DNA from: Dehalococcoidia bacterium | GTDB taxonomy: Bacteria > Chloroflexota > Dehalococcoidia > DSTF01 > WHTK01 | Assembly (NCBI GenBank): GCA_965197795.1 | Contig: OZ240228.1 | Location: 813,128 to 877,127, forward strand | Length of the DNA: 64,000 nucleotides | Direction: 5' to 3' | Shown here: in pieces, positions 1 through 64,000 of the stretch | How the letters are laid out: every line of letters starts with the position of its first letter | Position numbering within the stretch: the first letter of the stretch is position 1 | Translations under genes and position numbers: made by a program | Notes under the pieces: generated by a model | What the model was told of the DNA's origin: nothing | Database searches by the model: none | The model's input: only the letters and a program-made list of their open reading frames with translations

Positions 1-939
1 GCCGAGGCAGTCGAAGACCGCGGTGCGCGCGTAGTTATTGAGCGGTAGCTCCGCCAGCGCGAGCACGGATCGGCCCGCTGGCGTCTCGCTGAGCGGTGTA
101 CCCGGCAGCGGCGAGACCGGTATGCCGGCGCTTTGCAGGGCGAGGGCGAGGACGCCACGGTACGAAGCGTCGGCGCCGTGCAAGACGGCGATCTCGTGCA
201 GCCCGATGCCGGCTTCGAGCGAGTGAAGGACCTCGCGCGCTGCCTCACGCGCCTCGCTGGCAGGGTCCGGGGCGAGGACGAAGGCGGTCTCAGGCGAGGT
301 TGCGGGCGTTTCGAGCTGTTTGAAACGGGACGAGCTCGCGACCCGGCGCAAGGCCTTGAGCAGCGCGTCGGCGCCGGCGCTAAGCGCACCCGGAGGCAGG
401 ACGTAGATGTCTCCCATGTCGTTGATCACCGGGGAGCCGCCACGCGACACCACCTCCGTCGCGGCGTCGAAGAGGTCTTCTTCGTCGTAGAACGACGCGG
501 TCTGGGCGCGAAAGATGGCGTAAAGGCGCGTGACCTCCGGGAGCAGGCCGCTGTCGAGGCGGCTGCGAACTTCGTCGGGACGGAAGCCGCCTCGGCGAAG
601 CCGGGTAAAGCTCTGTCGTGGCACGCGCGCGAAGCTGGTGAGGTCGGAGACCTCCGCGAGGTCGGCGCGAGCCTCGTGCGCGATCTGGCCGGCAAGGTAA
701 TCGCCGATCGGCCGGGCGAGCGGCGATCGGCCCTGACGCGCCAGGGTGGCGGCACCGAGGAGCTCGGCGATGCGAGGCAGCGTCTCGAAACGGACGCCGG
801 CGAAGGGGCCGATCTCGGCGAGCTGGCGGCGGAGATGTATGGCCGCGACGTGCGAGGGAACGATGACAGTCGTGGGCGCCAGAGGATCGTCGCGCCTCGC
901 GCGTGCGATGGTCCGAAGGGCGGCTAATGCGGCGGGCAT
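1..939 (-). CDS. AddB/AdnA-like double-strand-break repair helicase-nuclease subunit; N-terminal part only, the gene continues beyond the window start
   Basis: Manual minus-strand translation from ATG at 939 gives MPAALAALRTIARARRDDPLAPTTVIVPSHVAAIHLRRQLAE..., open to position 1. This resembles the degenerate helicase N-terminus of AddB/AdnA. It is absent from the ORF track because no stop falls inside the window. Confidence 0.45.
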   Translation of the reverse strand, partial: MPAALAALRTIARARRDDPLAPTTVIVPSHVAAIHLRRQLAEIGPFAGVRFETLPRIAELLGAATLARQGRSPLARPIGDYLAGQIAHEARADLAEVSDLTSFARVPRQSFTRLRRGGFRPDEVRSRLDSGLLPEVTRLYAIFRAQTASFYDEEDLFDAATEVVSRGGSPVINDMGDIYVLPPGALSAGADALLKALRRVASSSRFKQLETPATSPETAFVLAPDPASEAREAAREVLHSLEAGIGLHEIAVLHGADASYRGVLALALQSAGIPVSPLPGTPLSETPAGRSVLALAELPLNNYARTAVFDCLG

Positions 940-1147
940 CAGACCGGCAGCATAATGGGAATCGTCGCACGCGAAAAGACGCGTGACGTTTCGGACAAAC
1001 TACCGAATCACGCTTCCTGCATTCGCCGCGTAAACTACAGGGCGAAGCATCGAATCGAATCGAGACAGTGAGCATAGCCAACCCCGCGAATCCCCCGACC
1101 CCGCAAGAGGGCTTCGACGGCGCCTGGGACCGCGCAGGAACCGGCCC

Positions 1148-1732
1148 GTGGTCATAGAGGACGCACGGATTAAGCGCGCCCGGGAAGGTGACCTCTCGGC
1201 GTTCAACGAGCTGGTCATCGAGTACCAGTCCCTTACGGTCAATCTCTGCTTACGGATGCTGGGCCAGCGGCAGGCGGCGGAAGATGCGGCGCAGGAGGCG
1301 TTCATCAACGCCTGGCGCAGCGTTGGCAACTTCCGCGGCGATTCGTTTCGGGCCTGGCTGCTGCGCATCGCTGCCAATCTGTGCCGCGACGAGCTGAGAC
1401 GACGCGGCCGGCGGCCCTCGTCATCGCTGGATACGGCCCTGGAGGCAGGCATGCCGGATCCGCCGGATGACGAACCGTTGCCCGAGGAAAGCGCGCTCTC
1501 CTCGGAGTTGCGCGACAACCTGGAAGTGGCGCTGGCCGAGCTGCCGGAGGAGCAGCGCGTCGCCATCATGCTGTGCGACGTCGAGGGACTCGACTACGCC
1601 GAAATCGCTGTGACGATGAAGACGTCGTTGGGTACCGTGAATTCACGCATCGCCAGGGGGCGGATGCGGATGCGCGAAGTGATGCTGAGACAACCGGAAC
1701 TTCTTCCGACGCGATTTCGTCAAGGAGGTTAG
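1148..1732 (+). CDS. ECF (sigma-70 family, RpoE-like) RNA polymerase sigma factor
   Basis: Sigma-70 region 2 (FNELV, AAQEAFINAWR) and region 4 (LPEEQRVAIMLCDVEGLDYAEIA) motifs are present. The gene ends with a TAG stop. Confidence 0.85.
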   Translation: MVIEDARIKRAREGDLSAFNELVIEYQSLTVNLCLRMLGQRQAAEDAAQEAFINAWRSVGNFRGDSFRAWLLRIAANLCRDELRRRGRRPSSSLDTALEAGMPDPPDDEPLPEESALSSELRDNLEVALAELPEEQRVAIMLCDVEGLDYAEIAVTMKTSLGTVNSRIARGRMRMREVMLRQPELLPTRFRQGG

Positions 1733-1734
1733 AG

Positions 1735-2583
1735 ATGCAGAGCATGACCTGGTTCCGACGCAGCGCTCACTTGGAGAACGAGCTGTCCGCTTATGTGGAC
1801 GGCGAACTGAGTGAGCGTGCCCGCCGTGCAGTGGAGACGCACCTGGCGACCTGTGAGGCGTGTTCGGTGGTGCTCCAAGAGCTACAGGACACGAAATCAC
1901 TGCTGAGCCAGCTGCCGAAGTTGGAGCCGCGTCGCTCCCTGGCCCTGGGGCCGGAGTTCGCCATCGAGCGAAGGGTGGCGGCGCCGCGGCGCACGTCGTT
2001 TACATTCGCCCCGGCGGTGGCGCTGACCGTGCTGGTGGCACTGCTCTTCGTCGACGCGCTTGATTCGAGGGACGGCTCCAGCCAGGAGGGCGCGTCAAAC
2101 GTCGCGGACACGACGGCGGCGTTTGACCTGGCGCAGCGGACGGAAGCCAGCGCCGGCCTGGCGGCCGAGCCGACAAAGGCAGGAGACGACGAACGCACGT
2201 TGGGTGCGGCGGAATCCGCCGTTCAGCAAGACGGTACGGCGGGCGCCATCGACTCGGCTGCGGGCATAGCGCGCGATGACGCGCCAGCCGCCGCAGCCGG
2301 GGGCGCGTTGGCTCAGCTGGCGCAAGACCCCACGTCAGAGCCAGAAGCGGCGGCGGTTTCGCCAACCGAGGTTGCTCCCGAGGTTGCGACCGGCGGAGCC
2401 AGCGGTGCTGCTGCTGAATCGACGTTGGAGGCGCCGCAGGAATTGAGCCCACTGGCAGGTCCCGAAGACTCTTCCGGCGGCGTGTCCACCCTTCGCATGC
2501 TGCAGGTAGTCGCGGCGCTGGCGTTCGTCGCGTCGCTACTGGCCGTGTTCTTGCCGCGAATCATGGGAAGACAGGAAAGGTAA
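1735..2583 (+). CDS. anti-sigma factor (zf-HC2 zinc finger plus one TM helix, Ala/Gly-rich extracytoplasmic tail)
   Basis: ATG at 1735 lies 8 nt after an AGGAGG RBS. Motifs: LSAYVDGELS...HLATCEACS. A TM segment AVALTVLVALLFV is present. It sits immediately downstream of the ECF sigma gene. Confidence 0.7.
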   Translation: MQSMTWFRRSAHLENELSAYVDGELSERARRAVETHLATCEACSVVLQELQDTKSLLSQLPKLEPRRSLALGPEFAIERRVAAPRRTSFTFAPAVALTVLVALLFVDALDSRDGSSQEGASNVADTTAAFDLAQRTEASAGLAAEPTKAGDDERTLGAAESAVQQDGTAGAIDSAAGIARDDAPAAAAGGALAQLAQDPTSEPEAAAVSPTEVAPEVATGGASGAAAESTLEAPQELSPLAGPEDSSGGVSTLRMLQVVAALAFVASLLAVFLPRIMGRQER

Positions 2584-2592
2584 CCAAACAAG

Positions 2593-3330
2593 ATGAAACC
2601 CAAGGCTTTTCTAATCACGCTCGTGGCGGGATTGGCCCTTCTGGCCGTGGCATGTGGCGACGGCGACACCTTCGTCACGTCCGGCGTCTCCGGTCAGAAC
2701 GGCGTCAGCGGGTCCGGCACCGGCACGGCCGTCGGCGAACCGGACGTGATGGTGCTCAACGTCGGCGTTTCGGTGGAGCGTGAGAGCATCGCTCAGGCGC
2801 GTGAGGATGCTGCCAGCGCCGAGGCGGCCGTGATCGACGCGCTCAAAGACAATGGCGTCGATGAGGACGACATTCAGACCGTGCAGTTCAGCATCAGCCC
2901 GCGGTACAACTTCTCGCGCCTCGACAACGAAAGAGAGATCGTCGGTTACGTGGTGAGCAACGTCGTGACGGCAAAGGTGCGTGACCTGGACAAGGCCGGC
3001 GACGTGCTCGACGCGGCGACGTTGGCCGGTGGCGACGACGCCGTGGTGCAGGGCATCTCGTTCAGCATCGATGACCCGACGGAGCTGCGGGCGCAGGCCC
3101 GGGAAGAGGCCGTGAAGAACGCGCGCGAGCAGGCTGCACAGCTGGCAAGTCTCGCGGGCGCCAACCTCGGCCGACTGATCTCGATCTCGGAGAGCAGCTT
3201 CTCCCCGATCTTCGAGCGATCGATTACAGGCGGCATTGGTGGAGGGGCAGCAGACGTGGTTCAGACGCCGATCGAGGCCGGTCAGCTAGAGATCAGGGTC
3301 ACCGTAAACGTCCTGTATGCCGTCAACTAG
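2593..3330 (+). CDS. SIMPL-domain (DUF541) lipoprotein
   Basis: Signal peptide with lipobox LAVAC. The region VQFSISPRYNF...GYVVSNVVTAKVRDLDKAGDV...ARE.A..NAREQA is typical of SIMPL / 26 kDa periplasmic immunogenic proteins. Confidence 0.75.
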   Translation: MKPKAFLITLVAGLALLAVACGDGDTFVTSGVSGQNGVSGSGTGTAVGEPDVMVLNVGVSVERESIAQAREDAASAEAAVIDALKDNGVDEDDIQTVQFSISPRYNFSRLDNEREIVGYVVSNVVTAKVRDLDKAGDVLDAATLAGGDDAVVQGISFSIDDPTELRAQAREEAVKNAREQAAQLASLAGANLGRLISISESSFSPIFERSITGGIGGGAADVVQTPIEAGQLEIRVTVNVLYAVN

Positions 3331-3342
3331 CCAAGGGCCGGA

Positions 3343-3384
3343 CGCATAGAAGAAGGCAGCGTTCAACGCTGCCTTCTTCTATGC
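3343..3384. terminator. rho-independent terminator hairpin (12-bp stem GAAGAAGGCAGCG/CGCTGCCTTCTTC, 5-nt loop) followed by a T-rich tract
   Basis: Perfect inverted repeat directly after the SIMPL stop codon, followed by tatgccctttt. Confidence 0.55.
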
Positions 3385-3446
3385 CCTTTTCGCCTCGTCG
3401 CGTAGAATCCGGCTAAATAAGATTGCGGGGGCCAAGCTACGTCCGT

Positions 3447-4073
3447 CCTGAGCGACCGCAGCATCCGAGAAGAAATCGACGCCGGACGATTAGTCATCGA
3501 TCCGTGGGAGGATCGCTTCCTGCAGCCGGCCAGCATCGATATGCGCCTTGGCGACAAGGCACTGGTGTTCCGAAATCACCGCGAATCGGTCACCGACGTG
3601 AAGCGAGACATGTCCCACCTCACGGAGGAAGAGGACATCGACGAACTAAAGCCGTTCGTCCTGCACCCGGAGAGTTCATTCTCGCAGCGACGTTCGAGAG
3701 CGTCCGCATTCCCGACAACATCGTGGGCCGGCTGGACGGAAAAAGCTCCCTGGGACGGCTCGGCCTGATCGTCCATTCGACCGCCGGCTTTGTGGACCCT
3801 GGGTTCGAAGGGACGATCACCCTGGAGCTCACCAACATCTCGAATCTTCCGATCACGCTCTACGCGATGATGCCGGTGTCTCAGATATCGTTCATGTACC
3901 TGTCGACGCCGGCGGAGAAGCCGTACGGCGGCAATCGCTCGAAGTACCAGGGTCAGCGCGGTCCGCAGCCGAGCCGATACCACTTGAACTACCTGCAGCC
4001 AGGCTTCCCGCAGCATGGGGATAGACCTCTGGCTCCTCGACGTCAGGGACGGCGCGGCAGCGGCGACAAATGA
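3447..4073 (+). CDS. dcd: dCTP deaminase (Dcd) with an apparent -1 frameshift (missing G in a GGG run near 3670) and no ATG start (CTG at 3447)
   Basis: N-terminus [45 protein letters not shown]...KPFVLHP in one frame. Then [56 protein letters not shown]...[12 protein letters not shown] in the +1 frame. The junction is cacccgg|agagttc, where cacccgggagagttc is expected. Confidence 0.7.
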
Positions 4074-5179
4074 CCGAGCCCTCCGGTTTGATGCGACAGG
4101 CGCTCGACCTGGCGCAACAGGCCCACGGATGGAGCAGCCCGAACCCATGGGTCGGCGCGGTGCTAGTCAACGCCGGACGCATCGTGGGGCAGGGCTACAC
4201 GCGCCCGCCGGGCGGCCCGCACGCGGAAATCGTGGCGTTGGATGAGGCCGGTGACGCCGCGCGTGGTGCGACCCTCTACGTTACGCTGGAGCCGTGCAGC
4301 CACCAGGGCCGCACGCCGCCTTGCACGCTGGCGTTGGTCGCGGCGGGCGTCACGAAGGTCGTTTACTCCCTCGAGGACCCCGACGCGCGCGTCTCGGGCA
4401 ACGGGCACCGGCAGCTCGAGGAAGTCGGCGTCGAGGTTGAAGTCGGGGATGGCGCCGAGTCCTCGGCGCGCTTGCTGGAGGCGTACATCAAGCACCGCAA
4501 GACGGGCCTGCCATTTGTCATCGCGAAGTATGCGGCCAGCATGGACGGGCGCATCGCCGCTGCTAGCGGCGACTCGCGCTGGGTTAGCGGACCGACGACG
4601 CTGCGCTGGACGCACGATGAGCGGACGAAGGTGGACGGGATCATGGTCGGCGCCAGCACCGTCGTCGTCGATGACCCGCAGCTGACGGCGCGTCCCGGCG
4701 GCGAGCTGGCCGAACGCCAACCGCTACGCATCGTGCTGGACAGCACGGGGCGTATCTCAGCCGGCGCCGGCGTCCTTTCGGCCGTGGCGAAGACGCTTGT
4801 CGCGACCACGGCGCGTTCGTCCAGCGAATGGCGCCGGTCGATCGAGGACGCCGGAGCCGAAGTGCTGGTGCTGGACGAGGATCAGGATGGCCGCGTCCCC
4901 TTGCCTCAGCTGCTGCGCAAACTCGGCTCACGCGGCGTCGTTACTCTGTTGCTGGAAGGCGGCAGCGTGCTGCTGGGGTCGTTCTTCGACCAGCGTTTGG
5001 TCGACAAAGTGACGGCCGTGATCGCGCCGATGGTCATCGGGGCGGCGGACGCGCCGGCGGCGATCGCGGGACGCGGGGCGCAGGTCATGAGCGAGGCGGT
5101 CCATCTCTCTGATGCCACGGTCGATCGGTTGGGCGATGACGTGCTGCTGACAGGTTATCCCGACTGGTCGCAGGCTTGA
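4070..5179 (+). CDS. ribD: bifunctional diaminohydroxyphosphoribosylaminopyrimidine deaminase / 5-amino-6-(5-phosphoribosylamino)uracil reductase
   Basis: Deaminase zinc motif HAEIVAL...[14 protein letters not shown] followed by the reductase domain ([25 protein letters not shown]). Start overlaps the dcd stop (ATGA). Confidence 0.9.
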
Positions 5180-5200
5180 CGCACCGTTGCACGCACGATC

Positions 5201-6015
5201 CTATCGCGGAGACGTCCCTTCGCTCTGCTTTCGCGCCCGCAGCGAGAACATGAAAGGCAGCTGTAGCGGGTTGTCCGGCAGCTCGAAGTAGCCGTCGGCG
5301 CGTTTCTGCATCTGAGGCAGCCTGGGGAAGCAGCCGTACGTGAACTCGTGCAGGCAGTCGAGCTGCAGGCCGGCGTCGATCGCGGCACCGACGATCTCGC
5401 CGAGGCCATGCGCGAAGTCGTAGGAGCGCTTGTGGTCCAGCTGGACGCGATCGTCGGCGTAGCTGTGGCCGGAGTCGTCGGCCAGCGGCTGCGCTCCGAG
5501 GTAGGGAAACACGAGCCCGATCTCGTTCTCGTCCAGCATGTCGGCCACGGGATGGCCGTCGATGAGGTAGAAGACGCCACCGGGCTTGAGGAAGCCCGCC
5601 GCGATCTGGAACCAGGTTGGCAGGTCGGGCAACCAGCAGAGCACGCCCTACGAGGCGAAGACGACGTCAAAGCTGCCTGACAGGACTTCCGACAGTTTGT
5701 AGACGTCCGTCTCGATGAAGCGGGCGTCGAGTCGCAGCTCCTGGCCAGGGAGCGCGCGGCAGCGATAGCCGGGGCCGAGAAGTCGACGCCGGTCACAAGA
5801 GCGCCTTCGCGGGCCCAGGACAGCGTGTCCATGCCGAAGTGGCACTGCAGATGCAGCAGCGTCTTGCCGGCTACTTCTCCCAGCTCACGGCGTTCGATTG
5901 GCAGCAGGCTGGATCGTCCCGCCTTGAAGGACGCGACGTCGTAAAAATCGGACGCCAGGTGAATCGGGACACGAGCGTCCTAGTTGCGGCGGTTGGCGTC
6001 GATGAACTGGTTCAT
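5201..6015 (-). pseudogene. class I SAM-dependent methyltransferase pseudogene with two in-frame TAG codons at expected Trp positions and a -1 frameshift
   Basis: Minus-strand translation reads MNQFIDANRRN*DARVPIHLASDFYDV...LLHLQCHFGMDTLSWAREGALVTGVDFSAPAIAAARSLAR, then a frameshift at about 5740, then ELRLDARFIETDVYKLSEVLSGSFDVVFAS*GVLCWLPDL...LKPGGVFYLIDGHP. The TAGs are at 5982-5980 and 5650-5648. The frameshift is a G missing from agggag. Confidence 0.7.
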
Positions 6016-6223
6016 GTCGAGAATTGTAGGTGAACGAGCTGCTTCGGCCGACGCAGCGCCGGCTGCTCGCTGCTCGCAATGGAGTTCGTTGCCCTTTGCG
6101 AGCCATCCCGCGCCAGCGGGAGGCGTGGCAATCTCGTCGCTTCATCGGCCTACGGTCGTTGCCCGTTCGCGTCGATGCCCTTACCATCAGCTTCACGACT
6201 AGACATAGCGTGGCGGGGGCAAC

Positions 6224-6838
6224 GTGTTCACGGGCATCGTCGAAGAAGTGGGGACGGTCCGATCGATCGGGCCGGGGCGTCTGGTGATCAACGCCAAGCG
6301 GGTCACATGGGGCACCAATCTGGGCGACTCCGTGGCCGTGAACGGCTGTGATCTAACCGCCGTCTATCTGGACGAGGATGGCTTCCATGCCAACGTCATC
6401 GAAGAGACCTACGCGCGCACCAACTTAGGCGACCTCAAGGTCGGCGATCGAGTCAACCTGGAGCGCGCCTTGACCCTGGCTGGACGGATCGGCGGTCACC
6501 TGCTGCGCGGCGTGATCGAGCACACGGGGACCTTGAGGTCGTTCGAACCACAGGAGCACTCGATTGTAGCCCGGTTCAACGCGCCGTCGGAGATCCTGCG
6601 CTACGTCATCGTGAAGGGACCGATCGCGGTCAGCGGCGCATCGCTGACGGTAATAGATAAGGACGACGAGACGTTCTCCGTAGGGTTGATACCGTTCACC
6701 CAGGAGCACACCAACCTGATGAATTTGAACCCTAACGATAGGGTAAACTTGGAATCAGACATCATCGCCCGCTACGTCGAGCAGCTGCTCGACGAGCGAT
6801 ACGGCGAAGGGGATCCTCGCTCGGCGGAAAGGCTCTGA
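6224..6838 (+). CDS. ribE: riboflavin synthase alpha subunit
   Basis: MFTGIVEEVGTV...AVNGCDLTAV...GHLLRGVIEHTG...SLTVID is the duplicated lumazine-binding fold. Confidence 0.85.
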   Translation: MFTGIVEEVGTVRSIGPGRLVINAKRVTWGTNLGDSVAVNGCDLTAVYLDEDGFHANVIEETYARTNLGDLKVGDRVNLERALTLAGRIGGHLLRGVIEHTGTLRSFEPQEHSIVARFNAPSEILRYVIVKGPIAVSGASLTVIDKDDETFSVGLIPFTQEHTNLMNLNPNDRVNLESDIIARYVEQLLDERYGEGDPRSAERL

Positions 6839-6840
6839 GT

Positions 6841-8115
6841 ATGATGAGGGCGCAGGTGACGCGGGCCGTCTCGCGCGACGACAAAGGCGAGAGCGTGATG
6901 GCCACGGTGGAGGAAGCGATTGAGGAGTTTCGCGCCGGCCGCTTCGTGATCATCACCGATGACGAAAGCCGCGAGAACGAGGGCGACCTCGTCATCGCGG
7001 CGGACTTCGCGACGGCGGAGAGCATCAACTTCATGGCCAAATACGGCCGTGGCCTGATCTGCATGCCGATGACGGGCGAGCGACTGGACGAGCTGGGCAT
7101 CCCGATGCAGGTCAGCCCACAAGACAATGCATCGCTGTTCGGGACCGCCTTCACCGTGTCGGTTGAAGCGCGCCGCAACGTGACCACCGGCATCTCCGCG
7201 GCGGACCGCGCCGAGACGGTTCGCGTCCTGATCGATCCAAGCACGAAGAGGCACGATCTGGCGATGCCGGGCCATCTCTTCCCGCTGCGCGCCAGAGAAG
7301 GCGGCGTCCTGGTTCGCGCCGGCCAGACGGAAGCGGCGGTGGACCTCGCCAAAATGGCAGGTCTGTACCCGGCCGGCCTGGTCTGCGAGATCATGAATAC
7401 CGACGGCACGATGGCGCGCCTGCCGGACCTGAAGCGGTTTGCCCAGCGTCATCATCTCAAGATCGTCAGCATCGAGCAGATGATTGGCTATCGTCAGCAG
7501 CATGAGCGCCTTGTCGAGCGCGTGACGGAGACCGTGATACCGACGATCCATGGCAGCTGGAAGGCGATCGCATATCGCAGCATCGTCGACCCGGACGAGC
7601 ACGTGGCGCTGGTGATGGGTGATATCGACCACGGCGAGCCAACGTTGGTGCGCATGCACAGCCAGTGCGTGACGGGGGACGTGTTCCAAAGCATGCGTTG
7701 CGATTGCGGCGAGCAGCTCGAGAAGGCGATGCAGCTGATCGGCGCCGAGGGACGGGGCGTCATCGTCTATATGCGGCAGGAAGGTCGTGGCATAGGCTTC
7801 CACAACAAGCTGCGCGCCTATGCGTTGCAGGATGACGGCCTCGACACCGTCGAGGCGAACGAAGCGTTGGGCTTTGAAGCGGACCGCCGCGATTACGGAA
7901 TAGGCATGCAAATCCTGCAAGACCTTGGTCTGCAGAAGATCCGGTTCCTGACCAACAACCCGAGCAAGCGCCTCGGCCTGGAGGGCTACGGCCTCGAAAT
8001 GGTCGAACGCGTGCCGATCATCGTCGAGCCGAACGAATTCAACGCCCAATACCTTCAGATCAAGGCAGAGAAGCTGGGTCACCGCTTCGACGACGACCCG
8101 ATGAACATCGACTAG
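6841..8115 (+). CDS. ribBA: bifunctional 3,4-dihydroxy-2-butanone-4-phosphate synthase / GTP cyclohydrolase II
   Basis: DHBP synthase motifs (DDESRENEGDLVIAAD, LICMPM) are followed by GCH-II motifs (CVTGDVFQSMRCDCGEQL, YMRQEGRGIGFHNKL). The true start may be the ATG at 6898. Confidence 0.9.
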   Translation: MMRAQVTRAVSRDDKGESVMATVEEAIEEFRAGRFVIITDDESRENEGDLVIAADFATAESINFMAKYGRGLICMPMTGERLDELGIPMQVSPQDNASLFGTAFTVSVEARRNVTTGISAADRAETVRVLIDPSTKRHDLAMPGHLFPLRAREGGVLVRAGQTEAAVDLAKMAGLYPAGLVCEIMNTDGTMARLPDLKRFAQRHHLKIVSIEQMIGYRQQHERLVERVTETVIPTIHGSWKAIAYRSIVDPDEHVALVMGDIDHGEPTLVRMHSQCVTGDVFQSMRCDCGEQLEKAMQLIGAEGRGVIVYMRQEGRGIGFHNKLRAYALQDDGLDTVEANEALGFEADRRDYGIGMQILQDLGLQKIRFLTNNPSKRLGLEGYGLEMVERVPIIVEPNEFNAQYLQIKAEKLGHRFDDDPMNID

Positions 8116-8118
8116 TCA

Positions 8119-8589
8119 ATGACGCGCACCCTCCTCGAGGATCTCGACGGCTCCAACGTCAGCGTCGCTGTTGCCGTCGCTCGATTCAACACGCTGATCA
8201 CCGAACGCTTGCTGGTCGGCGCTCTGGAGGGGCTGGACGCGTTGGGCGTCGACGAGCAACGGCGTGTGGTCGCCTGGGCGCCAGGGAGCTTCGAGTTGCC
8301 GTTTACGGCGCAGCGACTGGCCGAGACGGGGCGCTACGACGCGGTGGTCTGTCTGGGCTGCGTGATCAAGGGGGAGACGGACCACAACGAGTACATCAAC
8401 CAGGCGACGGCCCTGGCGCTGCAGAACGTGGGCCGAGAGACCGGCGTCCCAGCGATCTTCAAGATCATCACGGCCGACACGCTTGAGCAGGCGCTGGCGC
8501 GCTCGGGAGAAGGCACGTCGAACTGGGGCTACGAGGGCGTGCAGACGGCCGTGATCATGGCAAACCTGCGGCGCAACCTGGTCGAGTAA
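8119..8589 (+). CDS. ribH: 6,7-dimethyl-8-ribityllumazine synthase
   Basis: VAVAVARFNTLITERLLVGA...GSFELPF...AVVCLGCVIKGET.H.EY is the classic RibH signature. Confidence 0.9.
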   Translation: MTRTLLEDLDGSNVSVAVAVARFNTLITERLLVGALEGLDALGVDEQRRVVAWAPGSFELPFTAQRLAETGRYDAVVCLGCVIKGETDHNEYINQATALALQNVGRETGVPAIFKIITADTLEQALARSGEGTSNWGYEGVQTAVIMANLRRNLVE

Positions 8590-8607
8590 CGGGCCGCGAG
8601 ATCGTTC

Positions 8608-8988
8608 GTGTTACACGCGAGATTCCAGGTCGGCCAGAAGGCGTTCATCGAGAAGGACGGAGAGATCCTCGTGCTGTTCCGCCCGGAAGCGTTGTTCGAC
8701 TTTCCCGGCGGCCGGATCGACGAAGGTGAGCGAGACCTGGTGGCTGCCTTGCGACGAGAGGTGCGAGAGGAGACGACGTTGGAAGTCGAGGTGGGCGCTC
8801 CGTTCGCGACGTGGCTCGGACGTCAGGAGACAGTGTTTCTCGTAGGCTATCGCTGCCGCTACGTTTCGGGGGACGTCCGCCTCAGCGAAGAACACGTCGA
8901 TTTTCGCTGGGTGACGTCGGAAAGCTACGACAGCCTGGATGATGCCAGTGCTCCGTTCGAAGTGCTGCGACGCTACTTCGAGGGTTAA
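8608..8988 (+). CDS. NUDIX hydrolase
   Basis: Nudix-box-like GGRIDEGERDLVAALRREVREETTLEV. Confidence 0.6.
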   Translation: MLHARFQVGQKAFIEKDGEILVLFRPEALFDFPGGRIDEGERDLVAALRREVREETTLEVEVGAPFATWLGRQETVFLVGYRCRYVSGDVRLSEEHVDFRWVTSESYDSLDDASAPFEVLRRYFEG

Positions 8989-9052
8989 CCGAGACGTAAC
9001 CGGAGCTGACGGGGGTGTGTGCTATCATCCCCAGGTATCCCGGAGGGGCCTT

Positions 9053-9409
9053 TTGATTGACACCGAGCCGACCGAACAGCCGGAGCTGGACGATGGCGAC
9101 TGGCAGAGCCAGGGAGAATCTCCCGACCCCAGCGCGCTAAGCGCGCTGCACCTGGCGCATCGCGTCGTCGACAAGTTTCCTGAGCTGACCAAGCGCTATC
9201 AGAAGTTCATCGGTACCGCGGCGGTCGTTTCGTCGGCACTGATCGTGCTGGCGAGCATCGCGGTGGCACGGCGCCTCAACCGCGGCGAGTCGGCGGAGGA
9301 TATCCTCAACTCGATTACGTCCGAGGAAATCGAGAACGCTGGCAAGGAGAAGCCGGAGAAGCCGGGACAAGCCGACAAGAGCGATGAGAAGCGCCGCTTC
9401 TTCCACTAA
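9053..9409 (+). CDS. hypothetical small membrane protein (start uncertain)
   Basis: TTG at 9053 follows GGAGGGG. One hydrophobic helix (AAVVSSALIVLASIAVA) and a charged Lys/Glu-rich tail. Confidence 0.35.
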   Translation: MIDTEPTEQPELDDGDWQSQGESPDPSALSALHLAHRVVDKFPELTKRYQKFIGTAAVVSSALIVLASIAVARRLNRGESAEDILNSITSEEIENAGKEKPEKPGQADKSDEKRRFFH

Positions 9410-9460
9410 CCGACAGCCGCGACGCCCCTGCATTCAACTGTCAATCGGACCGTAGTCACC

Positions 9461-10267
9461 CTACCCGGCGTTGACGGGGTGATGAATCGCGCCCCATTCG
9501 GAATCCGGCAGGCGCAGAAACTGCCAGCCGGCTGGCGCCTCGGGTAGGCCCAGGTCAGGAGACGCCTGCCAAGACGTCCAGGTATCGTCGAAGGGCGGCT
9601 TGGCGGCCTCGATCAGGCCGATGACCTCGCGGACGTGGGCGTGCAGGAGGTCGGCTTCTTCTCGCGTGTAAATGCCTCGGGCGACGAAGTGCTCCATCTG
9701 GTCGGCGTCCTTGATCGCGTAGCTGCGATCCGGCCGCACGACGATGTCCAGCACTTCGTCGGTGACGTCGAAGCCAAGCTCGGTGCCCTGGAATGGTGCG
9801 ATGATGTCGACTTTCCAGCCGTAGAAGTGGCCGGTGACTGGTTCGGCTGGGGACGGCTTGTCATCGAACAGCCGGCCGCTACCGACCCGACTCAGCTCTA
9901 CGTCGTAGCCGTGTGAGGGCTCACCGAGGAAGAAGTAGCGGACCCAGGGAGCCGGCCCGCTGCCGGATTCGAAGAACAGGTCGACGTGATAAGGCTTGCC
10001 GGGAAAGAGGAGCCTCAGCGAGTCGCCGATGGTCACGCGCGGCTGGCGCATACGCTGCTCCACGATGTCCCAACGCCAGAGCTTCGTGCCCTGCGGCAGG
10101 TAGAGCGCAACGATTTCGTCGCTATCCTCGACAACCGAGTACGGCCAGCCGGGCAGGTTGGCGATAGTGTCACCCCTGATCGCGGTGTAAACGCGAGTCG
10201 AGCGCGTTTGCAGCGGATCGCGCAGGATGATGTTGTCGCCTGGTTGCCAGCCGTCGTGCATATCCAA
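9461..10267 (-). CDS. DUF402 family protein (FomD/YgaC-like nucleoside diphosphatase fold)
   Basis: 268-aa ORF with DUF402-like core (WKVDIIAPFQGTELGFDVTDEVLDIVVRPDRSY...). Assigned from recalled family features, not a search. Confidence 0.5.
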   Translation of the reverse strand: MDMHDGWQPGDNIILRDPLQTRSTRVYTAIRGDTIANLPGWPYSVVEDSDEIVALYLPQGTKLWRWDIVEQRMRQPRVTIGDSLRLLFPGKPYHVDLFFESGSGPAPWVRYFFLGEPSHGYDVELSRVGSGRLFDDKPSPAEPVTGHFYGWKVDIIAPFQGTELGFDVTDEVLDIVVRPDRSYAIKDADQMEHFVARGIYTREEADLLHAHVREVIGLIEAAKPPFDDTWTSWQASPDLGLPEAPAGWQFLRLPDSEWGAIHHPVNAG

Positions 10268-10313
10268 AGTCTAGGCCCGAATGCAGAAATGTCGTAGGCC
10301 GCTTGACTTCTTA

Positions 10314-10323
10314 GAACATGTTT
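10314..10323. promoter_or_regulatory. candidate LexA/Cheo-type SOS box (GAACATGTTT) between a -35-like TTGACT (10304-10309) and the dinB start
   Basis: GAAC-N4-GTTt palindrome with one mismatch to GAAC-N4-GTTC, about 20 bp upstream of dinB. DinB is classically LexA-regulated. Confidence 0.4.
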
Positions 10324-10343
10324 GCTATTGCTGATGCGCGGTG

Positions 10344-11567
10344 ATGCGGCAGATATTCCACGTAGACCTGGACGCCTTCTTCGTGGCCGTGGAGCAGGCG
10401 CGCGACCCGTCACTCCTCGGCAAGCCGGTCATCGTGGGCGGCGACCCGAGCGGGCGAGGCGTCGTAGCGACGGCCTCGTACGAAGCGCGCGTCTTCGGCG
10501 TTCACTCGGCGATGCCGTTGCGCACGGCGAAACGTCTGGCGCCGCAGGCGATCTTCCTGCGCGGCACTTTCAAGGAGTATCAGCGAGTATCGAGCGCCTT
10601 CCACGCGATTCTCAGCCAATACAGCCCGCTGGTGGAGTCGGGTGGTCTGGACGAGGCATATATCGACATAACGGGCTGTGAGCCCCTCGTCGGCACACCC
10701 GATCAGGCGGCTGCCACGATGAGGCGCCGTATTCAAGAGGAGCTTCATATCGCGGCCTCGGTGGGCATCGCGACCAGCCGGCTGGTCGCGAAAGTGGCCT
10801 CGGACGCTGCCAAGCCGGACGGCGTCAAACGCGTGCCGGAAGGTGAAGAGGCGGCGTTCCTGGCGCCGATGCCGCTGAGTGCGCTGCCGATGCTGGGACC
10901 GTCTATGGAGAAGAAGCTGGCACAGCTCGGGTTGAGCACGCTGGGCCAGCTGGCGTCTCTACCGGTCTCAACTCTGGAGGGCCTGTTCGGAAGACACGGC
11001 GCGGTGATCTGGCAGCGCAGCCACGGCATCGATGCGTCGCCGGTAGGCGGCGAACCACACTCGCGATCGATCAGCCGCGAGGGTACTTTCGGCTCAGACG
11101 TCAGCGACCCCGAGCACCTGCGCGCGGTCTTGCGCGCTTTCAGCGAGAGCGTCGGCTCGCAGCTCCGGCAGCAGGGAAAGCGGGCTCGTACGGTCACTTT
11201 GAAGCTGCGCTATGAGGACTTCACGACCCTGTCGCGTAGCAAGACAATGGCCCGGCCTGTCAGCAGCAACGAGGCGATTTTCGAGGCGGCGGATGCATTG
11301 TTGGCAAGGATTCGTCAGACGGAGAAGCGCCCGGTGCGGCTGATCGGCGTTGGGGCCAGCGGGCTGGTCGAGGACGTCGTGCAGTTGAGCCTGGAGCCAT
11401 CGGACGAGACGAAGTCGGAATCGCTCAGCGAGGCGTTCGACCGGGTGCGGTCGAAGTACGGCACGCGCAGCCTGCAGACCGGCCGGACCGCCTTCGACGG
11501 CGCAACCCGGAGCGATGACGCGGTGTTCGACCGCAGCACCGGCCTGTCGTCCCAGATGGACCACTGA
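10344..11567 (+). CDS. dinB: DNA polymerase IV (Y-family)
   Basis: MRQIFHVDLDAFFVAVEQ...PVIVGG...SYEAR.FGV...GLDEAYID...SVGIA. RLVAK.ASD..KP is canonical DinB. Confidence 0.85.
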   Translation: MRQIFHVDLDAFFVAVEQARDPSLLGKPVIVGGDPSGRGVVATASYEARVFGVHSAMPLRTAKRLAPQAIFLRGTFKEYQRVSSAFHAILSQYSPLVESGGLDEAYIDITGCEPLVGTPDQAAATMRRRIQEELHIAASVGIATSRLVAKVASDAAKPDGVKRVPEGEEAAFLAPMPLSALPMLGPSMEKKLAQLGLSTLGQLASLPVSTLEGLFGRHGAVIWQRSHGIDASPVGGEPHSRSISREGTFGSDVSDPEHLRAVLRAFSESVGSQLRQQGKRARTVTLKLRYEDFTTLSRSKTMARPVSSNEAIFEAADALLARIRQTEKRPVRLIGVGASGLVEDVVQLSLEPSDETKSESLSEAFDRVRSKYGTRSLQTGRTAFDGATRSDDAVFDRSTGLSSQMDH

Positions 11568-11647
11568 GCCGTGCTTCTGGTAGCGCGAGGGCCTAAAATG
11601 GTTCTTGATTCGAGCTCGAAGGGTCGCGGTTTACGAGGGGAAATGTA

Positions 11648-12298
11648 GTGGAAGCCACTCCAGGCTCGTCACGCAGCCGCAGCGGAAGCTGGGTTAGCTT
11701 GCGGCGCGCTTGCGAGATTCTCGGCGCAGATGAGTCCACGCTGCGGCGCTGGGCTGACGCCGGAAGGCTGCGGATCTACCGGACGCCTGGAGGGCATCGG
11801 CGCTTCTCACTCGGTGACCTGGAGAGCATGGTGTCGGGTGAAGGCCGGCATCATGGCGCCGAGGAAGTGGAGCGACTTGCGGTCGCGCGGATCAGAAAAC
11901 AGCTGCAGCGGGCGCGAGAGGACGATCAGGGCTGGTACGGCCATATCCCAGAAGAGAGCCGGCAGCGGCTGCGCGACCTTGGCAGACGCCTGGTCGAGAT
12001 GGCCAGCGAGTACATGGAGAAGGGGACGCGGCGCAGCAGCCTGCTCGATGAAGCCCTTGACGTCGGCCGCGAGTACGGCCGCATCCTGATCGAGGCCGGA
12101 TTGCCGCTGCCCAGCGCCGTCGGCGCCTACATCGGCTTCCGCAAGACGATTGATGAGACGACGAACCAGACAGCTCTGCGTGAGTCGCTGCCGGTGGAGG
12201 AAGCGCTGTCCGCATCAGGGCACGTGCACGCGCTCGGCGACCAGGTGCTCCTGGGGATGACGGCGGCGTATGAGGCGCTGTCGGCTAACGGGGAATGA
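11648..12298 (+). CDS. helix-turn-helix (MerR/excisionase-type) DNA-binding regulator with an uncharacterised C-terminal domain
   Basis: N-terminal VSLRRACEILGADESTLRRWADAGRL..YRTPGGHRRF is an HTH_17-like motif. Confidence 0.5.
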   Translation: MEATPGSSRSRSGSWVSLRRACEILGADESTLRRWADAGRLRIYRTPGGHRRFSLGDLESMVSGEGRHHGAEEVERLAVARIRKQLQRAREDDQGWYGHIPEESRQRLRDLGRRLVEMASEYMEKGTRRSSLLDEALDVGREYGRILIEAGLPLPSAVGAYIGFRKTIDETTNQTALRESLPVEEALSASGHVHALGDQVLLGMTAAYEALSANGE

Positions 12299-12672
12299 CG
12301 TGACGAACGGACGATCGCGCCGCGGCCGGGGTTCGATGAACGGCAGAGAGCGAAAGCTTGTCAGCGACCTCTCGCAGCCGAACTCAATGATGGCTGGGCG
12401 GACGAGGGAGATAGGGCAAAGAGCCCGAAAGGACCTCGAGAACCAGATCAACGCGGAGCCGTTCGAAGAACTGACGGATTCCGAGCTGAATGACTGGGAG
12501 CGGGATCAGGCCATCGCCAGAGAACGCATGAGGCGCGAGGGTCTGATCTGAGCTGATTTAGGTAATCGGGACAATCACGCAGGACGGATTGGAAGTTGTT
12601 CGACGCGAGCCAGCTTCCAGAATAGTCGGCTTCTTCTTAGCTTCTAGACGCGACTCACGATAAGCTAAGCGG

Positions 12673-13524
12673 GTGAACCAGGGCGCGATAATCGAAGCCG
12701 TGGCGTTCGACTGCTACGGCACGCTGATCGACTTCGGCGATGAGGCTTACATTCGCGCCTATGGCACCATCTGCCGTGATCAGGGCCTTTCGCTCACCGG
12801 CGAGGTGCTGTATCAGAAGTGGATGGAGATCTGGCGCCGGCTGGTCGATGACGGACGTCTGGCGGCCACAACCGACGCTGTTCCGGGGCCCAATACGCCG
12901 GGCGCGCTGAGTGAGACGGTCCAGATCCCACCGCATCAGCAGCACCACGCCGCCAGGAGCCGCAATCGCCCGATCGACGGGCCCGTGCCGCCGTTCCGTA
13001 GCTACCGCGAGGAGTGGACGGAGCATTTCGCGTTGTGCTTTGAGGAGCTCGGCGTGCAGGGCGACGCGGCGGCCGGCCACGAGCATCTGCGCCGAATGCT
13101 GGCGGAGGCGCCTGCTTTCGAGGAGGCGCTACGCACCGTCGAGACCATCGGCCGCAAGCTACCCGTGGCAATGATGTCGAACGCGGATGACGACTTCCTG
13201 TTCCCCGCGTTGGGCCGAAACGCCTTGACCTTCCCCGTCGTCCTGTCCTCCGAAGAAGCGCGCGCCTACAAACCACACCGGTCGATCTTCGAGCTACTTA
13301 GCGAGCGCCTGGGCGTTGCGCCGCAGAACATCCTCTACGTCGGAGATAGCCTGGTCGCCGACGTGAACGGTTCGAGGAACGCCGGCATGCGCGCTGCCTG
13401 GATCAACCGATCTGTTGATAGCAAGGACGCCAGCGACTGGGCCGGTATGGGACGTGATACGGCGGAGCCCGACTGCGAGGTCAGGCGCCTCGACGGGTTG
13501 ATCGAAGCGCTCGAGCTGCGATGA
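12673..13524 (+). CDS. HAD-superfamily hydrolase
   Basis: Motif I AVAFDCYGTLID and motif IV YVGDSLVADVNGSRNAGM. Confidence 0.65.
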   Translation: MNQGAIIEAVAFDCYGTLIDFGDEAYIRAYGTICRDQGLSLTGEVLYQKWMEIWRRLVDDGRLAATTDAVPGPNTPGALSETVQIPPHQQHHAARSRNRPIDGPVPPFRSYREEWTEHFALCFEELGVQGDAAAGHEHLRRMLAEAPAFEEALRTVETIGRKLPVAMMSNADDDFLFPALGRNALTFPVVLSSEEARAYKPHRSIFELLSERLGVAPQNILYVGDSLVADVNGSRNAGMRAAWINRSVDSKDASDWAGMGRDTAEPDCEVRRLDGLIEALELR

Positions 13525-14810
13525 AGCGAAAGACGGAACGTTCGCGGCAGGTCTTCGAGGAGGCCCAGCGTTATATGCCAGGCGGCGTCAACAGCCCCGT
13601 GCGCTCCTTCCGAGGCGTCGGCGGCGATCCCGTTGTCGTGGCGTCCGCAGCGGGTGCTCGGATCACTGACGCCGACGGCAATTCGTATATCGACTACTGC
13701 GGCTCCTGGGGACCGCTGATCCTGGGGCACGCGGACCGCGAGGTCGTCGATGCGGTCCAGCGAGCCGCCGCCAGAGGCTTGACCTACGGCGCCGCGACCG
13801 AGGCAGAGGTGGAGCTGGCTCGGCTCGTCTGCCAGTACGTGCCGTCGATCGAGATGGTGCGCTTTGTAAGCTCCGGTACAGAGGCGACGATGTCAGCGAT
13901 CCGCGTGGCGCGCGGGCATACCGGCCGCAGCAAGATCGTCAAGTTCGAGGGCTGCTACCACGGTCACGCCGACGGGCTGCTGGTCCAGGCCGGCTCCGGC
14001 GTCGCCACGCTCTCGTTACCGGATAGCGCAGGCGTGCCAGCCTCGTACGCAGGCGAGACGCTGGTAGCGCCCTACAACGATATCGAGGCCGTCAGCGCTT
14101 TGTTCGAGCGCTGGGGCGATGAGATCGCGGCGGTGATTGTCGAACCGGTCGCGGCGAACATGGGTGTGGTGCCGCCCGCCGCCGGTTTCCTCGAGATGCT
14201 GCGCACCTACTGCAGCGATAACGGGGCGCTGCTGATCTTCGACGAGGTGATCACGGGCTTTCGAGCCGGGCTCGGCGGGTACCAGGCGTATGCCGGCGTC
14301 ATGCCGGACCTCACTTGCCTGGGCAAGGTGGTGGGGGGCGGGATGCCCGTTGGGGCCTATGGCGGCCGGCGCGAGGTCATGCAGCAGGTGGCGCCCTTGG
14401 GCCCCGTCTACCAGGCGGGCACGCTTTCGGGCAACCCGTTGGCGATGGCGGCAGGCATCGCGACCCTGACACGACTGGCGCAACCAGACTTCTACGAGAC
14501 GCTGGACGCGAAAGCATCACGACTGGCGGATGGCATAGCGGCGGCGATTGCCCGCCATGAAGTTCCAGCAAGGCTCAGCAGGGTTGGCTCGATGATGACG
14601 CTTTTCTTCGCCGCAGAAGCCCCTCATGACTACGCGAGCGCACGCCAAGCCGACGCTCAGGCATACGCTCGCTTCTTCCACGCGTTGCTGGACGCCGGAG
14701 TGTACTTCCCGCCCTCGCAGTTCGAGGCGGCGTTCGTGTCGGCGGCGCACAGCGATTCGGACATCGACACGACGATCGCTGCGGTCGACGCTGCCCTTGG
14801 GGTGGACTGA
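13521..14810 (+). CDS. hemL: glutamate-1-semialdehyde 2,1-aminomutase
   Basis: YMPGGVNSPVR..R.VGG.P......G.R..D.DGN.Y.DY..SWGP...GH, with SGTEA and LIFDEV..GFR motifs. Confidence 0.9.
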   Translation: MKRKTERSRQVFEEAQRYMPGGVNSPVRSFRGVGGDPVVVASAAGARITDADGNSYIDYCGSWGPLILGHADREVVDAVQRAAARGLTYGAATEAEVELARLVCQYVPSIEMVRFVSSGTEATMSAIRVARGHTGRSKIVKFEGCYHGHADGLLVQAGSGVATLSLPDSAGVPASYAGETLVAPYNDIEAVSALFERWGDEIAAVIVEPVAANMGVVPPAAGFLEMLRTYCSDNGALLIFDEVITGFRAGLGGYQAYAGVMPDLTCLGKVVGGGMPVGAYGGRREVMQQVAPLGPVYQAGTLSGNPLAMAAGIATLTRLAQPDFYETLDAKASRLADGIAAAIARHEVPARLSRVGSMMTLFFAAEAPHDYASARQADAQAYARFFHALLDAGVYFPPSQFEAAFVSAAHSDSDIDTTIAAVDAALGVD

Positions 14811-15292
14811 TGGCGCGTTGGGCCGACGTAGAAGCGGCGGACGCCGGCTTCGCGGCCGCGGTGCGGTCTCTGTTCGACGCGCACGTCCACAAGGTCATGG
14901 CGACCATACGGGCCGACGGCTCGCCTCGAGTCAGCGGTATTGAAGTGACGTTCTCCGATGGCGACATTTGGTTCGGGTCGATGGCAGACGCGCGAAAGCT
15001 GGACGACCTGACGCGCGACCCGCGCCTCGCGCTGCACTGTACGCCGGACGACCCTCCGCCGGATCCGACCCTGTGGAGCGGCGATGCGAAGCTATCCGGG
15101 CGCGCTGAGGAGGTGGACGACACGGAGCGCCTGAAGTCGATGGGTGACGGTGGCGATGGCGCGTCTACCGGCCGCTTGTTCCACGTCGACCTAAGCGAGG
15201 TCGTCCTGACCAGGGTGGGGGACCCGCCAGACCATCTTGCCGTGACGCTCTGGACGCCGGAGGGCGGCATCAAACGTCTCCAGAGCCACTGA
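14810..15292 (+). CDS. pyridoxamine 5'-phosphate oxidase family (PPOX class, probably F420/FMN-binding) protein
   Basis: 160-aa ORF with PPOX split-barrel-like segments (MATIRADGSPRVSGIEVTF.DGDIWFGS). Weak assignment. Confidence 0.5.
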   Translation: MARWADVEAADAGFAAAVRSLFDAHVHKVMATIRADGSPRVSGIEVTFSDGDIWFGSMADARKLDDLTRDPRLALHCTPDDPPPDPTLWSGDAKLSGRAEEVDDTERLKSMGDGGDGASTGRLFHVDLSEVVLTRVGDPPDHLAVTLWTPEGGIKRLQSH

Positions 15293-15419
15293 CGGAGGGC
15301 TTCCCGCGGCGTTCGCGGCAGGGCTTGGACGGTTGATCGATTTTCGCTTGTCCGCGACTTCGAGCCGGTCTATACTTCCCTCAATCTTTAGTAAATTGCT
15401 TAGCTACGTGAGCGAATAA

Positions 15420-16553
15420 ATGAAAGTCACCTGCACTCAGGAAGCCCTTTCGCGCGGACTCAGCGTTGTTGGCAGGGCGGTCGCTGCACGCAGCACCCTG
15501 CCGATTACGTCTCACGTTTTGATCACGACTGAGGATGACGGGAAGCTACGCCTCTCGGCCACCAATCTCGAGATCACGATGAACTACTGGATCGACGCGG
15601 AGATAGGCGAGCCGGGTTCGGCGGCGGTGCCGGCGCGACTGCTGACCGACTTCGTAAACACGCTGCCGTCCGACCGAATCACGTTGGAGCTGTCGCCTCG
15701 GTCTCGACAGCTTAAGGTCGAGTGCGCGCGTAACGAGGCCCAGATCAGCGGCCTCGACGCGGAGGATTTCCCGCCCACGCCGGTCGTCCAGGACGGCATC
15801 GAAGTCCAGTTGGAGGCGAAAGGCCTGCGTCAGGCGATCGCTCAGACCGTGTTCGCAGCGGCAACGGACGATTCGCGGCCCGTGCTCACCGGCGTCGACA
15901 CGAAATTCGACGACAACCTGCTGACGCTGGCGGCCTCGGACGGATTCCGGCTTTCCGTCTACAAGCTGCCCCTGGCAGCATCGGTGGAAGCAACAGAGAT
16001 CGTCGTGCCATCACGCGCGCTCTCAGAACTGAGCCGTCTGCTGGCCGAGCAAGACGAAGCGGTGACGCTGCGAACGAACGCGGCGAAGACGCAGGTGCTG
16101 TTTCGCTTGGCCAACGCCGAAATGGTGGCGCAGCTGATTCAAGGCACGTTCCCCAACTTCAACCAGCTGATTCCGCCTAGCTCCACCAGTCGCGCCGTGG
16201 CGGAGGTGGGCGAATTCTTGCGCGAGACGCGGACGGCCTCGGTGTTCGCCCGCGACGGTTCTGGGATTGTGCGTCTCGTGGTTACGCCAGGGCAGGGTGT
16301 GACGCCCGGCAAGATCGTAATCTCGGCACGCGCCGAAGAAGTGGGCGATAACGAGGGCGAGATCGACGCGGCCGTCGAAGGCGAGGGCGTGAAGATCGCG
16401 TTCAACGGCAAGTACTTGCAAGACGTCCTGCAGGCCCTCGAGACCGGGCAGCTCGCGATGGAGACGACGGGTCCCTCCAGCCAGGGCGTCTTCAAGACGC
16501 TAGGAGACGACAACTACGTCCACGTCATCATGCCGATGTTCGTTCAATGGTGA
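15420..16553 (+). CDS. dnaN: DNA polymerase III beta subunit (sliding clamp)
   Basis: 377 aa with three-domain clamp signatures (LRLSATNLEI, TGVDTKFDDNLLTLAASDGFRLS, IAFNGKYLQDVLQAL). Confidence 0.85.
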   Translation: MKVTCTQEALSRGLSVVGRAVAARSTLPITSHVLITTEDDGKLRLSATNLEITMNYWIDAEIGEPGSAAVPARLLTDFVNTLPSDRITLELSPRSRQLKVECARNEAQISGLDAEDFPPTPVVQDGIEVQLEAKGLRQAIAQTVFAAATDDSRPVLTGVDTKFDDNLLTLAASDGFRLSVYKLPLAASVEATEIVVPSRALSELSRLLAEQDEAVTLRTNAAKTQVLFRLANAEMVAQLIQGTFPNFNQLIPPSSTSRAVAEVGEFLRETRTASVFARDGSGIVRLVVTPGQGVTPGKIVISARAEEVGDNEGEIDAAVEGEGVKIAFNGKYLQDVLQALETGQLAMETTGPSSQGVFKTLGDDNYVHVIMPMFVQW

Positions 16554-18086
16554 TAAACCGACGCGAGGTTTTGGGACCTGCGAGTCGTCCAATGGCAGCA
16601 CTCCGGCAACCGTCGCCCGCTCCTGGGTCGCCGTCACGCTGACCTGGAGCGCTTCCAGAATCTGCTCGCGGTCGCGCTCGCTGGCTCGATCGAGCCAGGC
16701 TCCGACCGCCGTGCAGGCCGAGTGCAATGCCGCTTCGTCCATGGCTCCGTAGGCTGACGCGTCTAGTGGCTGTAGCGACTTGAGCCGCTCGGTGATCACC
16801 TCCTGCTGCCGCCGGATGTCGGCCAGTTCAGTCTCGACCACGTCCTCATTGACTTCGCCGTAGCCGAACAGGCGCACGAGCCGTGCCTCCCGCTTCTTGA
16901 GCGATTTGAGCTGGGCGTCTAGGCGACCGGCCTCTTCGGGGTCGGTGTCGGAGTCCGCCGAGCGTGTGAGCTCGCGAAGCACCACCTCCGGCGAGGCGAG
17001 CAGCCGCCGCATCTCGGTCCAGGCTCCCGCCTCCAGGGCGTCGGCCCTCACGTAGCGCCCCGAGCATTCGCGCCCGGTGTTGGTGTCGTAGGAGTGGTGG
17101 CAGCGATAGTAGCTGTACTCGCGCCCCTTGCTCTTAAGCGTCTGGCCGACCATGGCGCCGCTGCAGATCCCACAGCGGGCCCGCCCGCCCAGAGCGTAGT
17201 GGCGGTGGGTGCCCTGCCGCCGCGCTCGCTCCGGATCATGGAGGATCGTCTGCACGCGGCGCCATATGGCGGCGTCGATGATCGGGGGCGAGGCTCCGGG
17301 TACCGCAATGTGCTCGTCGAGCGGTCGCTCGATGACCTCGCTGCGGCGCCGGCCGTTTGCGGCGCGTGAGCTAACGCGCTTTGTGCGCCGGTAGACGGTG
17401 TGGCCGGTGTAGGTCTCGTTTGTCAGCACGCGCCGGATGGTGAGCGGGTACCAGCGGCCACCGGCCAGCGCCGGGATGGCAGCCTCGTTAAGCTCGCGTG
17501 AGACCGCCGAGAAGCTCCTCGTCTCGGAGTAGCGCTCGAAGATGCGCCGCACGACGGTCGCCTGGAACGGCTCGAGCTCGCGCTGACCCGTTGCCTGCTC
17601 ATAGGTGTAGCCATAGCAACCGGCTCCGGTCCCCTGCGGCAGGCGGCCCGACCGCGCCCGCTCCACCTTGCCGCGCATTGTTCGCTCAGCAATCTTCTCC
17701 CGCTCGAACTCGGCGGCAAACGCCTTAACCGATCGCAGGAGCTGACCCGTCGCGGTGTCCTCGAAGTTCTCGGTCACGAACTGAAGAGAGACTCCACGCT
17801 CCTCCATCTCCTCGACGAGGATGGCTACGTGAGTCTGCTTTCTGCTGAGCCGGTCAAGGGCATAGGAGAGGACCACGTCAACCATCGCCTTTGCGGCCAA
17901 GGCCCGAACCTCGGTTAAGCCAGAACGCTCAAGACTGAATCCGCTGGCTGAGTCCCTAACAGTCCCCTCCACCGTCCAGCCATTCTTCTCGGCCAGCGCA
18001 AGACAGGCCCTCTCCTGGGTATCGAGCGAGGTGCCTTTACGTTCCTGAGCATCGGTTGAAACACGGCTGTAGATCACGCACTGCAT
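16500..18086 (-). CDS. large serine recombinase (serine integrase)
   Basis: N-terminal resolvase catalytic domain MQCVIYSRVSTDAQ...SLDTQ. Recombinase domain and zinc ribbon (CGICSGAM...YYRCHH) follow, with a coiled-coil C-terminus. Its 3' end overlaps the dnaN 3' end by 54 nt on the opposite strand. Confidence 0.85.
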   Translation of the reverse strand: MQCVIYSRVSTDAQERKGTSLDTQERACLALAEKNGWTVEGTVRDSASGFSLERSGLTEVRALAAKAMVDVVLSYALDRLSRKQTHVAILVEEMEERGVSLQFVTENFEDTATGQLLRSVKAFAAEFEREKIAERTMRGKVERARSGRLPQGTGAGCYGYTYEQATGQRELEPFQATVVRRIFERYSETRSFSAVSRELNEAAIPALAGGRWYPLTIRRVLTNETYTGHTVYRRTKRVSSRAANGRRRSEVIERPLDEHIAVPGASPPIIDAAIWRRVQTILHDPERARRQGTHRHYALGGRARCGICSGAMVGQTLKSKGREYSYYRCHHSYDTNTGRECSGRYVRADALEAGAWTEMRRLLASPEVVLRELTRSADSDTDPEEAGRLDAQLKSLKKREARLVRLFGYGEVNEDVVETELADIRRQQEVITERLKSLQPLDASAYGAMDEAALHSACTAVGAWLDRASERDREQILEALQVSVTATQERATVAGVLPLDDSQVPKPRVGLSPLNEHRHDDVDVVVVS

Positions 18087-18113
18087 TGATCCCTCGAATC
18101 CTCACTCTTCCAA

Positions 18114-18347
18114 TCAACGAGGCCGGCTGCCGCGACGCCGCCAGTCTTCGAGTTCCTTCTTCGCATTTCTGCCGCCAGGGCCGAATCTATGGCGACTCAG
18201 GAACTCGGGAACTCCTCCGTATTCAAGAAGAATCACTGCGGATTCGGCCACCTTGTCATGACCGGCCAGAAAGAAAGAGCCACGGCGGGCCTCCTTGCCA
18301 CAACCACACCAGCAATACCCGGTCGGGATCAAACGTTGGCCTGTCAT
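18114..18347 (-). CDS. small Cys-rich hypothetical protein (GYCWCGCG...FLAGHDK)
   Basis: ATG at 18347 preceded by AAGG. The short zinc-ribbon-like motif resembles small accessory ORFs of recombinase modules. Confidence 0.3.
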   Translation of the reverse strand: MTGQRLIPTGYCWCGCGKEARRGSFFLAGHDKVAESAVILLEYGGVPEFLSRHRFGPGGRNAKKELEDWRRRGSRPR

Positions 18348-18396
18348 CCTTGAACCTCTTTCTTGAATTGTATGCAAGCATGCTATCCACGCCACG

Positions 18397-19395
18397 TCAA
18401 GCGTCTCGGGCAGCATCAAGGGCTTCTTGTGCATGAAGCTGATCATGCCGATGAAGCATCCGGTCAATGGATGCGGCACGGCGTCGCCCTAGTACTAGTC
18501 GGATCGAATGGTCGTCAAAGTCCATGCTTCGCAACCATGCGGCAAGCGTGGCCACTAGTTGCGGACGAGTCGCCTTCGGCCAGCCTGCAAGCACGCAACT
18601 TGCCCGGAGACTATCCCGGAAGGCTCTTTCTGAGAGTCCTGCGTCGGAAGGACGACCTCGAAGGACGAAGGCATCTCGGTCAAGCCCGGAAGCCAGTCCG
18701 TGCTTCAGCAGCGACTGCGCACCTGGTCCGACCACGAAGACAGTAACCCGATGCCCTCGCCGCATGACCTTAGCTTCCCAATACGGGGTCAGGCCGTCAT
18801 CGTGCCACGTTAGGTCTCGCCATCTGAGCTCACACATCTCCTTCACATCGATCCCGCTAAAACATGCCAACGCAGCAATTGCACCTGAGATCGGGGTCCG
18901 GGTGATCCCGGCATTCAAGATGTGCTCCAAGGCGTCGGCAGTTGGTGTTGGCCCCGGCATGCGTCGCCGACTTCTGGAGCCGGGTACGGACACGCCCGCG
19001 TCGTACCAGCCCTTGACCGCTTTCTTGGGAAGAGCAGCCTGGAACATCCGCACTCGCTGGCGCCCAAGGTAAGGCGATACACCCATCATGAGGAATCGCT
19101 GAAAGGCGCGGATGCGCGTGAGTACGGTGGCCATTCCAAGCCCCTTACTCGCCTTCTCAATTAGCATCGCGGCCGCCTCGGGATCGCCACGGAGTTCTCG
19201 AAGGCTGACGCTGGTCAATTCCTCCGACAGACGCGCAAGACTCCGAAGCTGAGAAACCTCCGAAGCTACCGTAGAGGCTGCTCCGCCCAGGTCTCTGCGC
19301 CACGTCTGGAAGACAGACAACTCTTCAAGGGATGGAACAGACAGCGGGACCGCAGGGCCAGGTTGGAAAAGTTTCCCTTGAGCATCCATGCTCAC
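18397..19395 (-). CDS. tyrosine-recombinase-like protein (no catalytic Tyr found in its C-terminal region); second gene of a tandem pair
   Basis: 332 aa. Its start overlaps the upstream recombinase stop by 4 nt. It has an integrase-like fold with R..H..R-like residues but no C-terminal Tyr. Possibly a degenerate or accessory paralog. Confidence 0.45.
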   Translation of the reverse strand: MSMDAQGKLFQPGPAVPLSVPSLEELSVFQTWRRDLGGAASTVASEVSQLRSLARLSEELTSVSLRELRGDPEAAAMLIEKASKGLGMATVLTRIRAFQRFLMMGVSPYLGRQRVRMFQAALPKKAVKGWYDAGVSVPGSRSRRRMPGPTPTADALEHILNAGITRTPISGAIAALACFSGIDVKEMCELRWRDLTWHDDGLTPYWEAKVMRRGHRVTVFVVGPGAQSLLKHGLASGLDRDAFVLRGRPSDAGLSERAFRDSLRASCVLAGWPKATRPQLVATLAAWLRSMDFDDHSIRLVLGRRRAASIDRMLHRHDQLHAQEALDAARDA

Positions 19396-20669
19396 TTCAT
19401 CTCCACCAGCACCGTGGGAAGTTGGGCTGGACCACCGTTTTCAGGGGCAGTCGAGAGAGACGACAATCGAGTCCTTAGGCGCGTCAAGGACGGCTGAACA
19501 TAGTGATCGTCCATTCGGCGCGGACTGGTCCAGTTACCAGCCAGCGAAGCGACTGAACGCGAAACGAGCGTCGTCGCGAGAGTTGCAAAAGCCCTTCTAT
19601 AGCCGTGAGCGGTGAATGCCTCAACACCAGCCTGAGAACACGCGACAGCCAAATCCCTCGACCATTGTCGGTATGTCCAGGCCCCCGCCGTTATCCGTCT
19701 CCAGAAGGGGCCAGGCACACCAAATCCGATGCGCTCCGAATGAACAAATGCCCTTGCCCACGTATTGAAGGCCACGACATAGGCCTCCAACGCATCGAGA
19801 GCGGCCTTCGGCACGGCCACCTCGAAGGGCTGGACGGAACTCTTTGCCTTGAGGATCATGCGGCCTTGACCATTAGGAAGCCTGTGCAAGTCAGCGCCGT
19901 CTAGTCGAAGGAGGGCACCTATTCGTAGACCTCGATCCGCCAGTAGGCACAGTAGCGCCTCGTTGCGGGAGCCAATCCAGCCCTCACCGCGACTCAGGAC
20001 ATGCCGAACCGCTTCGGCCTCGTCGGGCGTGGGCATTCGGCCTCCACGACCACGAGACCAGCCAACGGGCAATCGGTAGCCGGTTCCGACTAACTCGGCG
20101 ACCTGTTGGAGAGCCTGATCGACATTGCCCGCTGGTTGGGGCAAGCCGAACTGTTTGAGCTCGACCTCCATCAGGAGTGCGAATGCTCGAGCCACACTGC
20201 GTCTCTGGGAAGCGAGCCATGCTGTAATGCTCCGTCCGCCATCTGACGCCATTCCACTAGCCAAGGTCTTTCCCAGTAGATCAAGGTCCGAATAGAACCT
20301 AACCAATGAGACCGGCTCGCCCAGGAGCGTTGTCGCAAGCATCAGCGAATCACGCAGTACCCAGGAGTATTGCCGAACTGTCGCCGCTGTGAAGCGGTTG
20401 GCGACCCGCCTGCCAAACTCCGCAATGAGCGCTGCGTCGTCTGCAGGTAGGCTGGCCACCCGCCCAGTTCGTCGCTTGAGGTCCCGTGACTCAGCGCCGC
20501 AACCTGGTAGAGCCTGCTGAACGTCAGTGCCGATCTTTGCAATCTGTTCGTCTAAGTCGACTGCCGATCTTTGCTTAGTAGTTTCCGTGTCAAGCTGCGA
20601 CCAGAATGTCTCGGTGTCTTCCGCAGAACGGCAACCAAGAAGGGGTTGCGCTGAAGTCGGCGCCTTCAC
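19392..20669 (-). CDS. tyrosine recombinase/integrase (true start probably downstream of 20669)
   Basis: C-terminal catalytic motifs AHGYRRAFAT...LAGNW...DHYV (H-x-x-R ... Y). An N-terminal SAM-like core-binding region is present. Repeat unit occ1 lies within the 5' region annotated by the ORF track. Confidence 0.7.
   Translation of the reverse strand: MKAPTSAQPLLGCRSAEDTETFWSQLDTETTKQRSAVDLDEQIAKIGTDVQQALPGCGAESRDLKRRTGRVASLPADDAALIAEFGRRVANRFTAATVRQYSWVLRDSLMLATTLLGEPVSLVRFYSDLDLLGKTLASGMASDGGRSITAWLASQRRSVARAFALLMEVELKQFGLPQPAGNVDQALQQVAELVGTGYRLPVGWSRGRGGRMPTPDEAEAVRHVLSRGEGWIGSRNEALLCLLADRGLRIGALLRLDGADLHRLPNGQGRMILKAKSSVQPFEVAVPKAALDALEAYVVAFNTWARAFVHSERIGFGVPGPFWRRITAGAWTYRQWSRDLAVACSQAGVEAFTAHGYRRAFATLATTLVSRSVASLAGNWTSPRRMDDHYVQPSLTRLRTRLSSLSTAPENGGPAQLPTVLVEMK
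20525..20581 (-). repeat. bipartite repeat unit, copy 1 (reverse orientation, degenerate B half)
   Basis: cagtGCCGATCTTTGCAATC-[14]-GACTGCCGATCTTTGCTTAGTAG, compared with reverse-complement unit GACTATCGATCTTCGGAGTC-[13]-GACTGTCGATCTTTGCTTAGTAG. Confidence 0.6.
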
Positions 20670-20847
20670 GAACTGGTCTCATTGTCTAAGTCTCGGATGG
20701 AGACTTCGGCAAAGATACGGCGCCACAACTCCAGCCAGGCAGGGGTCAGTTCTGGGACTGCTTGCCAGTCCACTTGCACAGCAATGGCGCTCACCCTCGG
20801 CTTGGCCGAACGTGGACAAGGGTCTGACGGGTGGTGTTCGCTCATAC

Positions 20848-20997
20848 AGGTAGCCCCCGAGAGGCCTGGCCTGCCAGTCTGGCGCTCTCGGGGGCTTGGT
20901 CACCGCCAGTGGCGGTTGCCCACGAATTGGGTTGGCAGGCTTGAACCTCGTTGGTTCTTGCCTGTAAGGCGTGACGAAGGGCGTCACATCGTGACGG
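20848..20997. repeat. conserved ~150-bp palindrome-rich segment at the 3' flank of the 391-aa gene; a second copy (~85% identical) is at 58608-58757
   Basis: Shared ggtagcc.ccgagaggcc.ggcctgccag...ggttgcccacg.att...gaacctcgttggttctt.cctg.aa.ggcgtgacga...gcgtcacatcgtgacgg. It contains CGTGACG/CGTCAC inverted repeats. Confidence 0.6.
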
Positions 20998-21009
20998 AGT
21001 CCATCACGG

Positions 21010-22185
21010 CTAAGTGGTTATCTTCCACTCGATGGCTTCTTCGGGCTCATAGGAGAAGCTGGCGCCACGTTTAACTGAGTGCTTCAAGTGACTCGCGAGG
21101 GCTGGCAAGATATCCGCAAGCTGATCCTCGACTCGGTCGAGGGCATGAGAGATGCTTGTGCGCGCCTTCTCCGCTGGCCCTTGAACGCGGCGAGGCCGGC
21201 TCCCGAGTCCAATGACCTGCCTTAGTTGTTTCTGCAATGACGACAGCTCATCCTGCTCCTCATTGGAGAGCAGCCCGCTTCTCTTGCGGGCGTCTAGCTC
21301 GGCAATCCGTCGCTGGTAGTCCCGTCGGGCATCCGTGTCTATGACCTGATCGGACTCCATTTCATCTATTCTCAATTCATCGTCGTGACTTGGCAGCGAG
21401 CCGGCTGACGGACCCGATAGGGCCAGCAGCTCGAGAGCACCGATCCTCTTGCCGGGATTGGCGAGCAGATGGGACAGATACGCCAGCCCGACATAGTTCC
21501 GGACCGTCTTGCTTACACCCGTCCATGTGGCGGTCCAGTGTTGGCCGGATTTCACCAGCGCGTACCCAGGGAGCGTCTCCAAGCGACCGAACTCCGGGAT
21601 CTCTACTGATAGTCTTGCGTCTTGCTCACGAAGCATCGCCGGCAGCGAGCACACTCTGCCTGCCAGCCACTGGGGCACGTCCTCGCTCAGAACCACGAAG
21701 AGCGCTTGCTTCCGCCCGCCACTCGGCGCGAATAGCGCCGGTGCATCCGGCCAGCCCACACCCCTGAGGAGATGCACCTCCAGACCTTGACTGGAACCTA
21801 GACTCCAGTGGCGCCCGCGCATTGCTTCACGAGGGGTCCTCCCTGTCTCCAAGACGCGGACAAGTTGTGCCGCGATGCCTTCGATGGAGATACGCCAGCG
21901 CTTTAGCAGGATCGCGTCCAATTCAACCCTGCCGTTCAGGGGGCAGTAGATGTAGGCCGGAGCGCCGTCTTCGCCGAAGGTGACAGTTTCTGAATGAGGC
22001 TCGTCGCATTCGGTGCAGCTCACTCGTGATTGGGACCCGGTCGGTTCTAGCAGGCCTAACTCCGCAAGCGACCGGACGGCGCCTTCCGGCCAGCTTTGGG
22101 TCTCGTCGCCCAGAACCAGCTTCGGGGTATCTCCTGGAAGGTCAGCCCGAATCAACAGCTCGGTCGCAATGTCGATCAGTGTCAC
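21010..22185 (-). CDS. hypothetical protein (391 aa, Cys-x2-Cys zinc-ribbon-like N-terminus, coiled-coil C-terminus); first gene of an uncharacterised two-gene operon
   Basis: No family recognised. The C-terminal ~85 aa are paralogous to the fragment at 58765-59000. Confidence 0.5.
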   Translation of the reverse strand: MTLIDIATELLIRADLPGDTPKLVLGDETQSWPEGAVRSLAELGLLEPTGSQSRVSCTECDEPHSETVTFGEDGAPAYIYCPLNGRVELDAILLKRWRISIEGIAAQLVRVLETGRTPREAMRGRHWSLGSSQGLEVHLLRGVGWPDAPALFAPSGGRKQALFVVLSEDVPQWLAGRVCSLPAMLREQDARLSVEIPEFGRLETLPGYALVKSGQHWTATWTGVSKTVRNYVGLAYLSHLLANPGKRIGALELLALSGPSAGSLPSHDDELRIDEMESDQVIDTDARRDYQRRIAELDARKRSGLLSNEEQDELSSLQKQLRQVIGLGSRPRRVQGPAEKARTSISHALDRVEDQLADILPALASHLKHSVKRGASFSYEPEEAIEWKITT

Positions 22186-23387
22186 ACGCCTACTAGCTCC
22201 CCGATGACACGCTCCAGATTGGACTCCGTAAGAGCCTTCCTAATGATCCCGTCGATGCCCTCGTGGTCGAGAAGGCACCCATTTCGAGCAAGGGTGAAAG
22301 TCTTCGTTCTTCCGCGTCGCTTCTTGCCAATCGGTCGGAACTGAGCCTGGAGTTTCACCCGCTCAACATCCATCAAGAAGAACGGGTATTTGTCCGTGGC
22401 CTCGCCTGGGACCACCGACCAGTACCGGCTTGCCACGTTGAGGACGCCCTTTCCAGGTGGCCCTCCAACCTCAACTGTTACGCTGCGTCTTCCGTCCCTA
22501 TCCCTGACATTCACCCACTTCACCTCGATACTTTCGAGTCCAGTGGGTGGATCGATGTAAAACTCGAAGGACTCGTCCTTCAGGCGATTGAGGTCATAGA
22601 TGGTCGCGGGGCCTCCGTCAGGCGGAAGGTTCATCCCCATCGCGACGATTCCAAACAACTGCTGGAGGTCTCTTACCTTCTTCTTGGTCCCCTGACAGAA
22701 GACCTCCAAATTACCCGTGTCGGGGCAGTAGAAGAAGAGCAAATCAGAAGCGGGCCGAATTTTCCGCCTAATCAACTCATCGGCCGCGTATTCGAGGACC
22801 GTCGTACCGAAGTCTTCGGGGTACGCGAGAAAAAGCGTGCCAGTTGCCCGCTCAAGGTGCTCGACCTGACAGTGAGAGCCACGTCCTTCCTCGCGCAGTA
22901 GATAGGCGGTGAGCTCGCTCGAGAGTCTCTTGATGACTGCGGCGCCTGTACTCGGGTGAAGGTCTTTCCCGATGAAGCGGCGCCGCCAGTATCTGCCATT
23001 AAGGGTATCTGCGGCTCGGAAGCGCACCAAGTCTGCGAATAGCTCTGGCCACTTTAGCAGTAGCCACAGGGCAGCGTCGTAGCTGCTTTCCAGAGCCGTG
23101 AGAACGTCTGTGAGGTCGAGCTCTCGCGCCTTTGCTTCCTGATAGATGACGTGCTGGCCATCATCATCAGCGAGGTCATAAACATCTTGGAGGTCCTGCT
23201 CCACATCAATCCGCCTGTCCGGAGGAAGGTCTTGAATGGCCGCACCTAAAGCTTCAACGTCACACTCGTCTTCCTCCAGGAATTGCTGGCCAAGAAACAG
23301 GTCCCGAGAAAGGAGGTACTCTCGGAGGAGATTCCACTCGAATTGACGCAAGACTCCTTTAGTTGAAAACGCATAGCGGTGACTCAT
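22182..23387 (-). CDS. hypothetical protein (401 aa), translationally coupled (4-nt overlap) to the downstream 391-aa gene
   Basis: Long clean ORF with no recognisable motifs. Its stop overlaps the start of 21010..22185. Confidence 0.5.
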   Translation of the reverse strand: MSHRYAFSTKGVLRQFEWNLLREYLLSRDLFLGQQFLEEDECDVEALGAAIQDLPPDRRIDVEQDLQDVYDLADDDGQHVIYQEAKARELDLTDVLTALESSYDAALWLLLKWPELFADLVRFRAADTLNGRYWRRRFIGKDLHPSTGAAVIKRLSSELTAYLLREEGRGSHCQVEHLERATGTLFLAYPEDFGTTVLEYAADELIRRKIRPASDLLFFYCPDTGNLEVFCQGTKKKVRDLQQLFGIVAMGMNLPPDGGPATIYDLNRLKDESFEFYIDPPTGLESIEVKWVNVRDRDGRRSVTVEVGGPPGKGVLNVASRYWSVVPGEATDKYPFFLMDVERVKLQAQFRPIGKKRRGRTKTFTLARNGCLLDHEGIDGIIRKALTESNLERVIGELVGV

Positions 23388-23613
23388 AGCGGGCCTCGTT
23401 TAGAACAAGGGGCGGGGACCCCAACTGACAACTCATCCGGGTCATCTCGTGAACAGTTTCCGATTCCCCTGTCAGGCCCGCAATACCCTGGCGGACTATA
23501 GGCACGCGAAAGTCATCCACATATCGAAACAGCAGATTCGAGACGCGACTACCGGAAGGACTTGCGGCACAGCTCTAGCGGCCAGCTGAGCCAATCCGAG
23601 GAGGATGAGTGGG

Positions 23614-24315
23614 TTATGCGCGCTCGATTGCCACGGTGCCGTCCTCTTGCACCCAGGCGAGGGAGAAGTTCACGGTCCCGCTTAGCCAGGACACCTTTTC
23701 CGAGAGGTTGCGGTAGGTGATGAATTCCGGTAGAGCGAGCATTAGGTCGGCCGTGGAGTCCTCTCCGTGCCAGGCGCAGACCTCGAAGAAAGCGCCGTAG
23801 AACCAGTTTCTAGCCTGGGTGAATGGCGTCGTTCTCTCAGTTCCAGCCGGCCTTCCCTTGACGCTAGCCCAAAGCTCTCTGCCGTCCTTGCGGACCACTA
23901 TGTCCTTGCCGTGCTCGCGCGAGGACGTATCGGCGACGCGGACCACGTCGAAGCCTTCCTTCACAAGGTGACGAACGACCGCTGCCTGCACGTTCCCTTC
24001 CCAGAACCACGGCCGGTCAGAAATGACGGTGGCCGCGACCTGAGGTTTCTGCGCTGGCGAGGCCACGAAGTAGTTTCGGATGCCGTCTTCCTCTTGCCGG
24101 CGCACGATTAGTCCGGCGGACGCGAGCTCTCTACATCTCTGGTTCACCTGCGCGTGGTGCTTCACACCGAGCGCCTGGCGCAGATCCGAATCTGTCACAC
24201 CTGACGAAGAGGCGCTCATATAAGCGAGGATGGCGTCCTTGATGGTCTTCCTGCCCTTCCCTAGCTTCTGCTTCCTGGCCATCCGCCTGTTCGGGGTGGG
24301 AGGCTTCGAAGTCAT
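23614..24315 (-). CDS. winged-HTH protein with an uncharacterised C-terminal domain (possible restriction-endonuclease-like fold)
   Basis: Internal ATG at 24315. wHTH: LAYMSASSSGVTDSDLRQALGVKHHAQVNQRCRELASAGLIVRR. C-terminal: GFDVVRVAD...EHGKDIVVRKDG...VKG. Confidence 0.45.
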   Translation of the reverse strand: MTSKPPTPNRRMARKQKLGKGRKTIKDAILAYMSASSSGVTDSDLRQALGVKHHAQVNQRCRELASAGLIVRRQEEDGIRNYFVASPAQKPQVAATVISDRPWFWEGNVQAAVVRHLVKEGFDVVRVADTSSREHGKDIVVRKDGRELWASVKGRPAGTERTTPFTQARNWFYGAFFEVCAWHGEDSTADLMLALPEFITYRNLSEKVSWLSGTVNFSLAWVQEDGTVAIERA

Positions 24316-24753
24316 CAGACTGCAACAATCGATCTGTGTCGAGTGCCCATCACCCATCAGAGGACGGATAACCATGCGAGCGGCAGTATAACTGCTCACC
24401 GGAAACGTGATCGCAGCCTGACGATCCGTGGACGGCTGGCCAAGCGAGTCCACTTAGACTCTGGTTTCCGGCACTGGCAGCGCTGACCCGCTACGCACCA
24501 ATCCAGCGACCCGCCCTCGGCAAACAGACACTCACCGCTTGCCGACCAGAACCGCGCTTGCGGCCCGTAAAATGGGTCCCCGGCTCCTGCCTGGTGGCAG
24601 CAAGTTGCGGATTACCTACTCCCAAGGTGCTTTCTCGAGGTTCAGATGAGTCACGAGCGAACAGATGGCAGCAGTCCACCAGAGCGCGGCTTCTGTCTGA
24701 GGTGCGCGGAACGCCGCAACGCAACCTCGCCGTGGACCTGCTGCAGAAGCTGA

Positions 24754-25104
24754 TCAGGGCGAACTCTCCACCCAGAGTCGTTTTTCTGGCGGCAGCCTTA
24801 CGCCGGGGCCATCAACTGGGGGGTCACCGATCTCGAGGTAGGCGCAAAACGCTGGGTGAATCGAGTACCTGATTGGGCCTCGTGGCCTGCGGTTTCGTGC
24901 GTGCGACTGAATCTTCGGAACACCCGAGAGCTCGTGGACGAATCGAAAGTCCCCATCTCCAACTTCCAGTCCAAGGAAGCCCCGAGCAATGAGATGGTTC
25001 TGCACGCTCTCTACCTGCTGTTCTGCAACGCCGGCCCTCTCGATTGCTTGACGGACTTCGGCCTCTGGAAGGACCGACCTTTGCCCGATGAATTCGTACA
25101 GCAC
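24754..25104 (-). CDS. hypothetical protein; possibly the C-terminal piece of a fragmented gene that extends to about 25500 in other frames
   Basis: Protein-like stretches continue upstream in two other frames (MKQAANS...LLRVIEERF..., then ...ILPRPWDLIQSCNAAIGAAV...). Confidence 0.25.
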   Translation of the reverse strand: MLYEFIGQRSVLPEAEVRQAIERAGVAEQQVESVQNHLIARGFLGLEVGDGDFRFVHELSGVPKIQSHARNRRPRGPIRYSIHPAFCAYLEIGDPPVDGPGVRLPPEKRLWVESSP

Positions 25105-25570
25105 GTTCTCGATCTCTTCGACTGTGATACCGTTCTCAACCGTGAGAGATTCAAGGGCGAATTGAGAGTACCAGCTTCTGCGATTCGTACGTCCCCGGGT
25201 TCAACTCGACTATGCCGGTGATTTACTGCAGCACCAATTGCTGCGTTGCAAGACTGGATAAGATCCCATGGTCGGGGCAAGATCCGCTCGATAATGTAGT
25301 CGCGGGTCGGTATGCCGTTGATCTGCTCACGGAAGAACGCTCCCCGAGGTGAGAGGGGTCAGTCCCCTCGCGCTGATTCCGCCAGAAAGCGTTCTTCGAT
25401 CACCCTAAGTAGGAGTTCAGGATCGGTCCAAGCCAACCGCTGAACCGGCAGCTTGTCTGGCTCGCGCGCCGCAGAAGGGGTCGTAGCCGAGTTGGCCGCC
25501 TGCTTCATTGGTCCTTGCTTGCGTAACAGGTCCTTGCAGTTTCCTGCGTTTTCCCTGCTGTTTTGAAGCT

Positions 25571-25626
25571 GGAGCCACTGACTTTTAATCCGTCGGTCCT
25601 GGGTTCGAATCCCAGAGGGCCCACCA
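25571..25626 (+). tRNA. tRNA-Lys(UUU) 3' fragment: anticodon arm, variable loop, T arm, acceptor 3' strand and CCA; the 5' acceptor strand and D arm are absent (att-site remnant)
   Basis: ACTGA-CTTTTAA-TCCGT / CGGTC / CTGGG-TTCGAAT-CCCAG / AGGGCCC-A-CCA. The anticodon loop matches bacterial tRNA-Lys. No complementary GGGCCCT 5' strand is upstream. Confidence 0.6.
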
Positions 25627-26046
25627 CCAACCCTGCATCAGAGCACATATGGCTCAGAGTTCTGAGGACCCTGGACGAACAGAGCAGGCTGAGGACGGCG
25701 ACGACTGCGAATGAGATGGCCACGAGCGTCTGGCCGGCGGCGAGGAAGGCAAGAGCCGACAGACCGAACACTGCCATTTCGACCAGAAACCTGCCTGTGT
25801 CAGTCAGCCACGCCGCTGACTTCGGCGCGACCAGCTTCCACCAAACGAAGATGGCCGCGCCAGGCGCCAATGACGATCCCTTCCGCCAGATTGTCGCCCG
25901 CGTGGATGCCCCAGTACATGAGGGCCAGCAGGGCGCACAGTTCGAGGAGGCGACGGCTATCGCGAATCGCGCCCTCTCAACGGAGAATCCCTAGCTCCCG
26001 CCGGAGCTCGTCCTTCGCAACCTTCCAACCGAGAACAGCGAGGCGC

Positions 26047-27633
26047 TCAGGGCAAGTCAAGGACGGAGTCGAACTCTTCCCTTACTTTCATATCCGGCGT
26101 AATCAACTTAGCGAGTACATCTGCCGAAAACTGCGAGGGGTTTTCTCCGATCCCTTCGGTGTCGCCCAAGACACTCTTCGCAACATCGAACACTACACCC
26201 AGGGCTCCTTTCGCCGACCCGTTCGGACGAATCGCCCCATCGCGGGCTACCTTGAGTTGATCGGCCGCGTTTTCTACGCGGGAGCCTCGATCGCCTACCA
26301 GTGCATCAAGAACTTCGTCATCTAGAAGGTACGACTCCAAGGAGTGGCGTTCGAGCACTCTTAGATTCGGATCACTCTTGAGTAGGCGGGTACGGTTCTC
26401 TGGAGTAAGGTCATCGCGGTCGCGCAACTTTAGAAGACGCGTCCCTGGCGCAATCACCGAAGCTATCTGAGCCGCCTGTTCAAGCTCGCCCTTGCCCCCG
26501 CTGGACTTGAACTCCACCCGTGGGTGCAGGTCACGGAAGACCTGCCGGTATATCCGTTCGTCCCACACGGGAACTCGGTCACTCACTTGGCTCCCCTCGC
26601 AAATAACCAGAACCTCTGGAGCGAGAAGCCTAGCCAGATCGTCCAAGGCAACGGACATCGCCTCACGCAGGAGTTGGCCTGAGGGCTGGGACGGCTTGAG
26701 TTGGACATCTGGGGCTGGCCCCTTGACCTGTCCGAAATCCAAGAAGGCAACCCGGCCGGGCTCGGCGGTGGACATGTCGAACGCTCTACGGATCATCCCG
26801 ACAGAGTGAGTGGCGATCCACAACTGCGATCCATCTGGGAGAAGCCGTATGAGCTCAGTGAGCACAGAGGCCTGCACGGCGGGGTTGAGGTGGATCTCAG
26901 GCTCGTCAAGGCAAATCAGGGGGGTGCCCAGCTCTGTCGCCGCAATGTGGACATCCAACAGCAGGTCGAAAACGGCCTTCTCCCCGCCGGAGAGGCTCTC
27001 GTATCGGAATCGTCGGATGTCGTCCCTAGTAAAGTAGAAAGAACCGTTCGATGTAGCATCCCCCAACCCCGTGAAACGCAAATGCGGCAACACGCGTGTG
27101 AGAGAGTCTTGCACTGGCGCCAGCGTGGCCCTAACCGTCTCAAGGTCTCGAACGGCATCACTGCTCTCCAAGTTCGATAGGACCGGAACGAAACTCGCGA
27201 CGAGCCGCTGATAGTGCTCACCGAGAGCTTCGTCTGTCTCGACCATGCGGTCGAAGGATTCACGGCTGCGAAAGTCTTGCTGTCTCTCGATGGAATTCGC
27301 CAATACGTCTGGAGTATTTCTGTGGGCAGTTCGCACATGAACGAGCGGACCCAAGGGTTCTGAGGATCCAGAATCATCACCGTCGTGCAGGGTAACCTCA
27401 GGTCTGCCAAACGTGCCCGTCTCAGAATCGAAATAGTCACCGGAAAAGCCTCTACTCATAGTTCTGCCTTTGTGCCGTGCCCATTCAAGAAACGCGTCAA
27501 AGACGGAAGACTTGCCCGTCCCGTTCGGGCCGAGCATCACCACGAGTTCGACGTCGACACCTAGCGCCTGGATCCCTAAAGAACCGAAGCGCTTGAACTT
27601 GCTGGGAATCCTGACTTCCGATACACGCATGAG
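26047..27633 (-). CDS. OLD-family (or fused PARIS-like) ABC-ATPase + Toprim nuclease
   Basis: Start MRVSEVRIPSKFKRFGSL...VMLGPNGTGKSSVFDAF (Walker A). ABC signature LSGGEKAVFDLLL and Walker B LICLDEPEIHLNP. C-terminal Toprim: VLVICEGSQVSDRVP...LKLRDRDDL. Confidence 0.75.
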   Translation of the reverse strand, partial: LMRVSEVRIPSKFKRFGSLGIQALGVDVELVVMLGPNGTGKSSVFDAFLEWARHKGRTMSRGFSGDYFDSETGTFGRPEVTLHDGDDSGSSEPLGPLVHVRTAHRNTPDVLANSIERQQDFRSRESFDRMVETDEALGEHYQRLVASFVPVLSNLESSDAVRDLETVRATLAPVQDSLTRVLPHLRFTGLGDATSNGSFYFTRDDIRRFRYESLSGGEKAVFDLLLDVHIAATELGTPLICLDEPEIHLNPAVQASVLTELIRLLPDGSQLWIATHSVGMIRRAFDMSTAEPGRVAFLDFGQVKGPAPDVQLKPSQPSGQLLREAMSVALDDLARLLAPEVLVICEGSQVSDRVPVWDERIYRQVFRDLHPRVEFKSSGGKGELEQAAQIASVIAPGTRLLKLRDRDDLTPENRTRLLKSDPNLRVLERHSLESYLLDDEVLDALVGDRGSRVENAADQLKVARDGAIRPNGSAKGALGVVFDVAKSVLGDTEGIGENPSQFSADVLAKLITPDMKVREEFDSVLDLP

Positions 27634-27753
27634 TTCTGGTCCTACACCCACCCGAAAAGGGGCCCCTCTGTCACGCTCTCGGTCTGGTCGACGTATTCGT
27701 CGGCATCCCCGTTGGCTGCGCAATTCTTCAATCGCGACACCACTCGACAAGGA

Positions 27754-28074
27754 TCAAGTAGAGGTCTGCCAGCTTTCAGCAAAAGCCGCAACCTCACTCT
27801 CGGTCTTCGGATGGCAAGCCCTATGAACCAAGGCTCCGTTGCCAAGTTGCGTCAGCCCACCTTTGTGATGCTCCTTCACATGGTGAATTTCCGCCTCAGG
27901 CCAGTTTACTTCTGAGTGGCATCGAGATGGTAAAGCATGCTGATCCTTGCTGGCGCGCGTCACGAAGGCATTGGCGCGTTGTTCGACAGAGCTTGGAGGC
28001 TCAGAGCCGCTTTCGGCGTTACGTCCTAGCTCGTTATAGCCAAGCCCACCCGGAGGCTTCTGAGTGGACCCCAC
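27754..28074 (-). CDS. small HNH endonuclease, directly upstream of the OLD-family gene
   Basis: EIHHVKEHHKGG...GNGALVHRACH (H-N-H spacing). 120-nt gap to the OLD start on the same strand. Confidence 0.5.
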   Translation of the reverse strand: MGSTQKPPGGLGYNELGRNAESGSEPPSSVEQRANAFVTRASKDQHALPSRCHSEVNWPEAEIHHVKEHHKGGLTQLGNGALVHRACHPKTESEVAAFAESWQTST

Positions 28075-28119
28075 ACTGGATCGAGGCTCATGTGCCAGCG
28101 CAGGAATGGCGTCCTTCGC

Positions 28120-28470
28120 CTATTCGCCTCGCCGCCATACGGTGGGGTCGCAGAATACGAGGCGCCACAGCGCAGAATCGGAGCCATACCCGAAGCTGCC
28201 GTCAGGCTCCTCGACGATCCAACGGCATTCGAAGGACCCGGGCGTGTCGTTCACGGTTGCATCGCCCCTCGATAGCCAGATGGCCGGCGCAGTGTTCTCC
28301 ATCTCGGTTACGCGAAAGTCCGAGAGGTCGAAGCCTTCAAACGCCTCATGCAGTCGCCCGGCCATCTGGCCCAGCGATTTCTCCCCTTTATCGAGCCGCC
28401 TAGTCGGGAAGCGGGCAAGCGCACCGAAGTTCCGCTCACGCCAACCGGTCAGGAACTCAACGGTCAGCAC
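28120..28470 (-). CDS. hypothetical protein
   Basis: 116-aa ORF with protein-like composition. Function unknown. Confidence 0.3.
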   Translation of the reverse strand: MLTVEFLTGWRERNFGALARFPTRRLDKGEKSLGQMAGRLHEAFEGFDLSDFRVTEMENTAPAIWLSRGDATVNDTPGSFECRWIVEEPDGSFGYGSDSALWRLVFCDPTVWRRGE

Positions 28471-29936
28471 GTGGATCTCGTGGTCGTCGAAGCGAGCATC
28501 GGGAACCGAGAGATGCGCCGCCCCAGGGGATACGAAGGGGATAGCGTCGGCAAATGTGGGGGCTCATCCTGAGAATGACGCTGTCCAATCCGAACTGCTA
28601 CTCCGCGCTTTGCAGCGGCTTCCGCTGTCTTCTCGAGCAGCTGACCGATGACCTTGTGGCTAGTTGCCGTGACGCCAACCCTCTTCCCAGCAGCCGCCAG
28701 GTCCACGATCATCTCCGCACCGACTGTGGTCTTGCCGGAGTCCGGCGGCCCCTGCACAGCGAGGTAGCTGGCATCCAGCTGAGCCACGAGGCGACGAGCA
28801 GCCGCCTCGGCTGGTTCGTCTGGGCTAGCAAGACTGTCGCCGTTTGGCTGACCAGCGTTGGGAGGCTTTCGTAGCAAGAGGTCTCGAGCAGCTCGAAACG
28901 GCCCCGCTGCGTCGATGCCGTTGTCGATCACCCACTCTGCGATTCGTCGCAGGTTGGCTTGCTGCTCCGGCGTGCGAATATCCTCGAGTGGCACCAAGGA
29001 AGTAGGACTTGGTGGGTCAGCGTTCCTGCCTCGCTTGATCTCGATGGTGCTTGAATCGTCGTCGATAGCGACAACCGTGCCGACGCGCTGACCATCCTGC
29101 GCGGGATCGCGAGGCGTGGAGCCGACGGTGATCTTGTGGTCTTGGGGTGGAAAGCGGAAGCGGTAGATAATCGACTGCCTCTCCTGGCCGACCGGGCCGT
29201 CCGCAATGAGGTCCCCCATGGCGTCGGGCTCCGCAACGCGTTCTTCATCGGTCAGATCGTTGACCAGGTAAAAGTAGCGCCACCACATCGACTTCTCTTC
29301 GCGGCGGTGCCAGCTGAGAAGCTGCGCCAATAGCCGACGTCCCTGCTCCTCGGCGCTGCGGCTGGAAGGGTCTTCGGAAACGCCAGCGACCAGCTTTCCC
29401 GTCAGTTCGAGCGTCAACGCGAGCAACTGCGTCAGATCCTCACTTGCGGTGCCGCTGTCCGCTGCAGGCCTCGGTAGTTCCCCTCCGAGGTCAGCCGCCA
29501 GTTGAGTTCGTAGTGTTTCTAGCCAATCGCGTAACCGCCAAGTGGAGACGCAATCGTCTTTGTTGTATTCCTCGATGCGCTGCAGGATTTCTGGGTCATC
29601 TTCAACCTCGCCACCGAGCTCAAGCCAGGTCTCGAAGGCAACGATGCTCGAACCCGCGTCACGCAAATCGACTGTACGAGTGAACCCGTAGAGGGGTTCC
29701 AGCTTCTTGATCGAGTAGCTCTCGACGGAGGCACGGATGCCCTGACGCACAGCTCGAAACAGATCGACAAAGACGCCGCCACGGAGGAGCCGGTCGACTT
29801 CGTCCTCGCGCGTACCGTAGCGACCCATGAGACGACGCACGGCGGTCTGCTCGTAGGCAGCGTAGTGGTAGATATGAAGGTTTGGGTCCGCTTCGAGACG
29901 GAGCATGACGAGATCGATAAACGCCTCGAACGCCAT
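28464..29936 (-). pseudogene. fragment of a RecB-like nuclease / RNase-H-like exonuclease / SF1 helicase (TM0106-type) gene, truncated at both ends
   Basis: YprB-like 3'-5' exonuclease region (IYHYAAYEQTAV...KDDCVSTW). Walker A LAVQGPPDSGKTTV...VGVTATSHKVIGQLLEK follows, then the frame decays. The N-terminal PD-(D/E)XK part is absent and an IS3 orfA lies immediately upstream. Confidence 0.55.
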
Positions 29937-29939
29937 GTG

Positions 29940-30320
29940 TCAAGTAGATAATCCCCGTTTTTTGAGGACCAGCACCTCCAGCGACGGCTCTGCCACCAGC
30001 TGCTGCAGGCGCTCGTTGTCGCGCTTGAGGCTCGCCACCTCCAGCTGCGTGGCGTCGCGCACCGTCTCGGCTGCAAGCCTCGTCTTGCCAGCCTCCATGA
30101 ACTCCTTGAGCCAGGCGTAGTAGACGTTGGGGTTGATGCCCTCCCGGCGGCAGAGGTCTGACACCCTGGTCTCGCGCCGGAAGCCCTCCAGCACGACGCG
30201 GACCTTCTCCTCCGCCGTGAACTTGCGCCGAGTCGTCCGACGCACTTGCTGGATGAATTGCCGCGTCTCGTCCTCGACCGGCATCGCCTCAGCGGCTGGA
30301 ATCCTGCGCATCCTCGGCAT
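29940..30320 (-). CDS. IS3-family transposase OrfA (HTH); no OrfB present
   Basis: MPRMRRIPAAEAMPVEDETRQFIQQVRRTTRRKFTAEEKVRVVLEGFRRETRVSDLCRREGINPNVYYAWLKEF is a typical IS3/IS911 OrfA. Confidence 0.7.
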   Translation of the reverse strand: MPRMRRIPAAEAMPVEDETRQFIQQVRRTTRRKFTAEEKVRVVLEGFRRETRVSDLCRREGINPNVYYAWLKEFMEAGKTRLAAETVRDATQLEVASLKRDNERLQQLVAEPSLEVLVLKKRGLST

Positions 30321-30525
30321 GTCTCGCTCCTTCTGCCGACGGTAACCTACCGCCACTACAGGAAGCCAGAGCAACCTCAGTCATCCATTAACAATTGCTA
30401 ACTCTGTGTCCGGATTTCGCTGACGGGGAACAGTGCAAGCCAGCGACCAAAGTCTCCATTAGAAATCAGGCCGAAAAGTCCGGATTTCGCCGAAGACGTA
30501 CAGCAAGAGTCCTCGCTGTTCAGGA
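29940..30525 (-). mobile_element. IS3-family remnant (orfA plus left-end IR beginning TGAACAGCG...); orfB is deleted
   Basis: The minus-strand end at about 30525 begins TGAAC, and two GTCCGGATTTCGC direct repeats lie in the leader. It ends 2 bp before repeat unit copy 2. Confidence 0.5.
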
Positions 30526-30527
30526 CC

Positions 30528-30581
30528 GACTATCGATCTTCGGAGTCTGGCGATCGCCCTGACTGTCGATCTTTGCCTAGT
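30528..30581 (-). repeat. bipartite repeat unit, copy 2 (reverse orientation)
   Basis: GACTATCGATCTTCGGAGTC-tggcgatcgccct-GACTGTCGATCTTTGCCTAGT. Nearly the exact reverse complement of copy 5 (47899-47954). Confidence 0.8.
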
Positions 30582-31286
30582 CTCCTCGGTCCACTAACGT
30601 TGGTCTCGCGTGCCGCTTCGTACGAACTCCGTAAGTCGTCCAATTCAACGCATGTGATTCGGTGTGCACACGGTTCACCCGTGTAAGCGTAAGGAGGGAC
30701 ATCGCGCCCATCCGGGGCATTGTCAGTCTTATTCTGATTACACTTCTCGCACAGCAATTGCAAGTTAGTGAGTTCCGAGTGACTTCTTATCGGTATGATG
30801 TGATCCACCGTTAGCTGGTCCGTAGAGTACATGAGCTTATCGCACCTGTTGCACACCAGACCTTGCTTGTATGCAAGCAAGGTCTTCGCTTGGAATTTCT
30901 TGGGGGTGTTTATCCATCTCTGTAACTGGTGATGTGGCAGCTCATTACCGTCGACTTTGTCGTTAGATCGCTTTTTAATATCATCGATTAGGTCGTCGAT
31001 AGTGTGGTAATTGGTACCATCCAAAAGCTCACTGAACATCTCATCGAGTACTCTGGCAACCTCGCTGAACCGCTCGCCAATGCCTCGCATTGAGGCCAAA
31101 GCTTCTGTTTGAGGCAGACTGTTTGAGCTTGGACTAGAGTCCGCGTCCAGGTGAAGGATCGTGCTTTTTTCACCGCAGTCTTCGCATTGCTCAACGGTAG
31201 TAAAGCTTCCGCGGTTAGTCTCCCTCCTGTCGATTTCTTTCCATCTATGAATAACTTGGACTTCGTGCATGGAGCTTTTGTTCATT
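30530..31286 (-). CDS. HNH endonuclease (lower-GC gene); its C-terminal ~18 codons are encoded by the repeat unit
   Basis: HNH motif DHIIPIRSHSELTNLQLLCEKCNQNK. GGAGAGG RBS before the ATG at 31286. The C-terminal LGKDRQSGRSPDSEDR is the translation of repeat copy 2. Confidence 0.7.
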
Positions 31287-31449
31287 TTGCGTACCTCTCC
31301 AGCACGGGGGATCAACGAGTGCCCCGATACCCACCTGGCGAATGGTCAGCCAGTGCTAATTTCTGACATTCTATCTGGAGATGCCTCAGTGCCAAGCCTT
31401 CGTCGTCAAATAATGAACCAAGCCGCCGCGGAGCAGAGGAGACGTTGCT

Positions 31450-31974
31450 GTGCCCAAGCCCCTAACTGCTCTGGGGAGCAGAGCGGCTATCGACCAGGCG
31501 CTGTCCCGGCTTGCCCGCAAAGGGGAACTCATGTGGGTCTGCCAGGGCGTCTATGTCCGGCCCATCCAGACCCGCTTCGGCCCTCGCCCGCCCGCCGTCA
31601 AAAAGGTGATCGTGTCCCTGTCCACACTCTGGGGCGAGACGATTGTACCTTGCGGCGGCGAGGCGGCGAACGCCCTTGCACTCACTACACAGGCGCCAGT
31701 GCGGTCGGTTTACTTGACCTTCGGCCTCAATCGTTGGCTGACGCTCGGTGAGTTGACAGTGGATCTGCGTCATGCCCCCGTTGGCAGTTGGCGGCGCCAC
31801 ACCGGCTGGCCGGCGAGGCAGTCGTGCCCTGTCCTGGCTGGATCCCGGGAGACGAACCTGGACATGATTGGCCGCAAGCTCTCAACCGAAGACTTGCAGG
31901 AGCTGGCCGAATCGCGTGCTGTGATGTCTTCCTGGATAGCAGAATCCATGAGCGCAATGGTTGGCAATGGCTGA
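31450..31974 (+). CDS. AbiEi-like (type IV TA antitoxin / transcriptional regulator family) protein; no AbiEii partner present
   Basis: N-terminal motif LSRLARKGELMWVCQGVYVRP matches the AbiEi_4-type consensus (G.L.R..RGVY). GTG start after GGAGGAG. Confidence 0.55.
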   Translation: MPKPLTALGSRAAIDQALSRLARKGELMWVCQGVYVRPIQTRFGPRPPAVKKVIVSLSTLWGETIVPCGGEAANALALTTQAPVRSVYLTFGLNRWLTLGELTVDLRHAPVGSWRRHTGWPARQSCPVLAGSRETNLDMIGRKLSTEDLQELAESRAVMSSWIAESMSAMVGNG

Positions 31975-32082
31975 CATGTCGTTTCAGTCGCTTTCCCCCG
32001 ACGACGCGGTGGCGGGGGAGCAGACGCGCAACACGACCAACCTGTTCGACGGGTTCTTGCCACCCCGGACTCGGCGCCGCGA

Positions 32083-32138
32083 CTACTAAGCAAAGATCGA
32101 CAGTCCCGCAGGAACCCGGACTCCGAAGATCGATAGTC
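32083..32138 (+). repeat. bipartite repeat unit, copy 3 (forward); start of a 297-bp segment near-identical to 48721-49016
   Basis: CTACTAAGCAAAGATCGACAGTC-ccgcaggaacccg-GACTCCGAAGATCGATAGTC. Confidence 0.85.
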
Positions 32139-32337
32139 TAGCCGTACAAGGTGGTCTGCTTTGGTCTAGGCGAAGACATGGCGTTACCCATCGAAAGCCA
32201 CCGCCGTGACCAGAGCCGAGCATACCGTTCCAGTCACTCGACTGCGAGCTAGCGCGGCAAGACAACGGTCAGCTCGAAGGGATAGCCTTTACTCGCCACC
32301 GCACGAACATGGTGGAGTGTGCACCTAGTGAACAGGC

Positions 32338-32655
32338 CTAGCGTCTCCCGAAGCCCCCGTCGTGCAGTACCGTCTTGCGGCTATGGCAGGTCTGGCACAG
32401 CGCCCGCAGGTTGTCAGCGGCATCGGTCCCACCTCGAGACAACGGCCGGATGTGGTCAATCACCGTAGCCCTGGCGCCGCAGGCTATACAGCGTGGTTGA
32501 CGAGCCAGCACCCTGCGGCGAAGGCTTTGCCACGCGGAACCGTAGCCTCGGCGCGCTGTTGTGGGACGCTGTGCCTGGTGAGCCAGGCAGCGCGCCGACC
32601 GCGTGAGCACGGTGCAGCCAGGCTCAGAACAGGGCGCGGGCAGCCGGCGACGCAT
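32338..32655 (-). CDS. phage-type HNH endonuclease (copy 1)
   Basis: CxxC ... HIRPLSRGG ... NLRALCQTCH. 105 aa. A paralog (~85% identical) is at 48975..49298. Confidence 0.7.
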   Translation of the reverse strand: MRRRLPAPCSEPGCTVLTRSARCLAHQAQRPTTARRGYGSAWQSLRRRVLARQPRCIACGARATVIDHIRPLSRGGTDAADNLRALCQTCHSRKTVLHDGGFGRR

Positions 32656-33011
32656 GGCCGAAGTATAGCGATGGAGGGTTTGGAGCCAACTCCTGAATCT
32701 GAGGTGGAGGGTTTTCAGGAAGTACTAGTAGACACCCAGCCTCCTAGTGATCGCGAGGCCTTTCCGCAGAACGATCCACAACCCTCCACACCATCCATGG
32801 CGGCCCGCGAAAAAGTTAAATCAGGCAATCCTTCCGACCGCGCAAAACCCGTCTTTCATTTTTCCGAAAAAACAGGGGTTGGTTTGGCACCCCGCCGGGC
32901 GGCCGTTTCGAGTCTGGCTCCGGGCGGATCAGACTCAAAACGTGTTTGGCACAAATCGGCAAGTTTTGTGCAAAAACAGGCCAAAAAGTGCACACCGCCG
33001 AGCAGGCGCCC

Positions 33012-33393
33012 ATGACTAGCGGGCGGATACCGAAGCAGAACGCCGACCGTCTGACGACGCATTCGTCGGAGGTCAACGAGGAGCTGCGGCTCCCCGGCAA
33101 AGTGCGTGCCCGGCAAGGTGCACCCACCGGCGGCTCCGGCCCACTGGCCGGAGAACGCACAGAAGTGGTATCGCCTGCTCCGGCGGTCGGGGCAAGCCGC
33201 GCTGCTCGACTACAGCGATTGGGCGCTGGCTTTGGCGGGCGGAGCTTCGAGAGATCAGCGCCGGACCCGACACGATTGGCGCGAGGATCGCTTCGCTTGC
33301 TCAATTGGTGTCAATGCCACGATCTCCCTGACCGCTCCTCATCAAGGTCAAACCGCTCTCCGGAAGCGTTGCCGGTCGCTGTCAGGGCCGTGA
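33012..33393 (+). pseudogene. phage terminase small subunit remnant (frameshifted by a 16-bp tandem duplication near 33100 and diverged at the 3' end)
   Basis: MTSGRIPKQNADRLTTHSSEVNEELRLPGKV matches the intact copy at 49511. ggcaaagtgcgtgccc is duplicated. The downstream frame gives HPPAAPAHWPENAQKWYRLLRRSGQAALLDYSDWALAL, then unrelated sequence. Confidence 0.5.
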
Positions 33394-34084
33394 CCCTCGC
33401 CCTCGAACGGGACTCCCCAGGAATTGCCTCTGCGCCGGGCGTGCACTCGGCGAGCACGGGGATGAGCGTCCTCAGGTGCGGGGTCAAGTGCGCCTCGTCC
33501 AGCAGTACCAGGCTATCGGTCCCCGCCATGGCGGCGTCTATTGGGCGCAGTGTCGATCCATAGCCGCGAAACAGGAGCCGTGAGCCGTACATCGGCAACG
33601 TACACAGGAGGACCGTCGGGCGTGACGGGTCGGCCGGCGCCCGCGAGGCGACTCCCCCGCGCAGCCGGATTACATCGAGCGCTGGTGCGGCTGGCAGGGC
33701 AGAAAGGGAACTGAGACGCTCCGCGACTCCGCCGAGAACATCTCTGGCATGTCCCGAGAGGCCGGCCGAACCGGGATCCGCGAGCACCTTCGCAAGTCTC
33801 TCGGCGTGTTCTGCGGTTGAGTCCACCAATAGGCGCCGGTTGACGACCCACCAAATACGGGTCGGTGCTGTCCGTTGCGCTGGCTCCCGATCCGCCTGCG
33901 ACGCAAGCCACCACACCGCGATGTCCAGGCACGCGGTCTTCCCTGCGCCTGTCGGAACGCCAACCTCTGCGGGCCACTCCTCGGTCTCAGCGACCCGTTC
34001 GGCCAAGCGCGCCTGCCAGGGAAAGGGCTCGCGCCCATTGATCGACCAGTAGAAGTCAGCGAAGGTCGGCGCGGGAGCCATCAT
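33311..34084 (-). pseudogene. cas3: Cas3 helicase (type I-G/I-U style, no N-terminal HD) N-terminal fragment of about 258 aa
   Basis: FADFYWSINGREPFPWQARLAERV...VGVPTGAGKTACLDIAVWW (Q motif and motif I). ...LRGG...TVLLCTLPMYGSRLLFRGYGSTLRPIDAAMAGTDSLVLLDEAHL matches the Cas3 helicase core. The ORF stops after ~258 aa where the terS remnant begins. Confidence 0.55.
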
Positions 34085-34119
34085 CGTTAACCGGGAAGGT
34101 GTTCGCTCGTCATGCCGGA

Positions 34120-34886
34120 CTACCGAGCGGTACGCAGAGCCCAAAGCCGCGCTGTCGCCCGGAGCCGATCGCGACCGGCCCTGAAATCGCTCCACTGAAC
34201 CACAGCTCGACGTGAGAGTAGGGAAGCGCTGGTTTGCCTGGTCGATTCACCTCCACGGGAGCGAGGTCGAGTGCACCCGGGACCAGCGCGGTACGCGATG
34301 GAGTGCATTAGTGCCGGGAACTGCGACCGGCTCACCGAGGCGCCGCGTTCGGTCCACTTCTTATACAGGAGGTTCCAGAGATCGAGATCTCCAGCCTGGG
34401 GCACGTTGATTACGGTGCTGCCGTCGTGATCTGGAACGAACGCGGCGGCACCAACAGTAGACGGGAGTGTCCCGGTCGTGACGCGGACGCGCACCGGCGA
34501 GTCCGAGGAGCCGAGGTAGCCACCCGGGCGGCGCGCCGACGAAGCGCATCAACGATCGCGTCCTCGCGCGGGTTCACCTCCCACGAGTAGCCAACGTGGG
34601 GATAGCGGGGGGCGACCCGCACTCCTGCGCGGCTGAGCGCACCCGAACGGCCCACGTACTCGTGGTGAGTCTCCTTGGCTGCGCTGTCCCCGTGCCGAAC
34701 GACGTACTGCGGCTGAAGCGGCTGGTGAAATGGTTTCGGGTCAGCATAGATGACCGGCGGCGGCAACTGCTCGAACCAATCCAGCTCCGCGCCATCGGTC
34801 ACTCGGCACGCCTCTCCCGTCCCGTCGGCAGCCACTAGTGCTGCGAACAGACGCACTGGAGACGGCTGCCACTCGCCACTGCTCAA
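34120..34886 (-). pseudogene. Csb2 (Cas5/GSU0054 family, type I-G/I-U) N-terminal fragment with an internal frameshift
   Basis: EWQPSPVRLFAALVAADG resembles the WPPSP.RLF.ALVAA signature of GSU0054/Csb2. The reading frame switches near 34495. Total coding is about 255 aa of an expected 500. Confidence 0.4.
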
Positions 34887-35237
34887 GAGACCGGTGTTGG
34901 CGGTCCTGTCCGGATCACCGCGAAACGTCCCGTGGCCGACCGAATGCCGCCGCCGGACAGGGCGAGGCCCACAAGGTTATTTGTTACAGAAGGCTTTCCG
35001 GGAGCGGGACGGCGTCACGCCCGACATCCTCTCGCTCCCTGCTTACCCATTTCTCGACCTCGTCCTCGAAGACAGGGTCGAAGGCAGGTCTGTAGTACTG
35101 CGATCCTTCCTCTGGGGAGCTACCGAGGGGGGGTTTACTGCACCTAGGAATCCCTTTAGATGTTTAGAAACATGCTCTCGCGCGCTTCTGAGGTTCATGT
35201 CGCCAGTTCCTCCTCTTCTTTGCAGGCCCAAAGTGGG

Positions 35238-36349
35238 CTACCACTGCCACCAGACGCTGTCCCACTCGGCCCGGAGGTCAGTGGATGCCCTGGTGGACAT
35301 GACGTCTGATGCCGAGACGGTCTCACCTGGCTGCAACTCTTGGCCGCCTGGGACAGGAGCGAGCCTCCATTGCCGTCCGGTGGGGACGGTACCCTCCGAT
35401 ACGGCGAGTGTCAGCCGTGGCCCCTTGGTGGTGTCTTCAGCTTTGACGACCGTGCCCCTGACCGTCTCGCGGAACATGTCCCATTCGGGCCCGGTAGCTT
35501 TCAGGAACGGGTTGCAAGCGCCCCGGAACGGACAATGATCACATGTCTCCGCCGACGGACTTGCGAGCGAGCCTTCGGACGGTGACCGGCTAACGGCCTC
35601 GTTGAACTCTTCCAGTAGCCGGTAGGCCTCCCTGCCCTGCTCCTCCACTAGGGCCTTGTCCAGTTGGGCCGAGACCCTGGTGCCGTCCGTCCTCTGCAGT
35701 GAGACGACGTCTGGCCACTCACCGTGCTGGTCATGCCAGATGAAGGCGTATAGGAGCAGCTGCCTCCCGTAGCTGGAGTCCGGCCCGAGGGAGGGTTCCG
35801 GCCAGGAGACTCCGTTCTTGATGTCGACTAGTTCTAGCCGGCCGTTGCCTGACTCCACGCGGTCGACCCGTCCGACGAGAAGACCGTCCTTTGTCTCGGT
35901 CCACTCCTCGACGGCTACGCTGCCACGCGCCGGTTGCCCGCCCGCTTCCCGTGGGGCAACCCTCCGGCGGGCTACTTCTGATACTGCATTGACAAGCCTT
36001 ACCCTGGTCAGTTGGTACCTCGGCCAGCGCTCTGGCGGAGGTGGTTGGAGTCCGTCCGGTTCGGACTTTAACTCCTCAACGCGAGCGGCGATCAGTGCCT
36101 CCCACTGTGACCCGACTGCGGTCTCAACCGCGTCTTCATCTAAGCCGTCAAACTCCCCGCGGGCCAGCGCCTCATAGACCCCGTGCACCGCAGTGCCGAG
36201 TAGGGCCCACGTGGACTGTTGCTGCGCCGCTGCGAAGCCCTCGTCCAGGCCGAATGCCACGCGGAGCTGACAAGACCGCAGTCCTTCCAATGTGGAGTGG
36301 CTGGCCCGCTTGAGTGGTGCGAATGTGACCTCGCCAGGCCTTTGCAAGG
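35238..36349 (-). CDS. Cas4-like PD-(D/E)XK nuclease with a C-terminal Cys cluster (start uncertain, overlaps the DruE-like stop)
   Basis: LELVDIKNG (D/ExK) and CDHCPFRGACNPF (Cas4/AddB-type Fe-S Cys motif). It lies immediately downstream of the 1793-aa helicase gene on the same strand. Confidence 0.6.
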
Positions 36350-39300
36350 TTAGGATCCGTTGAGCCAGCTGATGATGTCCACCGAGTGGTGCAGGAGCGA
36401 GAAAAGGTCGGAGGCCCTGATCTCCTGCGCCCCATGCCTCACCATTTGATCCTCCGCCTCCGCCTGCTCGGCTGTATAGAAGGAGCTGTCCGACCGCCAT
36501 AGAGGGTGACCGAAGAAGACTGCGCGGTGGCTGTCCGGCATCGATGCTGTCCAGAGCCCCCCGACCTGGTCGACCTGGGCCTCAGGGAAGCACTCAGCGA
36601 AGCCCCGTACAAGCCGGTCTGCCGTAAGTTGCCAGCGGCTGAAGTCCAATGGCAGGCCCCGGACAAGGTCGTTGACGTCGAGCGCCAGCCGCCAGTCCAA
36701 GAGTGCGTGGACGTGCCGGTTGTCGTAGTGCCGTAGGCAGTCTGGACATGACGTGAGGCACTCGTCCGCGTGGTCCTTCCTCAAGAATCGGTCGCCCAAG
36801 TCCTCTTCGATCCGCTTCAGTACCGAGTTGAGTACTTCAGGTCGGCCTAACTGTGAGCAGTAACCCGCGCCGTTCTCTAGAGTGTCGGCCAGGAAGACCC
36901 GGGCCGTGGGCTCGTCGCCAGAGGACACTGGCTGGAGGCCGGCCCTGACCTCGAGTGGCCCGACGTCCAGCTCAGTCGTGGCCGCTAACCGGAAGACCTC
37001 AGCGAACGACCACAGGGCCGCCCGGCCGGCCGGCATGTGCGCCCGGTTCGTGGAGATCACGCCAGTCGGGCCTGGCAGGTCCTGGCTTTCAACCGTCAAC
37101 GTCAGGACATCGGTCGGGCTGATGCTCCCGATCGCGGCTGTGAGCGTAGGCTCCCGGCCCGTGAGTCCGGCGACTCGGTGCGGTACTTCCGTGTACGTGT
37201 CAGGGTCAGCCACGACGTAGGAGTTGTGGTCGAACCGGTGCATGGCGAACAGCTTTTGGTCGTTGTCGTTGATGCTGAACAGGTCTGCCCCCGGGATAAC
37301 ATCGGTAGTCGCCCCCCCGACGTCGAAGCTGTCTGCGCCCGTCGGGCCATACGCGAGCTGGGGGAACCCGGCGCCGTAGCCACGCTCTACCTCGTCGTCG
37401 TAGTCTCCGGGTTGGAAGTCAGTCCGGAACCCCAATGGTTGGTAGAGGTCGAATGAGTCCATCGCGCTGTCGCACGCCGGGCAGTCGTCACCCGCTGCCT
37501 CGGCGACTGTGACCGCCTGGCAGACTGGGCACCTCCTTACGTGGACTGGTGTGCCTAATGGGTTGGTGACGGGGACCGGGCGGCTCCCTACGAATTCCCA
37601 GGCCGCGAACCCGATGGCCCGGTGGAGCTGCTTGTCCTTCAGCACTTCCGAACCTGGGGCGAAGCTCGATATGGCGATGTCGAGTGCTCGGTCGGATACG
37701 GCTGCACCGTCGTCGAGTGGGCCGCGCGGCGGGCGGCCGTAGAGCTCCCTTACTCGGCTCGGGAAGCCGAACATCGGCAGGACGCCGGCGTTAGCTAACC
37801 GCTCGCTCAGCTCGGGTTGGATGTACGTCTCACTGTTGACTATCTCGTCGATCTTCGCGGCAAGGCCTTCCCGAGCCCAGGCTGATAGGACGGCGAGGTC
37901 ATCGGCACTGAGCCCTGTAAAGGCTGTCAGGCGTTGGACAGCATCGCCTGCTTCCGCAGCATGGGCCAGCCAAGGTACGACGGAGTCCCTGTACTTGGCC
38001 TGCCAGTCGCTTGCGGCGCCGAAAGCGCCGTGCGTACTGTCCCGGGTTTGCCTTGGTCTCTGGTCAGCGGGCACCTGGAGGAAAGCGAGCCGGAGGATTT
38101 CTGAGGCGATCACCCTGCGCACGATTTCGGCCCGGTCGAGGTCGAGGTAAGGGGGAGGTGGCGGGTCGCCTGTAATCCGTTCTGAGTGCAGGAAGTAATA
38201 CTCGTCGTGCGAGCGGTCCCGACACAGCGTCAGGGCGAACGAGAACGGCTGCCCTTTACGGCCGGCTCGCCCGACGCGTTGTTGGTAGTTGAACCGCTGC
38301 GGCGGCATATTGGCCATCATCACGGAGCGGAGCGAACCAATGTCGACGCCGACCTCCATGGTCGTCGTCACGCTGAGGACGTCAATCCCGTGTGTCAGGT
38401 CGGTTTCCTTCGGTTCCCCGAGGAAGGCTCCTTTGAACCTCCTCTGGCGGCCGCGTTGTTCACTCAGCGGCTTCGTCTGCCCTGTCAGCTCCTCGACTGC
38501 GAGGCGGCGAGACTCGTCGCGAGTGAGCCAGGTGAAGTAGTCCTCGTCTATTCCGCCGGTCCAGACTTCCAAGCTGCCACTACAACCACGGAACGTGCAC
38601 GCTCCCGCCGCCTGGTGCAAGTGGAGGCGCGTGCACTTTTGGCACTTCCAGAGCTGCTCCCCAGACGCCCTCACGACGCTGAGTGCGGCCATCTGGAGGT
38701 TCCAGTTGTCGTCGACTACGCCGGACGACCTAAGGGCGTTCTCGACTGCAGAGGTCAGTTCCCCTTGCCCTATGGAGTGGTTGGCCGCGGCCCTTGCAAG
38801 GTACAACCGGAGTGGTGGCGGGACAGTTGTAGACGGGTACTGTTCTCCTTCGCGCGGGTGCCGCCCCGCCAGGCCGAGTACCCGGACGCTCCCGAGTATG
38901 ACTTCCCGCGCGGCTGCGTCTGGCAACGGGATGTCTGCCGTGCTCAGACGGGACGGTTCCAGGTAGCCGAGCCCGATGGACTCAAAGTCTCTTCCGGCGC
39001 TGTCGAAGAGTAACGTGGCGAGGTAGACCTCAAGCTGTCGTCTCAAGTCTTCCTCGACCTGGAGGCTTTCAGCTGGCGAAAGCTGCTGCCATGTCGCTCC
39101 TGTCGGGGGAGGGAACGCCCTCCACCACTCGAGGCCCCGTGGCCGTTGGAGGCTCGCCTTGGGGCCGCCGGGGTTGACGCCCAGTGTTGAGAGGGCTTGC
39201 TCTACTTTGGCGAGGAGGTCTGTCCAGGCGAGCCGGTCGCCCCTGTTGCCCTGCTGGGACTCGAAGTCCTCTATGGTGAGCTTCGCCTCCTCGTCGTCAG

Positions 39301-41731
39301 GGACGCGGTTCAGGATCCTGTAGGCTGCCCACACGTCAGGCCAGGTCCTCGCGTACAGGCTCCGTTGACTCTCCTCGTCGGGGCTGAGGTCAGCTCCAGA
39401 CGAAGCCTTCCTGAATAGGTCGGGAGCAGCGACTACCCTCTCTAGTTCTTTATCCATGACCTGCCGGACCAAGTTCCGGAAGTGGTTGAGTTCGAGCCCC
39501 GCAGCCGTTTGGGCAGCATCGTCGCGGCTGTCGTTGAAGACAATGGTGCGACCATCTTCGGGATTTTCGCCCATGGAGCGGACGAGGCGGTCGAGGACGA
39601 CCTGGCCCACGCGGGCGAAGCCCGTGCGGTGGCCTCTTATAGGGCTGCGCACAACCCCCCGGAAGAATGTAGACAGCTGCCTACTGTTTGGCTGCTGTGA
39701 ACCGCAAGCGGGACAGACTTCAGGCAAGGCCGCCACCTTGTGCCGTTCCGTCGGTATGTCGGCCACGTTCATAAATGTACCGGTCGCCGGACCCGCGGCT
39801 CTCGTGAGCATGCCTAGGCGGGGGTCGTAGTCGGCACCCAAAAGCGAGAAGGTGGTCCGCTTGCTCACACCGGGAGCGGTATGGTGCCAGGGGTCGAGCT
39901 TGAGCTCTGGGTCGTTCTGCCGCCTAGGCCAATACCACATGAACTCGCCCCATGTCCGGCGGTTTACCAGTGCCGACTCTTTAGAGGGGACGTCGTCTTC
40001 GGTAGGGCCGAGGAACCACTCCGTTGGTTGTGGGTCGGCAGTCCGGACCGCGAATCCGCCCAGGGAAACGTCGCCGCACTGGTCGCAGTACAGGAGCTCG
40101 AGGACTCGTGAACCACAGGAGCAAGTCGGGGTCGGCCGTGAGTAGAGGCGCCCGACCCTCCGTTGCGGGGAGTGCCAGTCGTCCTGGCCCGGCGCGCTAC
40201 AGTTGGGGTTGCTGCAGGCCCAGACCCCTGGGACGTTCCGGACAAACAAATGGGCACGGAACGGTATGGCATCCCCACCAGACTGGAGTGCCAACCCATC
40301 GAGGACTGCGTTCAACGCCGACGTGTCCCCATCGGGCTTGGTATCGAAGATGAGCTCTTCGAGGTCTCTGAGCTTGCGTGGCTTGACCTGACCGTCAGGT
40401 CCGGTGCAGGCCACTGCGACGACTGTGGCCACTTCCATCTCTCTGAGCGCCTTCCGTAGTGTGTCACTGCGGATCTCCGGCCCGAGGGCGTCGATTTCTC
40501 GGAGCGCCTCTCGCGACAGCGGCCTGGCCGCCTTCAGCGCCCGTGGCACGCCGGGGATGACGGTGAAAGTAGAACGGTCTACGCCGAAGAACTGCTCGAG
40601 GTACTCGTAGCTCGACTCTGAAGACTCCGGCAATGAGGCGCTGGTGCCAATGCACCTCAGCTGTGGCGAGTCCGGTGTCAGCCCGAGCCTGCTCAGGAAG
40701 TTGCGCACTACTAGCGCGACCTCTGTTCCTTGGGAGCCACGGTAGGTGTGAAGCTCGTCGACTACCAGCGTGAAGACATTTGACTTGTCCTCGGCTAGCC
40801 AATCCCTGGTCGCCCGGAAGAGGTGTGCCTCTCTCTGCCGCATCAGCATCACGTTGAGCATCGAGTAGTTCGTAACGAGGACGTCGGGCGGGGCCAAAAG
40901 CATGTCCCAACGGGTCAGGAGTTCCCCCTGGGTCGGGTCCGGGAACTGTGACCATAGTTCGAGGTCAGATATGCCGATGTCCCGCGACTCTGCCTCTATC
41001 TTGCGGAGCTCGTTCATAACCTCCCGGACGCGCTCCGTCCCCGTGTGCTCTGGGAGGTCGCCGGGTCCTAGCGTGACGCCGGTATAGCGGCCGAAGTAGA
41101 AACGCCTCCCACTGGAGCGTTCCCCGAGTAGGACCGCCCGGCGGAGGCGGGCTATCTGGTCTTCGACCAGCGCATTGGTCGGGTAGAGCACCGCAGCGCG
41201 GACTGCTGCCGTCCGGCCATCGTCTTTCCGCACACCACTAAACGGCTGCCGTCCCCTGGACTGGTCCCACCATTTGTCTGGTTGGGGCGGGGCGGGCCAA
41301 TTGTGGCGTTCTGCTTCCGACAACAGGCGGGCGAAGACGGGCAAGAGGAAGCTCTCGGTCTTGCCAGAGCCCGTCCCGGAGGTGACGACGGGGTTGTGGA
41401 CACCGCTGTCTTGAAAGGCGGCCCGGAGTGATGCGGCCTGGTGCGGCCTCAGTTTGAAACCCCCGTCCTCGGCTGAAAAGAGCATCCGGCCCAGCGTGTC
41501 TGCGACTGCTTGGCTGAGGCCGACGTCGGCACAGACCTGGCGTATCGACTCAACCGAGTCGTAGGGCAAGACCGGTTCAAGGAGCGGGTCGGTGAAGATG
41601 ACGTCGTCTCGGCTGAGCAGGTCGCGCCGCTCGGCCCGGATGCCAGGGTCGTCGAGGCGGAAAGCAGTATCGTAGTACCGGAGGTAGGCCTCACGGACCG
41701 ATGTGTAGACAGTAAGGGGCTGTGGGTTCAC
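36350..41731 (-). CDS. DruE-like giant DEXH-box helicase with zinc ribbons and a DUF1998-like C-terminal region (1793 aa)
   Basis: Motif I VTSGTGSGKTESFLLP, motif II VVDELHTYRGSQGTEVA, helicase-C MEVGVDIGSL...QRVGRAGRKGQP. Cys4 clusters CSNPNC...CSCGS...CDQCG and CPVCQ...CPACD. Size and architecture match Druantia DruE. Confidence 0.7.
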   Translation of the reverse strand: MNPQPLTVYTSVREAYLRYYDTAFRLDDPGIRAERRDLLSRDDVIFTDPLLEPVLPYDSVESIRQVCADVGLSQAVADTLGRMLFSAEDGGFKLRPHQAASLRAAFQDSGVHNPVVTSGTGSGKTESFLLPVFARLLSEAERHNWPAPPQPDKWWDQSRGRQPFSGVRKDDGRTAAVRAAVLYPTNALVEDQIARLRRAVLLGERSSGRRFYFGRYTGVTLGPGDLPEHTGTERVREVMNELRKIEAESRDIGISDLELWSQFPDPTQGELLTRWDMLLAPPDVLVTNYSMLNVMLMRQREAHLFRATRDWLAEDKSNVFTLVVDELHTYRGSQGTEVALVVRNFLSRLGLTPDSPQLRCIGTSASLPESSESSYEYLEQFFGVDRSTFTVIPGVPRALKAARPLSREALREIDALGPEIRSDTLRKALREMEVATVVAVACTGPDGQVKPRKLRDLEELIFDTKPDGDTSALNAVLDGLALQSGGDAIPFRAHLFVRNVPGVWACSNPNCSAPGQDDWHSPQRRVGRLYSRPTPTCSCGSRVLELLYCDQCGDVSLGGFAVRTADPQPTEWFLGPTEDDVPSKESALVNRRTWGEFMWYWPRRQNDPELKLDPWHHTAPGVSKRTTFSLLGADYDPRLGMLTRAAGPATGTFMNVADIPTERHKVAALPEVCPACGSQQPNSRQLSTFFRGVVRSPIRGHRTGFARVGQVVLDRLVRSMGENPEDGRTIVFNDSRDDAAQTAAGLELNHFRNLVRQVMDKELERVVAAPDLFRKASSGADLSPDEESQRSLYARTWPDVWAAYRILNRVPDDEEAKLTIEDFESQQGNRGDRLAWTDLLAKVEQALSTLGVNPGGPKASLQRPRGLEWWRAFPPPTGATWQQLSPAESLQVEEDLRRQLEVYLATLLFDSAGRDFESIGLGYLEPSRLSTADIPLPDAAAREVILGSVRVLGLAGRHPREGEQYPSTTVPPPLRLYLARAAANHSIGQGELTSAVENALRSSGVVDDNWNLQMAALSVVRASGEQLWKCQKCTRLHLHQAAGACTFRGCSGSLEVWTGGIDEDYFTWLTRDESRRLAVEELTGQTKPLSEQRGRQRRFKGAFLGEPKETDLTHGIDVLSVTTTMEVGVDIGSLRSVMMANMPPQRFNYQQRVGRAGRKGQPFSFALTLCRDRSHDEYYFLHSERITGDPPPPPYLDLDRAEIVRRVIASEILRLAFLQVPADQRPRQTRDSTHGAFGAASDWQAKYRDSVVPWLAHAAEAGDAVQRLTAFTGLSADDLAVLSAWAREGLAAKIDEIVNSETYIQPELSERLANAGVLPMFGFPSRVRELYGRPPRGPLDDGAAVSDRALDIAISSFAPGSEVLKDKQLHRAIGFAAWEFVGSRPVPVTNPLGTPVHVRRCPVCQAVTVAEAAGDDCPACDSAMDSFDLYQPLGFRTDFQPGDYDDEVERGYGAGFPQLAYGPTGADSFDVGGATTDVIPGADLFSINDNDQKLFAMHRFDHNSYVVADPDTYTEVPHRVAGLTGREPTLTAAIGSISPTDVLTLTVESQDLPGPTGVISTNRAHMPAGRAALWSFAEVFRLAATTELDVGPLEVRAGLQPVSSGDEPTARVFLADTLENGAGYCSQLGRPEVLNSVLKRIEEDLGDRFLRKDHADECLTSCPDCLRHYDNRHVHALLDWRLALDVNDLVRGLPLDFSRWQLTADRLVRGFAECFPEAQVDQVGGLWTASMPDSHRAVFFGHPLWRSDSSFYTAEQAEAEDQMVRHGAQEIRASDLFSLLHHSVDIISWLNGS

Positions 41732-44700
41732 GAAGTCACCTTTTCCCAGAGCAGCGATGCGACATCAGGGGGTACAGCCTGGTAGACGGAAGCCCTGTCG
41801 GAGCGACTAACCGGCGGCAAGCCAGAACAGAGCGTGGCCACGCGTCCGTAGAGTCCCGGCAGTTCGCTTCCGGCCCGGACGACCAATTCCTCCTCGGCAG
41901 GACTGTAGCTACAGGCCGGAGCCTCCGAGAGAGTGGCTGCCCACAACTTGGCGAGACGTGTCTCAGCCTGCTTGTAAACCTTTCCGTCATAGACAGCTAC
42001 TACTCGGGGGTGGGCTGGGAACCGATAAGCCGCGGTTTCGGTCAAGTCTGAGCAGTCCTGCCAGCGGTTAGATGGGGGGTCGAACTTTTGGACACCGAAG
42101 CGGGTAGGCGGAGTGATCTCGCGGGCCTGGGCCATCAGAGAAGAGAAGGGTGGCAATAGGGCGAGGGCTTCCCTTGTCGGGTCGGCACGTGCAGTTATCT
42201 CGTGGCCCAGGTCTGAGAGCTTCTCGGTGACGAATTCAACCTGACCACGCGTCAGTCCCTCCACCCTGTACCTTTTGGGGCCGTTGGCTGGCCGGGTAGT
42301 AACCACGTTGCCGCCAGCGTCCGAGACTTCTTTTTCTAGCGCCTCGACCAGCGTTTTGCTGCGTCGTCCACACAGCACAGCCGAGCCAGCGTCTGAGGAG
42401 AACGCCAAGACGGATGGCGCGACTGACCATGCCGTTGGTCGCATTTCCGCGGCGGAGAGCGCGACGTCGATATGGCCTAGGGCGACGAGTTGTCTCATGG
42501 ACTCGACAGCAAAGAGCGCAGAGTCTTCCAACTGCCTGGCGAGCTTCTCAAAGCTGCTCCAGAGGCCAGCGCCCTCGTAGGAGAGAGCTTCCAGGAGAAG
42601 GTCGAAGTCTTCTCCAGAAGTCGTGCGTGTAATGCCGAGGGCTGGCAAGAGCCTTGGCCGAAGGTCACGACGAGAGGACGGCAGTACCGTCTGGGCGCCG
42701 GTCTTTGGACGTCTCCTCCGCGGACTCGGCGGGAAGTGCCGGGACTTATTGCAGTTCTTACAGTAACCAGAGTGGGGACGATAGAAGCCAGAGAGGTTGG
42801 TCACCGCCTGAATGACCCAGTGGTGGGCACCTGTCAGACAGCCTTGGGCCGCGAGGGAGATTGGGGCAGTCTGGATAGCAGGGAGCTCATCGACTTCGTC
42901 CTCTTCTGGCCAAGGTTGAAGCTCCTCGGACAAGGCTTCAGGAGGGAGACCACTTCTGTTGCTGACCGCCTCTCCGTCTGAGGTAACGAGGACCCCTGAC
43001 AAGCTCGCGTTAGGGGCAGAATCGCTTGAGGAGGCTGATATAGCGCCAACTGGTGGGCCCGATAGGTCGTGACCAAACCAGGCGGTTGATGGCCCAGGAC
43101 GGGGGTGGTCAGCAGACCTGAGTCGTAGGGAAGCACTCGCGACGACCCTACCTCCGTCCTCTAAGAGGGCCAAGAAGTCGCCTTCTCCTAATCCACGTCC
43201 AGACAACTGGAGGACCGTGCTGCTCTCTACTGGCTCTTCGGCCAGCGCCACTTCTTTCGAGCGGTGTCCGTCCAATTCGTCAGCGTAGACCGCCAGCTTG
43301 AGGGTCTTCGTGTCGTGTGCGTTGGCGATCACGTCAGGCGGAGCGGAAACCAACCAGACGCTATTCCTGAGGCGGACTCCACCGTGGAGCTCGACCGACG
43401 TCCAAGACAGAGGCATCAAGGGGGACAAGTCGAGGTCTGTGCTGTCGAGGAGCCCGAGCACCTGCACGCTTGAGAACAGCGTCCAGCCTTCGGGCCCGTT
43501 CACAACTGTGCCCTGCGTGTGCCTCTTATAGCCGTCTCGTGCTATCCGTGTCAGCACGTCCTCCACACGGTCGGCCAACCGGTCAACAACTAGGAGCAGA
43601 CACTCGCGACCGAGCTCGACATTTCCGGCTTCGACGTACTCCCCGAGCGATTCGTCTGAGGTGAGGACGACGACGCTGCGGGGGTTTCGGACTATTGAGG
43701 AATCACCCTGGGAGGACTTAAGGTCAACCGTCCCGAGCAGGATGTCAGGGATAGAGACCAGCTCCGCGTCTTCAACTTCCAGCCAGCCCTTCACTTCACC
43801 TGGCCGGAGGTGGACTTCACCGCCAAGCTCTGCGAAAGCCAGCTGGGCGGCTTCCGCGGAACCAGGCTGCAGCACAAAAGGGCCATTCTGGAGCGAACCG
43901 GAGTCAGAGACGGCGAGTGAAAGCCTGAGGGTAGGGTGCGGCAGTCGCCTGAAAGTCGCGACGAGCGACAGACGCGCCCTCCTCCGGAGCGCGCTGTCGG
44001 TGGATTCCCGTGACACGCCGTCCCAGGCCTTTAGCTCTCCGCCGGCGATCTCAGCTACTCGTTCCCGGACTTCTACCCGGCGCCACAGCCGCTTCACCGT
44101 TTGGCTTAGCTTCGAGTGAGGGACCCAGTCCTGTAGGAGCCTCAGCATGTCGGCCCGGCTGATTACTTGGCCAGGCCGCAGGTCGTAGGCATCGAAGAGG
44201 TCGGGAAATGCCTCCCTGTCCTGTTCTCTTAACAGGGCCTGGGACAAAGGGATGCTTACGTGTATGCGGTGGTCGAGAGGGACAGCGGTCGGTACTCCGT
44301 GCTCACTTTCTTGTTCCCGCATCCAGGCGTTAAGTTGCCTCCAGAACTGGTCAATGGCGGCGTACTCTTCTTCGACTGCCTTTCGTTGTGCTTCCTGGAG
44401 GCCTAGTCCTTCGGTCAAGGGGGTGTAGAAGTTGTTACCGGCGTGCTCCAGGGTGTTCTTCATCCTGGAGGCGACCAAGCAGAAGAACGCCAGCAGGCCA
44501 ATGAACAGCGGGTGTCCACTACGACCTTTACTTGCCCAGTCGTCGAGGAAGACTTGGTGCCAATAGAAGAGGTGTGACAAGTCTCCGCCACGGTCCAACG
44601 TAGCGAGGACTGCAGACTGGAAGTCATCAACTGACCCCAGCTCCGCGTATTCACCTATCTCATTCAGTACGTCTTCGTCTGTATCTAGATAAACCGGACG

Positions 44701-44805
44701 GTCTCGGGCCACATCAGGCGAAAAGTACCGCTCGAAGATCGCGTCGTTCCAGTGGAGGTAAGGCCTCCACGCATTGAGTACTGGCCCCGAACCGGACTCA
44801 CCCAT
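41728..44805 (-). CDS. DruH-like large protein of unknown function (1025 aa), translationally coupled to the DruE-like gene
   Basis: 4-nt overlap with the downstream DruE-like start. Size and position fit DruH of type III Druantia, but no diagnostic motif is recognised. Confidence 0.4.
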   Translation of the reverse strand: MGESGSGPVLNAWRPYLHWNDAIFERYFSPDVARDRPVYLDTDEDVLNEIGEYAELGSVDDFQSAVLATLDRGGDLSHLFYWHQVFLDDWASKGRSGHPLFIGLLAFFCLVASRMKNTLEHAGNNFYTPLTEGLGLQEAQRKAVEEEYAAIDQFWRQLNAWMREQESEHGVPTAVPLDHRIHVSIPLSQALLREQDREAFPDLFDAYDLRPGQVISRADMLRLLQDWVPHSKLSQTVKRLWRRVEVRERVAEIAGGELKAWDGVSRESTDSALRRRARLSLVATFRRLPHPTLRLSLAVSDSGSLQNGPFVLQPGSAEAAQLAFAELGGEVHLRPGEVKGWLEVEDAELVSIPDILLGTVDLKSSQGDSSIVRNPRSVVVLTSDESLGEYVEAGNVELGRECLLLVVDRLADRVEDVLTRIARDGYKRHTQGTVVNGPEGWTLFSSVQVLGLLDSTDLDLSPLMPLSWTSVELHGGVRLRNSVWLVSAPPDVIANAHDTKTLKLAVYADELDGHRSKEVALAEEPVESSTVLQLSGRGLGEGDFLALLEDGGRVVASASLRLRSADHPRPGPSTAWFGHDLSGPPVGAISASSSDSAPNASLSGVLVTSDGEAVSNRSGLPPEALSEELQPWPEEDEVDELPAIQTAPISLAAQGCLTGAHHWVIQAVTNLSGFYRPHSGYCKNCNKSRHFPPSPRRRRPKTGAQTVLPSSRRDLRPRLLPALGITRTTSGEDFDLLLEALSYEGAGLWSSFEKLARQLEDSALFAVESMRQLVALGHIDVALSAAEMRPTAWSVAPSVLAFSSDAGSAVLCGRRSKTLVEALEKEVSDAGGNVVTTRPANGPKRYRVEGLTRGQVEFVTEKLSDLGHEITARADPTREALALLPPFSSLMAQAREITPPTRFGVQKFDPPSNRWQDCSDLTETAAYRFPAHPRVVAVYDGKVYKQAETRLAKLWAATLSEAPACSYSPAEEELVVRAGSELPGLYGRVATLCSGLPPVSRSDRASVYQAVPPDVASLLWEKVTS

Positions 44806-44908
44806 GTTCCACCTGCAATGTCCGTAGTCGTTCTCCCACGATTAAGAGATTGACGAATGCTAATCGCACTTAAGTGGAGGCGTAAAGGACTGAAGGTTGG
44901 AAGGTTCG

Positions 44909-45601
44909 TTACAAGGAAGAATCGCAGATGGATGTCAGCGGACACACCGTGCAGGCGGGCCTCACGTAGCGGCAGACTGTCGAACCGAGGTCGAGCAGTG
45001 CCCAGTTGAAGGTCATGTGCTGTGGTTCAGGCAAGAGCGCAGTGGCGAGCTCCTGGACGGGGCTCAGCCGAGGGGTGGGGCCTAGTTGGTCTCTGAACAC
45101 GCGTCCGAGCACGCGGACTACATTCGAATCGACTACCGCTGAAGGGACGTCGAATGCAAAAGACAGCACTGCACGAGCGGTATAAGGGCCGACGTGAGGC
45201 AACGCAGAAAGCTCTTCGAAGGAAGCAGGGATACTCCCGCCGTGTTTCTCCATGAGGACGCCCGCAAGCGCCTTCAGCCCGACTGCGCGCTGGGTATACA
45301 GCCCGACGGGCCTTAAAACACCTGAGAGTTCGTCTATCGGTGCGCGTCCCAAGCTTGCTAAGTCCGGGTACTGCTCCAAGAATTCTGGGAACGCGCGGGC
45401 TGCTGCGCGTGCCGTCGTCCGCTTCAGAAGCAGTTCTGCAATAAGCACCTCGTAAGGGGGGATGCCTCGGCGGCGCCAAGGAAATTCTCGGAACGCTGAT
45501 GGAGCCCACGCCAAAAGCAAACAGGCGAACTCGCTCAACGCCTTCGACACCTGGGTCTGGTTGCCGTTCTCCCCCACGTGACGAGCATAGCCTGGGTTCA
45601 A
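44909..45601 (-). CDS. HhH-GPD DNA glycosylase (MutY/Nth-like catalytic domain with a [4Fe-4S] cluster; no MutY C-terminal domain)
   Basis: PWRR...PYEVLIAELLLKRT, LGRAPIDELSGVLRPVGLY.QRA, LPHVGPYTARAVLSFAF...DSNVVRVLGR, C.YVRPACTVCPLTSIC. Confidence 0.7.
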   Translation of the reverse strand: MNPGYARHVGENGNQTQVSKALSEFACLLLAWAPSAFREFPWRRRGIPPYEVLIAELLLKRTTARAAARAFPEFLEQYPDLASLGRAPIDELSGVLRPVGLYTQRAVGLKALAGVLMEKHGGSIPASFEELSALPHVGPYTARAVLSFAFDVPSAVVDSNVVRVLGRVFRDQLGPTPRLSPVQELATALLPEPQHMTFNWALLDLGSTVCRYVRPACTVCPLTSICDSSL

Positions 45602-45689
45602 CCAGCTGTCCCATGTTCATGCAGGACGGGCCCGAGAGCCGAACATTGTTAGAATTCCCCAGCAGTACCCTCGCTACAGGTGGTAAGAG

Positions 45690-46436
45690 ATGACGACGCC
45701 ACAGGCCTCAGATGCCGCCGAACAGATTGTTCAGAGCGTAATGGCTAAGTATGTGGACAAGAGAGTTGCCTACTACCGGGATACGTCACTGCTCTCGAAG
45801 CTACTCCAGAAGGATCACTTGATTTTCGCTCTAAAGGGCGCGAGCACTGTGGAAGAATGGGTCATTGAGGCCTTAGCAGCCCATGAGTCCTCCTCTGAGG
45901 AGACCGTGATGGGCAACGCATGGCAGCAGATCCTGACCGACCTTTCACAATCGGTAGGGGCGGGTGACCTCTTCGTGGAGAAAGCGGGGACGCTATGGGT
46001 CATCGAAATGAAGAGTCAGACCAATACCTTGAACTCGACGGCCCTCGCTCAGACGTTGCGCGTCCTGAAAACAAAAGTAATTGAGCAGTCCCGGGTCCAC
46101 GCTCCGGGGCGTCGGGGTGTAAGACCAATGATTGGAGTCATCCGAGGGCCTGCCAGCGACGTGGACAGGGTGTTCGTTGCGGCCTCACCGGAGAACCGGG
46201 ATATCGACGGCTTTCAGTATCACTATATGGTTGGTACACCGTTTCGGGCCTGGCTCACAGGTATCGCTAACCCAGCGCAGTTGGTAACGGACCTCGCCGA
46301 GACCTCGGAGCGAGTTTCCAACGCCCGCGCGGCATGTCGGCTGAGGTTGGCCGCTGAAATGGAAGCAGTCCTGGCTCAGGAAGGCCTAGCCAGCAATATT
46401 GAGTCCGTTATTAGGTTGGTTGCCGGCAAGCTTTAG
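45690..46436 (+). CDS. putative type II restriction endonuclease, convergent with the C5-methyltransferase
   Basis: PD-(D/E)XK-like GDLFVEKAGTLWVIEMKSQ. Tail-to-tail with the dcm gene (3-bp gap). Confidence 0.4.
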   Translation: MTTPQASDAAEQIVQSVMAKYVDKRVAYYRDTSLLSKLLQKDHLIFALKGASTVEEWVIEALAAHESSSEETVMGNAWQQILTDLSQSVGAGDLFVEKAGTLWVIEMKSQTNTLNSTALAQTLRVLKTKVIEQSRVHAPGRRGVRPMIGVIRGPASDVDRVFVAASPENRDIDGFQYHYMVGTPFRAWLTGIANPAQLVTDLAETSERVSNARAACRLRLAAEMEAVLAQEGLASNIESVIRLVAGKL

Positions 46437-46438
46437 GA

Positions 46439-47755
46439 CTAGATGCTTGCTTCTGCGTAGGCCTTGACCGCAGCTGGCTCCGGTAGAAGTTCGCTAGCTG
46501 GTTGGAGCGGCGGTTGCGTTCGCTCTCCGTGTCCCGTGTCCCTAGGCTCACCCTCCGAAGTTCTTATAAGTGCACGTCCGATGGCCTCCCCAAGGCTGAC
46601 CGGAACGGCGTTCCCCAGTTGTTTGTACTTGCTCGCCGTCCTTCCGGCGAGCAAGTAGGTGTCAGGGAAGGTCTGAATCCGTTTGTACTCTTGGACTGAG
46701 AGCGGCCTGGTCTCCGTCGGGTGACAAAGGCCGGTTGCTAGCTGCGCCGGGCTGGTCGTAACCGTCGGTGACGGTTCGTTAAGCGAGAGTCGCCGCCAGA
46801 AGCCGACCCTGCCGCCCGTGGACTGGAGTGCACCTCCCATCGCACGTTCTAAGAGGCCTTCGGCAAATAGGTCTGCGTTGTCCCTGAGGTGACGCCAGTT
46901 CCTGCCCTGCGGTATCAGTGAATAGACCCGCGCTCTAAATGGACTGTACGGCGAGAACTCGGGTGGCCCTAGCGGATCCGGGACGAATGCGTCTCCCAGT
47001 GTCACCCATGGCTGCCGTCCCTCTCCCGGGTGTGAGGCGATCAGCCGGCTTTTCTTGGTGCCCACAGGTGCGCCGTGGGTGGGGCGCACGAGGTCTTGTA
47101 CCGTGAGCGGCCGGCCGGCCTCCCCGAGGAACTCCTGCGACCTGAACTCGTGCTCGCGGCTCCCGAGGACGACCACGCGCGTCCGCCGCTGCGGCACGCC
47201 GTAGTCGGCCGCGTCTACAAGGCCGGCCACGACCTCATAGCCGAGGGCCTCAAAAAGGGGCCGGATAAATGACTTGTAGAGGCTCCCGAGCTCTTCACCG
47301 GGCTGGAGCGGCACGCTGCCTTTTCCCCTCGCTGACAAGGGGCGGTGTTGAAGTGCAGCGGACAACAGCCCTCGGACGTTCTCGAAGACGAAGAACCGGG
47401 GCATTGCAGTCTTTACTATTTGGAAGTAGTGGTCGACAAGCGCGCCCCTCGGGTCATTCAGCGACTGCCGGTGGCCAGCCGTCGAGAACGCTTGGCAGGG
47501 TGGGCCACCCGTCACCGTGAAGGCCTCGCCTTGCTCCAGGCCCGCGGCGGCAAGCAGTTCTGCCCCGTTAACTTCGGTGATATCTGAGAACAGGGCGTTT
47601 GATGGGATCTCGAAGTTCTGACGCAGCGTCTCCTGAGAGTCGCGGTCGACTTCGACCCAGGCATTGAACCGGAGGCCAGCGTTCTCCAGCCCAAGATCCA
47701 GCCCACCAGCACCGGAGAATAGCGAGATAGAAGGGTCGGCGGGGGACGGTAACAT
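46439..47755 (-). CDS. dcm: DNA (cytosine-5)-methyltransferase
   Basis: Motif I ISLFSGAGGLDLG, motif IV GGPPCQAFS, ENV, QRRTRVVVLG, TFPD...GNAVP. Confidence 0.85.
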   Translation of the reverse strand: MLPSPADPSISLFSGAGGLDLGLENAGLRFNAWVEVDRDSQETLRQNFEIPSNALFSDITEVNGAELLAAAGLEQGEAFTVTGGPPCQAFSTAGHRQSLNDPRGALVDHYFQIVKTAMPRFFVFENVRGLLSAALQHRPLSARGKGSVPLQPGEELGSLYKSFIRPLFEALGYEVVAGLVDAADYGVPQRRTRVVVLGSREHEFRSQEFLGEAGRPLTVQDLVRPTHGAPVGTKKSRLIASHPGEGRQPWVTLGDAFVPDPLGPPEFSPYSPFRARVYSLIPQGRNWRHLRDNADLFAEGLLERAMGGALQSTGGRVGFWRRLSLNEPSPTVTTSPAQLATGLCHPTETRPLSVQEYKRIQTFPDTYLLAGRTASKYKQLGNAVPVSLGEAIGRALIRTSEGEPRDTGHGERTQPPLQPASELLPEPAAVKAYAEASI

Positions 47756-47796
47756 CACTTGCCCTCTAGAGGGATAATTTAGCTCTAAGCGAGCCA

Positions 47797-47818
47797 CATG
47801 TCGATCTTTGCTTAGTAG
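47797..47818 (-). repeat. repeat unit half-copy (reverse A half only), copy 4
   Basis: aTGTCGATCTTTGCTTAGTAG, 78 bp upstream of forward copy 5. The two form a short inverted pair. Confidence 0.6.
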
Positions 47819-47898
47819 CGCGTCACCTTCAGAGTCAACGGGCGTGGAGATAGGCGTCGGAGCAATCTGGTCGGGGGGATTCGTATCTCGTGGAAACA

Positions 47899-47954
47899 CT
47901 ACTAAGCAAAGATCGACAGTCAGGGCGATCCCTAGACTCCGAAGATCGACAGTC
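47899..47954 (+). repeat. bipartite repeat unit, copy 5 (forward)
   Basis: CTACTAAGCAAAGATCGACAGTC-agggcgatcccta-GACTCCGAAGATCGACAGTC. Reverse complement of copy 2. Confidence 0.8.
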
Positions 47955-48387
47955 GACCCTGAACAGGGAGGCCTGCCTGGCCTCGAGAAAAACTCACCGA
48001 AAGGCAGCGCGGTTGAGTCTCCTCTGCCACGTTGTGCCGCCGACGGTCGACCTCTCTTCTGGATGCCACAGCTGCAAGCCGCTGCCACCGCAGCAACTGG
48101 CACCCAATTGCTTCAATGGCGCTGGAGGCAGGCCTATCATTGCCATCTAATCCTCCGGCAGCAGACCGGGCGAAAGTTCAGATAGCGAGGCTAACAACCG
48201 GGGGGCTGGAAACTGAGTCAGAACGATGTCGGAGTGGTGGTTATGGCACAAGTAGTGGCGGAAATCTCACGGCCCGGAGCTGCACACAACTCCAATTTGA
48301 GGCGATTGACCGGCTCCTAGTCTCGGAACCCGTAGCTGAGGACTCAGCACCATAACTGTTGGACCCAACCCTAGCGAGGCAGCCCCC

Positions 48388-48720
48388 GTGGATTACGTCG
48401 TCAAGCCCTTCTCGCCGACCGAGCTTTCGGCCAGGCTCCGAGCGGCCCTGCGAAGGCGGGCCGTGTCCGAGCCGTCCGTGCTGGGCGACCTGGTTGTCGA
48501 CTACGCCGACCGCAGGGTGACCTTTGCCGGTCGTCCAGTCGAGTCGATGGCAATCGAGTACCGGCTGCTTGTCGAGGTTTCAGCGAACGCCGTGCGGGTG
48601 TTGACCTATGACCATCTACCGCAACGGGTCTGGGACGAGAAGAGCAGCAGCGACATGCGCCCCATGCGCATCATCGTAAGCAAGCTCCGTCGCAAGCGCC
48701 GACCACGTCGACAACCCCAT
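48388..48720 (+). pseudogene. C-terminal winged-helix (OmpR-type) fragment of a response regulator, cut at both ends
   Basis: PFSPTELSARLRAALRR...LVVDYADRRVTFAGRPVESMAIEYRLLVEVS...RVWDEKSSSDMRPMRIIVSKLRRK is a trans_reg_C domain. No receiver domain is upstream. The 3' end runs into repeat copy 6. Confidence 0.55.
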
Positions 48721-48775
48721 CTACTAAGCAAAGATCGACAGTCCCGCAGGAACCAGACTCCGAAGATCGATAGTC
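48721..48775 (+). repeat. bipartite repeat unit, copy 6 (forward); tip of the left ~230-bp terminal inverted repeat
   Basis: CTACTAAGCAAAGATCGACAGTC-ccgcaggaacca-GACTCCGAAGATCGATAGTC. Homology continues inward to about 48950 and is mirrored at 58040-58238. Confidence 0.85.
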
Positions 48776-48974
48776 TAGCCGTACAAGGTGGTCTGCTTTG
48801 GTCTAGGCGAAGACATGGCGTTACCCATCGAAAGCCACCGCCGTGACCAGAGCCGAGCATACCGTTCCAGTCACTCGACTGCGAGCTAGCGCGGCAAGAC
48901 AACGGTCAGCTCGAAGGGATAGCCTTTACTCGCCACCGCACGAACATGGTGGAGTGTGCACCTAGTGAACAGGC

Positions 48975-49298
48975 CTAGCGTCTCCCGAAGCCCCCGTCGT
49001 GCAGTACCGTCTTGCGCCCGCGGCAGGACTGGCACAGCGCCTGAAGGTTGGCCCAGGCATCGGACCCGCTCCGAGATTTGGGGCGGACGTGGTCAACGAC
49101 CGTAGCCCTGGCACCACAAGCTACGCAGCGCGGCTGGCTCGCCAGGACCCGGCGACGGAGGCGTTGCCAAGCACCACCGTAGCCACGACTAGCAGTAGTA
49201 GGGCGCTGCACTTGGTGTCTGAGGCACCGCGCCGACCGTGTGAGGACGGTGCAGTCCGGCTCAGAGCAGGGAGCGGGCAACCGGCGGCGCATGGCCAC
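48975..49298 (-). CDS. phage-type HNH endonuclease (copy 2)
   Basis: 107 aa, about 85% identical to 32338..32655. Located just upstream of terS/terL, as in HK97-like packaging modules. Confidence 0.7.
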   Translation of the reverse strand: MAMRRRLPAPCSEPDCTVLTRSARCLRHQVQRPTTASRGYGGAWQRLRRRVLASQPRCVACGARATVVDHVRPKSRSGSDAWANLQALCQSCRGRKTVLHDGGFGRR

Positions 49299-49510
49299 AG
49301 GATAACCGAGTCGCCTCGCGAAAAAGTTAATCTAGGCAACCCCCCAGACCGCGCAAAACCCGTCTTCCATTTTTTCCGAAAAAACAGGGGTTGGTTTGGC
49401 ACCCCTCCGGACGGCGTTTCGAGTCTGGCTCCGGGCGGCCCAGATTCAAACCGCCCCGGTCCATTTCGGCTCAAAAGAGGCCGAAAAGTGCTCACCCAGA
49501 CGGCTATCCC

Positions 49511-49939
49511 ATGACTAGCGGGCGGGTGCCGAAGCAGAATGCAGACCGTCTGACCACGCATTCCTCGGAGGTCAACAAGGAGCTGCGGCTCCCCGGCAAG
49601 GTGCACCCACCGAAGGCCCCGGTGCAGTGGCCTGAGAACGTCAAGAAGTGGTACGGCCTGCTGCGGCGATCCGGGCAAGCCGAGCTGTTCGACTACAGCG
49701 ACTGGGCGCTGGCCCTCCAGGCTGGAGACTGCCTGACCTACGCCCGGGCGTCAATCGTGAAGAGTCCATGGGCGGCCGTGCAGTGGATGCGCACGTTCGA
49801 CGCCATGTACGCCCGCCTCGGCGCTACGTTCATCGACCGGCGGCGCGAGCGGCTGGAGCTGCACAGGGGCGACGTCATCGAGGAGGAGAGTGAGGCACCG
49901 GACACCATCATGGCGTATCGGGAGCGTTTCGGCGAATGA
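49511..49939 (+). CDS. phage terminase small subunit
   Basis: MTSGRVPKQNADRLTTHSSEVNKELRLPGKVHPPKAPVQWPENVKKWYGLLRRSGQAELFDYSDWALAL, directly preceding the terminase large-subunit gene. Confidence 0.6.
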   Translation: MTSGRVPKQNADRLTTHSSEVNKELRLPGKVHPPKAPVQWPENVKKWYGLLRRSGQAELFDYSDWALALQAGDCLTYARASIVKSPWAAVQWMRTFDAMYARLGATFIDRRRERLELHRGDVIEEESEAPDTIMAYRERFGE

Positions 49940-50979
49940 AGGCGCTGCGGACGCTCCCCGAGGGCTTGCCCGGGCCGGCCCAGAGCATCGGCTGGTGGGT
50001 GGCCGACTGGTGTGAGCGCAACCTCGAGGTCCCAGACGGCCCGGAGGCCGGTAAGTCATGGCGCTTCACAAGGAGCAAGGGAGGTTCCTGCTGTGGTGGT
50101 ACGCCATCGATGAGAAGGGCCTGTTTCGCTACCGCTACGGCGTCCTACAGCGGGCGAAGGGTTGGGGCAAGGACCCGCTGGCGGGCGCGATCGCGCTATG
50201 TGAGCTGATGGGGGCCGTGCCGTTTTGACCGGATCGAGGGCGGCGTCGCCTACGCAAAGCCGGAGGCTTCACCGTGGATTGCCATCGCGGCGGTAGCGGA
50301 GGAGCAGACGCGCAACACGACCAACCTCTTCGACGGGTTCCTTCCTCCCCGGACGCGGAGACGGTACAAGATGCAGGTCGGCAAGAAGATCTGGCGCGCA
50401 ACGGTCGGCGGCCGGACGGGGGAGATTCCGCCTCGCGCCACGTCTTACCGCACGGCCGAGGGCGCTCGGCCGACGGCCTACATCCTCGGCGAGACGCAGC
50501 ACTGGCGCGCGGAGAACCACGGCCACGACATGTACGCGGCGATCCAGCGCAACCTGGGCAAATCGCGCGAGGGCGCGGCCCGTGCGCTGGCGACCACCAA
50601 CGCCTTCCGCCCAGGTGAGGACAGCATCGCCGAGCGTGACTACGACGCCTGGTTGGAGCAGTCGCGCGGCGGCCGGGTCGACATCCTTTATGATTCAGTG
50701 GAGCCTGTACTGGCGGATGACTTCGATGAGGACGACGACGAGGTGATGATGGAGGGCATCGCGGTAGCTTACGGCGACTCGCTCCCGTTCATATCGCCGT
50801 CCCGGATCATGGCGGAGGTCAGGTCGCCGACGGTTACCACGGCCGACGCGAAGCGCTTCTACCTCAACCTCCGTGTAGCCGGTGCCGGTGCCTGGATGAA
50901 CCCTTCGGCCTGGGACGCGAGCTACCGATCGCGCCTCGCGTTCCCTCTCTCCCGAACGAAAATCTGCTCAGGGACCTAG
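49936..50979 (+). pseudogene. phage terminase large subunit, N-terminal two-thirds, with two frameshifts (about 50065 and 50225), truncated
   Basis: Three frames join to give ...SWRFT|EQGRFLLWWYAIDEKGLFRYRYGVLQRAKGWGKDPLAGAIALCELMG|DRIEGGVAYAKPEASPWIAIAAVAEEQTRNTTNLFDGFLPPRTRRRYKMQVGKKIW... This is the terminase_1-type ATPase domain. The ORF ends at about 350 aa. Confidence 0.6.
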
Positions 50980-51969
50980 ACTCTGACCACTTCAAGACCT
51001 CCAAGGCTAAGCTAGATGAAGCGGCTGGTATTGCAGAGTCCGCGCTCCGAGAGTCGGACGAGGACCGTTCAATTGGACTATGGCAGCGGTTGTTCAGGAC
51101 AAGATTCCCGCAGCGAGTCGATTGAGGTCTGCGTTAGCTCCAGATGTCGTCGAAGCAGACCAGGTGCAGGTCTTCGCGAGAGAGCGGCGGTTGAGCGTCT
51201 AAGGTAGCCGGGCCAGCCTCCGGCCCAACGGCGTCCATTGAACGGACCTGGCTAATCACAGGCTCAATGTTCTGGTCTCGCTGGAACTGTTCGTAGACCC
51301 GCCGCAGGTCTCGGATGGCGGTATGGGTCATCGGGGACCGTAGGCGCTCACCGCCTCTCTGACCTCGGCCCGCTTGACGGATGGGCTGTTCAGGTACCCT
51401 CGCAGCAGCGTTATGATCGTCTGTTGCAACGGGTCCAGGATTCTGGGGGGGGGGGCGGCGGCTTCCACCGCCTGCTGTTCGCGCACGGAGCCGAGGATGT
51501 CGTTGATTACCCTGTCCTGGATGGCGAAGACATCGGGCCGCAACCGTGGAGTATTAGCGCAACTGGCGGCGGTCCCAATCCGGCCGCCGTGAACAGCGCA
51601 AGCCCCGCTACGAACCGGCAGGAGGCCAACTCGGACGGCTGCCTGGCCGGGATGGCGGCCACTGCCCCGACGTGCGTAGCAGCCAGACCCGCACCAAAGT
51701 GGGGCGGGTGAAAAGTCTAGAGCTCACTCGCCTGTAGAGCGTGGTTGGCCATCGTTTATACAGTCGCGAAATAAGCTTTTGGGATCAGGTTGAATCTGAG
51801 CGGCGCGATTTTGAATCTGCGGGCGCGTGCAAAAACACGTCAAAACAGGCCTAAAACATGCAAAAACAGGCCAAAAGGGCGATATGTGTTGGTTGATCAA
51901 TGCGTGTGCGATGAGGCTTCGATGAACAGCGGTGAGTGGTACGCTTGAGTGAGATAGCCCAGGAGGCAG

Positions 51970-52371
51970 ATGATGGCCAAAAGTAGCGGCGGCGGCGGCG
52001 GGCGTAAGCCTCAGCCGACGGCGCTCAAGGTACTGAAAGGCAACCCGGGCAGGCGCCCACTCAACGAGGCTGAGCCCAAGCCCGAGGTGCTCTTACCGAG
52101 CCCGCCGGCACACCTGCCGCCCGCGGCCCGCCGGGAGTGGCGCCGCTCCGGCGCGTTCCTGGTGGAGATGGGGCTGATGACTGACCTGGATGTGGCGGCG
52201 CGGGCCGCGTACTGCGTGGCGTATAGCCACTGGGTAGACGCCGAGCATCAGATGCGCAAGCACGGCATACTCATGAAGTCGACTCGAGGGGAGCCGACAC
52301 GGAGTCCGTACTGGTTCATTTCAACGAAATCGATGGACTTGATGCGGTCGTTCCTGCTCGAGGCTGACTGA
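51970..52371 (+). CDS. phage terminase small subunit, P27 family
   Basis: GRKPQPTALKVLKGNPGRRPLNEAEP...LPPAARREWRR...GLMTDLDVAARAAYCVAYSHWVDAE matches the P27 TerS consensus. Confidence 0.65.
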   Translation: MMAKSSGGGGGRKPQPTALKVLKGNPGRRPLNEAEPKPEVLLPSPPAHLPPAARREWRRSGAFLVEMGLMTDLDVAARAAYCVAYSHWVDAEHQMRKHGILMKSTRGEPTRSPYWFISTKSMDLMRSFLLEAD

Positions 52372-52905
52372 CTTCGAGAAGCTTTACCCGTCCTTGCTAT
52401 AAGTAAGCGGCCTGCGTGGACGTCGTCGAGGTCCCGATCGGTGATCTCCGTCCGGATTCCGCCAACCCGCGCCGCATCTCTACTGAGCCGGCCGAGGCCA
52501 TGAGGCACTTGACCGTAGGCCATGCCACGCCCTGAGGAGAATGGCTCATTCGACGTCTCAGAACCTGAACGGCCGGCTTCGACCTAAGCCGTCCAGGCGA
52601 GGCGAGGGATTGCGCACGGGCGTCTAGAGTGCCGAGGTGGATATCGTCACCGCGGATTGCAACGTGTCTTCTCCTGCTCAACTTCGACACGCGCGGCGCG
52701 CGCCGCGGGGGCGATCGCACGGCCTCTCTCACGAGTGCAAGCGCTCTATGCGCAGCGTAACCCACCAAGCTATCGGATTAGCGTCGGTAGCGTCGGCCGT
52801 TCCGTCTCTTGATAGCTCCACTCGCGGAAGCCACCTCAGCGACGAGCTTGGCGTGCGCAAGTGCCGGCGTCGGATTTCGCCCTTGGCCTTTTGCCTTCGG
52901 CATAA

Positions 52906-53247
52906 CTGCCTCCAAGCGCTGCATCCAATTACGGAGACTGGCCTGACTCTCGAGCGGAAGAGAAGGGAATTGATGTCGCTCTTGCGATCGATTTCGTCAC
53001 GGGGGCTGTGGACCGCACCTACGATGTGGGGGTCATTCTATCGACCGACACCGCCTTGAGGCCTGCCCTCGAATGGGTGATGGCTCGTTACACGGAGTAT
53101 CCGCGAGCTGAAGCTGCGGCCTGGCGCGGTCAGCTCGCCCGTAAACGCCTACAGGTTAGGGTCAATGGGCGTCAATCATGGTGCCACTTGCTGGATCGCG
53201 AGGTCTACGATGCAGTGGCTGATGAGACGGATTACAACGTTGCATGA
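52906..53247 (+). pseudogene. NYN/LabA-like (PIN-fold) domain remnant lacking the N-terminal part
   Basis: Hand translation gives ...RAEEKGIDVALAIDFVTGAVDRTYDVGVILSTDTALRPALEWVMAR..., resembling the NYN core (DValA.D....YD..vLvSgD.DF.P). The frame opens after a TAA at 52903 with no start codon. Confidence 0.35.
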
Positions 53248-53400
53248 GTCTTGCCCTTCCCATCCCAGGACTCTCTTGGCGATCTCGCGGCCCACTTTTG
53301 CCCTCAGGAAAATTTGAACCAACTGCCTTCTGAAGATACCGCGCGTGGCAAGGCAAGTCGTGTACGTACGGAGCATCCACCTCCGGTGGCTCCTGAGGAC

Positions 53401-53453
53401 AGGTGAGCATACCCTTATAGAGGAACGCTCTTAAGGGTATGCTCACCTGTCCT
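53401..53453. other. perfect 20-bp inverted repeat hairpin (GACAGGTGAGCATACCCTTA-13 nt loop-TAAGGGTATGCTCACCTGTC) overlapping the helicase gene stop
   Basis: Seen directly in sequence. Candidate terminator or protein-binding site. Confidence 0.5.
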
Positions 53454-55277
53454 TAGATAACCGGCGACTGTCCTGCGACTTGCACCGGCCAGCTGTGCCA
53501 CGCCGCTGGTTGTAATTGGCGCGCACCTCTTCTGCAGTTGTAACACAGCACTGCGGATCCGTCTCTCCGCATCCTCGCGGCGCCGGTCGTTAAGCTGCGA
53601 CGACTCACTGTTGGTTATTAGCTCGTCAACATGGAGCCCTGGTACTGGGTGGCTCGTATGCAGAACAACCCGAAGCTGCTGCCGTGTTGAACCAATGCAC
53701 TTCGAGAGGAGAGCAGGTTGCTCAAGCGTGAAAATACGGGCTCGCTGGATAGATTGTTCCATCTCGTCTTCACGTGCTGCTCGCAGAAGTTCAGCAACGC
53801 GAGGATCAATGCAGTCCACTACGTCGACCTCGTATCCTTGTCCGCCGAAGACTCGAGGTGATAGCACCATCCGGCCACTCACCGGTGGCTCGTTCGTATG
53901 CAATACCTGCGCCAGGAAGAATAGATCCTGCAGAGACGGCATCGGCCGTCCCACGAGGTGCAGCCTCTCCACGTCTGCGAGCGCGTTGGTGCCGCGAACG
54001 CTGCCAAACGTCACTACCTGCTCCTCGGCAAAGCCATCGGAGACGAGGCCTGCTCGCATCCCGCGAAAACAGATGACACCTTCTTTTTCGGGAGGTAGTG
54101 GGAGCGATAGCCGTTCAGAGTTGATCTCGGCCCGGACTTGGAGGGCTTTGTTCGCGTTACTTAGCACTGTGTGGCCGTTCGTGGTGGCTGCATACTGGAC
54201 CACCTTGACGTTTTGTGGCTTGCGGATAGCCACATCGATATCTGGCAGCCTCTCGTGATCGCGGGTTAGATGATGAACTAGGGTGGTCACCGGAGTGGCG
54301 TCAAGGAGCAGTAAGTCCAGCTGCGATAAGAGCGCCTCTCCTATCCTGCTCCTGACATGGTGCTTGAGGTTCCAGACCTCGATGCCGTCTAGGCTGAGAC
54401 GTAGCCGGCTGTTGAAGTCATCCCCAGCTTTGAATGAGCCGAGCTCATCTTGCAGAGTAGCGAAGAGGGTGTCGAGAGTCGCGGGTGGGGCTCTCTCCAC
54501 GGATTCACGGCTGACTAGACCTTGCTCATCTGCCGTAGGCTTCGGAAGCCTGGTCTGTTTGGGCAGCGCCTCAATCAAAGTCACGATGTCGAATCCGTAG
54601 CGGCGGGCGGTTCTCGCAAGCTGATCCCACGCATGGCCCCCTATCAGCCTCACGGGGCCACCGTCTTCGCGACATGGGACTTCCAGGGCTGCGTGGCTGA
54701 GGATTGCCAGTAGCCTGCGTAACCCGGTTCGGCGTTTGCCTCGCAGGAGCTTATAAGCGCGTACTAAGTCTTCTCTACTAATGTAAATGCGCTCTACTAG
54801 GGCTCGCATGAGGTCGGCATCGTCCACTACCAGGAGCCTGCCGCCGGCCAGGAAGTTGCGGTTAAAGAGCTGCTCGGCAGCGGCGACTCGTGGTCCAGCC
54901 TGTTCAAACTGACGCCAGTAGGCGCAATCGTTGCGTATTGGGCAGCGTGGCTTGTCGCTCCGGCCGCAGGCCAAGTCTTCCACGCTATGTCCGGATTGTG
55001 CCAAGGCCTCTACGACATCGTGACGATGACAGTTGCCGGGATGCCGGCCCTCAACTAAGACGTAGCCGTGCTCGGCTGCCAACTCGCGCGCGAGGCGAAG
55101 TGAACCCGTGACAATGCGCGTATTCACGCCTCGCCTGTGCACAGCTTCGGCAACTGCTGTGGTCTTGCCGACACCAGGTGAGCTTTTAATCAGTTGCGCC
55201 TTCACTCCCGATGTCCCGCCTTCGATGAACTGGCGGATGGCTTCTGTTGTGTCACGACGCGCCGTAGCCAATGGCAC
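53415..55277 (-). CDS. P-loop ATPase, putative replicative helicase of the element (primase-associated)
   Basis: Walker A SSPGVGKTTAV and Walker B LLVVDDADL. 620 aa. Located directly downstream of a Zn-finger/Toprim primase gene. Confidence 0.4.
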   Translation of the reverse strand: MPLATARRDTTEAIRQFIEGGTSGVKAQLIKSSPGVGKTTAVAEAVHRRGVNTRIVTGSLRLARELAAEHGYVLVEGRHPGNCHRHDVVEALAQSGHSVEDLACGRSDKPRCPIRNDCAYWRQFEQAGPRVAAAEQLFNRNFLAGGRLLVVDDADLMRALVERIYISREDLVRAYKLLRGKRRTGLRRLLAILSHAALEVPCREDGGPVRLIGGHAWDQLARTARRYGFDIVTLIEALPKQTRLPKPTADEQGLVSRESVERAPPATLDTLFATLQDELGSFKAGDDFNSRLRLSLDGIEVWNLKHHVRSRIGEALLSQLDLLLLDATPVTTLVHHLTRDHERLPDIDVAIRKPQNVKVVQYAATTNGHTVLSNANKALQVRAEINSERLSLPLPPEKEGVICFRGMRAGLVSDGFAEEQVVTFGSVRGTNALADVERLHLVGRPMPSLQDLFFLAQVLHTNEPPVSGRMVLSPRVFGGQGYEVDVVDCIDPRVAELLRAAREDEMEQSIQRARIFTLEQPALLSKCIGSTRQQLRVVLHTSHPVPGLHVDELITNSESSQLNDRRREDAERRIRSAVLQLQKRCAPITTSGVAQLAGASRRTVAGYLRTGEHTLKSVPL

Positions 55278-55293
55278 GCCCGTGACGACAGCG

Positions 55294-56457
55294 CTACTGA
55301 TTGCCGAAGGCCTTACTGGCCGCCGTTCGCCGATGCCGGGAGGAGCGAAGCACCTCGACCGAATGCGCGCCGTCCCCCAGCGAGAAGCAAGTCGTCAAGA
55401 CCCTTCGGCCCGCCCACCTCGTCACCCTCCCACACAGCCCGGAAGACCGGCAGGCCCGCATCAAACAGCTCCCGCAGCCACCGTTCTCTTGCGCGCGTGG
55501 TGTTTGGATTGTCCTCTTCGTCGAGTGCAACGATGACTCGGCCCGGGTGAAGGTCGCAATCACGCCAACGTGGTGAGCGCTAAGCGATTGGCCGGCCAGG
55601 CCCATGACCGTCACTTCACCCAGCCGATGCGCCACGTGGGCTTTGATGCCGCCCTCGGTCAGGTATAGATCACCGCCCGGTTCGGGAATTCCTGCTATGT
55701 GGTAAAGCCCGGCCGTGCGTGTGCCCCGTGCTGTTTCGTACTTGCCGCCGACGAACTTGAACTGAAGCCCAGTGATCAGACTCGTCTCATCTCGATAAGG
55801 CACGGCGTAGGCCTCTTGACTTCCAGAGGTGCGAAAGCTCGTGCGCCCGTTCTTATCGACGAAGCCGGGCCATCGCCTGAGGTATCGCTCCCCGAAGCGG
55901 TTCACTAGGTTAAGGAGAAAGCGCTGGACACTGCTGCCCCTGCGTGGTAGAGAACAATAGCCGACCTCCCGGACGTCATCGTCCGTTAGTCCGCGCCGTC
56001 TGAGGTCGGCCCGCGCCTCCGGTCGAAGGTCTAGGAGACTCAGTGCCGCGGTATAAATGGCGTCGACCTCATCTCGGCTTAGGTCTGGAGCCTTACTGGA
56101 AGCCCTAATGCGGGGCTGGGGGCGTTCAACAGAGGGCGGGAAGTCATGCTCAAGCCCGCATGGACATCGCCCGGAGAGCAGATGTTTGTACGCAGGCGGG
56201 TGGGTCTCTATGTCGAGCTGTGCCCTGCCGGCATGCTCGTGACGCGTGCAATATGTTGTTATGCGGAGCGAAAAACCGGCACACCGGACTCCACGCTCTC
56301 GCGGCAGGCCGGAATGACCGCCGCAAACTGGGCACGGGAACAACCGGCTATGGCGCTGGAGATTAGCCTTCCCAATCTGCACCTCTCGCACGACCTGATC
56401 GTTCATGGCAGACGCACTCGACATCTCGCGGTGATCGGCGGCCAGGTCCTGGTTCAT
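55294..56457 (-). CDS. zinc-finger + Toprim DNA primase, apparently frameshifted near 55565
   Basis: CPVCGG...C...C zinc finger. Toprim E (YLTEGGIKA) in the main frame. DxD (RVIVALDEEDNP...) continues in the +2 frame after cacccgggccgag. Confidence 0.45.
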   Translation of the reverse strand: MNQDLAADHREMSSASAMNDQVVREVQIGKANLQRHSRLFPCPVCGGHSGLPRERGVRCAGFSLRITTYCTRHEHAGRAQLDIETHPPAYKHLLSGRCPCGLEHDFPPSVERPQPRIRASSKAPDLSRDEVDAIYTAALSLLDLRPEARADLRRRGLTDDDVREVGYCSLPRRGSSVQRFLLNLVNRFGERYLRRWPGFVDKNGRTSFRTSGSQEAYAVPYRDETSLITGLQFKFVGGKYETARGTRTAGLYHIAGIPEPGGDLYLTEGGIKAHVAHRLGEVTVMGLAGQSLSAHHVGVIATFTRAESSLHSTKRTIQTPRAQENGGCGSCLMRACRSSGLCGRVTRWAGRRVLTTCFSLGDGAHSVEVLRSSRHRRTAASKAFGNQ

Positions 56458-56828
56458 GCAGCACCGCCCGTTGTGCCGGACTGCCGCTCACCGTTATCGC
56501 CGGACGCGGCGGGGTCCTCAACAGGCGCGAAGTCGTCGGCTATAGACTTGAGAATCTCCCGCCACAGCGCATCCCAAGCCGGTGCGCGTGGCCCCGCCGT
56601 CCAGGCCGCCGCAAATCGCGGAGATCGATACCTCGCCGCGGGTTTGCCTCCGGCCTCCTGAACCTCGGTGCTGAGGAGGCCGTCAACGTGCTGCCGGTCG
56701 ACCATGCGCTTGCCGGAGGGGAGTTGAAGAAAGGGCAGCCAGCCCCGGTCAAGCCACCGACGTACCGTGCGAGGATGCACGTCGCACTGCGCCGCGACTT
56801 CCGAGACCGAGAGATATTTGTCCGCCAT
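56454..56828 (-). CDS. excisionase/MerR-type HTH DNA-binding protein
   Basis: LSVSEVAAQCDVHPRTVRRWLDRGWLPFLQLPSGKRMV is an Xis/HTH_17 motif. 4-nt overlap with the primase start. Confidence 0.5.
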   Translation of the reverse strand: MADKYLSVSEVAAQCDVHPRTVRRWLDRGWLPFLQLPSGKRMVDRQHVDGLLSTEVQEAGGKPAARYRSPRFAAAWTAGPRAPAWDALWREILKSIADDFAPVEDPAASGDNGERQSGTTGGAA

Positions 56829-56891
56829 TCGCGCAGAATGCCGCGCAGTGACACGGTCGATGCGGACACGCCAATGCCCGCAAAAGGGTAA

Positions 56892-57758
56892 TTATTGCAA
56901 TGTAAGGCCCGAGGCTTTGGCGAACCGACTGACAGCCTTGCGAATGGCGTCTGAAGAAACGTCGTGCCCATCCAGTTGCAACTCCCGAGCCCGCTTCTCG
57001 TAGCTCAATTTGGGGTCGAGTAGATGGGAAGCCGTCCACCGAGCGTGCAGCTTGAGTTTGGCGGCCTTCGGGACCTGCCATTCGCCGGTGCCGAGGGCCA
57101 GGCCGCGCAGACGGAGCCGAACGGGATCTATCTGTCTATGAACCGAACGCCTCTCCCGCTTCCACAGCGGTCGCTTGAGATGAATTTCGATCTCTAACGT
57201 GTCCACGTCGGCAAGACGTGGCTCATGTGCGGAAACAGACAGGTCCCCGATGACCGTCTCGGCGCCGTCATTGAGAGTGACCGGGGCTGAGGTTTCCAGG
57301 ACCCAGCCAACTGCCCCGACGAGACCGATAAACCCATCTAAGCCGGACTTCACGCGCCTGAGGTGAGAAGCAACCACGAAGGGCTCGGCCCACCGATTGT
57401 GCAGCCGCCAGTCCATGCACAAGCGGCCTACATCACCCTGGTACGCTTTGACATGGTGGCGCTGCGAGCTTCGGAGACGAATCCCGTCGTCGCGGCCGTA
57501 TTGCCGCTGTAAGGGAGTAGACACTTCTTGCTTGAGCCAGGTCGACAACCGCGCCGGCGACCGTGGAAGCCTGTTTGGTCTGTGATGGGCAAGCCGCGTG
57601 ATGATTCGGCGGTTTTGTTCGTAGATGGCCTCGAGGCCTGAGTGAAACTTTTCGCCCTGGGCGCTCTTGTCCTGGTACATGGCTTGAAGTAGTAAGCCGG
57701 TCAGGCGGACCTGGCTATCAGTGAGCGTTAGCCCTCTATGATCGCCGCCTCGTGGCAT
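56892..57758 (-). CDS. hypothetical protein (288 aa)
   Basis: Clean ORF in the replication/regulation module. No motif recognised. Confidence 0.35.
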   Translation of the reverse strand: MPRGGDHRGLTLTDSQVRLTGLLLQAMYQDKSAQGEKFHSGLEAIYEQNRRIITRLAHHRPNRLPRSPARLSTWLKQEVSTPLQRQYGRDDGIRLRSSQRHHVKAYQGDVGRLCMDWRLHNRWAEPFVVASHLRRVKSGLDGFIGLVGAVGWVLETSAPVTLNDGAETVIGDLSVSAHEPRLADVDTLEIEIHLKRPLWKRERRSVHRQIDPVRLRLRGLALGTGEWQVPKAAKLKLHARWTASHLLDPKLSYEKRARELQLDGHDVSSDAIRKAVSRFAKASGLTLQ

Positions 57759-58182
57759 CCGACTACACCATTACCGGAGAGACTCTCAAAAGGTTGCTCA
57801 GACCGGATGATGCGCTGGCGGCGAAACCGTTCGTTAGACGGAACGCGACCCCTGGCGAGCGTCCACAGACTGGCATATCGACCGTCCCCGCGGTTCCCTT
57901 CGCTACCCGCGTCCGACCACTGGTCTCCTAGTATAGGGAAGCGCGAAGGTCACGCGGAACGGAAGGCCTACCGCCGAGGCGCTGTTTATCAACGATGAAC
58001 AGTCATCCCGATGTTCGTCCAGTGGTGAGTAAAGGCTATCCCTTTAGGCTGACCGTTGCTTTGCCGCGCTAGCTCGCGGTCGAGTGACTGGAACAGAATG
58101 GTCTGCTCTGGTCACCGCGGTGGCTTTCGATGGCTAACGCCATATCTTCGCCTAGACCAAAGCAGGCCACGTTCTACGGGCT

Positions 58183-58238
58183 GACTGTCGATCTTCTGAA
58201 TCTGACTTCCTGTGAGACCGTCGATCTTTGCTTAGTAG
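58183..58238 (-). repeat. bipartite repeat unit, copy 7 (reverse); tip of the right terminal inverted repeat
   Basis: GACTGTCGATCTTCTGAATC-tgacttcctgtga-GACCGTCGATCTTTGCTTAGTAG. Confidence 0.8.
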
Positions 58239-58607
58239 TTGTCGCCGCCGTTGAAGTCTGCTCGCTGAGCTGCGAGTGGGAAGCAACCAGGCTCGGTGCC
58301 GGATCATCGGTGGAGGAGACAGCGCTGGGAGCGGCATCAATCCGGCCACCGTTCAGCCCGTTGTGCTCAAACTCCAGACACAACTGCAGAGCGCTCATCG
58401 CCCTGGGCCGTACGCGTCGGGGAGCCTGAGCCGGCATCTCCCGCTGCGATGTCTCGAAAGATGCGCTGCCAGAGCTCTGTCCAAGCAGCGTTCCGGGTTC
58501 CGGCCACCCAGGTTGCCTCGATGGCAACTTGTTCTGCCGCTGAACTCTGCTTCACGCGACTGGGGTTCGCTGGACCTGATACTCGACGTTTGCGCGGCTT
58601 GGCCAAA

Positions 58608-58757
58608 GGTAGCCTCCGAGAGGCCCGGCCTGCCAGCTGGCGCTACCCTGGGGCTTGGTTACCGCCTTCAGCGGTTGCCCACGGATTATTGGTCGGCAGG
58701 TCGAACCTCGTTGGTTCTTACCTGCAAAGGCGTGACGACGAGCGTCACATCGTGACG
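58608..58757. repeat. second copy of the conserved ~150-bp palindrome-rich 3'-flank segment (see 20848-20997)
   Basis: About 85% identical to 20848-20997, including CGTGACGacgagCGTCACatCGTGACGG. Confidence 0.6.
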
Positions 58758-58764
58758 GCCGCCG

Positions 58765-59000
58765 TCACACCGAGGGGGCGATTCGCCAATGCACCGGCTC
58801 GTCGGGTGCGTAGACAAACACGGCCCCGCGCCGAATGCATCGCTGGAGGTGTATAGCGAGTGAGGGCATCACTTCTGCAAGGCTTGATTCAACGCGACCG
58901 ATGGCCTTGGAGATGTTTGTGCGGGCTCTTTCCTGGGGCCCTGCCACCCTGCGAGCCTTCCCGCCCAGTCCAATCACACGCGACGGGCACCGGAGCTGAT
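58765..59000 (-). pseudogene. C-terminal fragment (~80 aa) paralogous to the 391-aa protein at 21010..22185
   Basis: VIGLGGKARRVAGPQERARTNISKAIGRVESSLAEVMPSLAIHLQRCIRRGAVFVYAPDEPVHWRI aligns with VIGLGSRPRRVQGPAEKARTSISHALDRVEDQLADILPALASHLKHSVKRGASFSYEPEEAIEWKI. Confidence 0.45.
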
Positions 59001-59001
59001 A

Positions 59002-59913
59002 GCGACTGAGGCAGAGGCGCTGCAAGAAGTCTGGAGGCGCCGAGCCGAGGGCGAGTCCATGGGGGAACTCGCTGCATGGCTGAACGACCTCGGCTTCAAG
59101 ACTCGGGAAGGCAATCGGTTCACCGCCCACGCGATCAAAGACATCTTCAACAACCGCTTCTACCTTGGCTTGGTTATCTACCGTGGCATCGAATATCCGG
59201 GGCAGCACGAGGCGCTGATCTCGCGGTACGTCTTTGACCAGGTGCAGGAAAGACGCGGTGGAATCCGAGCACCACGTAAGGTCTGGCAGGAAACAGGTGT
59301 GTTGCAGGGATTCATCTCGTGTGGCCTCTGTGGCAACCCTCTGCAGTCGGACCGGTCCCGCTTCGGCAAGCCCATGTACCGAGAGCGTCACGGCCACCAG
59401 TGTGAATCGAATGGACACTCGGCAATGGCAGATGTCTTCGACAATGAGTTAGGCGTGATCCTGCGCAGCCTCGAGCTTGAACCAGCATGGTGTGACCGCA
59501 TCGCACACCTGGCGGTGTCTGACTACCAAGGGCCCAGCGAAGCGGAACTTCGCAACAGACTGAGGAAGTTGGGCGTGGCTTACGTTGAAACCGGCATGTC
59601 AGATGCCCGGTACAGACATCGAAAGGCAGAGTTAGAAGATCAGATCAAGGCAGCCAGTGCGGTCGTGCCGCCTTCTTATGAAGAGGCAGCGGCTCTACTC
59701 TTGGATTTGGAAGCACTCTGGAAAGAGGCTACGCCGGAAGAACGTCGAAAGCTCATCAGCCCGCTGATCGAACGCGTCTACGTGGACATGGAGCTAAAGC
59801 TTGTGGGGGCGATCACGCCAACGCCGGCATTCAGGGCTCTACTGCGGTGTGCGGTACAAAGAGCGGCTCCAACATCATCCTGGTCTCTCAAGAGGACATG
59901 CAAAGGCCGGTGA
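59002..59913 (+). pseudogene. large serine recombinase, C-terminal two-thirds only (resolvase catalytic domain missing)
   Basis: The open frame from 58888 reads ...APELIATEAEALQEVWRRRAEGESMGELAAWLNDLGFKTREGNRFTAHAIKDIFNNRFYLGLVIYRG...CGLCGNPL (recombinase domain and zinc ribbon). No S-containing N-terminal domain. Confidence 0.6.
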
Positions 59914-59943
59914 TTTCTTGGTGGAGACGGGGGAGAATCGAAC
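59912..59943 (-). repeat. 31-bp direct repeat resembling a tRNA/tmRNA 3' end on the minus strand (…TTCGATTCTCCCCCGTCTCCACCA), copy 1
   Basis: ATTTCTTGGTGGAGACGGGGGAGAATCGAAC. The reverse complement ends GTTCGATTCTCCCCCGTCTCCACCAAGAAAT. Second copy at 62159-62189. Confidence 0.55.
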
Positions 59944-60727
59944 TCGGCGGTAGAACTTCCACAGACGTCCGCAGATGACCTTCATCGAGTACCGTAGATT
60001 CAATATGTTCACTCATCAGTCCGCTAACGGTTGCAGAAGGTCACCAAAATCCGCCGGTGCTGTTGTCGGAACTGTTGTCAATTCAGGGATCGATAGTCTC
60101 TGAGAAGCGAAGAACTTAGGTGCAATTGGAGCGATTCTAACCATGCCACGGAGGCAGCGTGCGGGCCGGCCCTGCATCTGGCGCTGGCAAGTGAAGTCAG
60201 AAGTGTAGGAGAAGGGTGGGAAGGAGACTGCGGTGAGACTCTTGGGCCAGCCAAGTGAGCATGACTCTCGACCTCTACAGACATGTCACGCCGATTATGC
60301 AGAGGGCCGCGGCCGACGCGATGGAGGAAGTCCTGACCTCAGGCTGACCCGAAACTCCGAATCCTCATCTTGGGACCGACGGATTAAAAGTAGGACGGTG
60401 GTGAGAGGCCCCAGAAGGCCCCGTCTTGAATCTGAGTTACTCCCGTTTCGAGCATCTTTCTCGGCGAGTTCGTTGGTCTGCCAGCCGATTAACTCTCTGG
60501 TAATTCCTTGGAATTCGCAAGAATTCGGATTAACTGGAATTAATTCAAAGACACGCAATTTTCTCACTGGATCCGGTGGGGCGGGTCTTCGACAGAGCCA
60601 AAGCGAGTCGAACGACAAGCGATTCAAACGGCGAGCCTTTACGGGTGATTCGTCACGACGCTGTGACAGAGACACTGGAACAGAGCGCAGCCCCGTTGTC
60701 AGTTGCGACAACGGGGCTGCGTCCTTC

Positions 60728-61750
60728 TCAGACCTGTGCGAGCTGAGGAATGACTTTTGCAGGGTTGTGATGGAAGATCTTGATCTTCTCTTCTTCACTG
60801 AGCCAATCAAACGCGGCGATAACAGGAACAAGATCATCTCCTGGAACACCGTTTTCTGGGCGTGGGTGTCGACTAGATCCTGGAGCCTCGACACCAAAGC
60901 ACATCTGGTCGACTCCTTTTTGTCGAATCGCTGCAGTGAGGTAGTTCACCTCAGGTGCATTGGTATCGAAGAAGAGGTTCTTCGTCGTATCCCGAGACGG
61001 TAGGTGTGGATCACCCTGGACAAAGCGGTCGAGTGCTCCACCGCAGTGACAGATGATGAACTTGATATTTGGAAAGCGATCGAAGACGTCTCCGTGACCG
61101 AGCAGCTGCGTAGCGAAAAACTGCTCGACGTAAAATGCCATCTGGTAGTTCTGAGGAATAATTCTCAGCCGACGATCCAAGACGTTCGATGCATGGACGA
61201 TGATCGGGATGTTGCGTCCTTCGCACTCTTCATAGAGCGGATACCAGTAGTCTTCGTGCATTCCTGGCGTTTCACGCTTGCCACCTGGGTCGGGGTTGAC
61301 ATAGGTCGCGACGAAGCCGTACTCGTCAATGCATCGACGAAGTTCAGGCAGCACGTTTGAGGTGTCTTTGTACTCTGAGACGAATGGTAGCTGCGATGCG
61401 CCAAGGAATCGATCAGGGTAGTAGGTGCACTGTTGGTAGATCATCTCGTTGACCTCTCGGCACCAACTCTCCAGCAGATGATCTTGCATCCAAGCCATGT
61501 GGTTAAGTGGGCGAGGGCCAATGACTTGGACATCAATGTTGCGGTCGTCGATGTACTTCACATGGTTTGCAGCGGCCCAGCGAAAGTCCTCATCAGTGAT
61601 TCGGAAATTTGCGGGCAGTCCCTGCCCTGCCTTTAATACCGTGCCAGTTCTGGCAGTGTTTGATCCAAGTAATTGCACAAGCGTTGCGTTCGCCCCAGTT
61701 GGCACGCTGACGTGTGCGTGCACGTCAAGAACTTTGATCCCGTTGTACAT
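60728..61750 (-). CDS. amidohydrolase-2 family (TIM-barrel metal-dependent hydrolase/decarboxylase), lower-GC cargo gene
   Basis: VLDVHAHVSVP...HASN...ICHCGGALD...FDTNA is a PF04909-like pattern. The gene and its upstream region are visibly AT-richer than their surroundings. Confidence 0.6.
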   Translation of the reverse strand: MYNGIKVLDVHAHVSVPTGANATLVQLLGSNTARTGTVLKAGQGLPANFRITDEDFRWAAANHVKYIDDRNIDVQVIGPRPLNHMAWMQDHLLESWCREVNEMIYQQCTYYPDRFLGASQLPFVSEYKDTSNVLPELRRCIDEYGFVATYVNPDPGGKRETPGMHEDYWYPLYEECEGRNIPIIVHASNVLDRRLRIIPQNYQMAFYVEQFFATQLLGHGDVFDRFPNIKFIICHCGGALDRFVQGDPHLPSRDTTKNLFFDTNAPEVNYLTAAIRQKGVDQMCFGVEAPGSSRHPRPENGVPGDDLVPVIAAFDWLSEEEKIKIFHHNPAKVIPQLAQV

Positions 61751-62158
61751 ATAGCCCCCTTAGTGGTGATTCCTAGCCCCGACATTCCCCATATCAACTG
61801 GCTTGGCGGCATCGGGTATGCCTCCCGCCACCTGAAAAGTACGTCCTCCCTGGCAAACGGTCAATCTGCGCTCTCCACACGCACTTCGCCACCCGGTTCA
61901 CCTCCCAAGATATGCTCGACTTGATGGCCGAACCCGAGCTGAGCCCACAGTGAGCCTCTGAGCTATTGGGTCATGCGGATATCACGACAACCTTGCGAAT
62001 CTACTCCCACGTGCTCCCAAGCATGCAAGAGGAGGCCGCGACGGCAATGGATCGAATCTTTGAAGCATGAATTAGTGGCGTCTCTGGATGTTGTCAAAAC
62101 TGTTGTCTATGACACTAGAAAAGCTCCCGAATCTCCGATTTCAGATTCAAAAGCTAGT

Positions 62159-62189
62159 TATTTGTTGGTGGAGACGGGGGAGAATCGAA
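62159..62189 (-). repeat. 31-bp tRNA/tmRNA-3'-end-like direct repeat, copy 2
   Basis: ATTTGTTGGTGGAGACGGGGGAGAATCGAAT. One mismatch to copy 1 over the core 26 bp. Confidence 0.55.
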
Positions 62190-62372
62190 TTCGTCCCACG
62201 TGGTGCCGTGATTGTCCTTAGGTGTCCTCAGCCGTCCGCCACAGACTCGACCTAGTTCGCTGTTCGTCCGTCACTGGTTTCTTTTGTTCGTGGTGGGATT
62301 CTGTGGTTGCTGTCAGCGTTGCTGTCAAAGGAGGGGGGGTGGGGGCCGGACTTTTCTTGCACGTCCGTATTA

Positions 62373-62622
62373 ATGTGGACGGATGCTACCTGTAACCATC
62401 TAACGGGCTGCACCAAGGTCAGTCCTGGATGCGCCCACTGTTACGCCGAAGCGCTCACGCTGAGGTTCAAGAGTGGTGGCCCGTATCCTCGGGGAGTAGG
62501 CAGTGTCAAAACGCATCCCGAGAGGCAGACACTCCTTACGATGGAAATCACCTCGCCGAATCTTCGTCAACAGTATGAGCGACCTCTTCCATGAAGACGC
62601 GCACTCACGATGACATTCCCAC
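62373..62622 (+). pseudogene. phage Gp37/Gp68 (DUF5131) protein fragment, frameshifted and truncated
   Basis: [26 protein letters not shown]...HPER. A shifted frame gives [21 protein letters not shown] followed by a stop. Confidence 0.5.
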
Positions 62623-62773
62623 GGCTCAGGACGCGGTTAGGGCAGTTGGGTCGGCGTGGCGCAATCCCGACGCTCTGGAGCCCACCTATGCCTTCGCCTG
62701 ACTTGCTTAATACTCGTTGCTCTCGCGGGCCGGTTTTGGTTAGGTCGGACGATGACCTTGGCGCAAATCGCCG

Positions 62774-63212
62774 TCAGCCGTTTCCGCCGTAGCTTGCTTG
62801 CCCGGCGGACCGCCACAAAGAAATGGCTTCGAAGGCCAGGATGACAATGGCCAGGGCGGTCAGGTGGCCCCATAACCCGGCGGTAGCTTCATGATTAGGG
62901 GCTATCTTGTCGGCGTATTGCATAAGGAAGCGGACCCACACGACGGCCACCAGGGCGGTGATCACGTCCCGGGGCATCTGAGTCAGGTGATTGCCGGCCC
63001 GGCTGCGAATTCTCAGCGAATCGCCCACGTTGACCAGGACATTGAAGCCCATGACTATCAGCGCCGCCGGATCGGCGATGTAGTCCCAGATGAACTCGCT
63101 TACCGCCTTGTTGTAGGGGTAGTAGAGCTCGTTGAACAGGACCGCAACCGCGGTAATCCCACCCAGGACTGCCAGCCATTTTCGCCACTGTTCCATAGCA
63201 AGCAACACTTTC
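62774..63212 (-). CDS. hypothetical integral membrane protein
   Basis: Four hydrophobic helices (LAVLGGITAVAVLF, ALIVMGFNVLV, ALVAVVWVRFL, ALAIVILAF). Start chosen at MKVLLAMEQW. Confidence 0.35.
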
Positions 63213-64000
63213 ATGAGGGTTGTTATTATTTTACCCAGGGAGTATGGCGGGCCGGACTGTACAAAATCGAAAACCGAGGCCCCTTCGGTAATCAACCCCC
63301 ACCCGATGGCATGGTATCGTGTACGTCAGCGCGGCCTCGTTCCCCACCACCTCGATGCCCTTCACGAAGTTCCGAATCAAGGCTCGTCTCTCCAGCAGCA
63401 GTGCAGATCGACCCTTTGCTGCTCCAACAAACCGGCAGCCTCCTCCCGCATAGTCGTCAGCTTGACCCTGCCTGTGTCTCAACGAGAGCATGCGGGATAA
63501 AGGGCCTCTAGGGCTTCGTAGAGACGCTTCAGCCTAGTCTCCACGTTCCCAAGCTTTACCTCGATGGCCTTCAGCGCTCGTCCAACTCCCCTGCCATGAC
63601 GTACTCGACGCTCAAGTCATGGTCTTGGGGTCTACGCCGGTGCTGCTGAGCGCCTCTATGTGACAGAACATCGGAGTCCTGAAGCATGACGCAGATGGCC
63701 GTACCGGGAGGGCGGGTCAAAAGTCCAAAAGTCATCGCGTCAAGGGAGTGTGGTTGGCAGACGCGCGCGTGGTCGCGAAATAAGCTTTTTGGGATCGGTC
63801 TGAATCTGAGCGCTGCAAATTCGTATCTGAGGACATGAGCAAAAACACGCCAAAACTGGCCAAAACAATGCATTGGGCCACTTTCGCGATAATGCGTATC
63901 CGACGATGCGTCCACGGACGCATCAAGCGCTGACCATCCTGCCGGCATGCAGGTAGCCGTGCCAGGTGGAGCCGGCGACGTCGATCAAGATTGAGAGTGG

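Follow-up and report, generated by a model that had tools for sequence, protein, structure and literature searches.

Unitary pseudogenes that arise through a nonsense mutation and then decay neutrally are known from many free-living as well as host-restricted bacteria. The methyltransferase (MTase) gene described here, situated among the riboflavin biosynthesis genes of a Dehalococcoidia bacterium, has in common with them a single founding stop codon at a conserved residue, to which missense, nonsense and frameshift changes were added later, homology over its full length to intact orthologs in the same position, and decay that is polymorphic among strains, together with an independent loss in a sister lineage. 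We see no substantive difference from the known cases; the only particular of this locus is that its lesions can be ordered in time by strain-resolved metagenomes. From the comparison of sequences, a class I SAM-dependent methyltransferase gene has very probably become a unitary pseudogene here, through recent and stepwise decay.

Described enzymes with the same Rossmann-type core include UbiG, CypM, ToxA and NNMT, whereas two parts of the MTase, the NRxNWD helix at its N-terminus and its last 120 residues, are specific to its own family. In contrast to class I small-molecule methyltransferases, the copy in the window (the whole 64-kb stretch of DNA that was analysed) is predicted to be non-functional. 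Of these enzymes, ToxA serves Burkholderia glumae as toxoflavin N-methyltransferase, in a pathway that splits off from riboflavin synthesis; its substrate is an azapteridine derived from the riboflavin pathway.

Organisation of the locus

The source is an uncultured bacterium whose genome is about 3.0-3.2 Mb in size with 62% G+C. Relatives of the DnaN encoded in the window, at 95% identity and below, bear the label Dehalococcoidia bacterium wherever they are named. By three-frame translation and Pfam matches, the MTase pseudogene (positions 5201-6015 of the window, minus strand) is a remnant that retains the full length of the gene, 271 codons and a stop codon, with one base missing. The ribD gene (4070-5179, plus strand, 369 aa; from the ORF list, with Pfam dCMP_cyt_deam_1 and RibD_C detected on the ortholog) is convergent with the pseudogene, with 21 bp between the two stop codons. 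On the other side, a divergent intergenic region of 208 bp (6016-6223) separates the pseudogene start from ribE, ribBA and ribH (6224-8589, plus strand), all intact according to the ORF list and Pfam.

No riboswitch or sigma-70 promoter was recognisable in 6016-6223, and a search of the whole window at Rfam gathering scores, like one of 3200-6400 at E<=1, detected no FMN riboswitch near dcd-ribD or ribE-ribBA-ribH. When 5000-6400 was scanned for promoters and terminators, nothing exceeded shuffled expectation, and no convincing terminator was seen around the MTase. The sole match to an RNA element near the MTase, mir-3926 on a hairpin at 3340-3386, was rejected as spurious (30 bits, where the gathering score is 82). 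This hairpin is located on the plus strand directly 3' of the stop codon of the SIMPL-domain gene, and is probably a transcription terminator.

On the minus strand the MTase frame opens with ATG at 6015, reads MNQFIDANRRN and runs into a TAG at 5982-5980. Past this stop, the frame continues as DARVPIHLASDFYDV...SLA; a one-base shift is then needed near 5742-5745, and the shifted frame reads ELRLDARFIETD...VVFAS, a TAG at 5650-5648, GVLCWLPD... and the natural TAG stop at 5203-5201. As read from the sequence, the first in-frame ATG, GTG or TTG after the codon-12 TAG (TAG12) is that of Met62, which lies past SAM-binding motif I (LLHLQCHFG, residues 53-61). No uninterrupted reading frame contains this motif, owing to TAG12 and, in the window, also to the -1 frameshift and to a TAG at codon 123 (TAG123).

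Gene callers place ORFs of 147 aa and 225 aa (window, 5155-5832, minus strand), 179 aa (L084:2458-2997) and 210 aa (L001 and L086) on the pseudogene, the 210-residue ORF beginning at Met62. The proper label for the locus is a pseudogene, not two or three short hypothetical ORFs, and such fragmentary or spurious calls represent an annotation hazard.

Elsewhere in the window, a 340-aa amidohydrolase (60728-61750, minus strand) falls into a 63-member cluster (>=90% identity) that includes one protein labelled Acidimicrobiales; either its conservation is very wide or it has undergone horizontal transfer. A 248-aa ORF (45690-46436, plus strand) forms a singleton cluster and was seen only in this genome. 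Exact look-ups of proteins from the rest of the window left eight of ten without a record, probably as a matter of start-codon choice.

Identity of the ancestral enzyme

The repaired 271-residue protein exceeds the cutoffs of four Pfam methyltransferase families, all spanning residues 50-155: Methyltransf_11 (54.2 bits; cutoff 21.2), Methyltransf_12 (54.0; 30), Methyltransf_25 (51.7; 27) and Methyltransf_31 (45.5; 27). No NCBIfam model reached its cutoff, the best being UbiG with 33 bits against 103. Protein searches matched thousands of class I SAM-dependent methyltransferases of 265-272 residues. The best intact homologs (265-268 aa) are 76-78% identical over 97% of the length; the best reference-genome match among those listed is 56% identical, and the nearest of these reference-genome matches are Chloroflexota MAGs. 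The species itself was absent from the best 80 reference-genome loci listed.

PDB sequence matches were confined to the Rossmann core (UbiG, E = 1.8e-12; ToxA, 5jdz, E = 1.7e-8). For the fold, the intact ortholog P0004 was modelled with AlphaFold in place of the window sequence (pLDDT 91.9, pTM 0.90); with Foldseek the model matched many small-molecule MTases, among them UbiG, CypM, ToxA, CcbJ and NNMT, at a probability of 1.0, with TM 0.5-0.6 and identity of 13-23%. Judged by these matches and by the predicted fold, the ancestral gene is one for a small-molecule class I SAM-dependent methyltransferase.

The likeness to ToxA deserves attention. ToxA is among the top structural and PDB sequence matches, and the MTase, like ToxA, resides beside riboflavin-type biosynthesis genes. 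However, the match is no better than those to UbiG, CypM and NNMT, no other tox genes occur near the MTase, and a rib gene within 6 kb was found at none of the 80 best-listed distant homolog loci (reference genomes, 42-56% identity, many phyla). Similarity specific to ToxA beyond the generic fold, or family-wide rib/tox linkage, was not found in these comparisons, the linkage being limited to one clade. Kinship with ToxA is thus best taken as a lead from resemblance. By this analogy, the MTase might have acted on an intermediate of the riboflavin pathway or a flavin-like one, and its repeated recent loss might reflect a metabolic shift, or else the allele with TAG12 alone might be partly read through; we give such a reading only a slim chance.

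Intact orthologs and a second loss in the clade

Intact MTase orthologs, 68-78% identical, are divergent to ribE with ribD on the opposite side in L002, L003, L087/L088 and L094. The short contigs L089 and L090 also encode an intact ortholog divergent to ribE, with ribD not identifiable there, and the L091-L093 contigs, fetched via DnaN, fall short of the MTase, L093 being a fragmented assembly. The presence of orthologs in the same slot, taken with the lack of rib linkage at the 80 distant loci, argues that this linkage was inherited within the clade and does not characterise the protein family as a whole. As conserved gene order indicates, the MTase already stood between ribD and ribE in the ancestor of the clade. 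The earlier note considered this placement unusual, which is correct for the wider family but not for the clade, where intact orthologs share it.

Sister lineages contain an additional gene, variable and for the most part unannotated, which resides between the MTase and ribD or, where ribD was not identifiable, on the ribD-distal side of the MTase (L003:7869-8747, L087:2086-2646, L089:3978-4721, L090:1778-2299 and L094:5090-5806). In L003, a Uma2-family gene also separates the MTase from ribE. These gene contents give the ribD/ribE gap the character of a small insertion spot, variable within the clade.

Two sister lineages, L094 and L095, were retrieved by RibE-anchored look-ups. The former encodes an intact 266-residue MTase with TGG at codon 12 and TAC at codon 123, and its rib genes are about 87% identical at the nucleotide level. 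In the latter (Logan, ERR14231558), RibE is 94% identical and the ribD-ribE gap measures only 650 bp. Its MTase (L095:6351-6910) matches over residues 1-140 at 86%, with W12 and Y123 intact, and resumes at residue 228 in another frame; the lesion is an internal deletion of 278 bp, out of frame and flanked by GGC microhomology. The N-terminal identity of the MTase to this species is higher in L095 (86%) than in L094 (76%), and the flanking rib genes are discordant with this, showing the reverse (82% against 87% nucleotide identity).

Lesions and their distribution among strains

Five sequences of the species were compared, falling into two sublineages: the window, L084 and L085 (sublineage W), and L001 and L086 (sublineage R). 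L001 is the locus on a 3.03-Mb circular metagenome contig, and encodes P0003 (210 residues, 98% identical). L084 is a 4x contig from another ENA assembly, and L085 a Logan assembly of run ERR13605531; a third assembly supplied L086, a contig of 749 kb. An exact-sequence cluster look-up lists three genomes of the species, and a 32-nt anchor across codon 12 had no matches when JGI metagenomes were scanned.

The first nonsense mutation converts codon 12 from TGG (Trp) to TAG (5980-5982, minus strand) and was seen in L001 and L086 as well as in the window and L084. The residue is Trp in all 40 aligned homologs, and the codon is TGG in the outgroups L002, L003, L094 and L095. The -1 frameshift affects codons 91-92 (5743-5744, minus strand): aligned to L001 and L086, GGG on the plus strand has become GG, i.e., GCC CAG in the sense direction has become G-CC AG, and the deletion is common to the window, L084 and L085. 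The second nonsense mutation, at codon 123 (5648-5650, minus strand), changed TAC (Tyr) to TAG through C>G at 5648, the third base of the codon. At least 90% of the 40-sequence alignment has Tyr at this site, within the motif FAS-Y-GV; the codon is TAC in L001, L086, L002, L003, L094 and L095, and TAG in the window, L084 and L085.

Four missense changes, all in the minus-strand frame, were found in sublineage W only: D14A (GAT to GCT, 5974-5976; sense position 41 is A in the outgroups and R strains), T185S (ACC to AGC, 5462-5464), F221C (TTC to TGC, 5354-5356) and F229C (TTC to TGC, 5330-5332). Y199D, a radical change at a site where Tyr is the consensus of the homolog alignment, occurs in L086 only.

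These data confirm the main claim of the earlier note, that a real MTase pseudogene lies on the minus strand between ribD and ribE, since the lesions recur in at least two samples and intact syntenic orthologs exist. Its count of three independent disabling lesions in the window also stands, each being reproduced in independent assemblies, and so does the 1-nt deletion in a G run, seen against L001 at plus-strand 5743-5744. The proposal that both stops replaced Trp codons (TGG to TAG), with Trp expected at both sites in orthologs, is borne out at codon 12 but has to be corrected at codon 123, where the ancestral residue was Tyr; the G>A change placed at 5649 is in fact the C>G at 5648. Moreover, the three lesions are not equivalent: by their distribution among the strains, TAG12 is species-wide and came first, and the frameshift and TAG123 are later and belong to one sublineage.

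Over window positions 1-15832 (15.8 kb), L001 is 99.3% identical to the window, with 103 substitutions and 7 indel bases. The coding differences comprise 40 synonymous and 44 nonsynonymous changes, and the enrichment at codon position 3 (43 of 84) indicates real divergence, apparently under purifying selection, and not sequencing noise. L084 and L085 differ from the window by only seven and four SNPs, respectively, with no indels; both contain TAG123, the MTase frameshift, T185S, F221C, F229C and the dcd frameshift, and L084, which also spans the MTase 5' end, has D14A and TAG12 as well. L086 groups with L001, the frameshifts in the ECF sigma and DUF402 genes being common to both.

The other indels of the region were as follows. 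The dCTP deaminase gene dcd (3445-4073) has a -1 frameshift (GGG to GG at 3668) in the window, which results in ORFs of 116 and 75 aa; it is shared by L084 and L085, and dcd is intact in the R strains and outgroups, where it overlaps the ribD start (ATGA). Intact in the window are the ECF sigma gene (1148-1732) and DUF402 (9461-10267), both of which have -1 deletions in L001 and L086 (at window positions 1299 and 10104). In L001 alone, a +2 insertion affects the N-terminus of the zf-HC2 anti-sigma gene (window position 1800). Four to five gene-disrupting indels per about 16 kb, between strains 0.7% apart, is an unusually high density.

Order of decay and selection

TAG12 was found in all four species sequences that cover codon 12 (window, L084, L001 and L086); its presence in every one of them, with TGG in all outgroups, places it first. 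The frameshift, TAG123 and the four missense changes are restricted to sublineage W, which also has one synonymous MTase change, with one more in the window alone. In L001 the MTase has TAG12 as its sole lesion in an otherwise clean 271-codon frame, identical to the inferred ancestor outside codon 12. The private changes of L086 are one synonymous substitution and Y199D, which argues that the copy of sublineage R is drifting too.

Across the species tree the MTase has accumulated six nonsynonymous and three synonymous changes and one frameshift, and the strain differences in ribE, ribBA and ribH amount to one nonsynonymous and six synonymous; on this pattern of substitutions, the latter genes are under purifying selection. 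The MTase ratio of 6:3 is not statistically different from the approximately 40:39 (nonsynonymous:synonymous) of the flanks, the counts being small, but its direction fits relaxed selection; taken by itself, the pattern of substitutions is compatible with neutrality as well as with weak constraint. When the differences between the window and L001 were polarised by the outgroup L002, the flanks gave 37:37 and the MTase 5-7:0, all on the window side. The 37:37 ratio is inflated by L001-private changes, which became separable once L086 was added: outside the MTase, 31 derived changes then fall on the W branch against 16 on the R stem. Given these branch lengths, the placement of all five to seven MTase changes on the W branch has P ~0.05-0.13, and residual selection on the allele with TAG12 alone was rejected as an explanation, the asymmetry not being significant at the 31:16 ratio.

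The same asymmetry bears on whether TAG12 is leaky, i.e., whether the allele of L001 and L086 yields some full-length enzyme by near-cognate read-through and is under selection, so that only sublineage W truly lost the gene. Such a reading would account for the five to seven polarisable changes on the W branch with none on the R stem, and for an L001 copy equal to the inferred ancestor apart from codon 12. We nevertheless consider it improbable: the W branch is twice as long outside the MTase, Y199D in L086 is radical and hits a consensus Tyr, and the sister lineage L095 has deleted a third of the gene, which marks it as dispensable. Besides, read-through at a stop in codon 12 normally yields only a small fraction of full-length protein.

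Several observations point to a recent loss under the preferred reading of stepwise decay. With distant homologs as the outgroup, relative-rate comparisons of the repaired MTase gave 11 unique changes against 12 for P0004 and 16 against 14 for P0001; there was no acceleration before the split, which argues that the loss is recent. The remnant has kept its full length, a coding-type GC3 (0.89) and a near-ancestral sequence, which suggests the same. Taken at face value, these figures mean that constraint was lost shortly before the sampled strains diverged (~0.7% nucleotide divergence).

Authenticity of the lesions and the meaning of TAG

It is very unlikely that the lesions are sequencing or assembly artefacts of a long-read metagenome and that the gene is intact in the organism. 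The frameshift does sit in a short homopolymer, and the frame-breaking indels in dcd, ECF sigma, DUF402 and anti-sigma genes by which the window and L001 differ looked at first sight like consensus errors. This suspicion of assembly error, raised by the reciprocal indels of the window and L001, was removed by L084, L085 and L086: all indels but one sort by sublineage and recur in independent assemblies, and indels that track lineage in this way are heritable mutations, not noise. TAG123 and the MTase and dcd frameshifts recur in L084 and L085, contigs with SNPs of their own and no indel differences, and recurrence of the W-sublineage lesions in a second sample speaks against assembly errors. 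Furthermore, TAG12 is present in four sequences, the window and those from three other assemblies, and two of the three lesions are substitutions, neither of them in an error-prone context.

TAG terminates the ECF sigma gene (1148-1732), ribBA, the SIMPL-domain gene, DUF402 and the MTase itself, and in ribBA it stands 3 nt ahead of the ribH start. Among 61 candidate ORFs in the window, the stop codons are TGA in 33, TAG in 16 and TAA in 12. Going by these gene ends, TAG is a normal stop and is not recoded, as the earlier note had held from the ECF sigma gene. That TAG is instead decoded (by an amber suppressor, as pyrrolysine or through a change of code), which would turn both TAGs into sense codons and leave the gene functional save for a frameshift that may be an error, is exceedingly improbable: two in-frame TAGs in one gene would fit it, and a suppressor may be encoded elsewhere in the genome, the 64-kb window having no tRNA genes in our scan, but conserved genes including ribBA end in TAG where their orthologs end, the frameshift is real, TAG123 is polymorphic within the species, orthologs have ordinary TGG and TAC at the two sites, and no single reassignment fits one TAG at Trp and the other at Tyr.

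Discussion

Analysing the locus through its gains of lesions, a plausible trajectory emerges. The ancestor of the clade would have had the MTase between ribD and a divergent ribE. In the species ancestor, a change of Trp12 from TGG to TAG would have cut the protein to 11 residues. Re-initiation at Met62 would have given no active enzyme, since this residue is past SAM-binding motif I; TAG12 alone should therefore abolish the enzyme, as far as reading frames can tell. Sublineage W would then have drifted, acquiring D14A, the -1 slip in a short G/C run, the change of Tyr123 to TAG, T185S, F221C and F229C, and sublineage R would have retained TAG12 alone, with Y199D added in one strain. From the sequence we infer that no protein product is made, and any reason why the MTase became dispensable is likewise a matter of inference. 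No evidence was found at the MTase locus for recoding, programmed frameshifting or a regulatory role. This is ordinary gene decay, with no new biological mechanism.

The locus offers a tidy worked example of stepwise gene decay put in time order by strain-resolved metagenome assemblies. With such assemblies, single-base indels can be validated by following lineages across independent samples. In this Dehalococcoidia subclade, the MTase has been inactivated at least twice by unrelated lesions, which suggests that the enzyme is dispensable there.

What the first reader, a model, noticed from the sequence alone, without database searches (positions are those of the whole stretch)
16500..16553. 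Large serine integrase gene overlaps the 3' end of dnaN by 54 nt on the opposite strand
The island begins exactly at the end of the sliding-clamp gene, and the convergent integrase ORF shares its last 18 codons' worth of DNA. This suggests the att site lies within the dnaN 3' end and that the element supplies the present dnaN C-terminus. Integration into the 3' end of an essential replication gene is a notable target choice.
Basis: seen in the sequence. Interest (0 to 1): 0.5.

Follow-up and report, generated by a model that had tools for sequence, protein, structure and literature searches.

The report
Mobile island inserted in dnaN's tail
A serine-integrase mobile island carrying anti-phage defence genes has inserted about 20 bases before the end of the essential sliding-clamp gene dnaN and rebuilds the gene's last six codons, and this previously unreported insertion site recurs across Dehalococcoidia.

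Summary
dnaN (15420-16553, +) and a full-length large serine recombinase (LSR) gene (16500-18086, -) overlap by 54 nt.

The overlap is the attL junction of an integrated element. The last 26 nt of dnaN recur at 58003-58028 (23/26, still coding IPMFVQW*), which is the far junction and lies inside the window. Joining the outer arms of the two junctions gives a 50-bp imperfect palindrome (18/24 arm matches; background 6.35 +/- 2.2). It is centred on CC, the first two bases of the Pro372 codon.

The inferred crossover is therefore at 16533-34. The element supplies the last 19 nt of dnaN (Met-Phe-Val-Gln-Trp-stop). The LSR ORF has no stop of its own and runs 33 nt further into antisense dnaN.

The site is general:
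- 19 of about 76 Dehalococcoidia species genomes have an LSR or LSR remnant overlapping the dnaN stop.
- 36 metagenome contigs carry displaced dnaN ends with palindrome-type left arms.
- LSRs located away from dnaN still carry the dnaN-end mimic.

The 41.5-kb insert is a mosaic defence island (Druantia II and others). It is followed by another, LSR-less element, so this is a tandem array.

The mechanism is conventional. The target site appears unreported in the literature I could search.

The parts
15420..16553 (+). dnaN (beta sliding clamp), 377 aa, intact. The last 19 nt (16535-16553) are inferred to be element-derived.
   Evidence: Pfam PF00712/PF02767/PF02768. 93-95% aa identity to relatives L003-L005, with conserved upstream synteny. 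PDB beta-clamp matches.
16500..18086 (-). Large serine recombinase (integrase) gene, 528 aa. Residues 1 to about 510 are the conserved enzyme. Residues about 510-518 are encoded by the P' arm. Residues 519-528 plus the stop are antisense host dnaN.
   Evidence: Pfam Resolvase + Recombinase + Zn_ribbon_recom. PHROG integrase E 2e-107. 475 homologues. Tail analysis.
16500..16553 (.). The 54-nt dnaN/integrase overlap that was flagged.
16509..16558 (+). attL: host B arm 16509-16532, central dinucleotide CC 16533-16534 (Pro372 codon), element P' arm 16535-16558 (gatgttcgttcaatggtgataaac).
   Evidence: Homology with relatives ends at 16553-16560.
57984..58033 (+). Far junction (attR-type): element P arm 57984-58007 (gtttatcaacgatgaacagtcatc), CC 58008-58009, then the displaced dnaN end.
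   Evidence: The P arm plus the P' arm give 18/24 dyad matches; only 4 of 63950 window positions reach 17 or more.
58003..58028 (+). Displaced copy of the last 26 nt of dnaN (23/26 identical; encodes IPMFVQW*).
   Evidence: blastn/tblastn. 43-nt match to the L007 dnaN end plus downstream sequence, E 5e-9.
16535..58009 (.). Inserted DNA, 41,475 bp, GC 0.612 versus 0.647 for the host. It is a mosaic island: integration module, defence systems, phage-packaging remnants and a replication/excision-like module.
18397..20669 (-). Two divergent tyrosine-recombinase-like genes (18397-19395, and 19392-20669 or a shorter ORF from about 20252) directly behind the integrase. The trio is conserved in L001 and L085.
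   Evidence: Weak Pfam Phage_integrase hit. PHROG integrase E 8e-8. Gene tables of L001 and L085.
56454..56828 (-). HTH_17/MerR-type excisionase-like gene near the far end. It is a candidate directionality factor, which is inference only.
   Evidence: Pfam HTH_17. PHROG 66 excisionase.
58010..64000 (.). A second, integrase-less or decayed element of the same family (GC 0.567). It starts with the dnaN-end mimic and the 240-bp 'X' sequence, and carries a truncated LSR at 59059-59913 (+). It runs off the window.
   Evidence: In L087 it is 11.7 kb long and is followed by another P-arm-CC-X junction.
58011..58250 (+). Repeat 'X'. Inverted copies lie at 32072-32310 and 48718-48947, each with a degenerate dnaN-end motif.

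Best explanation
The overlap is attL, the left junction of an integrative element placed by its own large serine recombinase (LSR) into the last codons of dnaN.

Proposed steps:
1. The circular element carries a roughly 50-bp attP, an imperfect palindrome GTTTATCA...CC...TGATAAAC.
2. The right half of attP (P') lies inside the 3' end of the integrase gene. On the opposite strand P' spells the last residues of the clamp, (P)MFVQW-stop.
3. LSR dimers pair attP with the dnaN end (attB) and cut both at the central CC of ATG|CC|G (Met371-Pro372). They rotate and religate. This step is family knowledge, not shown here.
4. The result is dnaN(1-16534) + P' + integrase ... island ... P arm + CC + the displaced old dnaN end.
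5. dnaN stays full length with an unchanged protein sequence, so the essential gene is not harmed.

The integrase ORF has no stop before the crossover. When integrated it reads on into antisense dnaN (HDDVDVVVVS-stop), which produces the 54-nt overlap. When excised it would instead end with a 34-residue tail read from the P arm (552 aa).

The site has been used repeatedly. The window holds a tandem, mosaic array: a 41.5-kb defence island followed by an integrase-less relative.

Shown: the anatomy, the repeats, the palindrome and the recurrence. Inferred: the exact cleavage position, present-day activity and excision.
For: - Domain architecture of both genes.
- Synteny with relatives is conserved upstream and ends at the dnaN stop in all ten close relatives. 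GC steps down across the segments.
- The dnaN end is repeated at 58003-58028, 23/26 and in frame. It is homologous to the dnaN end plus downstream sequence of L007 (E 5e-9).
- The composite attP scores 18/24 about CC, against a window background of 6.35 +/- 2.19. The centre does not depend on the register used for joining.
- The only non-synonymous attL/attR mismatch (G16532 vs C58007) lies immediately left of CC. The two mismatches to the right are synonymous.
- 19 of about 76 species-representative Dehalococcoidia dnaN loci have an LSR or remnant overlapping the dnaN stop.
- Homologue C-termini are the antisense reading of the dnaN end, in two frames.
- LSRs not adjacent to dnaN (L086, L091, L097, L120) still carry CC + PMFVQW* at their 3' end.
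- 36 metagenome junctions have non-dnaN left arms (29 distinct) with mean dyad 12.8/24. The 34 dnaN left arms score 6.9/24.
- The same right flanks occur with dnaN on the left or with a P arm on the left, as expected for empty and occupied sites.
- Short insertions bounded by a second dnaN-end copy occur in L006, L060, L078 and L080.
- Removing 16535-58009 in silico leaves a 377-aa dnaN with the same C-terminus.
Against: - No empty site and no excised circle was found for this species. The exact P-arm pattern gave 0 metagenome hits, and viral contigs gave nothing relevant.
- The cleavage position is inferred from dyad symmetry. Sequence comparison alone only bounds it between 16533 and about 16558.
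- DNA to the right of the far junction (X) is itself repeated. That junction is therefore element-to-element, and the native host flank is not seen.
- The island contains gene fragments (Cas3g N-terminus, TerL fragment) and inverted att-like relics. It may no longer move as one 41.5-kb unit.
- Near-identity of the right half-sites of attB and attP is atypical for characterised LSRs.
Confidence: 0.82

Rival explanations
1. The same element and integrase are involved, but the crossover lies at or after the dnaN stop codon. In that case the whole dnaN end is host DNA and the copy at 58 kb is part of the element's P arm.
For: attL and the far junction are similar all the way from 16528 to 16553. 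Sequence comparison alone allows any crossover up to about 16558. In marine lineages TGATAAAC is native downstream sequence.
Against: No dyad centre near the stop codon was found, and every joining register gives CC as the best centre. 29 distinct non-dnaN left arms are symmetric about CC. The dnaN-end mimic stays linked to the integrase side in junctions that lack dnaN, as expected for P' and not for P. The Met-to-Ile change sits just left of CC.
Confidence: 0.1
2. The junction is a fossil. The integrase placed the island long ago, and the array is now fixed and decaying, with cargo changing only by homologous recombination.
For: There are gene fragments and inverted att-like relics inside the island. 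The integrase is truncated in relative L005, and only remnants remain in L003 and L004. No circle or empty site was found.
Against: The integrase here is full length with all three domains and is 97.5% identical to that of L001. Contigs that are 99% identical in the flanks carry different cargo between the same junctions (L001, L087, L088). This shows recent turnover.
Confidence: 0.3
3. One of the two adjacent tyrosine-recombinase-like proteins, not the LSR, integrates the island. The 23/26 direct repeat would then be a tyrosine-integrase core.
For: A direct repeat of a gene's 3' end is the classic signature of tyrosine integrases. Two such genes sit next to the LSR.
Against: Across distant elements it is the LSR gene that abuts and reads across the junction. 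Its C-terminal codons are the site. The symmetry extends 24 nt on each side, which is LSR-sized and not the roughly 30-bp core of a tyrosine recombinase. A separate 16-nt motif with 7 copies is a better candidate for the tyrosine enzymes.
Confidence: 0.04
4. There is no integration. The overlap is a long-ORF artefact of a GC-rich genome with native gene order.
For: Long antisense ORFs are common at 65% GC, and 33 nt of the overlap is indeed chance run-on.
Against: Everything listed under the best explanation argues against this. In particular, gene order downstream of dnaN differs in every relative and a second copy of the dnaN end lies at 58 kb.
Confidence: 0.01

Closest known systems
Dehalococcoides ssrA-specific genomic islands with the DsiB serine integrase (McMurdie et al. 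2011, PMC3146451)
   Same: Same bacterial class. A roughly 540-aa serine integrase sits on the reverse strand directly next to attL. The target is the 3' end of a single-copy essential gene. Short direct repeats of that end mark the island boundaries. Islands are tandem and carry variable cargo.
   Different: The target here is the protein-coding dnaN end, not tmRNA, so the element must also conserve a reading frame. The integration module is the LSR plus two tyrosine-recombinase-like genes, not DsiB/DsiA/RecF/ParB/Mom. The integrase ORF itself crosses the crossover point.
SCCmec / CcrAB integration into the 3' end of rlmH (orfX) in staphylococci (from my own knowledge and as summarised in PMC3146451)
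   Same: Serine recombinases insert an island into the last codons of a conserved gene while keeping it intact. Arrays and composite elements occur.
   Different: Two recombinases (CcrA + CcrB) are needed there. The recombinase genes lie inside the cassette and do not read across the junction. The target gene and the host phylum differ.
Phage serine integrases (phiC31, Bxb1, TP901-1, A118, SPbeta SprA)
   Same: Same three-domain architecture. attP is about 50 bp with dyad symmetry about a non-palindromic central dinucleotide. The nearest solved relatives are TP901-1 and SprA, at low similarity.
   Different: Characterised attB/attP pairs share little beyond the central dinucleotide, and several disrupt their target (comK, groEL1, spsM). 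Here the right half-sites are nearly identical over 19-24 nt, because P' must re-encode the clamp C-terminus. P' also lies inside the integrase coding sequence.
Streptococcus pneumoniae phage-related island between dnaN and ychF (PMC6375853)
   Same: A mobile element lies immediately downstream of dnaN and excises spontaneously.
   Different: That integration is intergenic, with 14-bp repeats outside dnaN. The integrase lies at the far (3') junction and the paper does not describe it as a serine recombinase. It affects the ychF promoter, not the dnaN coding end.
Accretion of integrase-less 'CIME' elements next to ICEs (the Streptococcus thermophilus ICESt1 family; from my own knowledge)
   Same: Elements are tandem and share att sites. 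One element lacks its own integrase and could be mobilised in trans.
   Different: Those systems use tyrosine integrases at fda. Here the evidence for trans-mobilisation of the 58-64 kb element is only its structure.

Membership tests
Large serine recombinase (serine integrase) | N-terminal resolvase catalytic domain with the serine nucleophile | tested here: met
   PF00239 E 3.4e-33 over residues 4-148. The motif VIYSRVSTDAQ is present.
Large serine recombinase (serine integrase) | C-terminal recombinase domain plus zinc-ribbon domain | tested here: met
   PF07508 E 3e-21 and PF13408 E 1e-9. PHROG 95 integrase E 2e-107.
Large serine recombinase (serine integrase) | attP of about 50 bp with imperfect dyad symmetry about a non-palindromic central dinucleotide | tested here: met
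   The composite site scores 18/24 about CC, at z of about 5. 29 independent P arms score a mean of 12.8/24, against 6.9 for dnaN arms.
Large serine recombinase (serine integrase) | Catalyses attP x attB integration, with cleavage at the central dinucleotide and excision that needs a directionality factor | not testable with these tools
   This needs a recombination assay. An HTH_17 protein (56454-56828) is only a candidate factor.
Islands that insert in the 3' end of a conserved gene and restore it | Recombinase gene at the island edge next to the target gene | tested here: met
   The LSR is the first island gene and is convergent with dnaN. The same holds in 19 species genomes.
Islands that insert in the 3' end of a conserved gene and restore it | Copy of the target's 3' end at the distal boundary | tested here: met
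   58003-58028, 23/26. Also seen in L006, L060, L078, L080 and L087.
Islands that insert in the 3' end of a conserved gene and restore it | Target gene stays intact with an unchanged product | tested here: met
   dnaN is 377 aa with the C-terminus ...VIMPMFVQW, as in relatives. In-silico excision gives the same protein.
Islands that insert in the 3' end of a conserved gene and restore it | Empty sites in related genomes | tested here: inconclusive
   Marine metagenome pairs share the same right flank with dnaN on the left or a P arm on the left. No empty site was found for this species. L003, at first taken as empty, holds an LSR remnant.
Dehalococcoides ssrA-GI (DsiB) family | Integration at ssrA (tmRNA) with a 20-bp ssrA repeat | tested here: not met
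   The target here is dnaN, and no tRNA or tmRNA gene is in the window.
Dehalococcoides ssrA-GI (DsiB) family | Six-gene integration module including the small serine recombinase DsiA | tested here: not met
   Behind the LSR are two tyrosine-recombinase-like genes and proteins of unknown family. Compare the module description in PMC3146451.
Phage satellite / phage-inducible island | Integrase, replication module and small terminase, but no capsid or tail genes | tested here: inconclusive
   There are two small-terminase genes and a TerL fragment. A P-loop 620-aa protein and a 387-aa zinc protein have no family hit. No structural genes were detected, but many ORFs are unannotated.

The most novel reading that the evidence does not exclude
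In this integrase clade one 20-bp stretch does three jobs: it is the recombination half-site, the replacement C-terminus of the essential clamp, and the integrase's own last codons. In the window's subclade, integration swaps the integrase tail. The excised form has 34 residues read from the P arm, and the integrated form has 10 residues read from antisense dnaN. This swap could act as a built-in sensor of integration state, for example by changing integrase stability or directionality. That would be analogous to integration-dependent switches known for some mycobacteriophage tyrosine systems.
Probability: 0.1. Interest if true: 0.7.

Novelty: new member of a known kind. Interest (0 to 1): 0.45.

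Why it matters
The finding identifies the end of dnaN as a recurrent landing site for serine-integrase elements across Dehalococcoidia from soil and sea. This DNA encodes the Met-Pro-Met motif. In E. coli the last five clamp residues are needed for the partner-binding cleft (PMC2685083).

Practical consequences:
- It explains why many genome assemblies break at this gene.
- It gives a simple marker (a second copy of the dnaN end) for delimiting islands.
- It points to a set of integrases with a highly conserved natural target in a class of bacteria that has almost no genetic tools.
- It shows how an element can target an essential protein-coding gene safely, by carrying a copy of its last codons inside its own integrase gene.

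Tried and rejected
- Exact look-up of the integrase and of the 288-aa end gene found nothing on record.
- The viral-contig scan with the P-arm pattern gave two chance matches, and the integrase had no viral relatives.
- The exact P-arm-plus-core pattern gave 0 hits in JGI metagenomes, so no excised circle or second occurrence was found.
- I first took 'TGATAAAC' as element-specific and 'TGAGTAAA' as the native flank. I rejected this because TGATAAAC follows genuine dnaN ends in marine lineages.
- I first took L003 as an empty site. I rejected this because it holds an LSR remnant.
- I first took the 240 bp right of the far junction as native host DNA. I rejected this because it is repeated three times in the window and twice in tandem in L087.
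- I took homologue tails (IEQTSA, QRASA) as proof of dnaN adjacency. That is only partly right, because P0044 and P0018 are not next to dnaN. The tails show the element-borne mimic, not the integration state.
- Rfam and blastx searches of the X repeat found no RNA family and no integrase remnant.
- Literature searches for dnaN as a serine-integrase target returned nothing relevant.

Full report
**Observation.** The window encodes dnaN at 15420-16553 (+) and a 528-aa ORF at 16500-18086 (-); the two share 54 nt. Pfam finds the three beta-clamp domains in the first. In the second it finds the Resolvase + Recombinase + Zn-ribbon architecture of large serine recombinases (LSRs). The LSR ORF has no in-frame stop before TAG at 16500-16502.

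**Host and context.** The closest dnaN genes come from soil Dehalococcoidia genomes assembled from metagenomes, at 93-95% aa identity. The upstream genes (HAD hydrolase, hemL-type aminotransferase, PNPOx, dnaN) are syntenic in these relatives. Nucleotide homology stops within 7 nt of the dnaN stop in all ten close relatives examined. GC is 0.647 up to 16534, 0.612 from 16535 to 58009, and 0.567 from 58010 to 64000. No tRNA gene is present.

**The far junction.** The last 26 nt of dnaN (16528-16553) recur at 58003-58028. The match is 23/26, in frame, and still spells IPMFVQW-stop. This copy plus the next 17 nt matches the dnaN end and downstream sequence of relative L007 (43 nt, 90.7%, E 5e-9 against the window).

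**Where the crossover is.**
- Joining the DNA left of the 58-kb copy to the DNA right of the dnaN end gives gtttatcaacgatgaacagtcatc-CC-gatgttcgttcaatggtgataaac. Its arms match as an inverted repeat at 18 of 24 positions.
- The same score over every position of the window has mean 6.35 and sd 2.19. Only 4 of 63,950 positions reach 17.
- The best centre stays at CC whichever register is used for the join.
- A roughly 50-bp imperfect palindrome about a non-palindromic dinucleotide is the known form of LSR attP sites, which are cut at that dinucleotide. This is established knowledge from phiC31, Bxb1, TP901-1 and A118.
- CC is 16533-16534, the first two bases of the Pro372 codon in ...Met371-Pro372-Met-Phe-Val-Gln-Trp-stop.
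- The only non-synonymous difference between the two junctions (G16532 versus C58007, Met to Ile) lies just left of CC, on the side that need not code in the far junction. The two differences to the right (16544, 16547) are synonymous.
- I therefore infer that 16535-16553 is element DNA that re-creates the last residues of the clamp, and that 16500-16532 is host DNA.
- Deleting 16535-58009 in silico leaves a 377-aa dnaN with the same C-terminus.

**Why the ORFs overlap.** The integrase's conserved sequence ends near residue 510. Residues GLSPLNEHR are the antisense reading of the P' arm, and residues 519-528 (HDDVDVVVVS) are antisense dnaN. In the excised circle the ORF would instead read 34 residues from the P arm, giving 552 aa. 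Of the 54 nt, 21 are structural and 33 are run-on.

**Generality: species genomes.** An HMM built from 120 homologues finds an LSR or an LSR remnant convergent on and overlapping the dnaN stop in 19 of about 76 species-representative Dehalococcoidia loci. These LSRs are only 30-37% identical to the window's in several cases. The commonest overlap is 26 nt, where the integrase stop TGA is the complement of TCA in aTCATGCC, two bases from CC.

**Generality: homologue tails.** Among the 120 best homologues (49-93% identity), 43 end in peptides that are the antisense reading of the dnaN end:
- ...LSPLN(E/K)HRH... in the window's frame;
- ...F.TIEQTSA-stop in the other frame;
- ...ILQRASA-stop, which is antisense to IMPMR.

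The rest carry other conserved tails and probably use other targets.

**Generality: integrases away from dnaN.** Integrases that are not next to dnaN still carry CC followed by the PMFVQW-stop mimic at their 3' end, with a palindrome-type left arm. These are L086, an element with TraG/relaxase genes; L091, in a 3.8-Mb chromosome; and L097 and L120. The mimic therefore belongs to the element.

**Generality: metagenomes.** A metagenome scan for CCGATGTTYGTTCARTGGTGATAAAC returned 72 loci.
- 34 have dnaN on the left and 36 have a non-dnaN left arm (29 distinct arms).
- The non-dnaN arms match the right arm as a palindrome about CC at 12.8/24 on average (up to 19). The dnaN arms score 6.9/24, which is background.
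- Several right flanks occur both with dnaN on the left and with a P arm on the left, the pattern expected of empty and occupied sites in one population.

**Generality: short insertions and assembly breaks.** Short insertions bounded by a second dnaN-end copy occur in L006, L060, L078 and L080. L004 has an inverted copy. Seven of the 80 genome contigs end within 50 nt of the dnaN stop, consistent with assembly breaks at a variable site.

**What is inserted.** The 41.5 kb is a mosaic.
- Behind the integrase lie two divergent tyrosine-recombinase-like genes. This trio is conserved in L001 and L085.
- Next come an AriA-like ATPase, an RNaseH/AAA_11 protein and an HNH protein.
- A Cas3g N-terminal fragment follows.
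- There is a Druantia type II set: DruE2 at 36350-41731, DruF2 at 41728-44805, and a DruM2-like cytosine methylase at 46439-48103.
- There is a restriction-enzyme-like gene.
- There are two small-terminase genes and a TerL fragment.
- Near the far end are unannotated 620-aa P-loop and 387-aa proteins and an HTH_17 excisionase-like gene.
- Contigs from other samples are 99% identical in the flanks but carry different cargo between the same junctions (L001, L087, L088). Cargo turnover is therefore recent.

**The array.** The 240 bp to the right of the far junction (X, 58011-58250) is not unique host DNA.
- Inverted copies with degenerate dnaN-end motifs lie at 32072-32310 and 48718-48947.
- In L087 two direct copies of CC + dnaN-end + X lie 11.7 kb apart, each with a different palindrome-type left arm.
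- The region after X is homologous to the region that follows the recombinase trio in the window's own element and in L085.
- I read 58010-64000 as a second element of the same family that lacks the recombinase trio. It carries only a truncated LSR in the other orientation, at 59059-59913.
- The array resembles the tandem ssrA islands of Dehalococcoides.
- The native right flank of the locus is not in the window.

**Comparison with known systems.**
- The mechanism is that of serine integrases.
- The strategy of inserting in the 3' end of a conserved single-copy gene and restoring it is that of tRNA/tmRNA islands, SCCmec at rlmH, and the Dehalococcoides ssrA islands with DsiB. It is not a member of the DsiB island family, because both the target and the module differ.
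- In pneumococcus an island sits between dnaN and ychF, but it is intergenic, with its repeats outside dnaN.
- I found no paper describing the dnaN coding end as a serine-integrase site, nor any mention in the text or held supplements of the large LSR survey. The library is incomplete, so this is absence of evidence only.
- Deleting the last five residues of the E. coli clamp disrupts its binding clefts (PMC2685083). This explains why the element must re-encode these residues.

**Limits.**
- The cleavage position, present activity and excision are inferred.
- No circle or empty site was found for this species.
- The island may be too decayed to move as one unit.

**Verdict.** This is a real and well-supported attL junction. 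It is a new target site for a known kind of element, with a neat three-way use of one 20-bp stretch, and it is widespread in Dehalococcoidia. Interest is moderate.

Noticed in passing
window 20564-20579, 30566-30581, 32085-32100(-), 47801-47816, 47901-47916(-), 48723-48738(-), 58221-58236: The 16-nt motif TCGATCTTTGCYTAGT occurs 7 times (0.03 expected). It is the end of a 55-80-bp repeat that contains two direct CTGTCGATCTT boxes. Sequence diverges immediately after ...TTGCTTAGTAG in every copy. The cargo breakpoint between the window and the 99%-identical contig L001 falls exactly there, at 20581. L085 has at least four copies. It may be a recombination site for the two tyrosine-recombinase-like genes, or a cassette boundary.
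   Followed up: partly
window 32072-32310 and 48718-48947 (inverted) versus 58011-58250: There are three copies of a 240-bp sequence that starts with a dnaN-end-like motif. The two internal copies are inverted, and each is followed by about 350 shared bp and a small-terminase(-like) gene (32083-32667 ~ 48721-49304, 88%). They may be old junctions that were later inverted. There is no Rfam hit and no integrase remnant.
   Followed up: partly
window 36350-48103: A Druantia type II defence system is present: DruE2 (1793 aa, 1630 bits), DruF2 (1025 aa, E 1e-150) and a DruM2-like C5 methylase. An HhH-GPD protein and an EcoO109I-like nuclease gene lie between them.
   Followed up: partly
window 26047-31315: Other defence-like genes are present: an AriA/AriAB-like ABC ATPase (567 aa), an RNaseH_2 + AAA_11 protein (weak MkoA hit) and an HNH protein with PtuB-like hits.
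   Followed up: no
window 33311-34886: There are fragments of a type I-G/U CRISPR-Cas system: the N-terminal 230 residues of Cas3g (E 8e-70) and a short Cas_GSU0054 piece. No array was looked for.
   Followed up: no
window 49391-52371: There are two small-terminase genes (Terminase_7, Terminase_4) and a 202-aa large-terminase fragment, but no capsid, portal or tail genes were detected. This suggests satellite-like or decayed prophage ancestry.
   Followed up: no
window 59059-59913 (+): A truncated serine integrase (recombinase domain plus part of the zinc ribbon, with no catalytic domain) lies in the second element, in the opposite orientation to the active-looking one. It is conserved in L087, L088 and L089.
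   Followed up: partly
L086 (JGI 3300007351, 72-kb contig): An integrase of the same clade (P0019) ends an element that carries TraC/TraG-like, primase, relaxase and Fic genes. The same integrase type therefore serves conjugative-type elements as well as defence islands. Its junction has a P-like left arm and no dnaN.
   Followed up: partly
homologues P0029-P0120: Other subclades of the same integrase family end in different conserved peptides, for example ...FI(T/K)DEQSSRCSFSG(D/E) and ...N(D/N)HADAR.... By the same logic these may be antisense readings of other target genes. The P0073 integrase overlaps a 184-aa gene of unknown function.
   Followed up: no
L090 (GCA_030447245.1): An integrase with the tail ...ILQRASA sits next to ...ccacgtcatcatgCCgatgcacgttgcaagataa. 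This is a 17-nt dnaN-like left arm and a different C-terminal mimic (PMHVAR*), with no dnaN gene nearby. It hints that the site is used outside Chloroflexota; homologues are labelled Vicinamibacterales.
   Followed up: partly
genome loci L002, L013, L015, L040, L041, L050, L053: These contigs end inside or within 50 nt of the last codons of dnaN. This suggests that the variable site commonly breaks metagenome assemblies.
   Followed up: no
window 3344-3384 and 53393-53456: There are two long palindromes, of 41 nt (97.6%) and 65 nt (86%). The second lies at the 3' end of the 620-aa P-loop gene.
   Followed up: no
window 13521-16553: dnaN is not preceded by dnaA here. The upstream genes are a HAD hydrolase, a class-III aminotransferase and a PNPOx-like gene, an order conserved in relatives.
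   Followed up: no

Follow-up and report, generated by a model that had tools for sequence, protein, structure and literature searches.

An intact tyrosine recombinase, its non-catalytic paralog and a candidate recombination site beside dnaN in an uncultured Dehalococcoidia-type bacterium

Closest described systems

Tn554 encodes TnpA and TnpB, both tyrosine recombinases (YRs) bearing the RHRY residues, as well as TnpC. [quoted passage not shown] The GInt (ginABCD) and SE (intA-tfp-intB-srap) operons encode two active YRs, a non-RHRY YR-fold protein (GinC, Tfp), and a small protein. Such multi-recombinase modules with a dead YR-fold partner are poorly understood and known mainly from Proteobacteria; the family described here carries the theme into Chloroflexota and couples it to a serine recombinase. 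The sites of TnpI/IRS systems (Tn4430, Tn5401) and resolvase res sites are roughly 100 bp long, adjoin the recombinase gene, have a crossover core with directly repeated accessory binding motifs on the gene side, and are hot spots of mosaic exchange between elements. SPbeta has a repeated element, SPBRE, to which MrpR binds, and relies on a large serine recombinase for its excision (PMC10516654).

The locus lies in the window, i.e., the whole 64,000-nucleotide stretch of DNA that was analysed, from an uncultured Dehalococcoidia-type bacterium. Its minus-strand operon runs in the order ORF-U, YR, YRL, small ORF, and large serine recombinase, and ends at dnaN:

20666..20845, minus strand: ORF-U, 59 aa; stop overlaps the YR start (GTGA); conserved motif WQxxPxxxAWxxxWxRIF
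19392..20669, minus strand: YR, catalytically intact by sequence, 425 aa as annotated; full catalytic set; true start codon uncertain
18397..19395, minus strand: YRL, YR-fold paralog, 332 aa, without ArgI, HisII, ArgII, HisIII, and Tyr
18114..18347, minus strand: Cys-rich small ORF, 77 aa; motif CWCGCG...GHDK; variable module slot
16500..18086, minus strand: large serine recombinase, 528 aa (Pfam, PHROG); 3′ end shares 54 nt with the dnaN 3′ end
15420-16553, plus strand: dnaN; last 54 nt overlapped by the serine recombinase 3′ end

A sequence-only reading of this DNA had described tandem YR genes and a small ORF in a Tn554/RIT-like arrangement. All four elements it named are present where it placed them, and the two genes are indeed tandem members of the YR family, but the conserved upstream ORF and the dnaN-overlapping serine recombinase escaped it. 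The proposed arrangement does not hold: there is one RHRY protein only, no trio of active YRs, and no terminal inverted repeats. The module belongs neither to Tn554, RIT, GInt, or SE nor to the integrons. Tn554 resembles it in its tandem YR genes followed by a small protein and in site-specific insertion, but both Tn554 YRs carry RHRY, versus one here, and Tn554 has no serine recombinase. Unlike RIT, the window has two YR-fold genes, one without Tyr, and a third recombinase of the serine type; no inverted repeat brackets 16500-20700.

GInt and SE share with the window an overlapping, co-transcribed recombinase operon at the edge of variable DNA, a non-catalytic YR-fold protein (GinC, Tfp) with a small accessory protein, and a site located at, or overlapping, the first gene's 5′ end. 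They differ in having two active YRs rather than one and no serine recombinase, in carrying cargo downstream of the operon rather than upstream, and in their hosts, which are Gamma- and Betaproteobacteria. Searches run on the window proteins surfaced no similarity to any protein of GInt or SE, and these systems are set apart here by their descriptions. Integrons likewise have a YR beside a primary site and further sites that bracket variable, mostly co-oriented genes. However, in contrast to integrons (IntI, attI, attC), the window sites do not fold as hairpins (consensus -1.7 kcal/mol), the cassettes comprise several genes in mixed orientations, and a search with IntI models gave no match.

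The recombinase operon beside dnaN

The synteny of the module is conserved. The operon order is kept in all related contigs with sufficient flanking DNA, and the dnaN-adjoining module is common to eight genomes or contigs. In two contigs (L086, L084), a second, inverted module stands in place of dnaN, such that the modules lie tail to tail. The serine recombinase matches Resolvase (3e-33), Recombinase (3e-21), and Zn_ribbon_recom (1e-9) in Pfam, all passing the cut-offs, and the integrase family PHROG 95 (2e-107). It is 94% identical to its counterpart in L007, whereas the YRs of the two loci are only 50% identical. The YR/YRL part reassorts independently of the serine recombinase.

The 425-aa YR matches Phage_integrase weakly (PF00589, 5.6e-5, below the Pfam cut-off). 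Its structure model matches Cre, XerA, and XerD (Foldseek, E about 1e-8). R249, K276, H355, R358, W380, and Y390 are kept in a 25-member family and are invariant or nearly so among 21 sequences. The protein therefore belongs to the tyrosine recombinase superfamily, with the R-K-H-R-H/W-Y set on a two-domain Cre/Xer-type fold; the full R-H-R-Y set earlier read from its sequence (R249, H355, R358, Y390) is confirmed and extended by K276 and W380.

The YRL gene overlaps the YR gene by GTGA and is translationally coupled to it. The protein has no Tyr past residue 205, and residue-level alignment with XerA places D183 at ArgI, P278 at HisII, V281 at ArgII, R304 at HisIII, and M313 at the Tyr position. 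Across 94 full-length relatives, the residue in the Tyr column is L in 67, M in 12, and Y in 1. The missing C-terminal nucleophile that the sequence-only reading had noticed is thus also missing on proper alignment, and its suggestion of a regulatory or architectural paralog is reasonable for what is now confirmed as a non-catalytic protein. The fold is still of the YR type (pLDDT 85; matches to XerA, Cre, and XerH); matches also include YopR, MrpR, and SroF, those of MrpR/YopR type at ranks 36-44, and the match to MrpR is weaker than those to XerA and Cre. With the fold retained and both the Tyr and the RHR triad absent, YRL does not qualify as an active tyrosine recombinase. An HSIR sequence considered as its HxxR box was rejected, since in the XerA alignment that box falls at TRPQLV and has been lost; the C-terminal hhalign register was set aside on the same alignment.

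The two small ORFs differ in constancy. ORF-U has homologs directly 5′ of the YR gene in L007, L083, L084, L086 (both modules), L087, L088, and L089. The Cys-rich ORF, earlier described as a 78-aa CxxC protein, is real but has 77 aa and the motif CWCGCG...H instead of CxxC; it starts at the ATG at 18347, which is preceded by an AAGAGG ribosome-binding site. Its homologs are confined to 3 related loci and it is not constant in the module: the P0012 clade has a different protein in the slot, which, judged by eye from its sequence, looks like a ribbon-helix-helix protein.

A search for a displaced dnaN 3′ end, as a marker of the far end of the island, found none. The tRNA scan gave no tRNA, and the Rfam scan of the whole window gave no match. 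No relatives of the window proteins were found in phage and plasmid collections. As regards kinship with TnpA, TnpB, or TnpC of Tn554, a search of 72,556 plasmids returned nothing but one weak cyanobacterial integrase, and NCBIfam gave no more than weak matches to XerC/D.

The stretch from the site described below to the serine recombinase might be read as a compact transposon-like unit in the style of Tn554, GInt, or SE, with the repeated motif as its left terminus, orphan repeats as single ends left by earlier copies, and variable DNA as mere neighbourhood. This reading is improbable. The SE/GInt operon does begin at attL and includes a non-RHRY YR-fold protein and a small protein, the junction here is conserved on the operon side only, and the tail-to-tail modules of L086 and L084 without dnaN would fit. 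Against these points, ORF-U, a conserved operon member, falls outside the supposed left end, YR/YRL and the serine recombinase reassort independently, and the right-end repeat was not found. Moreover, the unit would be cargo-free, and similarity to annotated plasmid- or phage-borne recombinases is undetectable.

The repeated DNA site

The 21-nt motif ACTAAGCAAAGATCGACAGTC occurs in 7 copies in the window versus 0.00 expected, and the half-site AAGATCGRYA in 12 copies versus 0.33 expected, all of them within repeat units. The site consists of two half-sites, AAGATCGRCA, arranged as direct repeats and read in two frames. Copy 1 overlaps the YR coding region:

20528..20582, minus strand: YR-linked site, copy 1; ACTAC/TAAGCAAAGATCGGCA, 24 nt, AAGATCGGCA; YR codons 30-47

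The half-sites of copy 1 are directly repeated 34 bp apart, start to start, and the DNA word GCAAAGATCGGCA occurs in two different reading frames. The sequence-only reading correctly held that copy 1 encodes TKQRS within the 425-aa ORF, but the "peptide" TTKQRS...AKIG is, judging from codon-level variation, a DNA-level site rather than a protein motif. The pairwise difference at third codon positions is 0.00 at the T-K-Q-R-S and I-G/D codons of YR homologs, versus a mean of 0.57 elsewhere in the gene and 0.69-0.78 at other invariant residues. The synonymous positions of the half-sites are frozen although the homologs are only 40-50% identical, and orphan copies outside ORFs retain both half-sites.

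It is scarcely credible that TTKQRSAV...AKIG functions as an N-terminal peptide of the recombinase and that the other repeats are decayed gene fragments. In 15/16 loci, the frame stays open between the motif and the catalytic domain, and the stretch 3′ of the motif shows coding-type third-position variation, as such a peptide would have it. The freezing of synonymous sites in both words contradicts it, as do the use of one DNA word in two frames, the predicted disorder of YR residues 1-70, and the orphans with a frame-breaking spacer, in which both words are 84-97% identical between genomes.

The half-site variant, GGCA or GACA, tracks the YR/YRL clade and not the serine recombinase. Covariation between the two half-sites was rejected as independent proof of binding, being too clade-dependent, since L083 and L086 have mixed GGCA/GACA sites. 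A conserved RNA or single-stranded DNA structure at the site was also rejected (RNAalifold, 14 sites, -1.66 kcal/mol, 4 trivial pairs), and neither a sigma-70 promoter nor an intrinsic terminator was found there. Motif scans of viral and metagenome collections returned about 70 matches; the second half-site is present only in L070 and L081, and the remainder, lacking it, are chance matches.

Orphan sites, junctions, and the proposed mechanism

Away from the operon, the window holds six further copies and associated remnants:

30503..30584, minus strand: copy 2, orphan, type O2; spacing 23; right part cut by an IS3-family remnant
32006-32079: 74-bp fragment of a terminase large subunit (TerL) gene, abutting the left edge of copy 3
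32082..32217, plus strand: copy 3, orphan, type O1
47796..47819, minus strand: copy 4, first half-site only, 63 nt 5′ of the Dcm methylase ATG; divergent from copy 5
47898..48024, plus strand: copy 5, orphan, type O2
48720..48854, plus strand: copy 6, orphan, type O1; spacing 22
58105..58239, minus strand: copy 7, hybrid of L007 YR-linked and O1 types
58409..58576, minus strand: P0012-type ORF-U remnant, upstream of copy 7

Homology between genomes breaks at the site, and the junctions are precise. The window and L008 are 87% identical as far as position 20582, where the site has its outer edge; L008 has the window arrangement minus 733 bp, deleted between two ACTAC sequences. L083 has two joints: at GACTAC, an O2 site meets a truncated gene for an IS transposase, and at GTGAC, an O1 site meets a fragment of a QueC-like gene. 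The fusion point of four truncated genes is AC/TAAGC. The left flank and first half-site of copy 7 are identical to the L007 YR-linked site, while its spacer and right part are of the O1 type, the change falling inside the shared core. The YR remnant without the rest of its gene that had been reported in copy 7 is verified as ORF 58174-58527, which aligns by tblastn with P0012 residues 1-94 at 68% identity, and the ORF-U remnant is the severed 5′ end of the former operon. A TerL pseudo-site at 50363 was dropped, its similarity being too weak.

An intact YR gene always directly adjoins a site. Nine orphan sites are spread over five other loci. They are found 2-3.5 kb 5′ of the YR-linked site, directly oriented with respect to it, and bracket variable genes; all have the same orientation as the operon.

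From these sequence features, the site is read, with a probability of about 0.5, as the recombination site of the YR/YRL pair, res/IRS-like and a hot spot at which defence-gene cargo is exchanged. The locus would be the recombination module of an integrative-element family in Dehalococcoidia-like Chloroflexota, most likely anchored at the dnaN 3′ end by its serine recombinase. The active YR and the dead YRL, as its presumed DNA-binding partner, would act on double-stranded DNA at a site some 55-135 bp long that extends over the YR 5′ coding region, with the crossover point AC/TAAGC at the outer edge, followed by AAGATCGRCA direct repeats 34 bp apart. Recombination of site with site or with pseudo-site would delete, swap, and possibly invert neighbouring cargo, mostly anti-phage genes, leaving orphan sites at the joints after each event. 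The assignment of binding or cutting to these proteins is presumptive, as is any present activity of the window orphans. Compared with res/IRS, the site differs in lying within coding sequence, in its dead paralog partner, and in the lack of a recognisable inverted-repeat core, and the module has no transposase.

Several observations count against a recombination site: the site has no evident inverted-repeat core of the usual YR kind, its left arm is unconserved, half-site spacing is 22-23 nt in orphans versus 24 nt in YR-linked sites, the window orphans carry GACA where the resident site has GGCA, and certain breakpoints miss the site, falling 258-450 bp upstream. The junction microhomology of 2-5 nt could equally come from non-enzymatic deletion.

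Alternatively, the repeat may be an operator bound by YRL as a dead-recombinase repressor like MrpR/YopR of SPbeta, ahead of the element's transcription units, its own operon among them, with the serine recombinase alone integrating and excising. This is possible, if rather unlikely. SPbeta, with MrpR/YopR and SprA, likewise combines a catalytically inactive YR-fold protein, a repeated short DNA element (SPBRE), and a large serine recombinase that integrates and excises the phage (PMC10516654). Catalytic residues are absent across the YRL family, whose fold matches include YopR, MrpR, and SroF, direct-repeat half-sites fit a repressor, copy 4 sits just 5′ of the Dcm start codon, and the orphans of the other loci are oriented like the operon. 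However, an operator leaves unexplained the intact, conserved YR at the site, the four gene truncations fused exactly at AC/TAAGC, and the hybrid copy 7; the site showed no sigma-70-like promoter, and a convergent HNH gene follows each of copies 3 and 6. Unlike the window, SPbeta has no active YR partner beside MrpR, the likeness of YRL to MrpR is at fold level only, and SPBREs are intergenic operators not known as recombination breakpoints. The operator and recombination roles are not mutually exclusive.

A wider form of the recombination reading is decidedly speculative and judged unlikely. The family would then be a cassette-capture platform analogous to integrons and mechanistically distinct from them, in which a heteromer of active YR and obligate dead paralog uses a double-stranded site within its own coding sequence to acquire, excise, and reshuffle anti-phage cassettes of several genes beside dnaN, while the serine recombinase moves the platform between hosts.

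The frozen half-sites, natural recombinant junctions in metagenome-assembled genomes, and a clade-tracking A/G variant make this an unusually clear candidate site and a directly testable substrate for the role of a dead recombinase paralog. The findings also suggest how dnaN-adjacent defence islands assemble in organisms without a genetic system.

The earlier proposal that the repeats are linked to these recombinases stands at the level of families: the repeat family is tied to the recombinase family. The resident copy-1 site is of the GGCA type, whereas the window orphans carry GACA, the variant of a different YR clade (P0012 type). Their connection with the resident recombinases is therefore a historical and not a direct one, and these orphans may be fossils.

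An operon of an active recombinase and its dead paralog

Five co-directional ORFs occupy the minus strand of the window at 16500-20845, next to dnaN:

15420-16553, convergent to the serine recombinase gene: dnaN
16500-18086, minus: large serine recombinase, 528 aa
18114-18347 (counted from ATG), minus: small ORF, 77 aa
18397-19395, minus: YRL, a paralog with tyrosine recombinase fold, 332 aa
19392-20669, minus: YR, a tyrosine recombinase, 425 aa
20666-20845, minus: ORF-U, the ORF upstream of the YR gene, 59 aa

The serine recombinase gene shares its final 54 nt with the 3′ end of dnaN, GTGA overlaps occur at both the ORF-U/YR and YR/YRL joints, and G+C changes from ~0.65 to ~0.59 near ~18 kb. 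Directly upstream of ORF-U lie two conserved uncharacterised genes (391 and 401 aa; 21010-23387, minus strand), the 401-aa one matching PHROG 37634; the pair is also present in the related locus L007 with 67-69% DNA identity.

YR is a divergent tyrosine recombinase that matches PF00589 under the Pfam cut-off (5.6e-5) and PHROG integrase families at 8e-8. Its family (25 homologs) conserves R249, K276, H355, R358, W380, and Y390, its structure model matches Cre, XerA, and XerD, and residues 1-70 are predicted to be disordered. YRL has 29 close homologs and 189 cluster representatives in a profile search at E<=1e-10. Its model (pLDDT 85) attains the two-domain YR fold, with XerA, Cre, and XerH as top matches; YopR, MrpR, and SroF, which are recombinase-fold repressors, are also among the matches. 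Profile alignment to XerA places D183 at ArgI, P278 at HisII, V281 at ArgII, R304 at HisIII, and M313 at the catalytic Tyr. Among 94 full-length relatives, the Tyr column holds L in 67, M in 12 (together 79/94), and Y in 1, and ArgI is kept in distant members only. According to hhalign (probability 96%, E 1.3e-9), YR and YRL are paralogs, and they have a common, unusual linker, G-x-x-x-P-x-G...R-x-R-x-x-G-P-x-P. On the basis of these alignments and this paralogy, the central observation of the sequence-only reading, a 332-aa paralog without catalytic Tyr, is correct and holds family-wide. An active-looking YR still precedes even the distant YRL relative P0054, near which the serine recombinase is absent.

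The same reading placed a small Cys-rich ORF after the pair. This ORF is real, with an AAGAGG ribosome-binding site before the ATG at 18347 and the motif CWCGCG...GHDK, but it does not define the module, having homologs downstream of YRL in L001, L084, and L085 only. In the P0012 clade, another YR clade, the slot contains a 54-57-aa protein that by its sequence looks like a ribbon-helix-helix protein, and the second module of L084 carries a third family there. The proposed Tn554/RIT-like label also fails. Tn554 combines two RHRY recombinases with TnpC, GInt elements encode GinA, GinB, GinC without catalytic residues, and GinD, and SE elements encode IntA, Tfp (no RHRY), IntB, and Srap (SE/GInt papers). 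The window module pairs a single active YR with one dead paralog and adds a serine recombinase and a small ORF that varies between loci; it belongs to none of these as defined, although a dead partner is a theme common to it and to GInt (GinC) and SE (Tfp).

Conserved order and reassorting parts

Relatives were detected in metagenome-assembled genomes of Dehalococcoidia and Tepidiformaceae; plasmid and phage collections yielded none. The eight loci with sufficient flanking DNA (L001, L002, L005, L006, L007, L008, L083, and the window) have in common the order dnaN, serine recombinase, small ORF, YRL, YR, site (the repeated DNA unit described below), and variable DNA, and most loci have an ORF-U homolog upstream of the YR gene. 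The exceptions, L084 and L086, lack dnaN, and L003 has no dnaN match though 10 kb downstream is present. Identities to the window for dnaN, serine recombinase, YRL, and YR are 93, 94, 50, and 50% in L007 and 93, 97, 98, and 96% in L008, while L083 has 76% for dnaN and 93% for the serine recombinase. As judged from such sequence comparisons, parts of the module reassort between genomes.

The two modules of L086 are arranged tail to tail and lack an intervening dnaN, and in L084 two YR pairs converge on a single serine recombinase. At the usual dnaN place in L086 (12561-15624), two serine recombinase genes that differ in type, with 49% and 91% identity to that of the window, converge with a 110-nt overlap; these are either real tail-to-tail elements or an assembly artefact.

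The repeat as a DNA site

A 21-mer occurs in seven copies in the window (0 expected), and the half-site AAGATCGRYA in 12 (0.33 expected), confined to the repeat units. The full unit is ACTAC followed by TAAGCAAAGATCGRCAGTC, a spacer, and AAGATCGRYA. Within the YR gene, where copy 1 lies, the first word is translated as TTKQRSAV and the second, in a different frame, as AKIG. When 13 loci with YR identity down to ~40% are aligned by codon, the third-position pairwise difference is 0.00 at the T-K-Q-R-S and I-G/D codons, compared with a mean of 0.57 elsewhere in the gene and 0.69-0.78 at invariant residues such as L54, R65, and T70. By this measure, the encoded “TKQRS” peptide pointed out by the sequence-only reading is a DNA site. 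Since variation between the words and the catalytic domain affects mainly third positions, and since 15/16 loci have an open frame there, the site lies within translated or translatable sequence.

Half-sites are 24 nt apart in all YR-linked sites and 22-23 nt apart in orphan copies, those located elsewhere; in the YR-linked copies, the reading frame may set the spacing. The half-site variant, GGCA or GACA, tracks the YR/YRL clade and not the serine recombinase type. The link between the repeats and the recombinase family suggested by the sequence-only reading is correct. The half-sites are direct repeats, and no canonical inverted core was identified; left flanks have only (G/T)AC in common.

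With a probability of about one half, we consider that the site serves YR/YRL recombination and thereby drives the exchange of cargo. The main rival, appreciably less probable although it may coexist with recombination, is an operator. In SPbeta, the recombinase-fold repressor MrpR binds repeated SPBRE sequences, and phage excision is carried out by the serine recombinase SprA (PMC10516654). By analogy, these would be functional parallels of YRL, the site, and the module serine recombinase. Searches of the site for a conserved hairpin or a promoter-like motif found none.

Several breakpoints fall at the site. Identity between the window and L008 (87% over 12654-20582) stops at its outer edge, and L008 has the window arrangement less 733 bp, with ...CGACGGGACTAC, which lies in the 391-aa gene, joined by the deletion to TAAGCAAAG, which belongs to the site. 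Orphan sites are of three types (O1, O2, and O3), each 84-97% identical between genomes over ~80-135 bp with unrelated flanks. Two fusions occur in L083: at ...GGGACGACTAC/TAAGC, an IS transposase gene with an intact continuation in L088 is joined to an O2 orphan, and at ...GCGTGAC/TAAGC, a QueC-like gene with an intact continuation in L086 is joined to an O1 orphan. A 74-bp TerL fragment in the window (32006-32079, matching 50290-50363) likewise adjoins O1. In L083, L086, L087, L088, and L089, the orphans have the same orientation as the YR-linked site and are located 2-3.5 kb upstream of it. Some homology breaks occur 258-450 bp upstream of the site instead. A compact transposon-like unit with the site as its left end is unlikely, and other readings share what probability remains. 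The layout of the site presumably resembles that of IRS and res sites adjoining resolvase genes.

Copy 7 is a composite. Its left flank (95% identity over 820 bp, comprising an ORF-U remnant and the 3′ end of the 404-aa gene of L007) and first half-site match the YR-linked site of L007, the half-site being identical, and its spacer and right part are of O1 type. Its sequence is that expected if a deletion had joined an O1 site to a P0012-type YR-linked site of the same orientation; such an event would have taken out the older recombinase genes too. The resident site is of GGCA type and the window orphans are of GACA type; instead of serving as substrates of the resident proteins, these orphans may have been left behind by an earlier P0012-type module.

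Defence-rich variable DNA and other window features

Variable DNA of related loci is rich in defence genes, including type I, IIG, and ISP restriction-modification, QueC-like, PIN, and HEPN genes. In the window it includes Druantia, AriA-like, and Dcm/EcoO109I genes:

26047-27750, minus: 567-aa AAA_21/OLD-like ATPase with AriA/AriAB (PARIS-like) matches
35238-44805, minus: near-complete Druantia-like system, with
 DruE (1793 aa, 1630 bits)
 DruF (1025 aa, 502 bits)
 DruK-like PD-(D/E)XK nuclease (420 aa)
44909-48103: type II restriction-modification module with an HhH-GPD glycosylase-like gene
45690-46436, plus: EcoO109I-like endonuclease of this module
46439 to ~47735, minus: Dcm C5-methylase, starting 63 nt downstream of half-site copy 4

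A 490-aa protein with RNase H and helicase domains adjoins the ATPase. Two decayed phage packaging modules (32338-33563 and 48975-50979), 97% identical over their first 300 bp, each start directly after an O1 orphan site; both encode an HNH endonuclease and a Terminase_7 small subunit, and the second alone has large-subunit fragments.

By reading of the sequences, 53415-56828 (minus) is a replication/excision-like block of another integrated element. It encodes a 124-aa HTH_17/Xis-like ORF, whose C-terminus AWDALWREIL resembles a motif of ORF-U, together with two larger proteins, one zinc-finger/Toprim-like (387 aa) and one with a P-loop (620 aa), neither of which matched Pfam or PADLOC. A 49-nt direct repeat (59898-59946 and 62145-62193, 86% identical), around which G+C goes down to 0.54, resembles a tRNA 3′ end in reverse complement (GGTTCGATTCTCCCCCGTCTCCACCA). 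ARAGORN finds no complete tRNA there, and the repeats are possibly att scars from an island that targets tRNA genes. An 86-nt direct repeat, starting TTTTGGGATC...GAATCTGAGCG, occurs 12 kb apart at 51777-51862 and 63787-63872 (78% identical). Lastly, an IS3-family remnant (HTH_Tnp_1 orfA; 29940-30503), 98.5% identical to an IS of L086, is inserted within the right part of orphan copy 2.

What the first reader, a model, noticed from the sequence alone, without database searches (positions are those of the whole stretch)
20525..58238. A ~55-bp bipartite repeat unit (two direct AAGATCGAYAGTC cores, ~33 bp centre to centre) occurs seven times and partitions the island into modules
Copies are at 20525-20581(-), 30528-30581(-), 32083-32138(+), 47797-47818(- half), 47899-47954(+), 48721-48775(+) and 58183-58238(-). 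Copies 2 and 5 are exact reverse complements, including their 13-nt spacer, and bracket a 17-kb block of defense genes. Copies 6 and 7 are the outermost tips of ~230-bp terminal inverted repeats. Copies 4 and 5 form a head-to-head pair 78 bp apart. The unit also lies in the 5' region of the tyrosine recombinase gene and forms the 3' tails of the HNH gene at 30530 and the response-regulator fragment. Two direct protein-binding-size cores per end resemble DDE-transposase or recombinase end-site arrays (Mu/Tn7-like ends). No cognate transposase is visible here. Candidate enzymes are the adjacent tyrosine recombinase pair or a trans-acting enzyme outside the window. This looks like a cassette system for shuffling defense and phage modules.
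Basis: seen in the sequence. Interest (0 to 1): 0.85.

Follow-up and report, generated by a model that had tools for sequence, protein, structure and literature searches.

The report
Recombination site of a paired recombinase
The repeated 55-bp unit is real, and it is most likely the DNA site where a previously undescribed pair of tyrosine-recombinase proteins in uncultured Dehalococcoidia bacteria cuts and rejoins DNA, swapping phage-defence and phage-like gene modules in an island next to the essential gene dnaN.

Summary
Six full units and one half unit sit at the stated coordinates, far above chance. All share one sharp outer edge at ACTAAGC.

The unit is not a DDE-transposon end. In 13 of 14 related gene sets from other Dehalococcoidia contigs, the same unit lies about 120 nt upstream of a very rare tyrosine recombinase, YR1, which keeps all its catalytic residues. 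The conserved order in most loci is unit, YR1, an inactive paralog YR2, a small gene, then a large serine recombinase (LSR). The LSR's 3' end overlaps the 3' end of dnaN.

Homology breaks exactly at the unit edge. Three junctions have uninterrupted counterparts elsewhere (TerL, p391, an Excalibur-domain gene). All three break right after (C)TAC.

Best reading: the unit is the recombination site of YR1/YR2. Its crossover lies at the outer edge, and it recombines with other units or with short (C)TAC secondary sites. This exchanges cargo inside an SCC/ssrA-GI-like LSR island integrated at dnaN.

The 230-bp "terminal inverted repeats" are copies of a collapsed integration module. Each has the dnaN-tail LSR att site at the inner end and the YR unit at the outer end. 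Related phage-like elements lack them.

All evidence is comparative and nothing has been shown biochemically. Novelty: a new variant of site-specific recombination systems. Interest: 0.62.

The parts
20525..20581 (-). Unit E1, the platform copy (E1 type). Its outer edge is at 20581/20582, and it points into YR1.
   Evidence: Homology with the close relative L015 (87% over 7.9 kb) stops exactly at 20582.
19392..20459 (-). YR1: a catalytically complete but very divergent tyrosine recombinase. The likely start is the GTG at 20459.
   Evidence: Pfam PF00589 is only weak. R179, K206, H285, R288, W310 and Y320 are invariant in 20 homologs. The nearest solved structure is XerD at E=4e-4. Only 89 representatives reach E<=1e-30 among 1.84 billion proteins.
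18397..19395 (-). YR2: a full-length paralog of YR1 that lacks the catalytic residues.
   Evidence: hhalign of YR1 against YR2 gives 97.5% probability over 276 columns. The Tyr position holds Ser, Ala, Glu or Gln, HxxR is lost, and the first Arg is Asp or Glu in the main clade. The profile hits XerA at E=1e-4.
18114..18347 (-). p77: a small Cys-rich protein (CWCGC motif) conserved after YR2 in clade-A modules.
   Evidence: It is 60-80% identical to the 76-77-aa genes at the same position in L016, L019 and L021.
16500..18086 (-). Large serine recombinase (LSR). Its 3' end overlaps the convergent dnaN 3' end.
   Evidence: Pfam Resolvase + Recombinase + Zn_ribbon_recom. NCBIfam XisF/CcrB/CcrC-like. 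The same position next to dnaN is seen in L008, L015, L019 and L021, and as a decayed gene in L006.
16527..16557 (+). attL of the LSR island: the last dnaN codons plus the stop (TCATGCCGATGTTCGTTCAATGGTGATAAA).
58002..58032 (+). attR-like direct copy of the dnaN tail, at the inner end of the class A segment.
   Evidence: In L007 this tail belongs to the intact dnaN gene.
58003..58238 (-). Unit E7 (58183-58238) plus its class A continuation. This is a collapsed integration module: unit, YR1-type leader, dnaN terminator region, dnaN tail.
   Evidence: Its outer flank plus unit is 87% identical over 522 bp to the flank plus unit that precede an intact YR1 in L020.
48721..48947 (+). Unit E6 (48721-48775) plus an inverted class A copy. 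Its outer edge truncates a response-regulator pseudogene after ...ATCTAC.
32083..32310 (+). Unit E3 (32083-32138) plus an inverted class A copy. Its outer edge truncates a terminase large-subunit gene fragment after ...GACTAC.
   Evidence: The intact paralog reads ...CGGTAC|AAGATG at 50363.
30528..30581 (-). Unit E2 (class B leader). It is in direct orientation with E1 and heads a 10-kb block whose main genes lie on the minus strand, including an AriA-like ATPase gene.
47797..47818 (-). Half unit E4 (first core only), about 40 nt upstream of the C5-methylase gene that heads a Druantia-like operon.
   Evidence: L007 has the uninterrupted target ...GACGCGCTAC|AACTATGG.
47899..47954 (+). Unit E5 (class B leader). 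Its outer flank is an 80-bp remnant of an Excalibur-domain gene.
   Evidence: Unit plus flank is 87% identical to L007 3238-3411.
58367..58606 (-). p79: a small gene just outside the platform-type unit.
   Evidence: Homologs of 64-69 aa sit just outside the YR1-linked unit in L016, L018 and L021, and an uncalled one in L020. A degenerate copy lies outside E1.

Best explanation
The unit is the DNA recombination site of a two-protein tyrosine-recombinase module.

The machine (inferred). YR1 is the catalytic subunit. YR2 is an inactive paralog and probably acts as a DNA-binding or architectural partner. The two direct ~21-bp repeats (ACTAAGCAAAGATCGRCRGTC, then a second AAGATCG.C core 32-35 nt further in) are the protein-binding elements.

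The crossover (supported by comparison). Strand exchange happens at the outer edge of the unit, in or next to (A)CTAC just before TAAGC. Only the inner side of the site is conserved, so the site is one-sided. The partner can be another unit or a short secondary site ending in (C)TAC. Secondary-site events truncate genes.

The setting. The module forms part of the integration module of a genomic island. That island is itself inserted by a large serine recombinase into the 3' end of dnaN. There are therefore two tiers: the LSR docks whole islands at dnaN, and YR1/YR2 exchange, delete or invert cargo at unit edges.

Shown versus inferred. Shown by comparison: the linkage of the unit to YR1/YR2, the exact breakpoints, the (C)TAC junctions, the inactivity of YR2, and the LSR att repeats. 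Inferred: which protein binds which repeat, the strand-exchange chemistry (possibly exchange of a single strand pair, because only one subunit type is active), and whether circular modules exist.
For: 1. Linkage. Every YR1 gene or fragment recovered except the most distant one has a unit about 100-150 nt upstream, pointing into it. These are the window, L006, L008, L009 (fragment), L013, L014, L015, L016 (two pairs), L018, L019, L020 and L021. A pair whose YR1 is only 37% identical still keeps ACTAAGgAAAGATCGGCAC...GAAGATCGGCAC.
2. Sharp edge. Across 30 distinct copies, information content jumps from at most 0.7 bit to 2 bits at the A of ACTAAGC.
3. Breakpoints at the edge. L015 against the window stops at 20581/20582.
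4. Junctions after (C)TAC. Three junctions have uninterrupted counterparts, and all three break right after (C)TAC: p391 GGGACTAC|CAGCG against |TAAGC, the Excalibur gene GCGCTAC|AACTAT against |TAAGC, and TerL CGGTAC|AAGATG against GACTAC|TAAGC.
5. ACT reiterations (CTACTACTAC) occur just outside many units, with a 3-nt periodicity of C at -2, -5, -8 and -11. This fits exchange in slipped registers.
6. YR1 keeps the full R-K-H-R-W-Y set. YR2 is a paralog without it.
7. Next to the platform, the following unit is in direct orientation in the window (E1, E2), L018, L020 and L021.
8. Unit-led leaders (classes A, B and C) recur in different genomes with different flanks or different downstream genes.
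Against: - There are no experimental data and no reciprocal products. No circular junction has been observed.
- The site has no conserved inverted outer arm, which a classical tyrosine-recombinase core site would have.
- Platform-linked units usually keep a conserved small gene (p79-like) just outside them. The outer side is therefore not always variable.
- Some homology breaks between relatives are not at units. L016 against L017 breaks about 130 nt upstream of a cargo gene. L018 against L020 breaks 240 nt outside the unit.
- E1 and E7, and the class A copies, can also be explained in part by tandem LSR accretion plus collapse of integration modules.
- Flanks of inverted unit pairs cannot be paired into simple insertions.
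- The window's intact YR1 belongs to the clade that carries the E1-type unit. All six other copies in the window are of the general type.
Confidence: 0.55

Rival explanations
1. The unit is only the conserved regulatory leader (operator or promoter region) of the recombinase operon. The extra copies are relics of integration modules left by successive LSR-mediated tandem integrations at dnaN, later decayed and rearranged. The unit itself is not a crossover site.
For: - E1 and E7 are direct repeats, each followed outward by homologous flanks (20848-20997 against 58607-58758; p79-like genes). They fit two tandem LSR islands bounded by dnaN-tail repeats.
- The first ~100-135 nt of class A resemble the YR1 leader of clade-B modules.
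- In most copies the nearest sizeable gene inside the unit reads away from the outer edge: YR1, the HTH_Tnp_1 gene, the C5 methylase and the response-regulator remnant.
- A palindrome, CTGTACAG, follows the second core and could be an operator.
Against: - Random decay would not give the same edge, to the nucleotide, in 30 copies.
- It would not put three independently checked junctions right after (C)TAC inside unrelated genes.
- No sigma-70-like promoter was found in the E1 unit.
- Class A has the same 230-bp structure in three genomes, which is not what independent decay would produce.
Confidence: 0.22
2. One reading: the units are the terminal binding-site arrays of a transposon (Mu/Tn7-like, DDE type) moved by a transposase encoded elsewhere. 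E6-E7 and E3-E4 are complete elements.
For: - E6/E7 and E3/E4 are inverted pairs with the units at the tips.
- There are two direct repeats per end.
- Genes are truncated at the tips.
Against: - No transposase is linked to the unit in any of the 17 contigs that carry it, whereas YR1/YR2 are linked in 13 of 14 gene sets.
- There are no target-site duplications, and the two flanks of each pair come from unrelated genes.
- The 230-bp repeats contain the dnaN 3' end and its downstream region.
- Relatives of the enclosed phage-like element (L023, L024) have no units.
- Most units in other genomes are solo or in direct orientation.
Confidence: 0.05
3. The unit is, or encodes, a structured RNA or a DNA hairpin (an attC-like or IS200/IS605-like single-strand site), or part of a coding sequence.
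For: - AGTC...GACT flanking the spacer can pair.
- Insertion 3' of a short tetranucleotide recalls IS608 (my knowledge).
- ORFs read through the unit.
Against: - Rfam gathering thresholds give 0 hits in the window.
- RNAalifold gives -4.8 kcal/mol, 8 pairs and 0 compensatory changes in 18 copies.
- The spacer shares a sequence motif (consensus AGGAAG) rather than a covarying hairpin.
- Core spacing of 32-34 nt does not keep a reading frame.
- No HUH or TnpA gene is present.
Confidence: 0.04

Closest known systems
Integron platform (IntI, attI with DR1/DR2 accessory repeats, cassette array)
   Same: - A tyrosine-recombinase gene sits next to a site about 60-100 bp long with two direct accessory repeats.
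- The crossover lies at the far edge of the site, so all conserved sequence stays on the recombinase side.
- New DNA lies beyond that edge.
- Recombination with short secondary sites truncates genes.
- Next to the platform, the following site is in direct orientation in 4 genomes.
(The attI anatomy is from my own knowledge.)
   Different: - YR1 matches no IntI model and is only remotely Xer-like.
- A second, inactive paralog is always present.
- The module-borne sites are copies of the platform site, not palindromic attC hairpins.
- Modules are 0.7-16 kb and multi-gene.
- Units occur in both orientations.
- The platform lies inside an LSR island.
Multi-recombinase elements: SE, GInt and Tn554 (PMC10214605)
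   Same: - An operon of tyrosine-recombinase-fold proteins includes one without catalytic residues (Tfp, GinC), plus a small protein.
- The operon sits at one border of the element.
- Junctions are short and sequence-specific.
- The reaction may exchange only one strand pair.
   Different: - Those elements have two active recombinases and 13-19-bp imperfect inverted terminal motifs. Here there is one active enzyme and no inverted partner motif.
- Their described hosts are other phyla: SEs were detected only in Gammaproteobacteria, and Tn554 in Firmicutes.
- Direct sequence comparison with SE/GInt/Tn554 proteins was not done.
LSR islands at the 3' end of a single-copy gene: SCCmec (CcrAB, rlmH) and Dehalococcoides ssrA genomic islands (DsiB; PMC3146451)
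   Same: - The LSR is CcrB/CcrC/XisF-like.
- Its 3' end overlaps attL.
- The end of the target gene is repeated in direct orientation at the far boundary.
- An integration module lies next to attL, followed by variable cargo.
- There are signs of tandem accretion (L012; class A copies).
   Different: - The target is dnaN, not ssrA or rlmH.
- The integration module contains a tyrosine-recombinase pair with its own repeated site. This is not described for SCC or ssrA-GIs, and the word 'tyrosine' does not occur in the main text of PMC3146451.
- This comparison concerns the island, not the unit itself.
Shufflon (Rci/sfx) and pdif modules (XerC/D sites on Acinetobacter plasmids)
   Same: - Many copies of one recombinase site, in both orientations, partition DNA into modules.
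- sfx also has only one conserved arm (my knowledge).
   Different: - sfx is 19 bp and lies inside pilV coding segments, and it recombines only between inverted copies.
- pdif sites are 28-bp sites with inverted arms.
- The unit has two direct repeats and no inverted arm.

Membership tests
Integron | IntI-type integrase (recognised by the specific IntI models) | tested here: not met
   NCBIfam gives only a sub-threshold XerD-type hit (18.7 bits against a cutoff of 279). Pfam PF00589 scores 23.4 bits, below the 27.1 gathering score.
Integron | attC sites: imperfect palindromes that fold as single-strand hairpins at cassette ends | tested here: not met
   The units are direct repeats. The consensus fold is -4.8 kcal/mol with 0 compensatory pairs.
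Integron | Recombinase gene next to a primary site, with the crossover at the edge distal to the gene and captured DNA beyond it | tested here: met
   The unit is upstream of YR1 in 13 of 14 gene sets. Homology breaks at the distal edge.
DDE transposon with multi-site ends (Mu/Tn7-like) | Cognate DDE transposase (with accessory proteins) inside or linked to the element | tested here: not met
   Pfam scans of the island found none. The only transposase-related hit is an HTH_Tnp_1 ORF at 29940-30374. In the related loci, the gene tables show only IS-type rve or DDE_Tnp genes 5 kb or more from the units.
DDE transposon with multi-site ends (Mu/Tn7-like) | Inverted ends flanked by a target-site duplication within one interrupted target | tested here: not met
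   The flanks of E6/E7 and E3/E4 are unrelated sequences with no duplication.
SE / GInt / Tn554 multi-tyrosine-recombinase elements | Two catalytically active tyrosine recombinases, plus accessory proteins, at one end | tested here: not met
   Only YR1 keeps the catalytic set. YR2 lacks Tyr and HxxR.
SE / GInt / Tn554 multi-tyrosine-recombinase elements | Short imperfect inverted terminal motifs (C and C') at both borders | tested here: not met
   No inverted copy of the terminal 23-mer lies between the operon and dnaN.
SE / GInt / Tn554 multi-tyrosine-recombinase elements | Sequence homology of the proteins to IntA/IntB/Tfp, GinA-D or TnpA-C | not tested
   No reference sequences were compared directly. 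No NCBIfam or Pfam family-level hit was found.
LSR genomic island of the SCC / ssrA-GI type (applies to the island, not the unit) | Large serine recombinase gene next to attL and overlapping it | tested here: met
   LSR 16500-18086(-) overlaps dnaN 16500-16553. It has the Resolvase, Recombinase and Zn-ribbon domains.
LSR genomic island of the SCC / ssrA-GI type (applies to the island, not the unit) | Direct repeat of the 3' end of the target gene at the distal boundary | tested here: met
   A 31-bp repeat lies at 16527-16557 and 58002-58032. The 21-mer inside it is found only at these two places.
Xer/dif-type sites (pdif modules) | A 28-30-bp site with two inverted recombinase-binding arms around a 6-8-bp spacer | tested here: not met
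   No position outside the edge is conserved and there is no inverted arm.
Structured non-coding RNA | A match to a described family, or a conserved structure with covariation | tested here: not met
   Rfam gives 0 hits. There are 0 compensatory pairs.

The most novel reading that the evidence does not exclude
The unit and YR1/YR2 form an integron-like, second-tier gene-capture device nested inside a serine-recombinase island. A heteromer of one active and one dead tyrosine recombinase acts on a one-sided site and exchanges a single pair of strands at (A)CTAC. It can therefore fuse the platform to any unit-bearing module, or to almost any DNA carrying a (C)TAC site. In this way it assembles and reshuffles defence islands next to the replication-origin-proximal gene dnaN in Dehalococcoidia.
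Probability: 0.3. Interest if true: 0.8.

Novelty: new variant of a known kind. Interest (0 to 1): 0.62.

Why it matters
If the reading is right, this is a new way in which bacteria build and remodel defence islands. A serine recombinase docks islands at an essential gene. A dedicated pair of tyrosine recombinases, one active and one inactive, swaps cargo at a compact one-sided site.

It would add a phylogenetically remote analogue to integrons and to the SE/GInt/Tn554 elements. It would give a testable case of an inactive recombinase paralog acting as an obligatory partner. It would provide a sequence tag (ACTAAGCAAAGATCG...) that marks module boundaries in Dehalococcoidia genomes, which are otherwise hard to study.

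A one-sided site with a minimal partner requirement could also be of interest as a recombination tool.

Tried and rejected
- Viral contigs. Scans with two unit patterns gave only chance, low-G+C hits. The p620 gene has no relative in viral contigs.
- Metagenome scan. It gave only two further loci, both E1-type units upstream of YR1.
- Plasmid and phage collections. No match to the 236-bp class A segment plus unit.
- Rfam. No hit. tRNA/tmRNA: none in the window, so the island is not tRNA-targeted.
- Spacer hairpin or RNA idea. Rejected, with no covariation.
- Coding idea. Rejected, because core spacing varies between 32 and 34 nt.
- Promoter scan of the E1 unit. Nothing found inside the unit.
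- Pairing outer flanks into simple insertions (TerL, response regulator, Excalibur gene). This failed, and no remainder of the interrupted genes is present.
- Conserved inverted outer arm. Recurrent GAC motifs sit at variable distances and were judged to be noise.
- The L016/L017 breakpoint is not at a unit.
- The most distant pair (L022, 39% identity) has no detectable unit.
- Exact-protein look-ups of window genes, aimed at strain variants, found nothing on record.
- Pfam on the small conserved genes gave no family.
- Literature. No paper holds the motif in a relevant context, and none describes this system.


Full report
OBSERVATION

The repeat is real.
- AAGATCGAYAGTC with at most 1 mismatch occurs 11 times, against 0.11 expected.
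- The 23-mer CTACTAAGCAAAGATCGACAGTC with at most 3 mismatches occurs exactly 7 times, against 0 expected.

When all copies are oriented the same way they share one sharp outer edge. Everything before ACTAAGC differs, and everything after it is conserved.

I call the copies E1 to E7. 'Inside' means the direction from the edge towards the second core:
- E1, edge at 20581 (-)
- E2, edge at 30581 (-)
- E3, edge at 32083 (+)
- E4, edge at 47818 (-), half unit
- E5, edge at 47899 (+)
- E6, edge at 48721 (+)
- E7, edge at 58238 (-)

The 230-bp inverted repeats and the head-to-head pair E4/E5 are confirmed.

Three details are wrong. Copies 2 and 5 are 89% identical, not exact. Core spacing is 32-34 nt. 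E2 and E5 face away from the 17-kb block.

WHERE IT COMES FROM

A scan of one genome per species found the unit only in Dehalococcoidia MAGs. There were 7 loci in 5 MAGs, plus one chance hit in a Senegalimassilia contig. The metagenome scan added two loci.

The window has 58-69% G+C. Ordinary chromosome runs up to dnaN (15420-16553), and an island follows it.

THE GENES NEXT TO THE UNIT

On the minus strand after E1 come four genes:
- YR1 (19392-20459), a weak Phage_integrase match
- YR2 (18397-19395)
- a 77-aa Cys-rich ORF (18114-18347)
- a large serine recombinase, LSR (16500-18086), whose 3' end overlaps the convergent dnaN

YR1 has only 24 relatives at E<=1e-3 in the word-indexed search of 5.8 billion proteins. 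A profile of YR1 finds 89 representatives at E<=1e-30 among 1.84 billion proteins.

I fetched the contexts of six of these relatives. I combined them with the DNA-scan loci.
- Every YR1 gene or fragment has the unit about 100-150 nt upstream, pointing into it. The one exception is the most distant pair (L022, 39% identity).
- This covers the window, L006, L008, L009 (fragment), L013, L014, L015, L016 (two pairs), L018, L019, L020 and L021.
- The second pair in L016 is only 37% identical to the window's YR1, yet it keeps a recognisable unit.
- The order unit, YR1, YR2, small gene, LSR, then convergent dnaN recurs wherever the contig reaches far enough (L008, L015, L019, L021; the LSR is decayed in L006).
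- The DNA outside the unit is mostly defence genes: type I R-M, GmrSD, a PLD-SNF2 helicase and a KAP NTPase.

THE TWO PROTEINS

YR1 keeps R179, K206, H285, R288, W310 and Y320 in all 20 aligned homologs.

YR2 is a full-length paralog of YR1. hhalign gives 97.5% probability over 276 columns. It has lost the catalytic set:
- Asp or Glu replaces the first Arg in the main clade.
- HxxR is gone.
- Ser, Ala, Glu or Gln sits at the Tyr position.

Both proteins are only remotely Xer-like. The module therefore encodes one active recombinase and one dead partner.

THE EDGE IS A BREAKPOINT

(a) Information content. Across 30 distinct copies it is at most 0.7 bit at every position outside the edge, and 2 bits from the A of ACTAAGC onward. 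A 3-nt periodic C at -2, -5, -8 and -11 reflects reiterated ACT (ctactactACTAAGC).

(b) A close relative. L015 has a YR1 95% identical to the window's. It is collinear with the window at 87% identity for 7.9 kb and stops exactly at 20582. L015 reads ...CCCGACGGGACTAC|TAAGCAAAG. The window reads ...CCCGACGGGACTAC|CAGCGACGG, uninterrupted, 734 bp further out inside gene p391. The C-terminal domain of p391 is homologous to that of p217 beside E7. L015 is therefore a deletion between the unit and a CTAC site.

(c) E4. L007 has the uninterrupted ...GACGCGCTAC|AACTATGG inside an Excalibur-domain ORF. The window has ...GACGCGCTAC|TAAGCAAAG.

(d) E3. It cuts a terminase gene. The intact paralog reads ...CGGTAC|AAGATG, and the E3 flank reads ...GACTAC|TAAGCA.

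(e) E6. It follows a response-regulator pseudogene that ends ...ATCTAC.

Three independently checked junctions thus fall right after (C)TAC, at the same nucleotide of the unit.

THE 230-bp 'TERMINAL INVERTED REPEATS'

In L007 the same 230 bp lie directly after an intact dnaN. The order is the dnaN tail (...MPMFVQW*), a terminator-like hairpin, about 150 nt, and then the unit, with no recombinase genes.

Each class A copy in the window (E3, E6, E7) carries the last dnaN codons at its inner end.

The native dnaN end (16527-16557) and the E7 copy (58002-58032) are direct 31-bp repeats. The LSR overlaps the first of them, exactly as DsiB overlaps attL in Dehalococcoides ssrA islands (PMC3146451).

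E7 together with its outer flank is 87% identical over 522 bp to the flank plus unit that precede an intact YR1/YR2/LSR set in L020. L020's LSR is 92% identical to the window's.

The first ~100-135 nt of class A resemble that YR1 leader. I therefore read class A as a collapsed integration module. It keeps both recombination sites, the LSR att at the inner end and the YR unit at the outer end, but none of the genes.

The simplest island map has two parts:
- Island 1 runs from 16553 to 58002 and has an intact module.
- A second island, with a collapsed module, starts at 58002.

Relatives of the enclosed phage-like element (p387, p620, HNH, TerS, TerL) in L023 and L024 have no units within 10 kb. 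The repeats are therefore not that element's own ends.

WHAT THE MODULES CARRY

- E4 sits about 40 nt upstream of a C5 methylase gene. This is followed by DruF, DruE and DruK homologs, so the operon is Druantia-like.
- The block between E2 and E1 has its main genes on the strand the units point along. It includes an AriA-like ATPase gene.
- E6 to E7 holds a degraded phage-like or satellite-like element.
- A Cas3g fragment lies at 33311-34195.

MECHANISM

Best explanation (confidence 0.55). The unit is the recombination site of YR1/YR2, and the two direct repeats are the binding elements. Exchange takes place at the outer edge in or next to (A)CTAC. The partner is another unit or a short (C)TAC site.
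- Unit x unit recombination between direct copies would insert or excise a unit-led module next to the platform. Direct arrays of this kind are seen beside YR1 in the window, L018, L020 and L021.
- Recombination between inverted copies would invert segments.
- Unit x secondary-site events delete DNA or fuse the unit to truncated genes, as observed.

Which protein binds which repeat is inference. So is the suggestion that only one strand pair is exchanged because only one subunit type is active.

Main rival (confidence 0.22). The units are regulatory leaders left behind by tandem LSR accretion and decay. This explains E1/E7 and the homologous flanks. It does not explain a nucleotide-exact edge in 30 copies, or the (C)TAC junctions inside unrelated genes.

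Other rivals. DDE-transposon ends (0.05) and RNA, hairpin or coding readings (0.04) fail the specific tests.

COMPARISON WITH KNOWN SYSTEMS

- In function, the closest is the integron platform. It too has a recombinase gene beside a site with direct accessory repeats, a crossover at the far edge, and use of secondary sites. Membership fails because there is no IntI and no attC.
- In protein make-up, it recalls SE/GInt/Tn554, which include an inactive recombinase-fold partner (PMC10214605). It has only one active enzyme and no inverted terminal motifs.
- The island itself is an SCC/ssrA-GI-type LSR island with a new target, dnaN.
- No paper in the library contains the motif in a relevant context, and none describes the system.

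VERDICT

This is a real, conserved and functionally coherent feature. It is most likely a new site-specific recombination module (site plus paired recombinase) that operates as a second tier inside LSR islands. All evidence is comparative. Interest: 0.62. Novelty: a new variant of a known kind.

Noticed in passing
window 35238-47730: A Druantia-like defence operon on the minus strand. It comprises a C5 methylase (46439-~47730), DruF (41728-44805, E=1e-150), DruE (36350-41731, 1630 bits) and a DruK-like PD-(D/E)XK nuclease (35238-36500). An EcoO109I-like restriction endonuclease gene on the plus strand (45690-46436) lies between the methylase and DruF.
   Followed up: partly
window 33311-34195: An isolated N-terminal fragment of a Cas3g-type helicase (E=8e-70 against about 230 of 836 profile positions). 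It sits next to the point where homology to the E6 phage-like element ends (~33230). This is probably another unmarked junction.
   Followed up: no
window 59898-59946 and 62145-62193; L024 8667-8697: A 49-bp direct repeat (86%) brackets about 2.2 kb. It lies just after a C-terminal fragment of a second large serine recombinase (59059-59913). The same 31 bp (100% identical) lies just upstream of the p387 homolog of a related phage-like element in L024. This may be the att site of that element family.
   Followed up: partly
window 53393-53456: A near-perfect 25-nt inverted repeat (96%) with a 14-nt loop, at and just past the 3' end of the p620 gene. It could be a terminator or an origin-like hairpin of the phage-like element.
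   Followed up: no
window, 5-25 nt inside the second core of each unit (e.g. 58165-58180); alignment A5 columns 57-80: A short palindrome, CTGTACAG / CCTGAACAGG, follows the second core in most general-type units. It could be an operator for a dimeric regulator, or a further recombinase-binding element.
   Followed up: no
L018 12404-12568, L020 12392-12565, compared with window 18114-18347: The small gene after YR2 differs between the two YR1 clades. Clade A (window, L016, L019, L021) has a Cys-rich 77-aa protein (CWCGC). L018 and L020 have a 54-57-aa protein that looks ribbon-helix-helix-like by eye. The clades also differ in the second repeat of their unit.
   Followed up: partly
window 58367-58606; L016 9807-10001; L018 9801-10004; L021 9795-10004: A conserved 64-79-aa gene (motif W..W.E.W.RI.RDI) lies just outside platform-type units. 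It resembles the C-terminal half of the HTH_17 excisionase-like protein at 56454-56828. It is a candidate directionality or accessory factor.
   Followed up: partly
window 49936-50979: The terminase large-subunit gene of the E6-E7 phage-like element is split over at least two frames. The response regulator at 48388-48720 is a pseudogene. The enclosed element therefore looks decayed.
   Followed up: no
L016 10100-18238: Two complete unit-YR1-YR2 sets face each other across a 634-aa serine recombinase gene, giving an 8.1-kb segment bounded by inverted units. This is the only case seen of two intact pairs in one locus.
   Followed up: partly
L016 6395-8880, L017 4326-6811, L018 6865-9466, L021 6394-8888: A conserved two-gene set (260 aa plus a ~570-aa protein with a QueC-like domain, E=4e-9) recurs just outside the platform in four loci. 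In L018 it is led by its own class B unit. It is possibly a QatC-like defence gene pair.
   Followed up: no
window 3344-3384: A 41-bp near-perfect palindrome just after the SIMPL-domain gene in the chromosomal part of the window.
   Followed up: no
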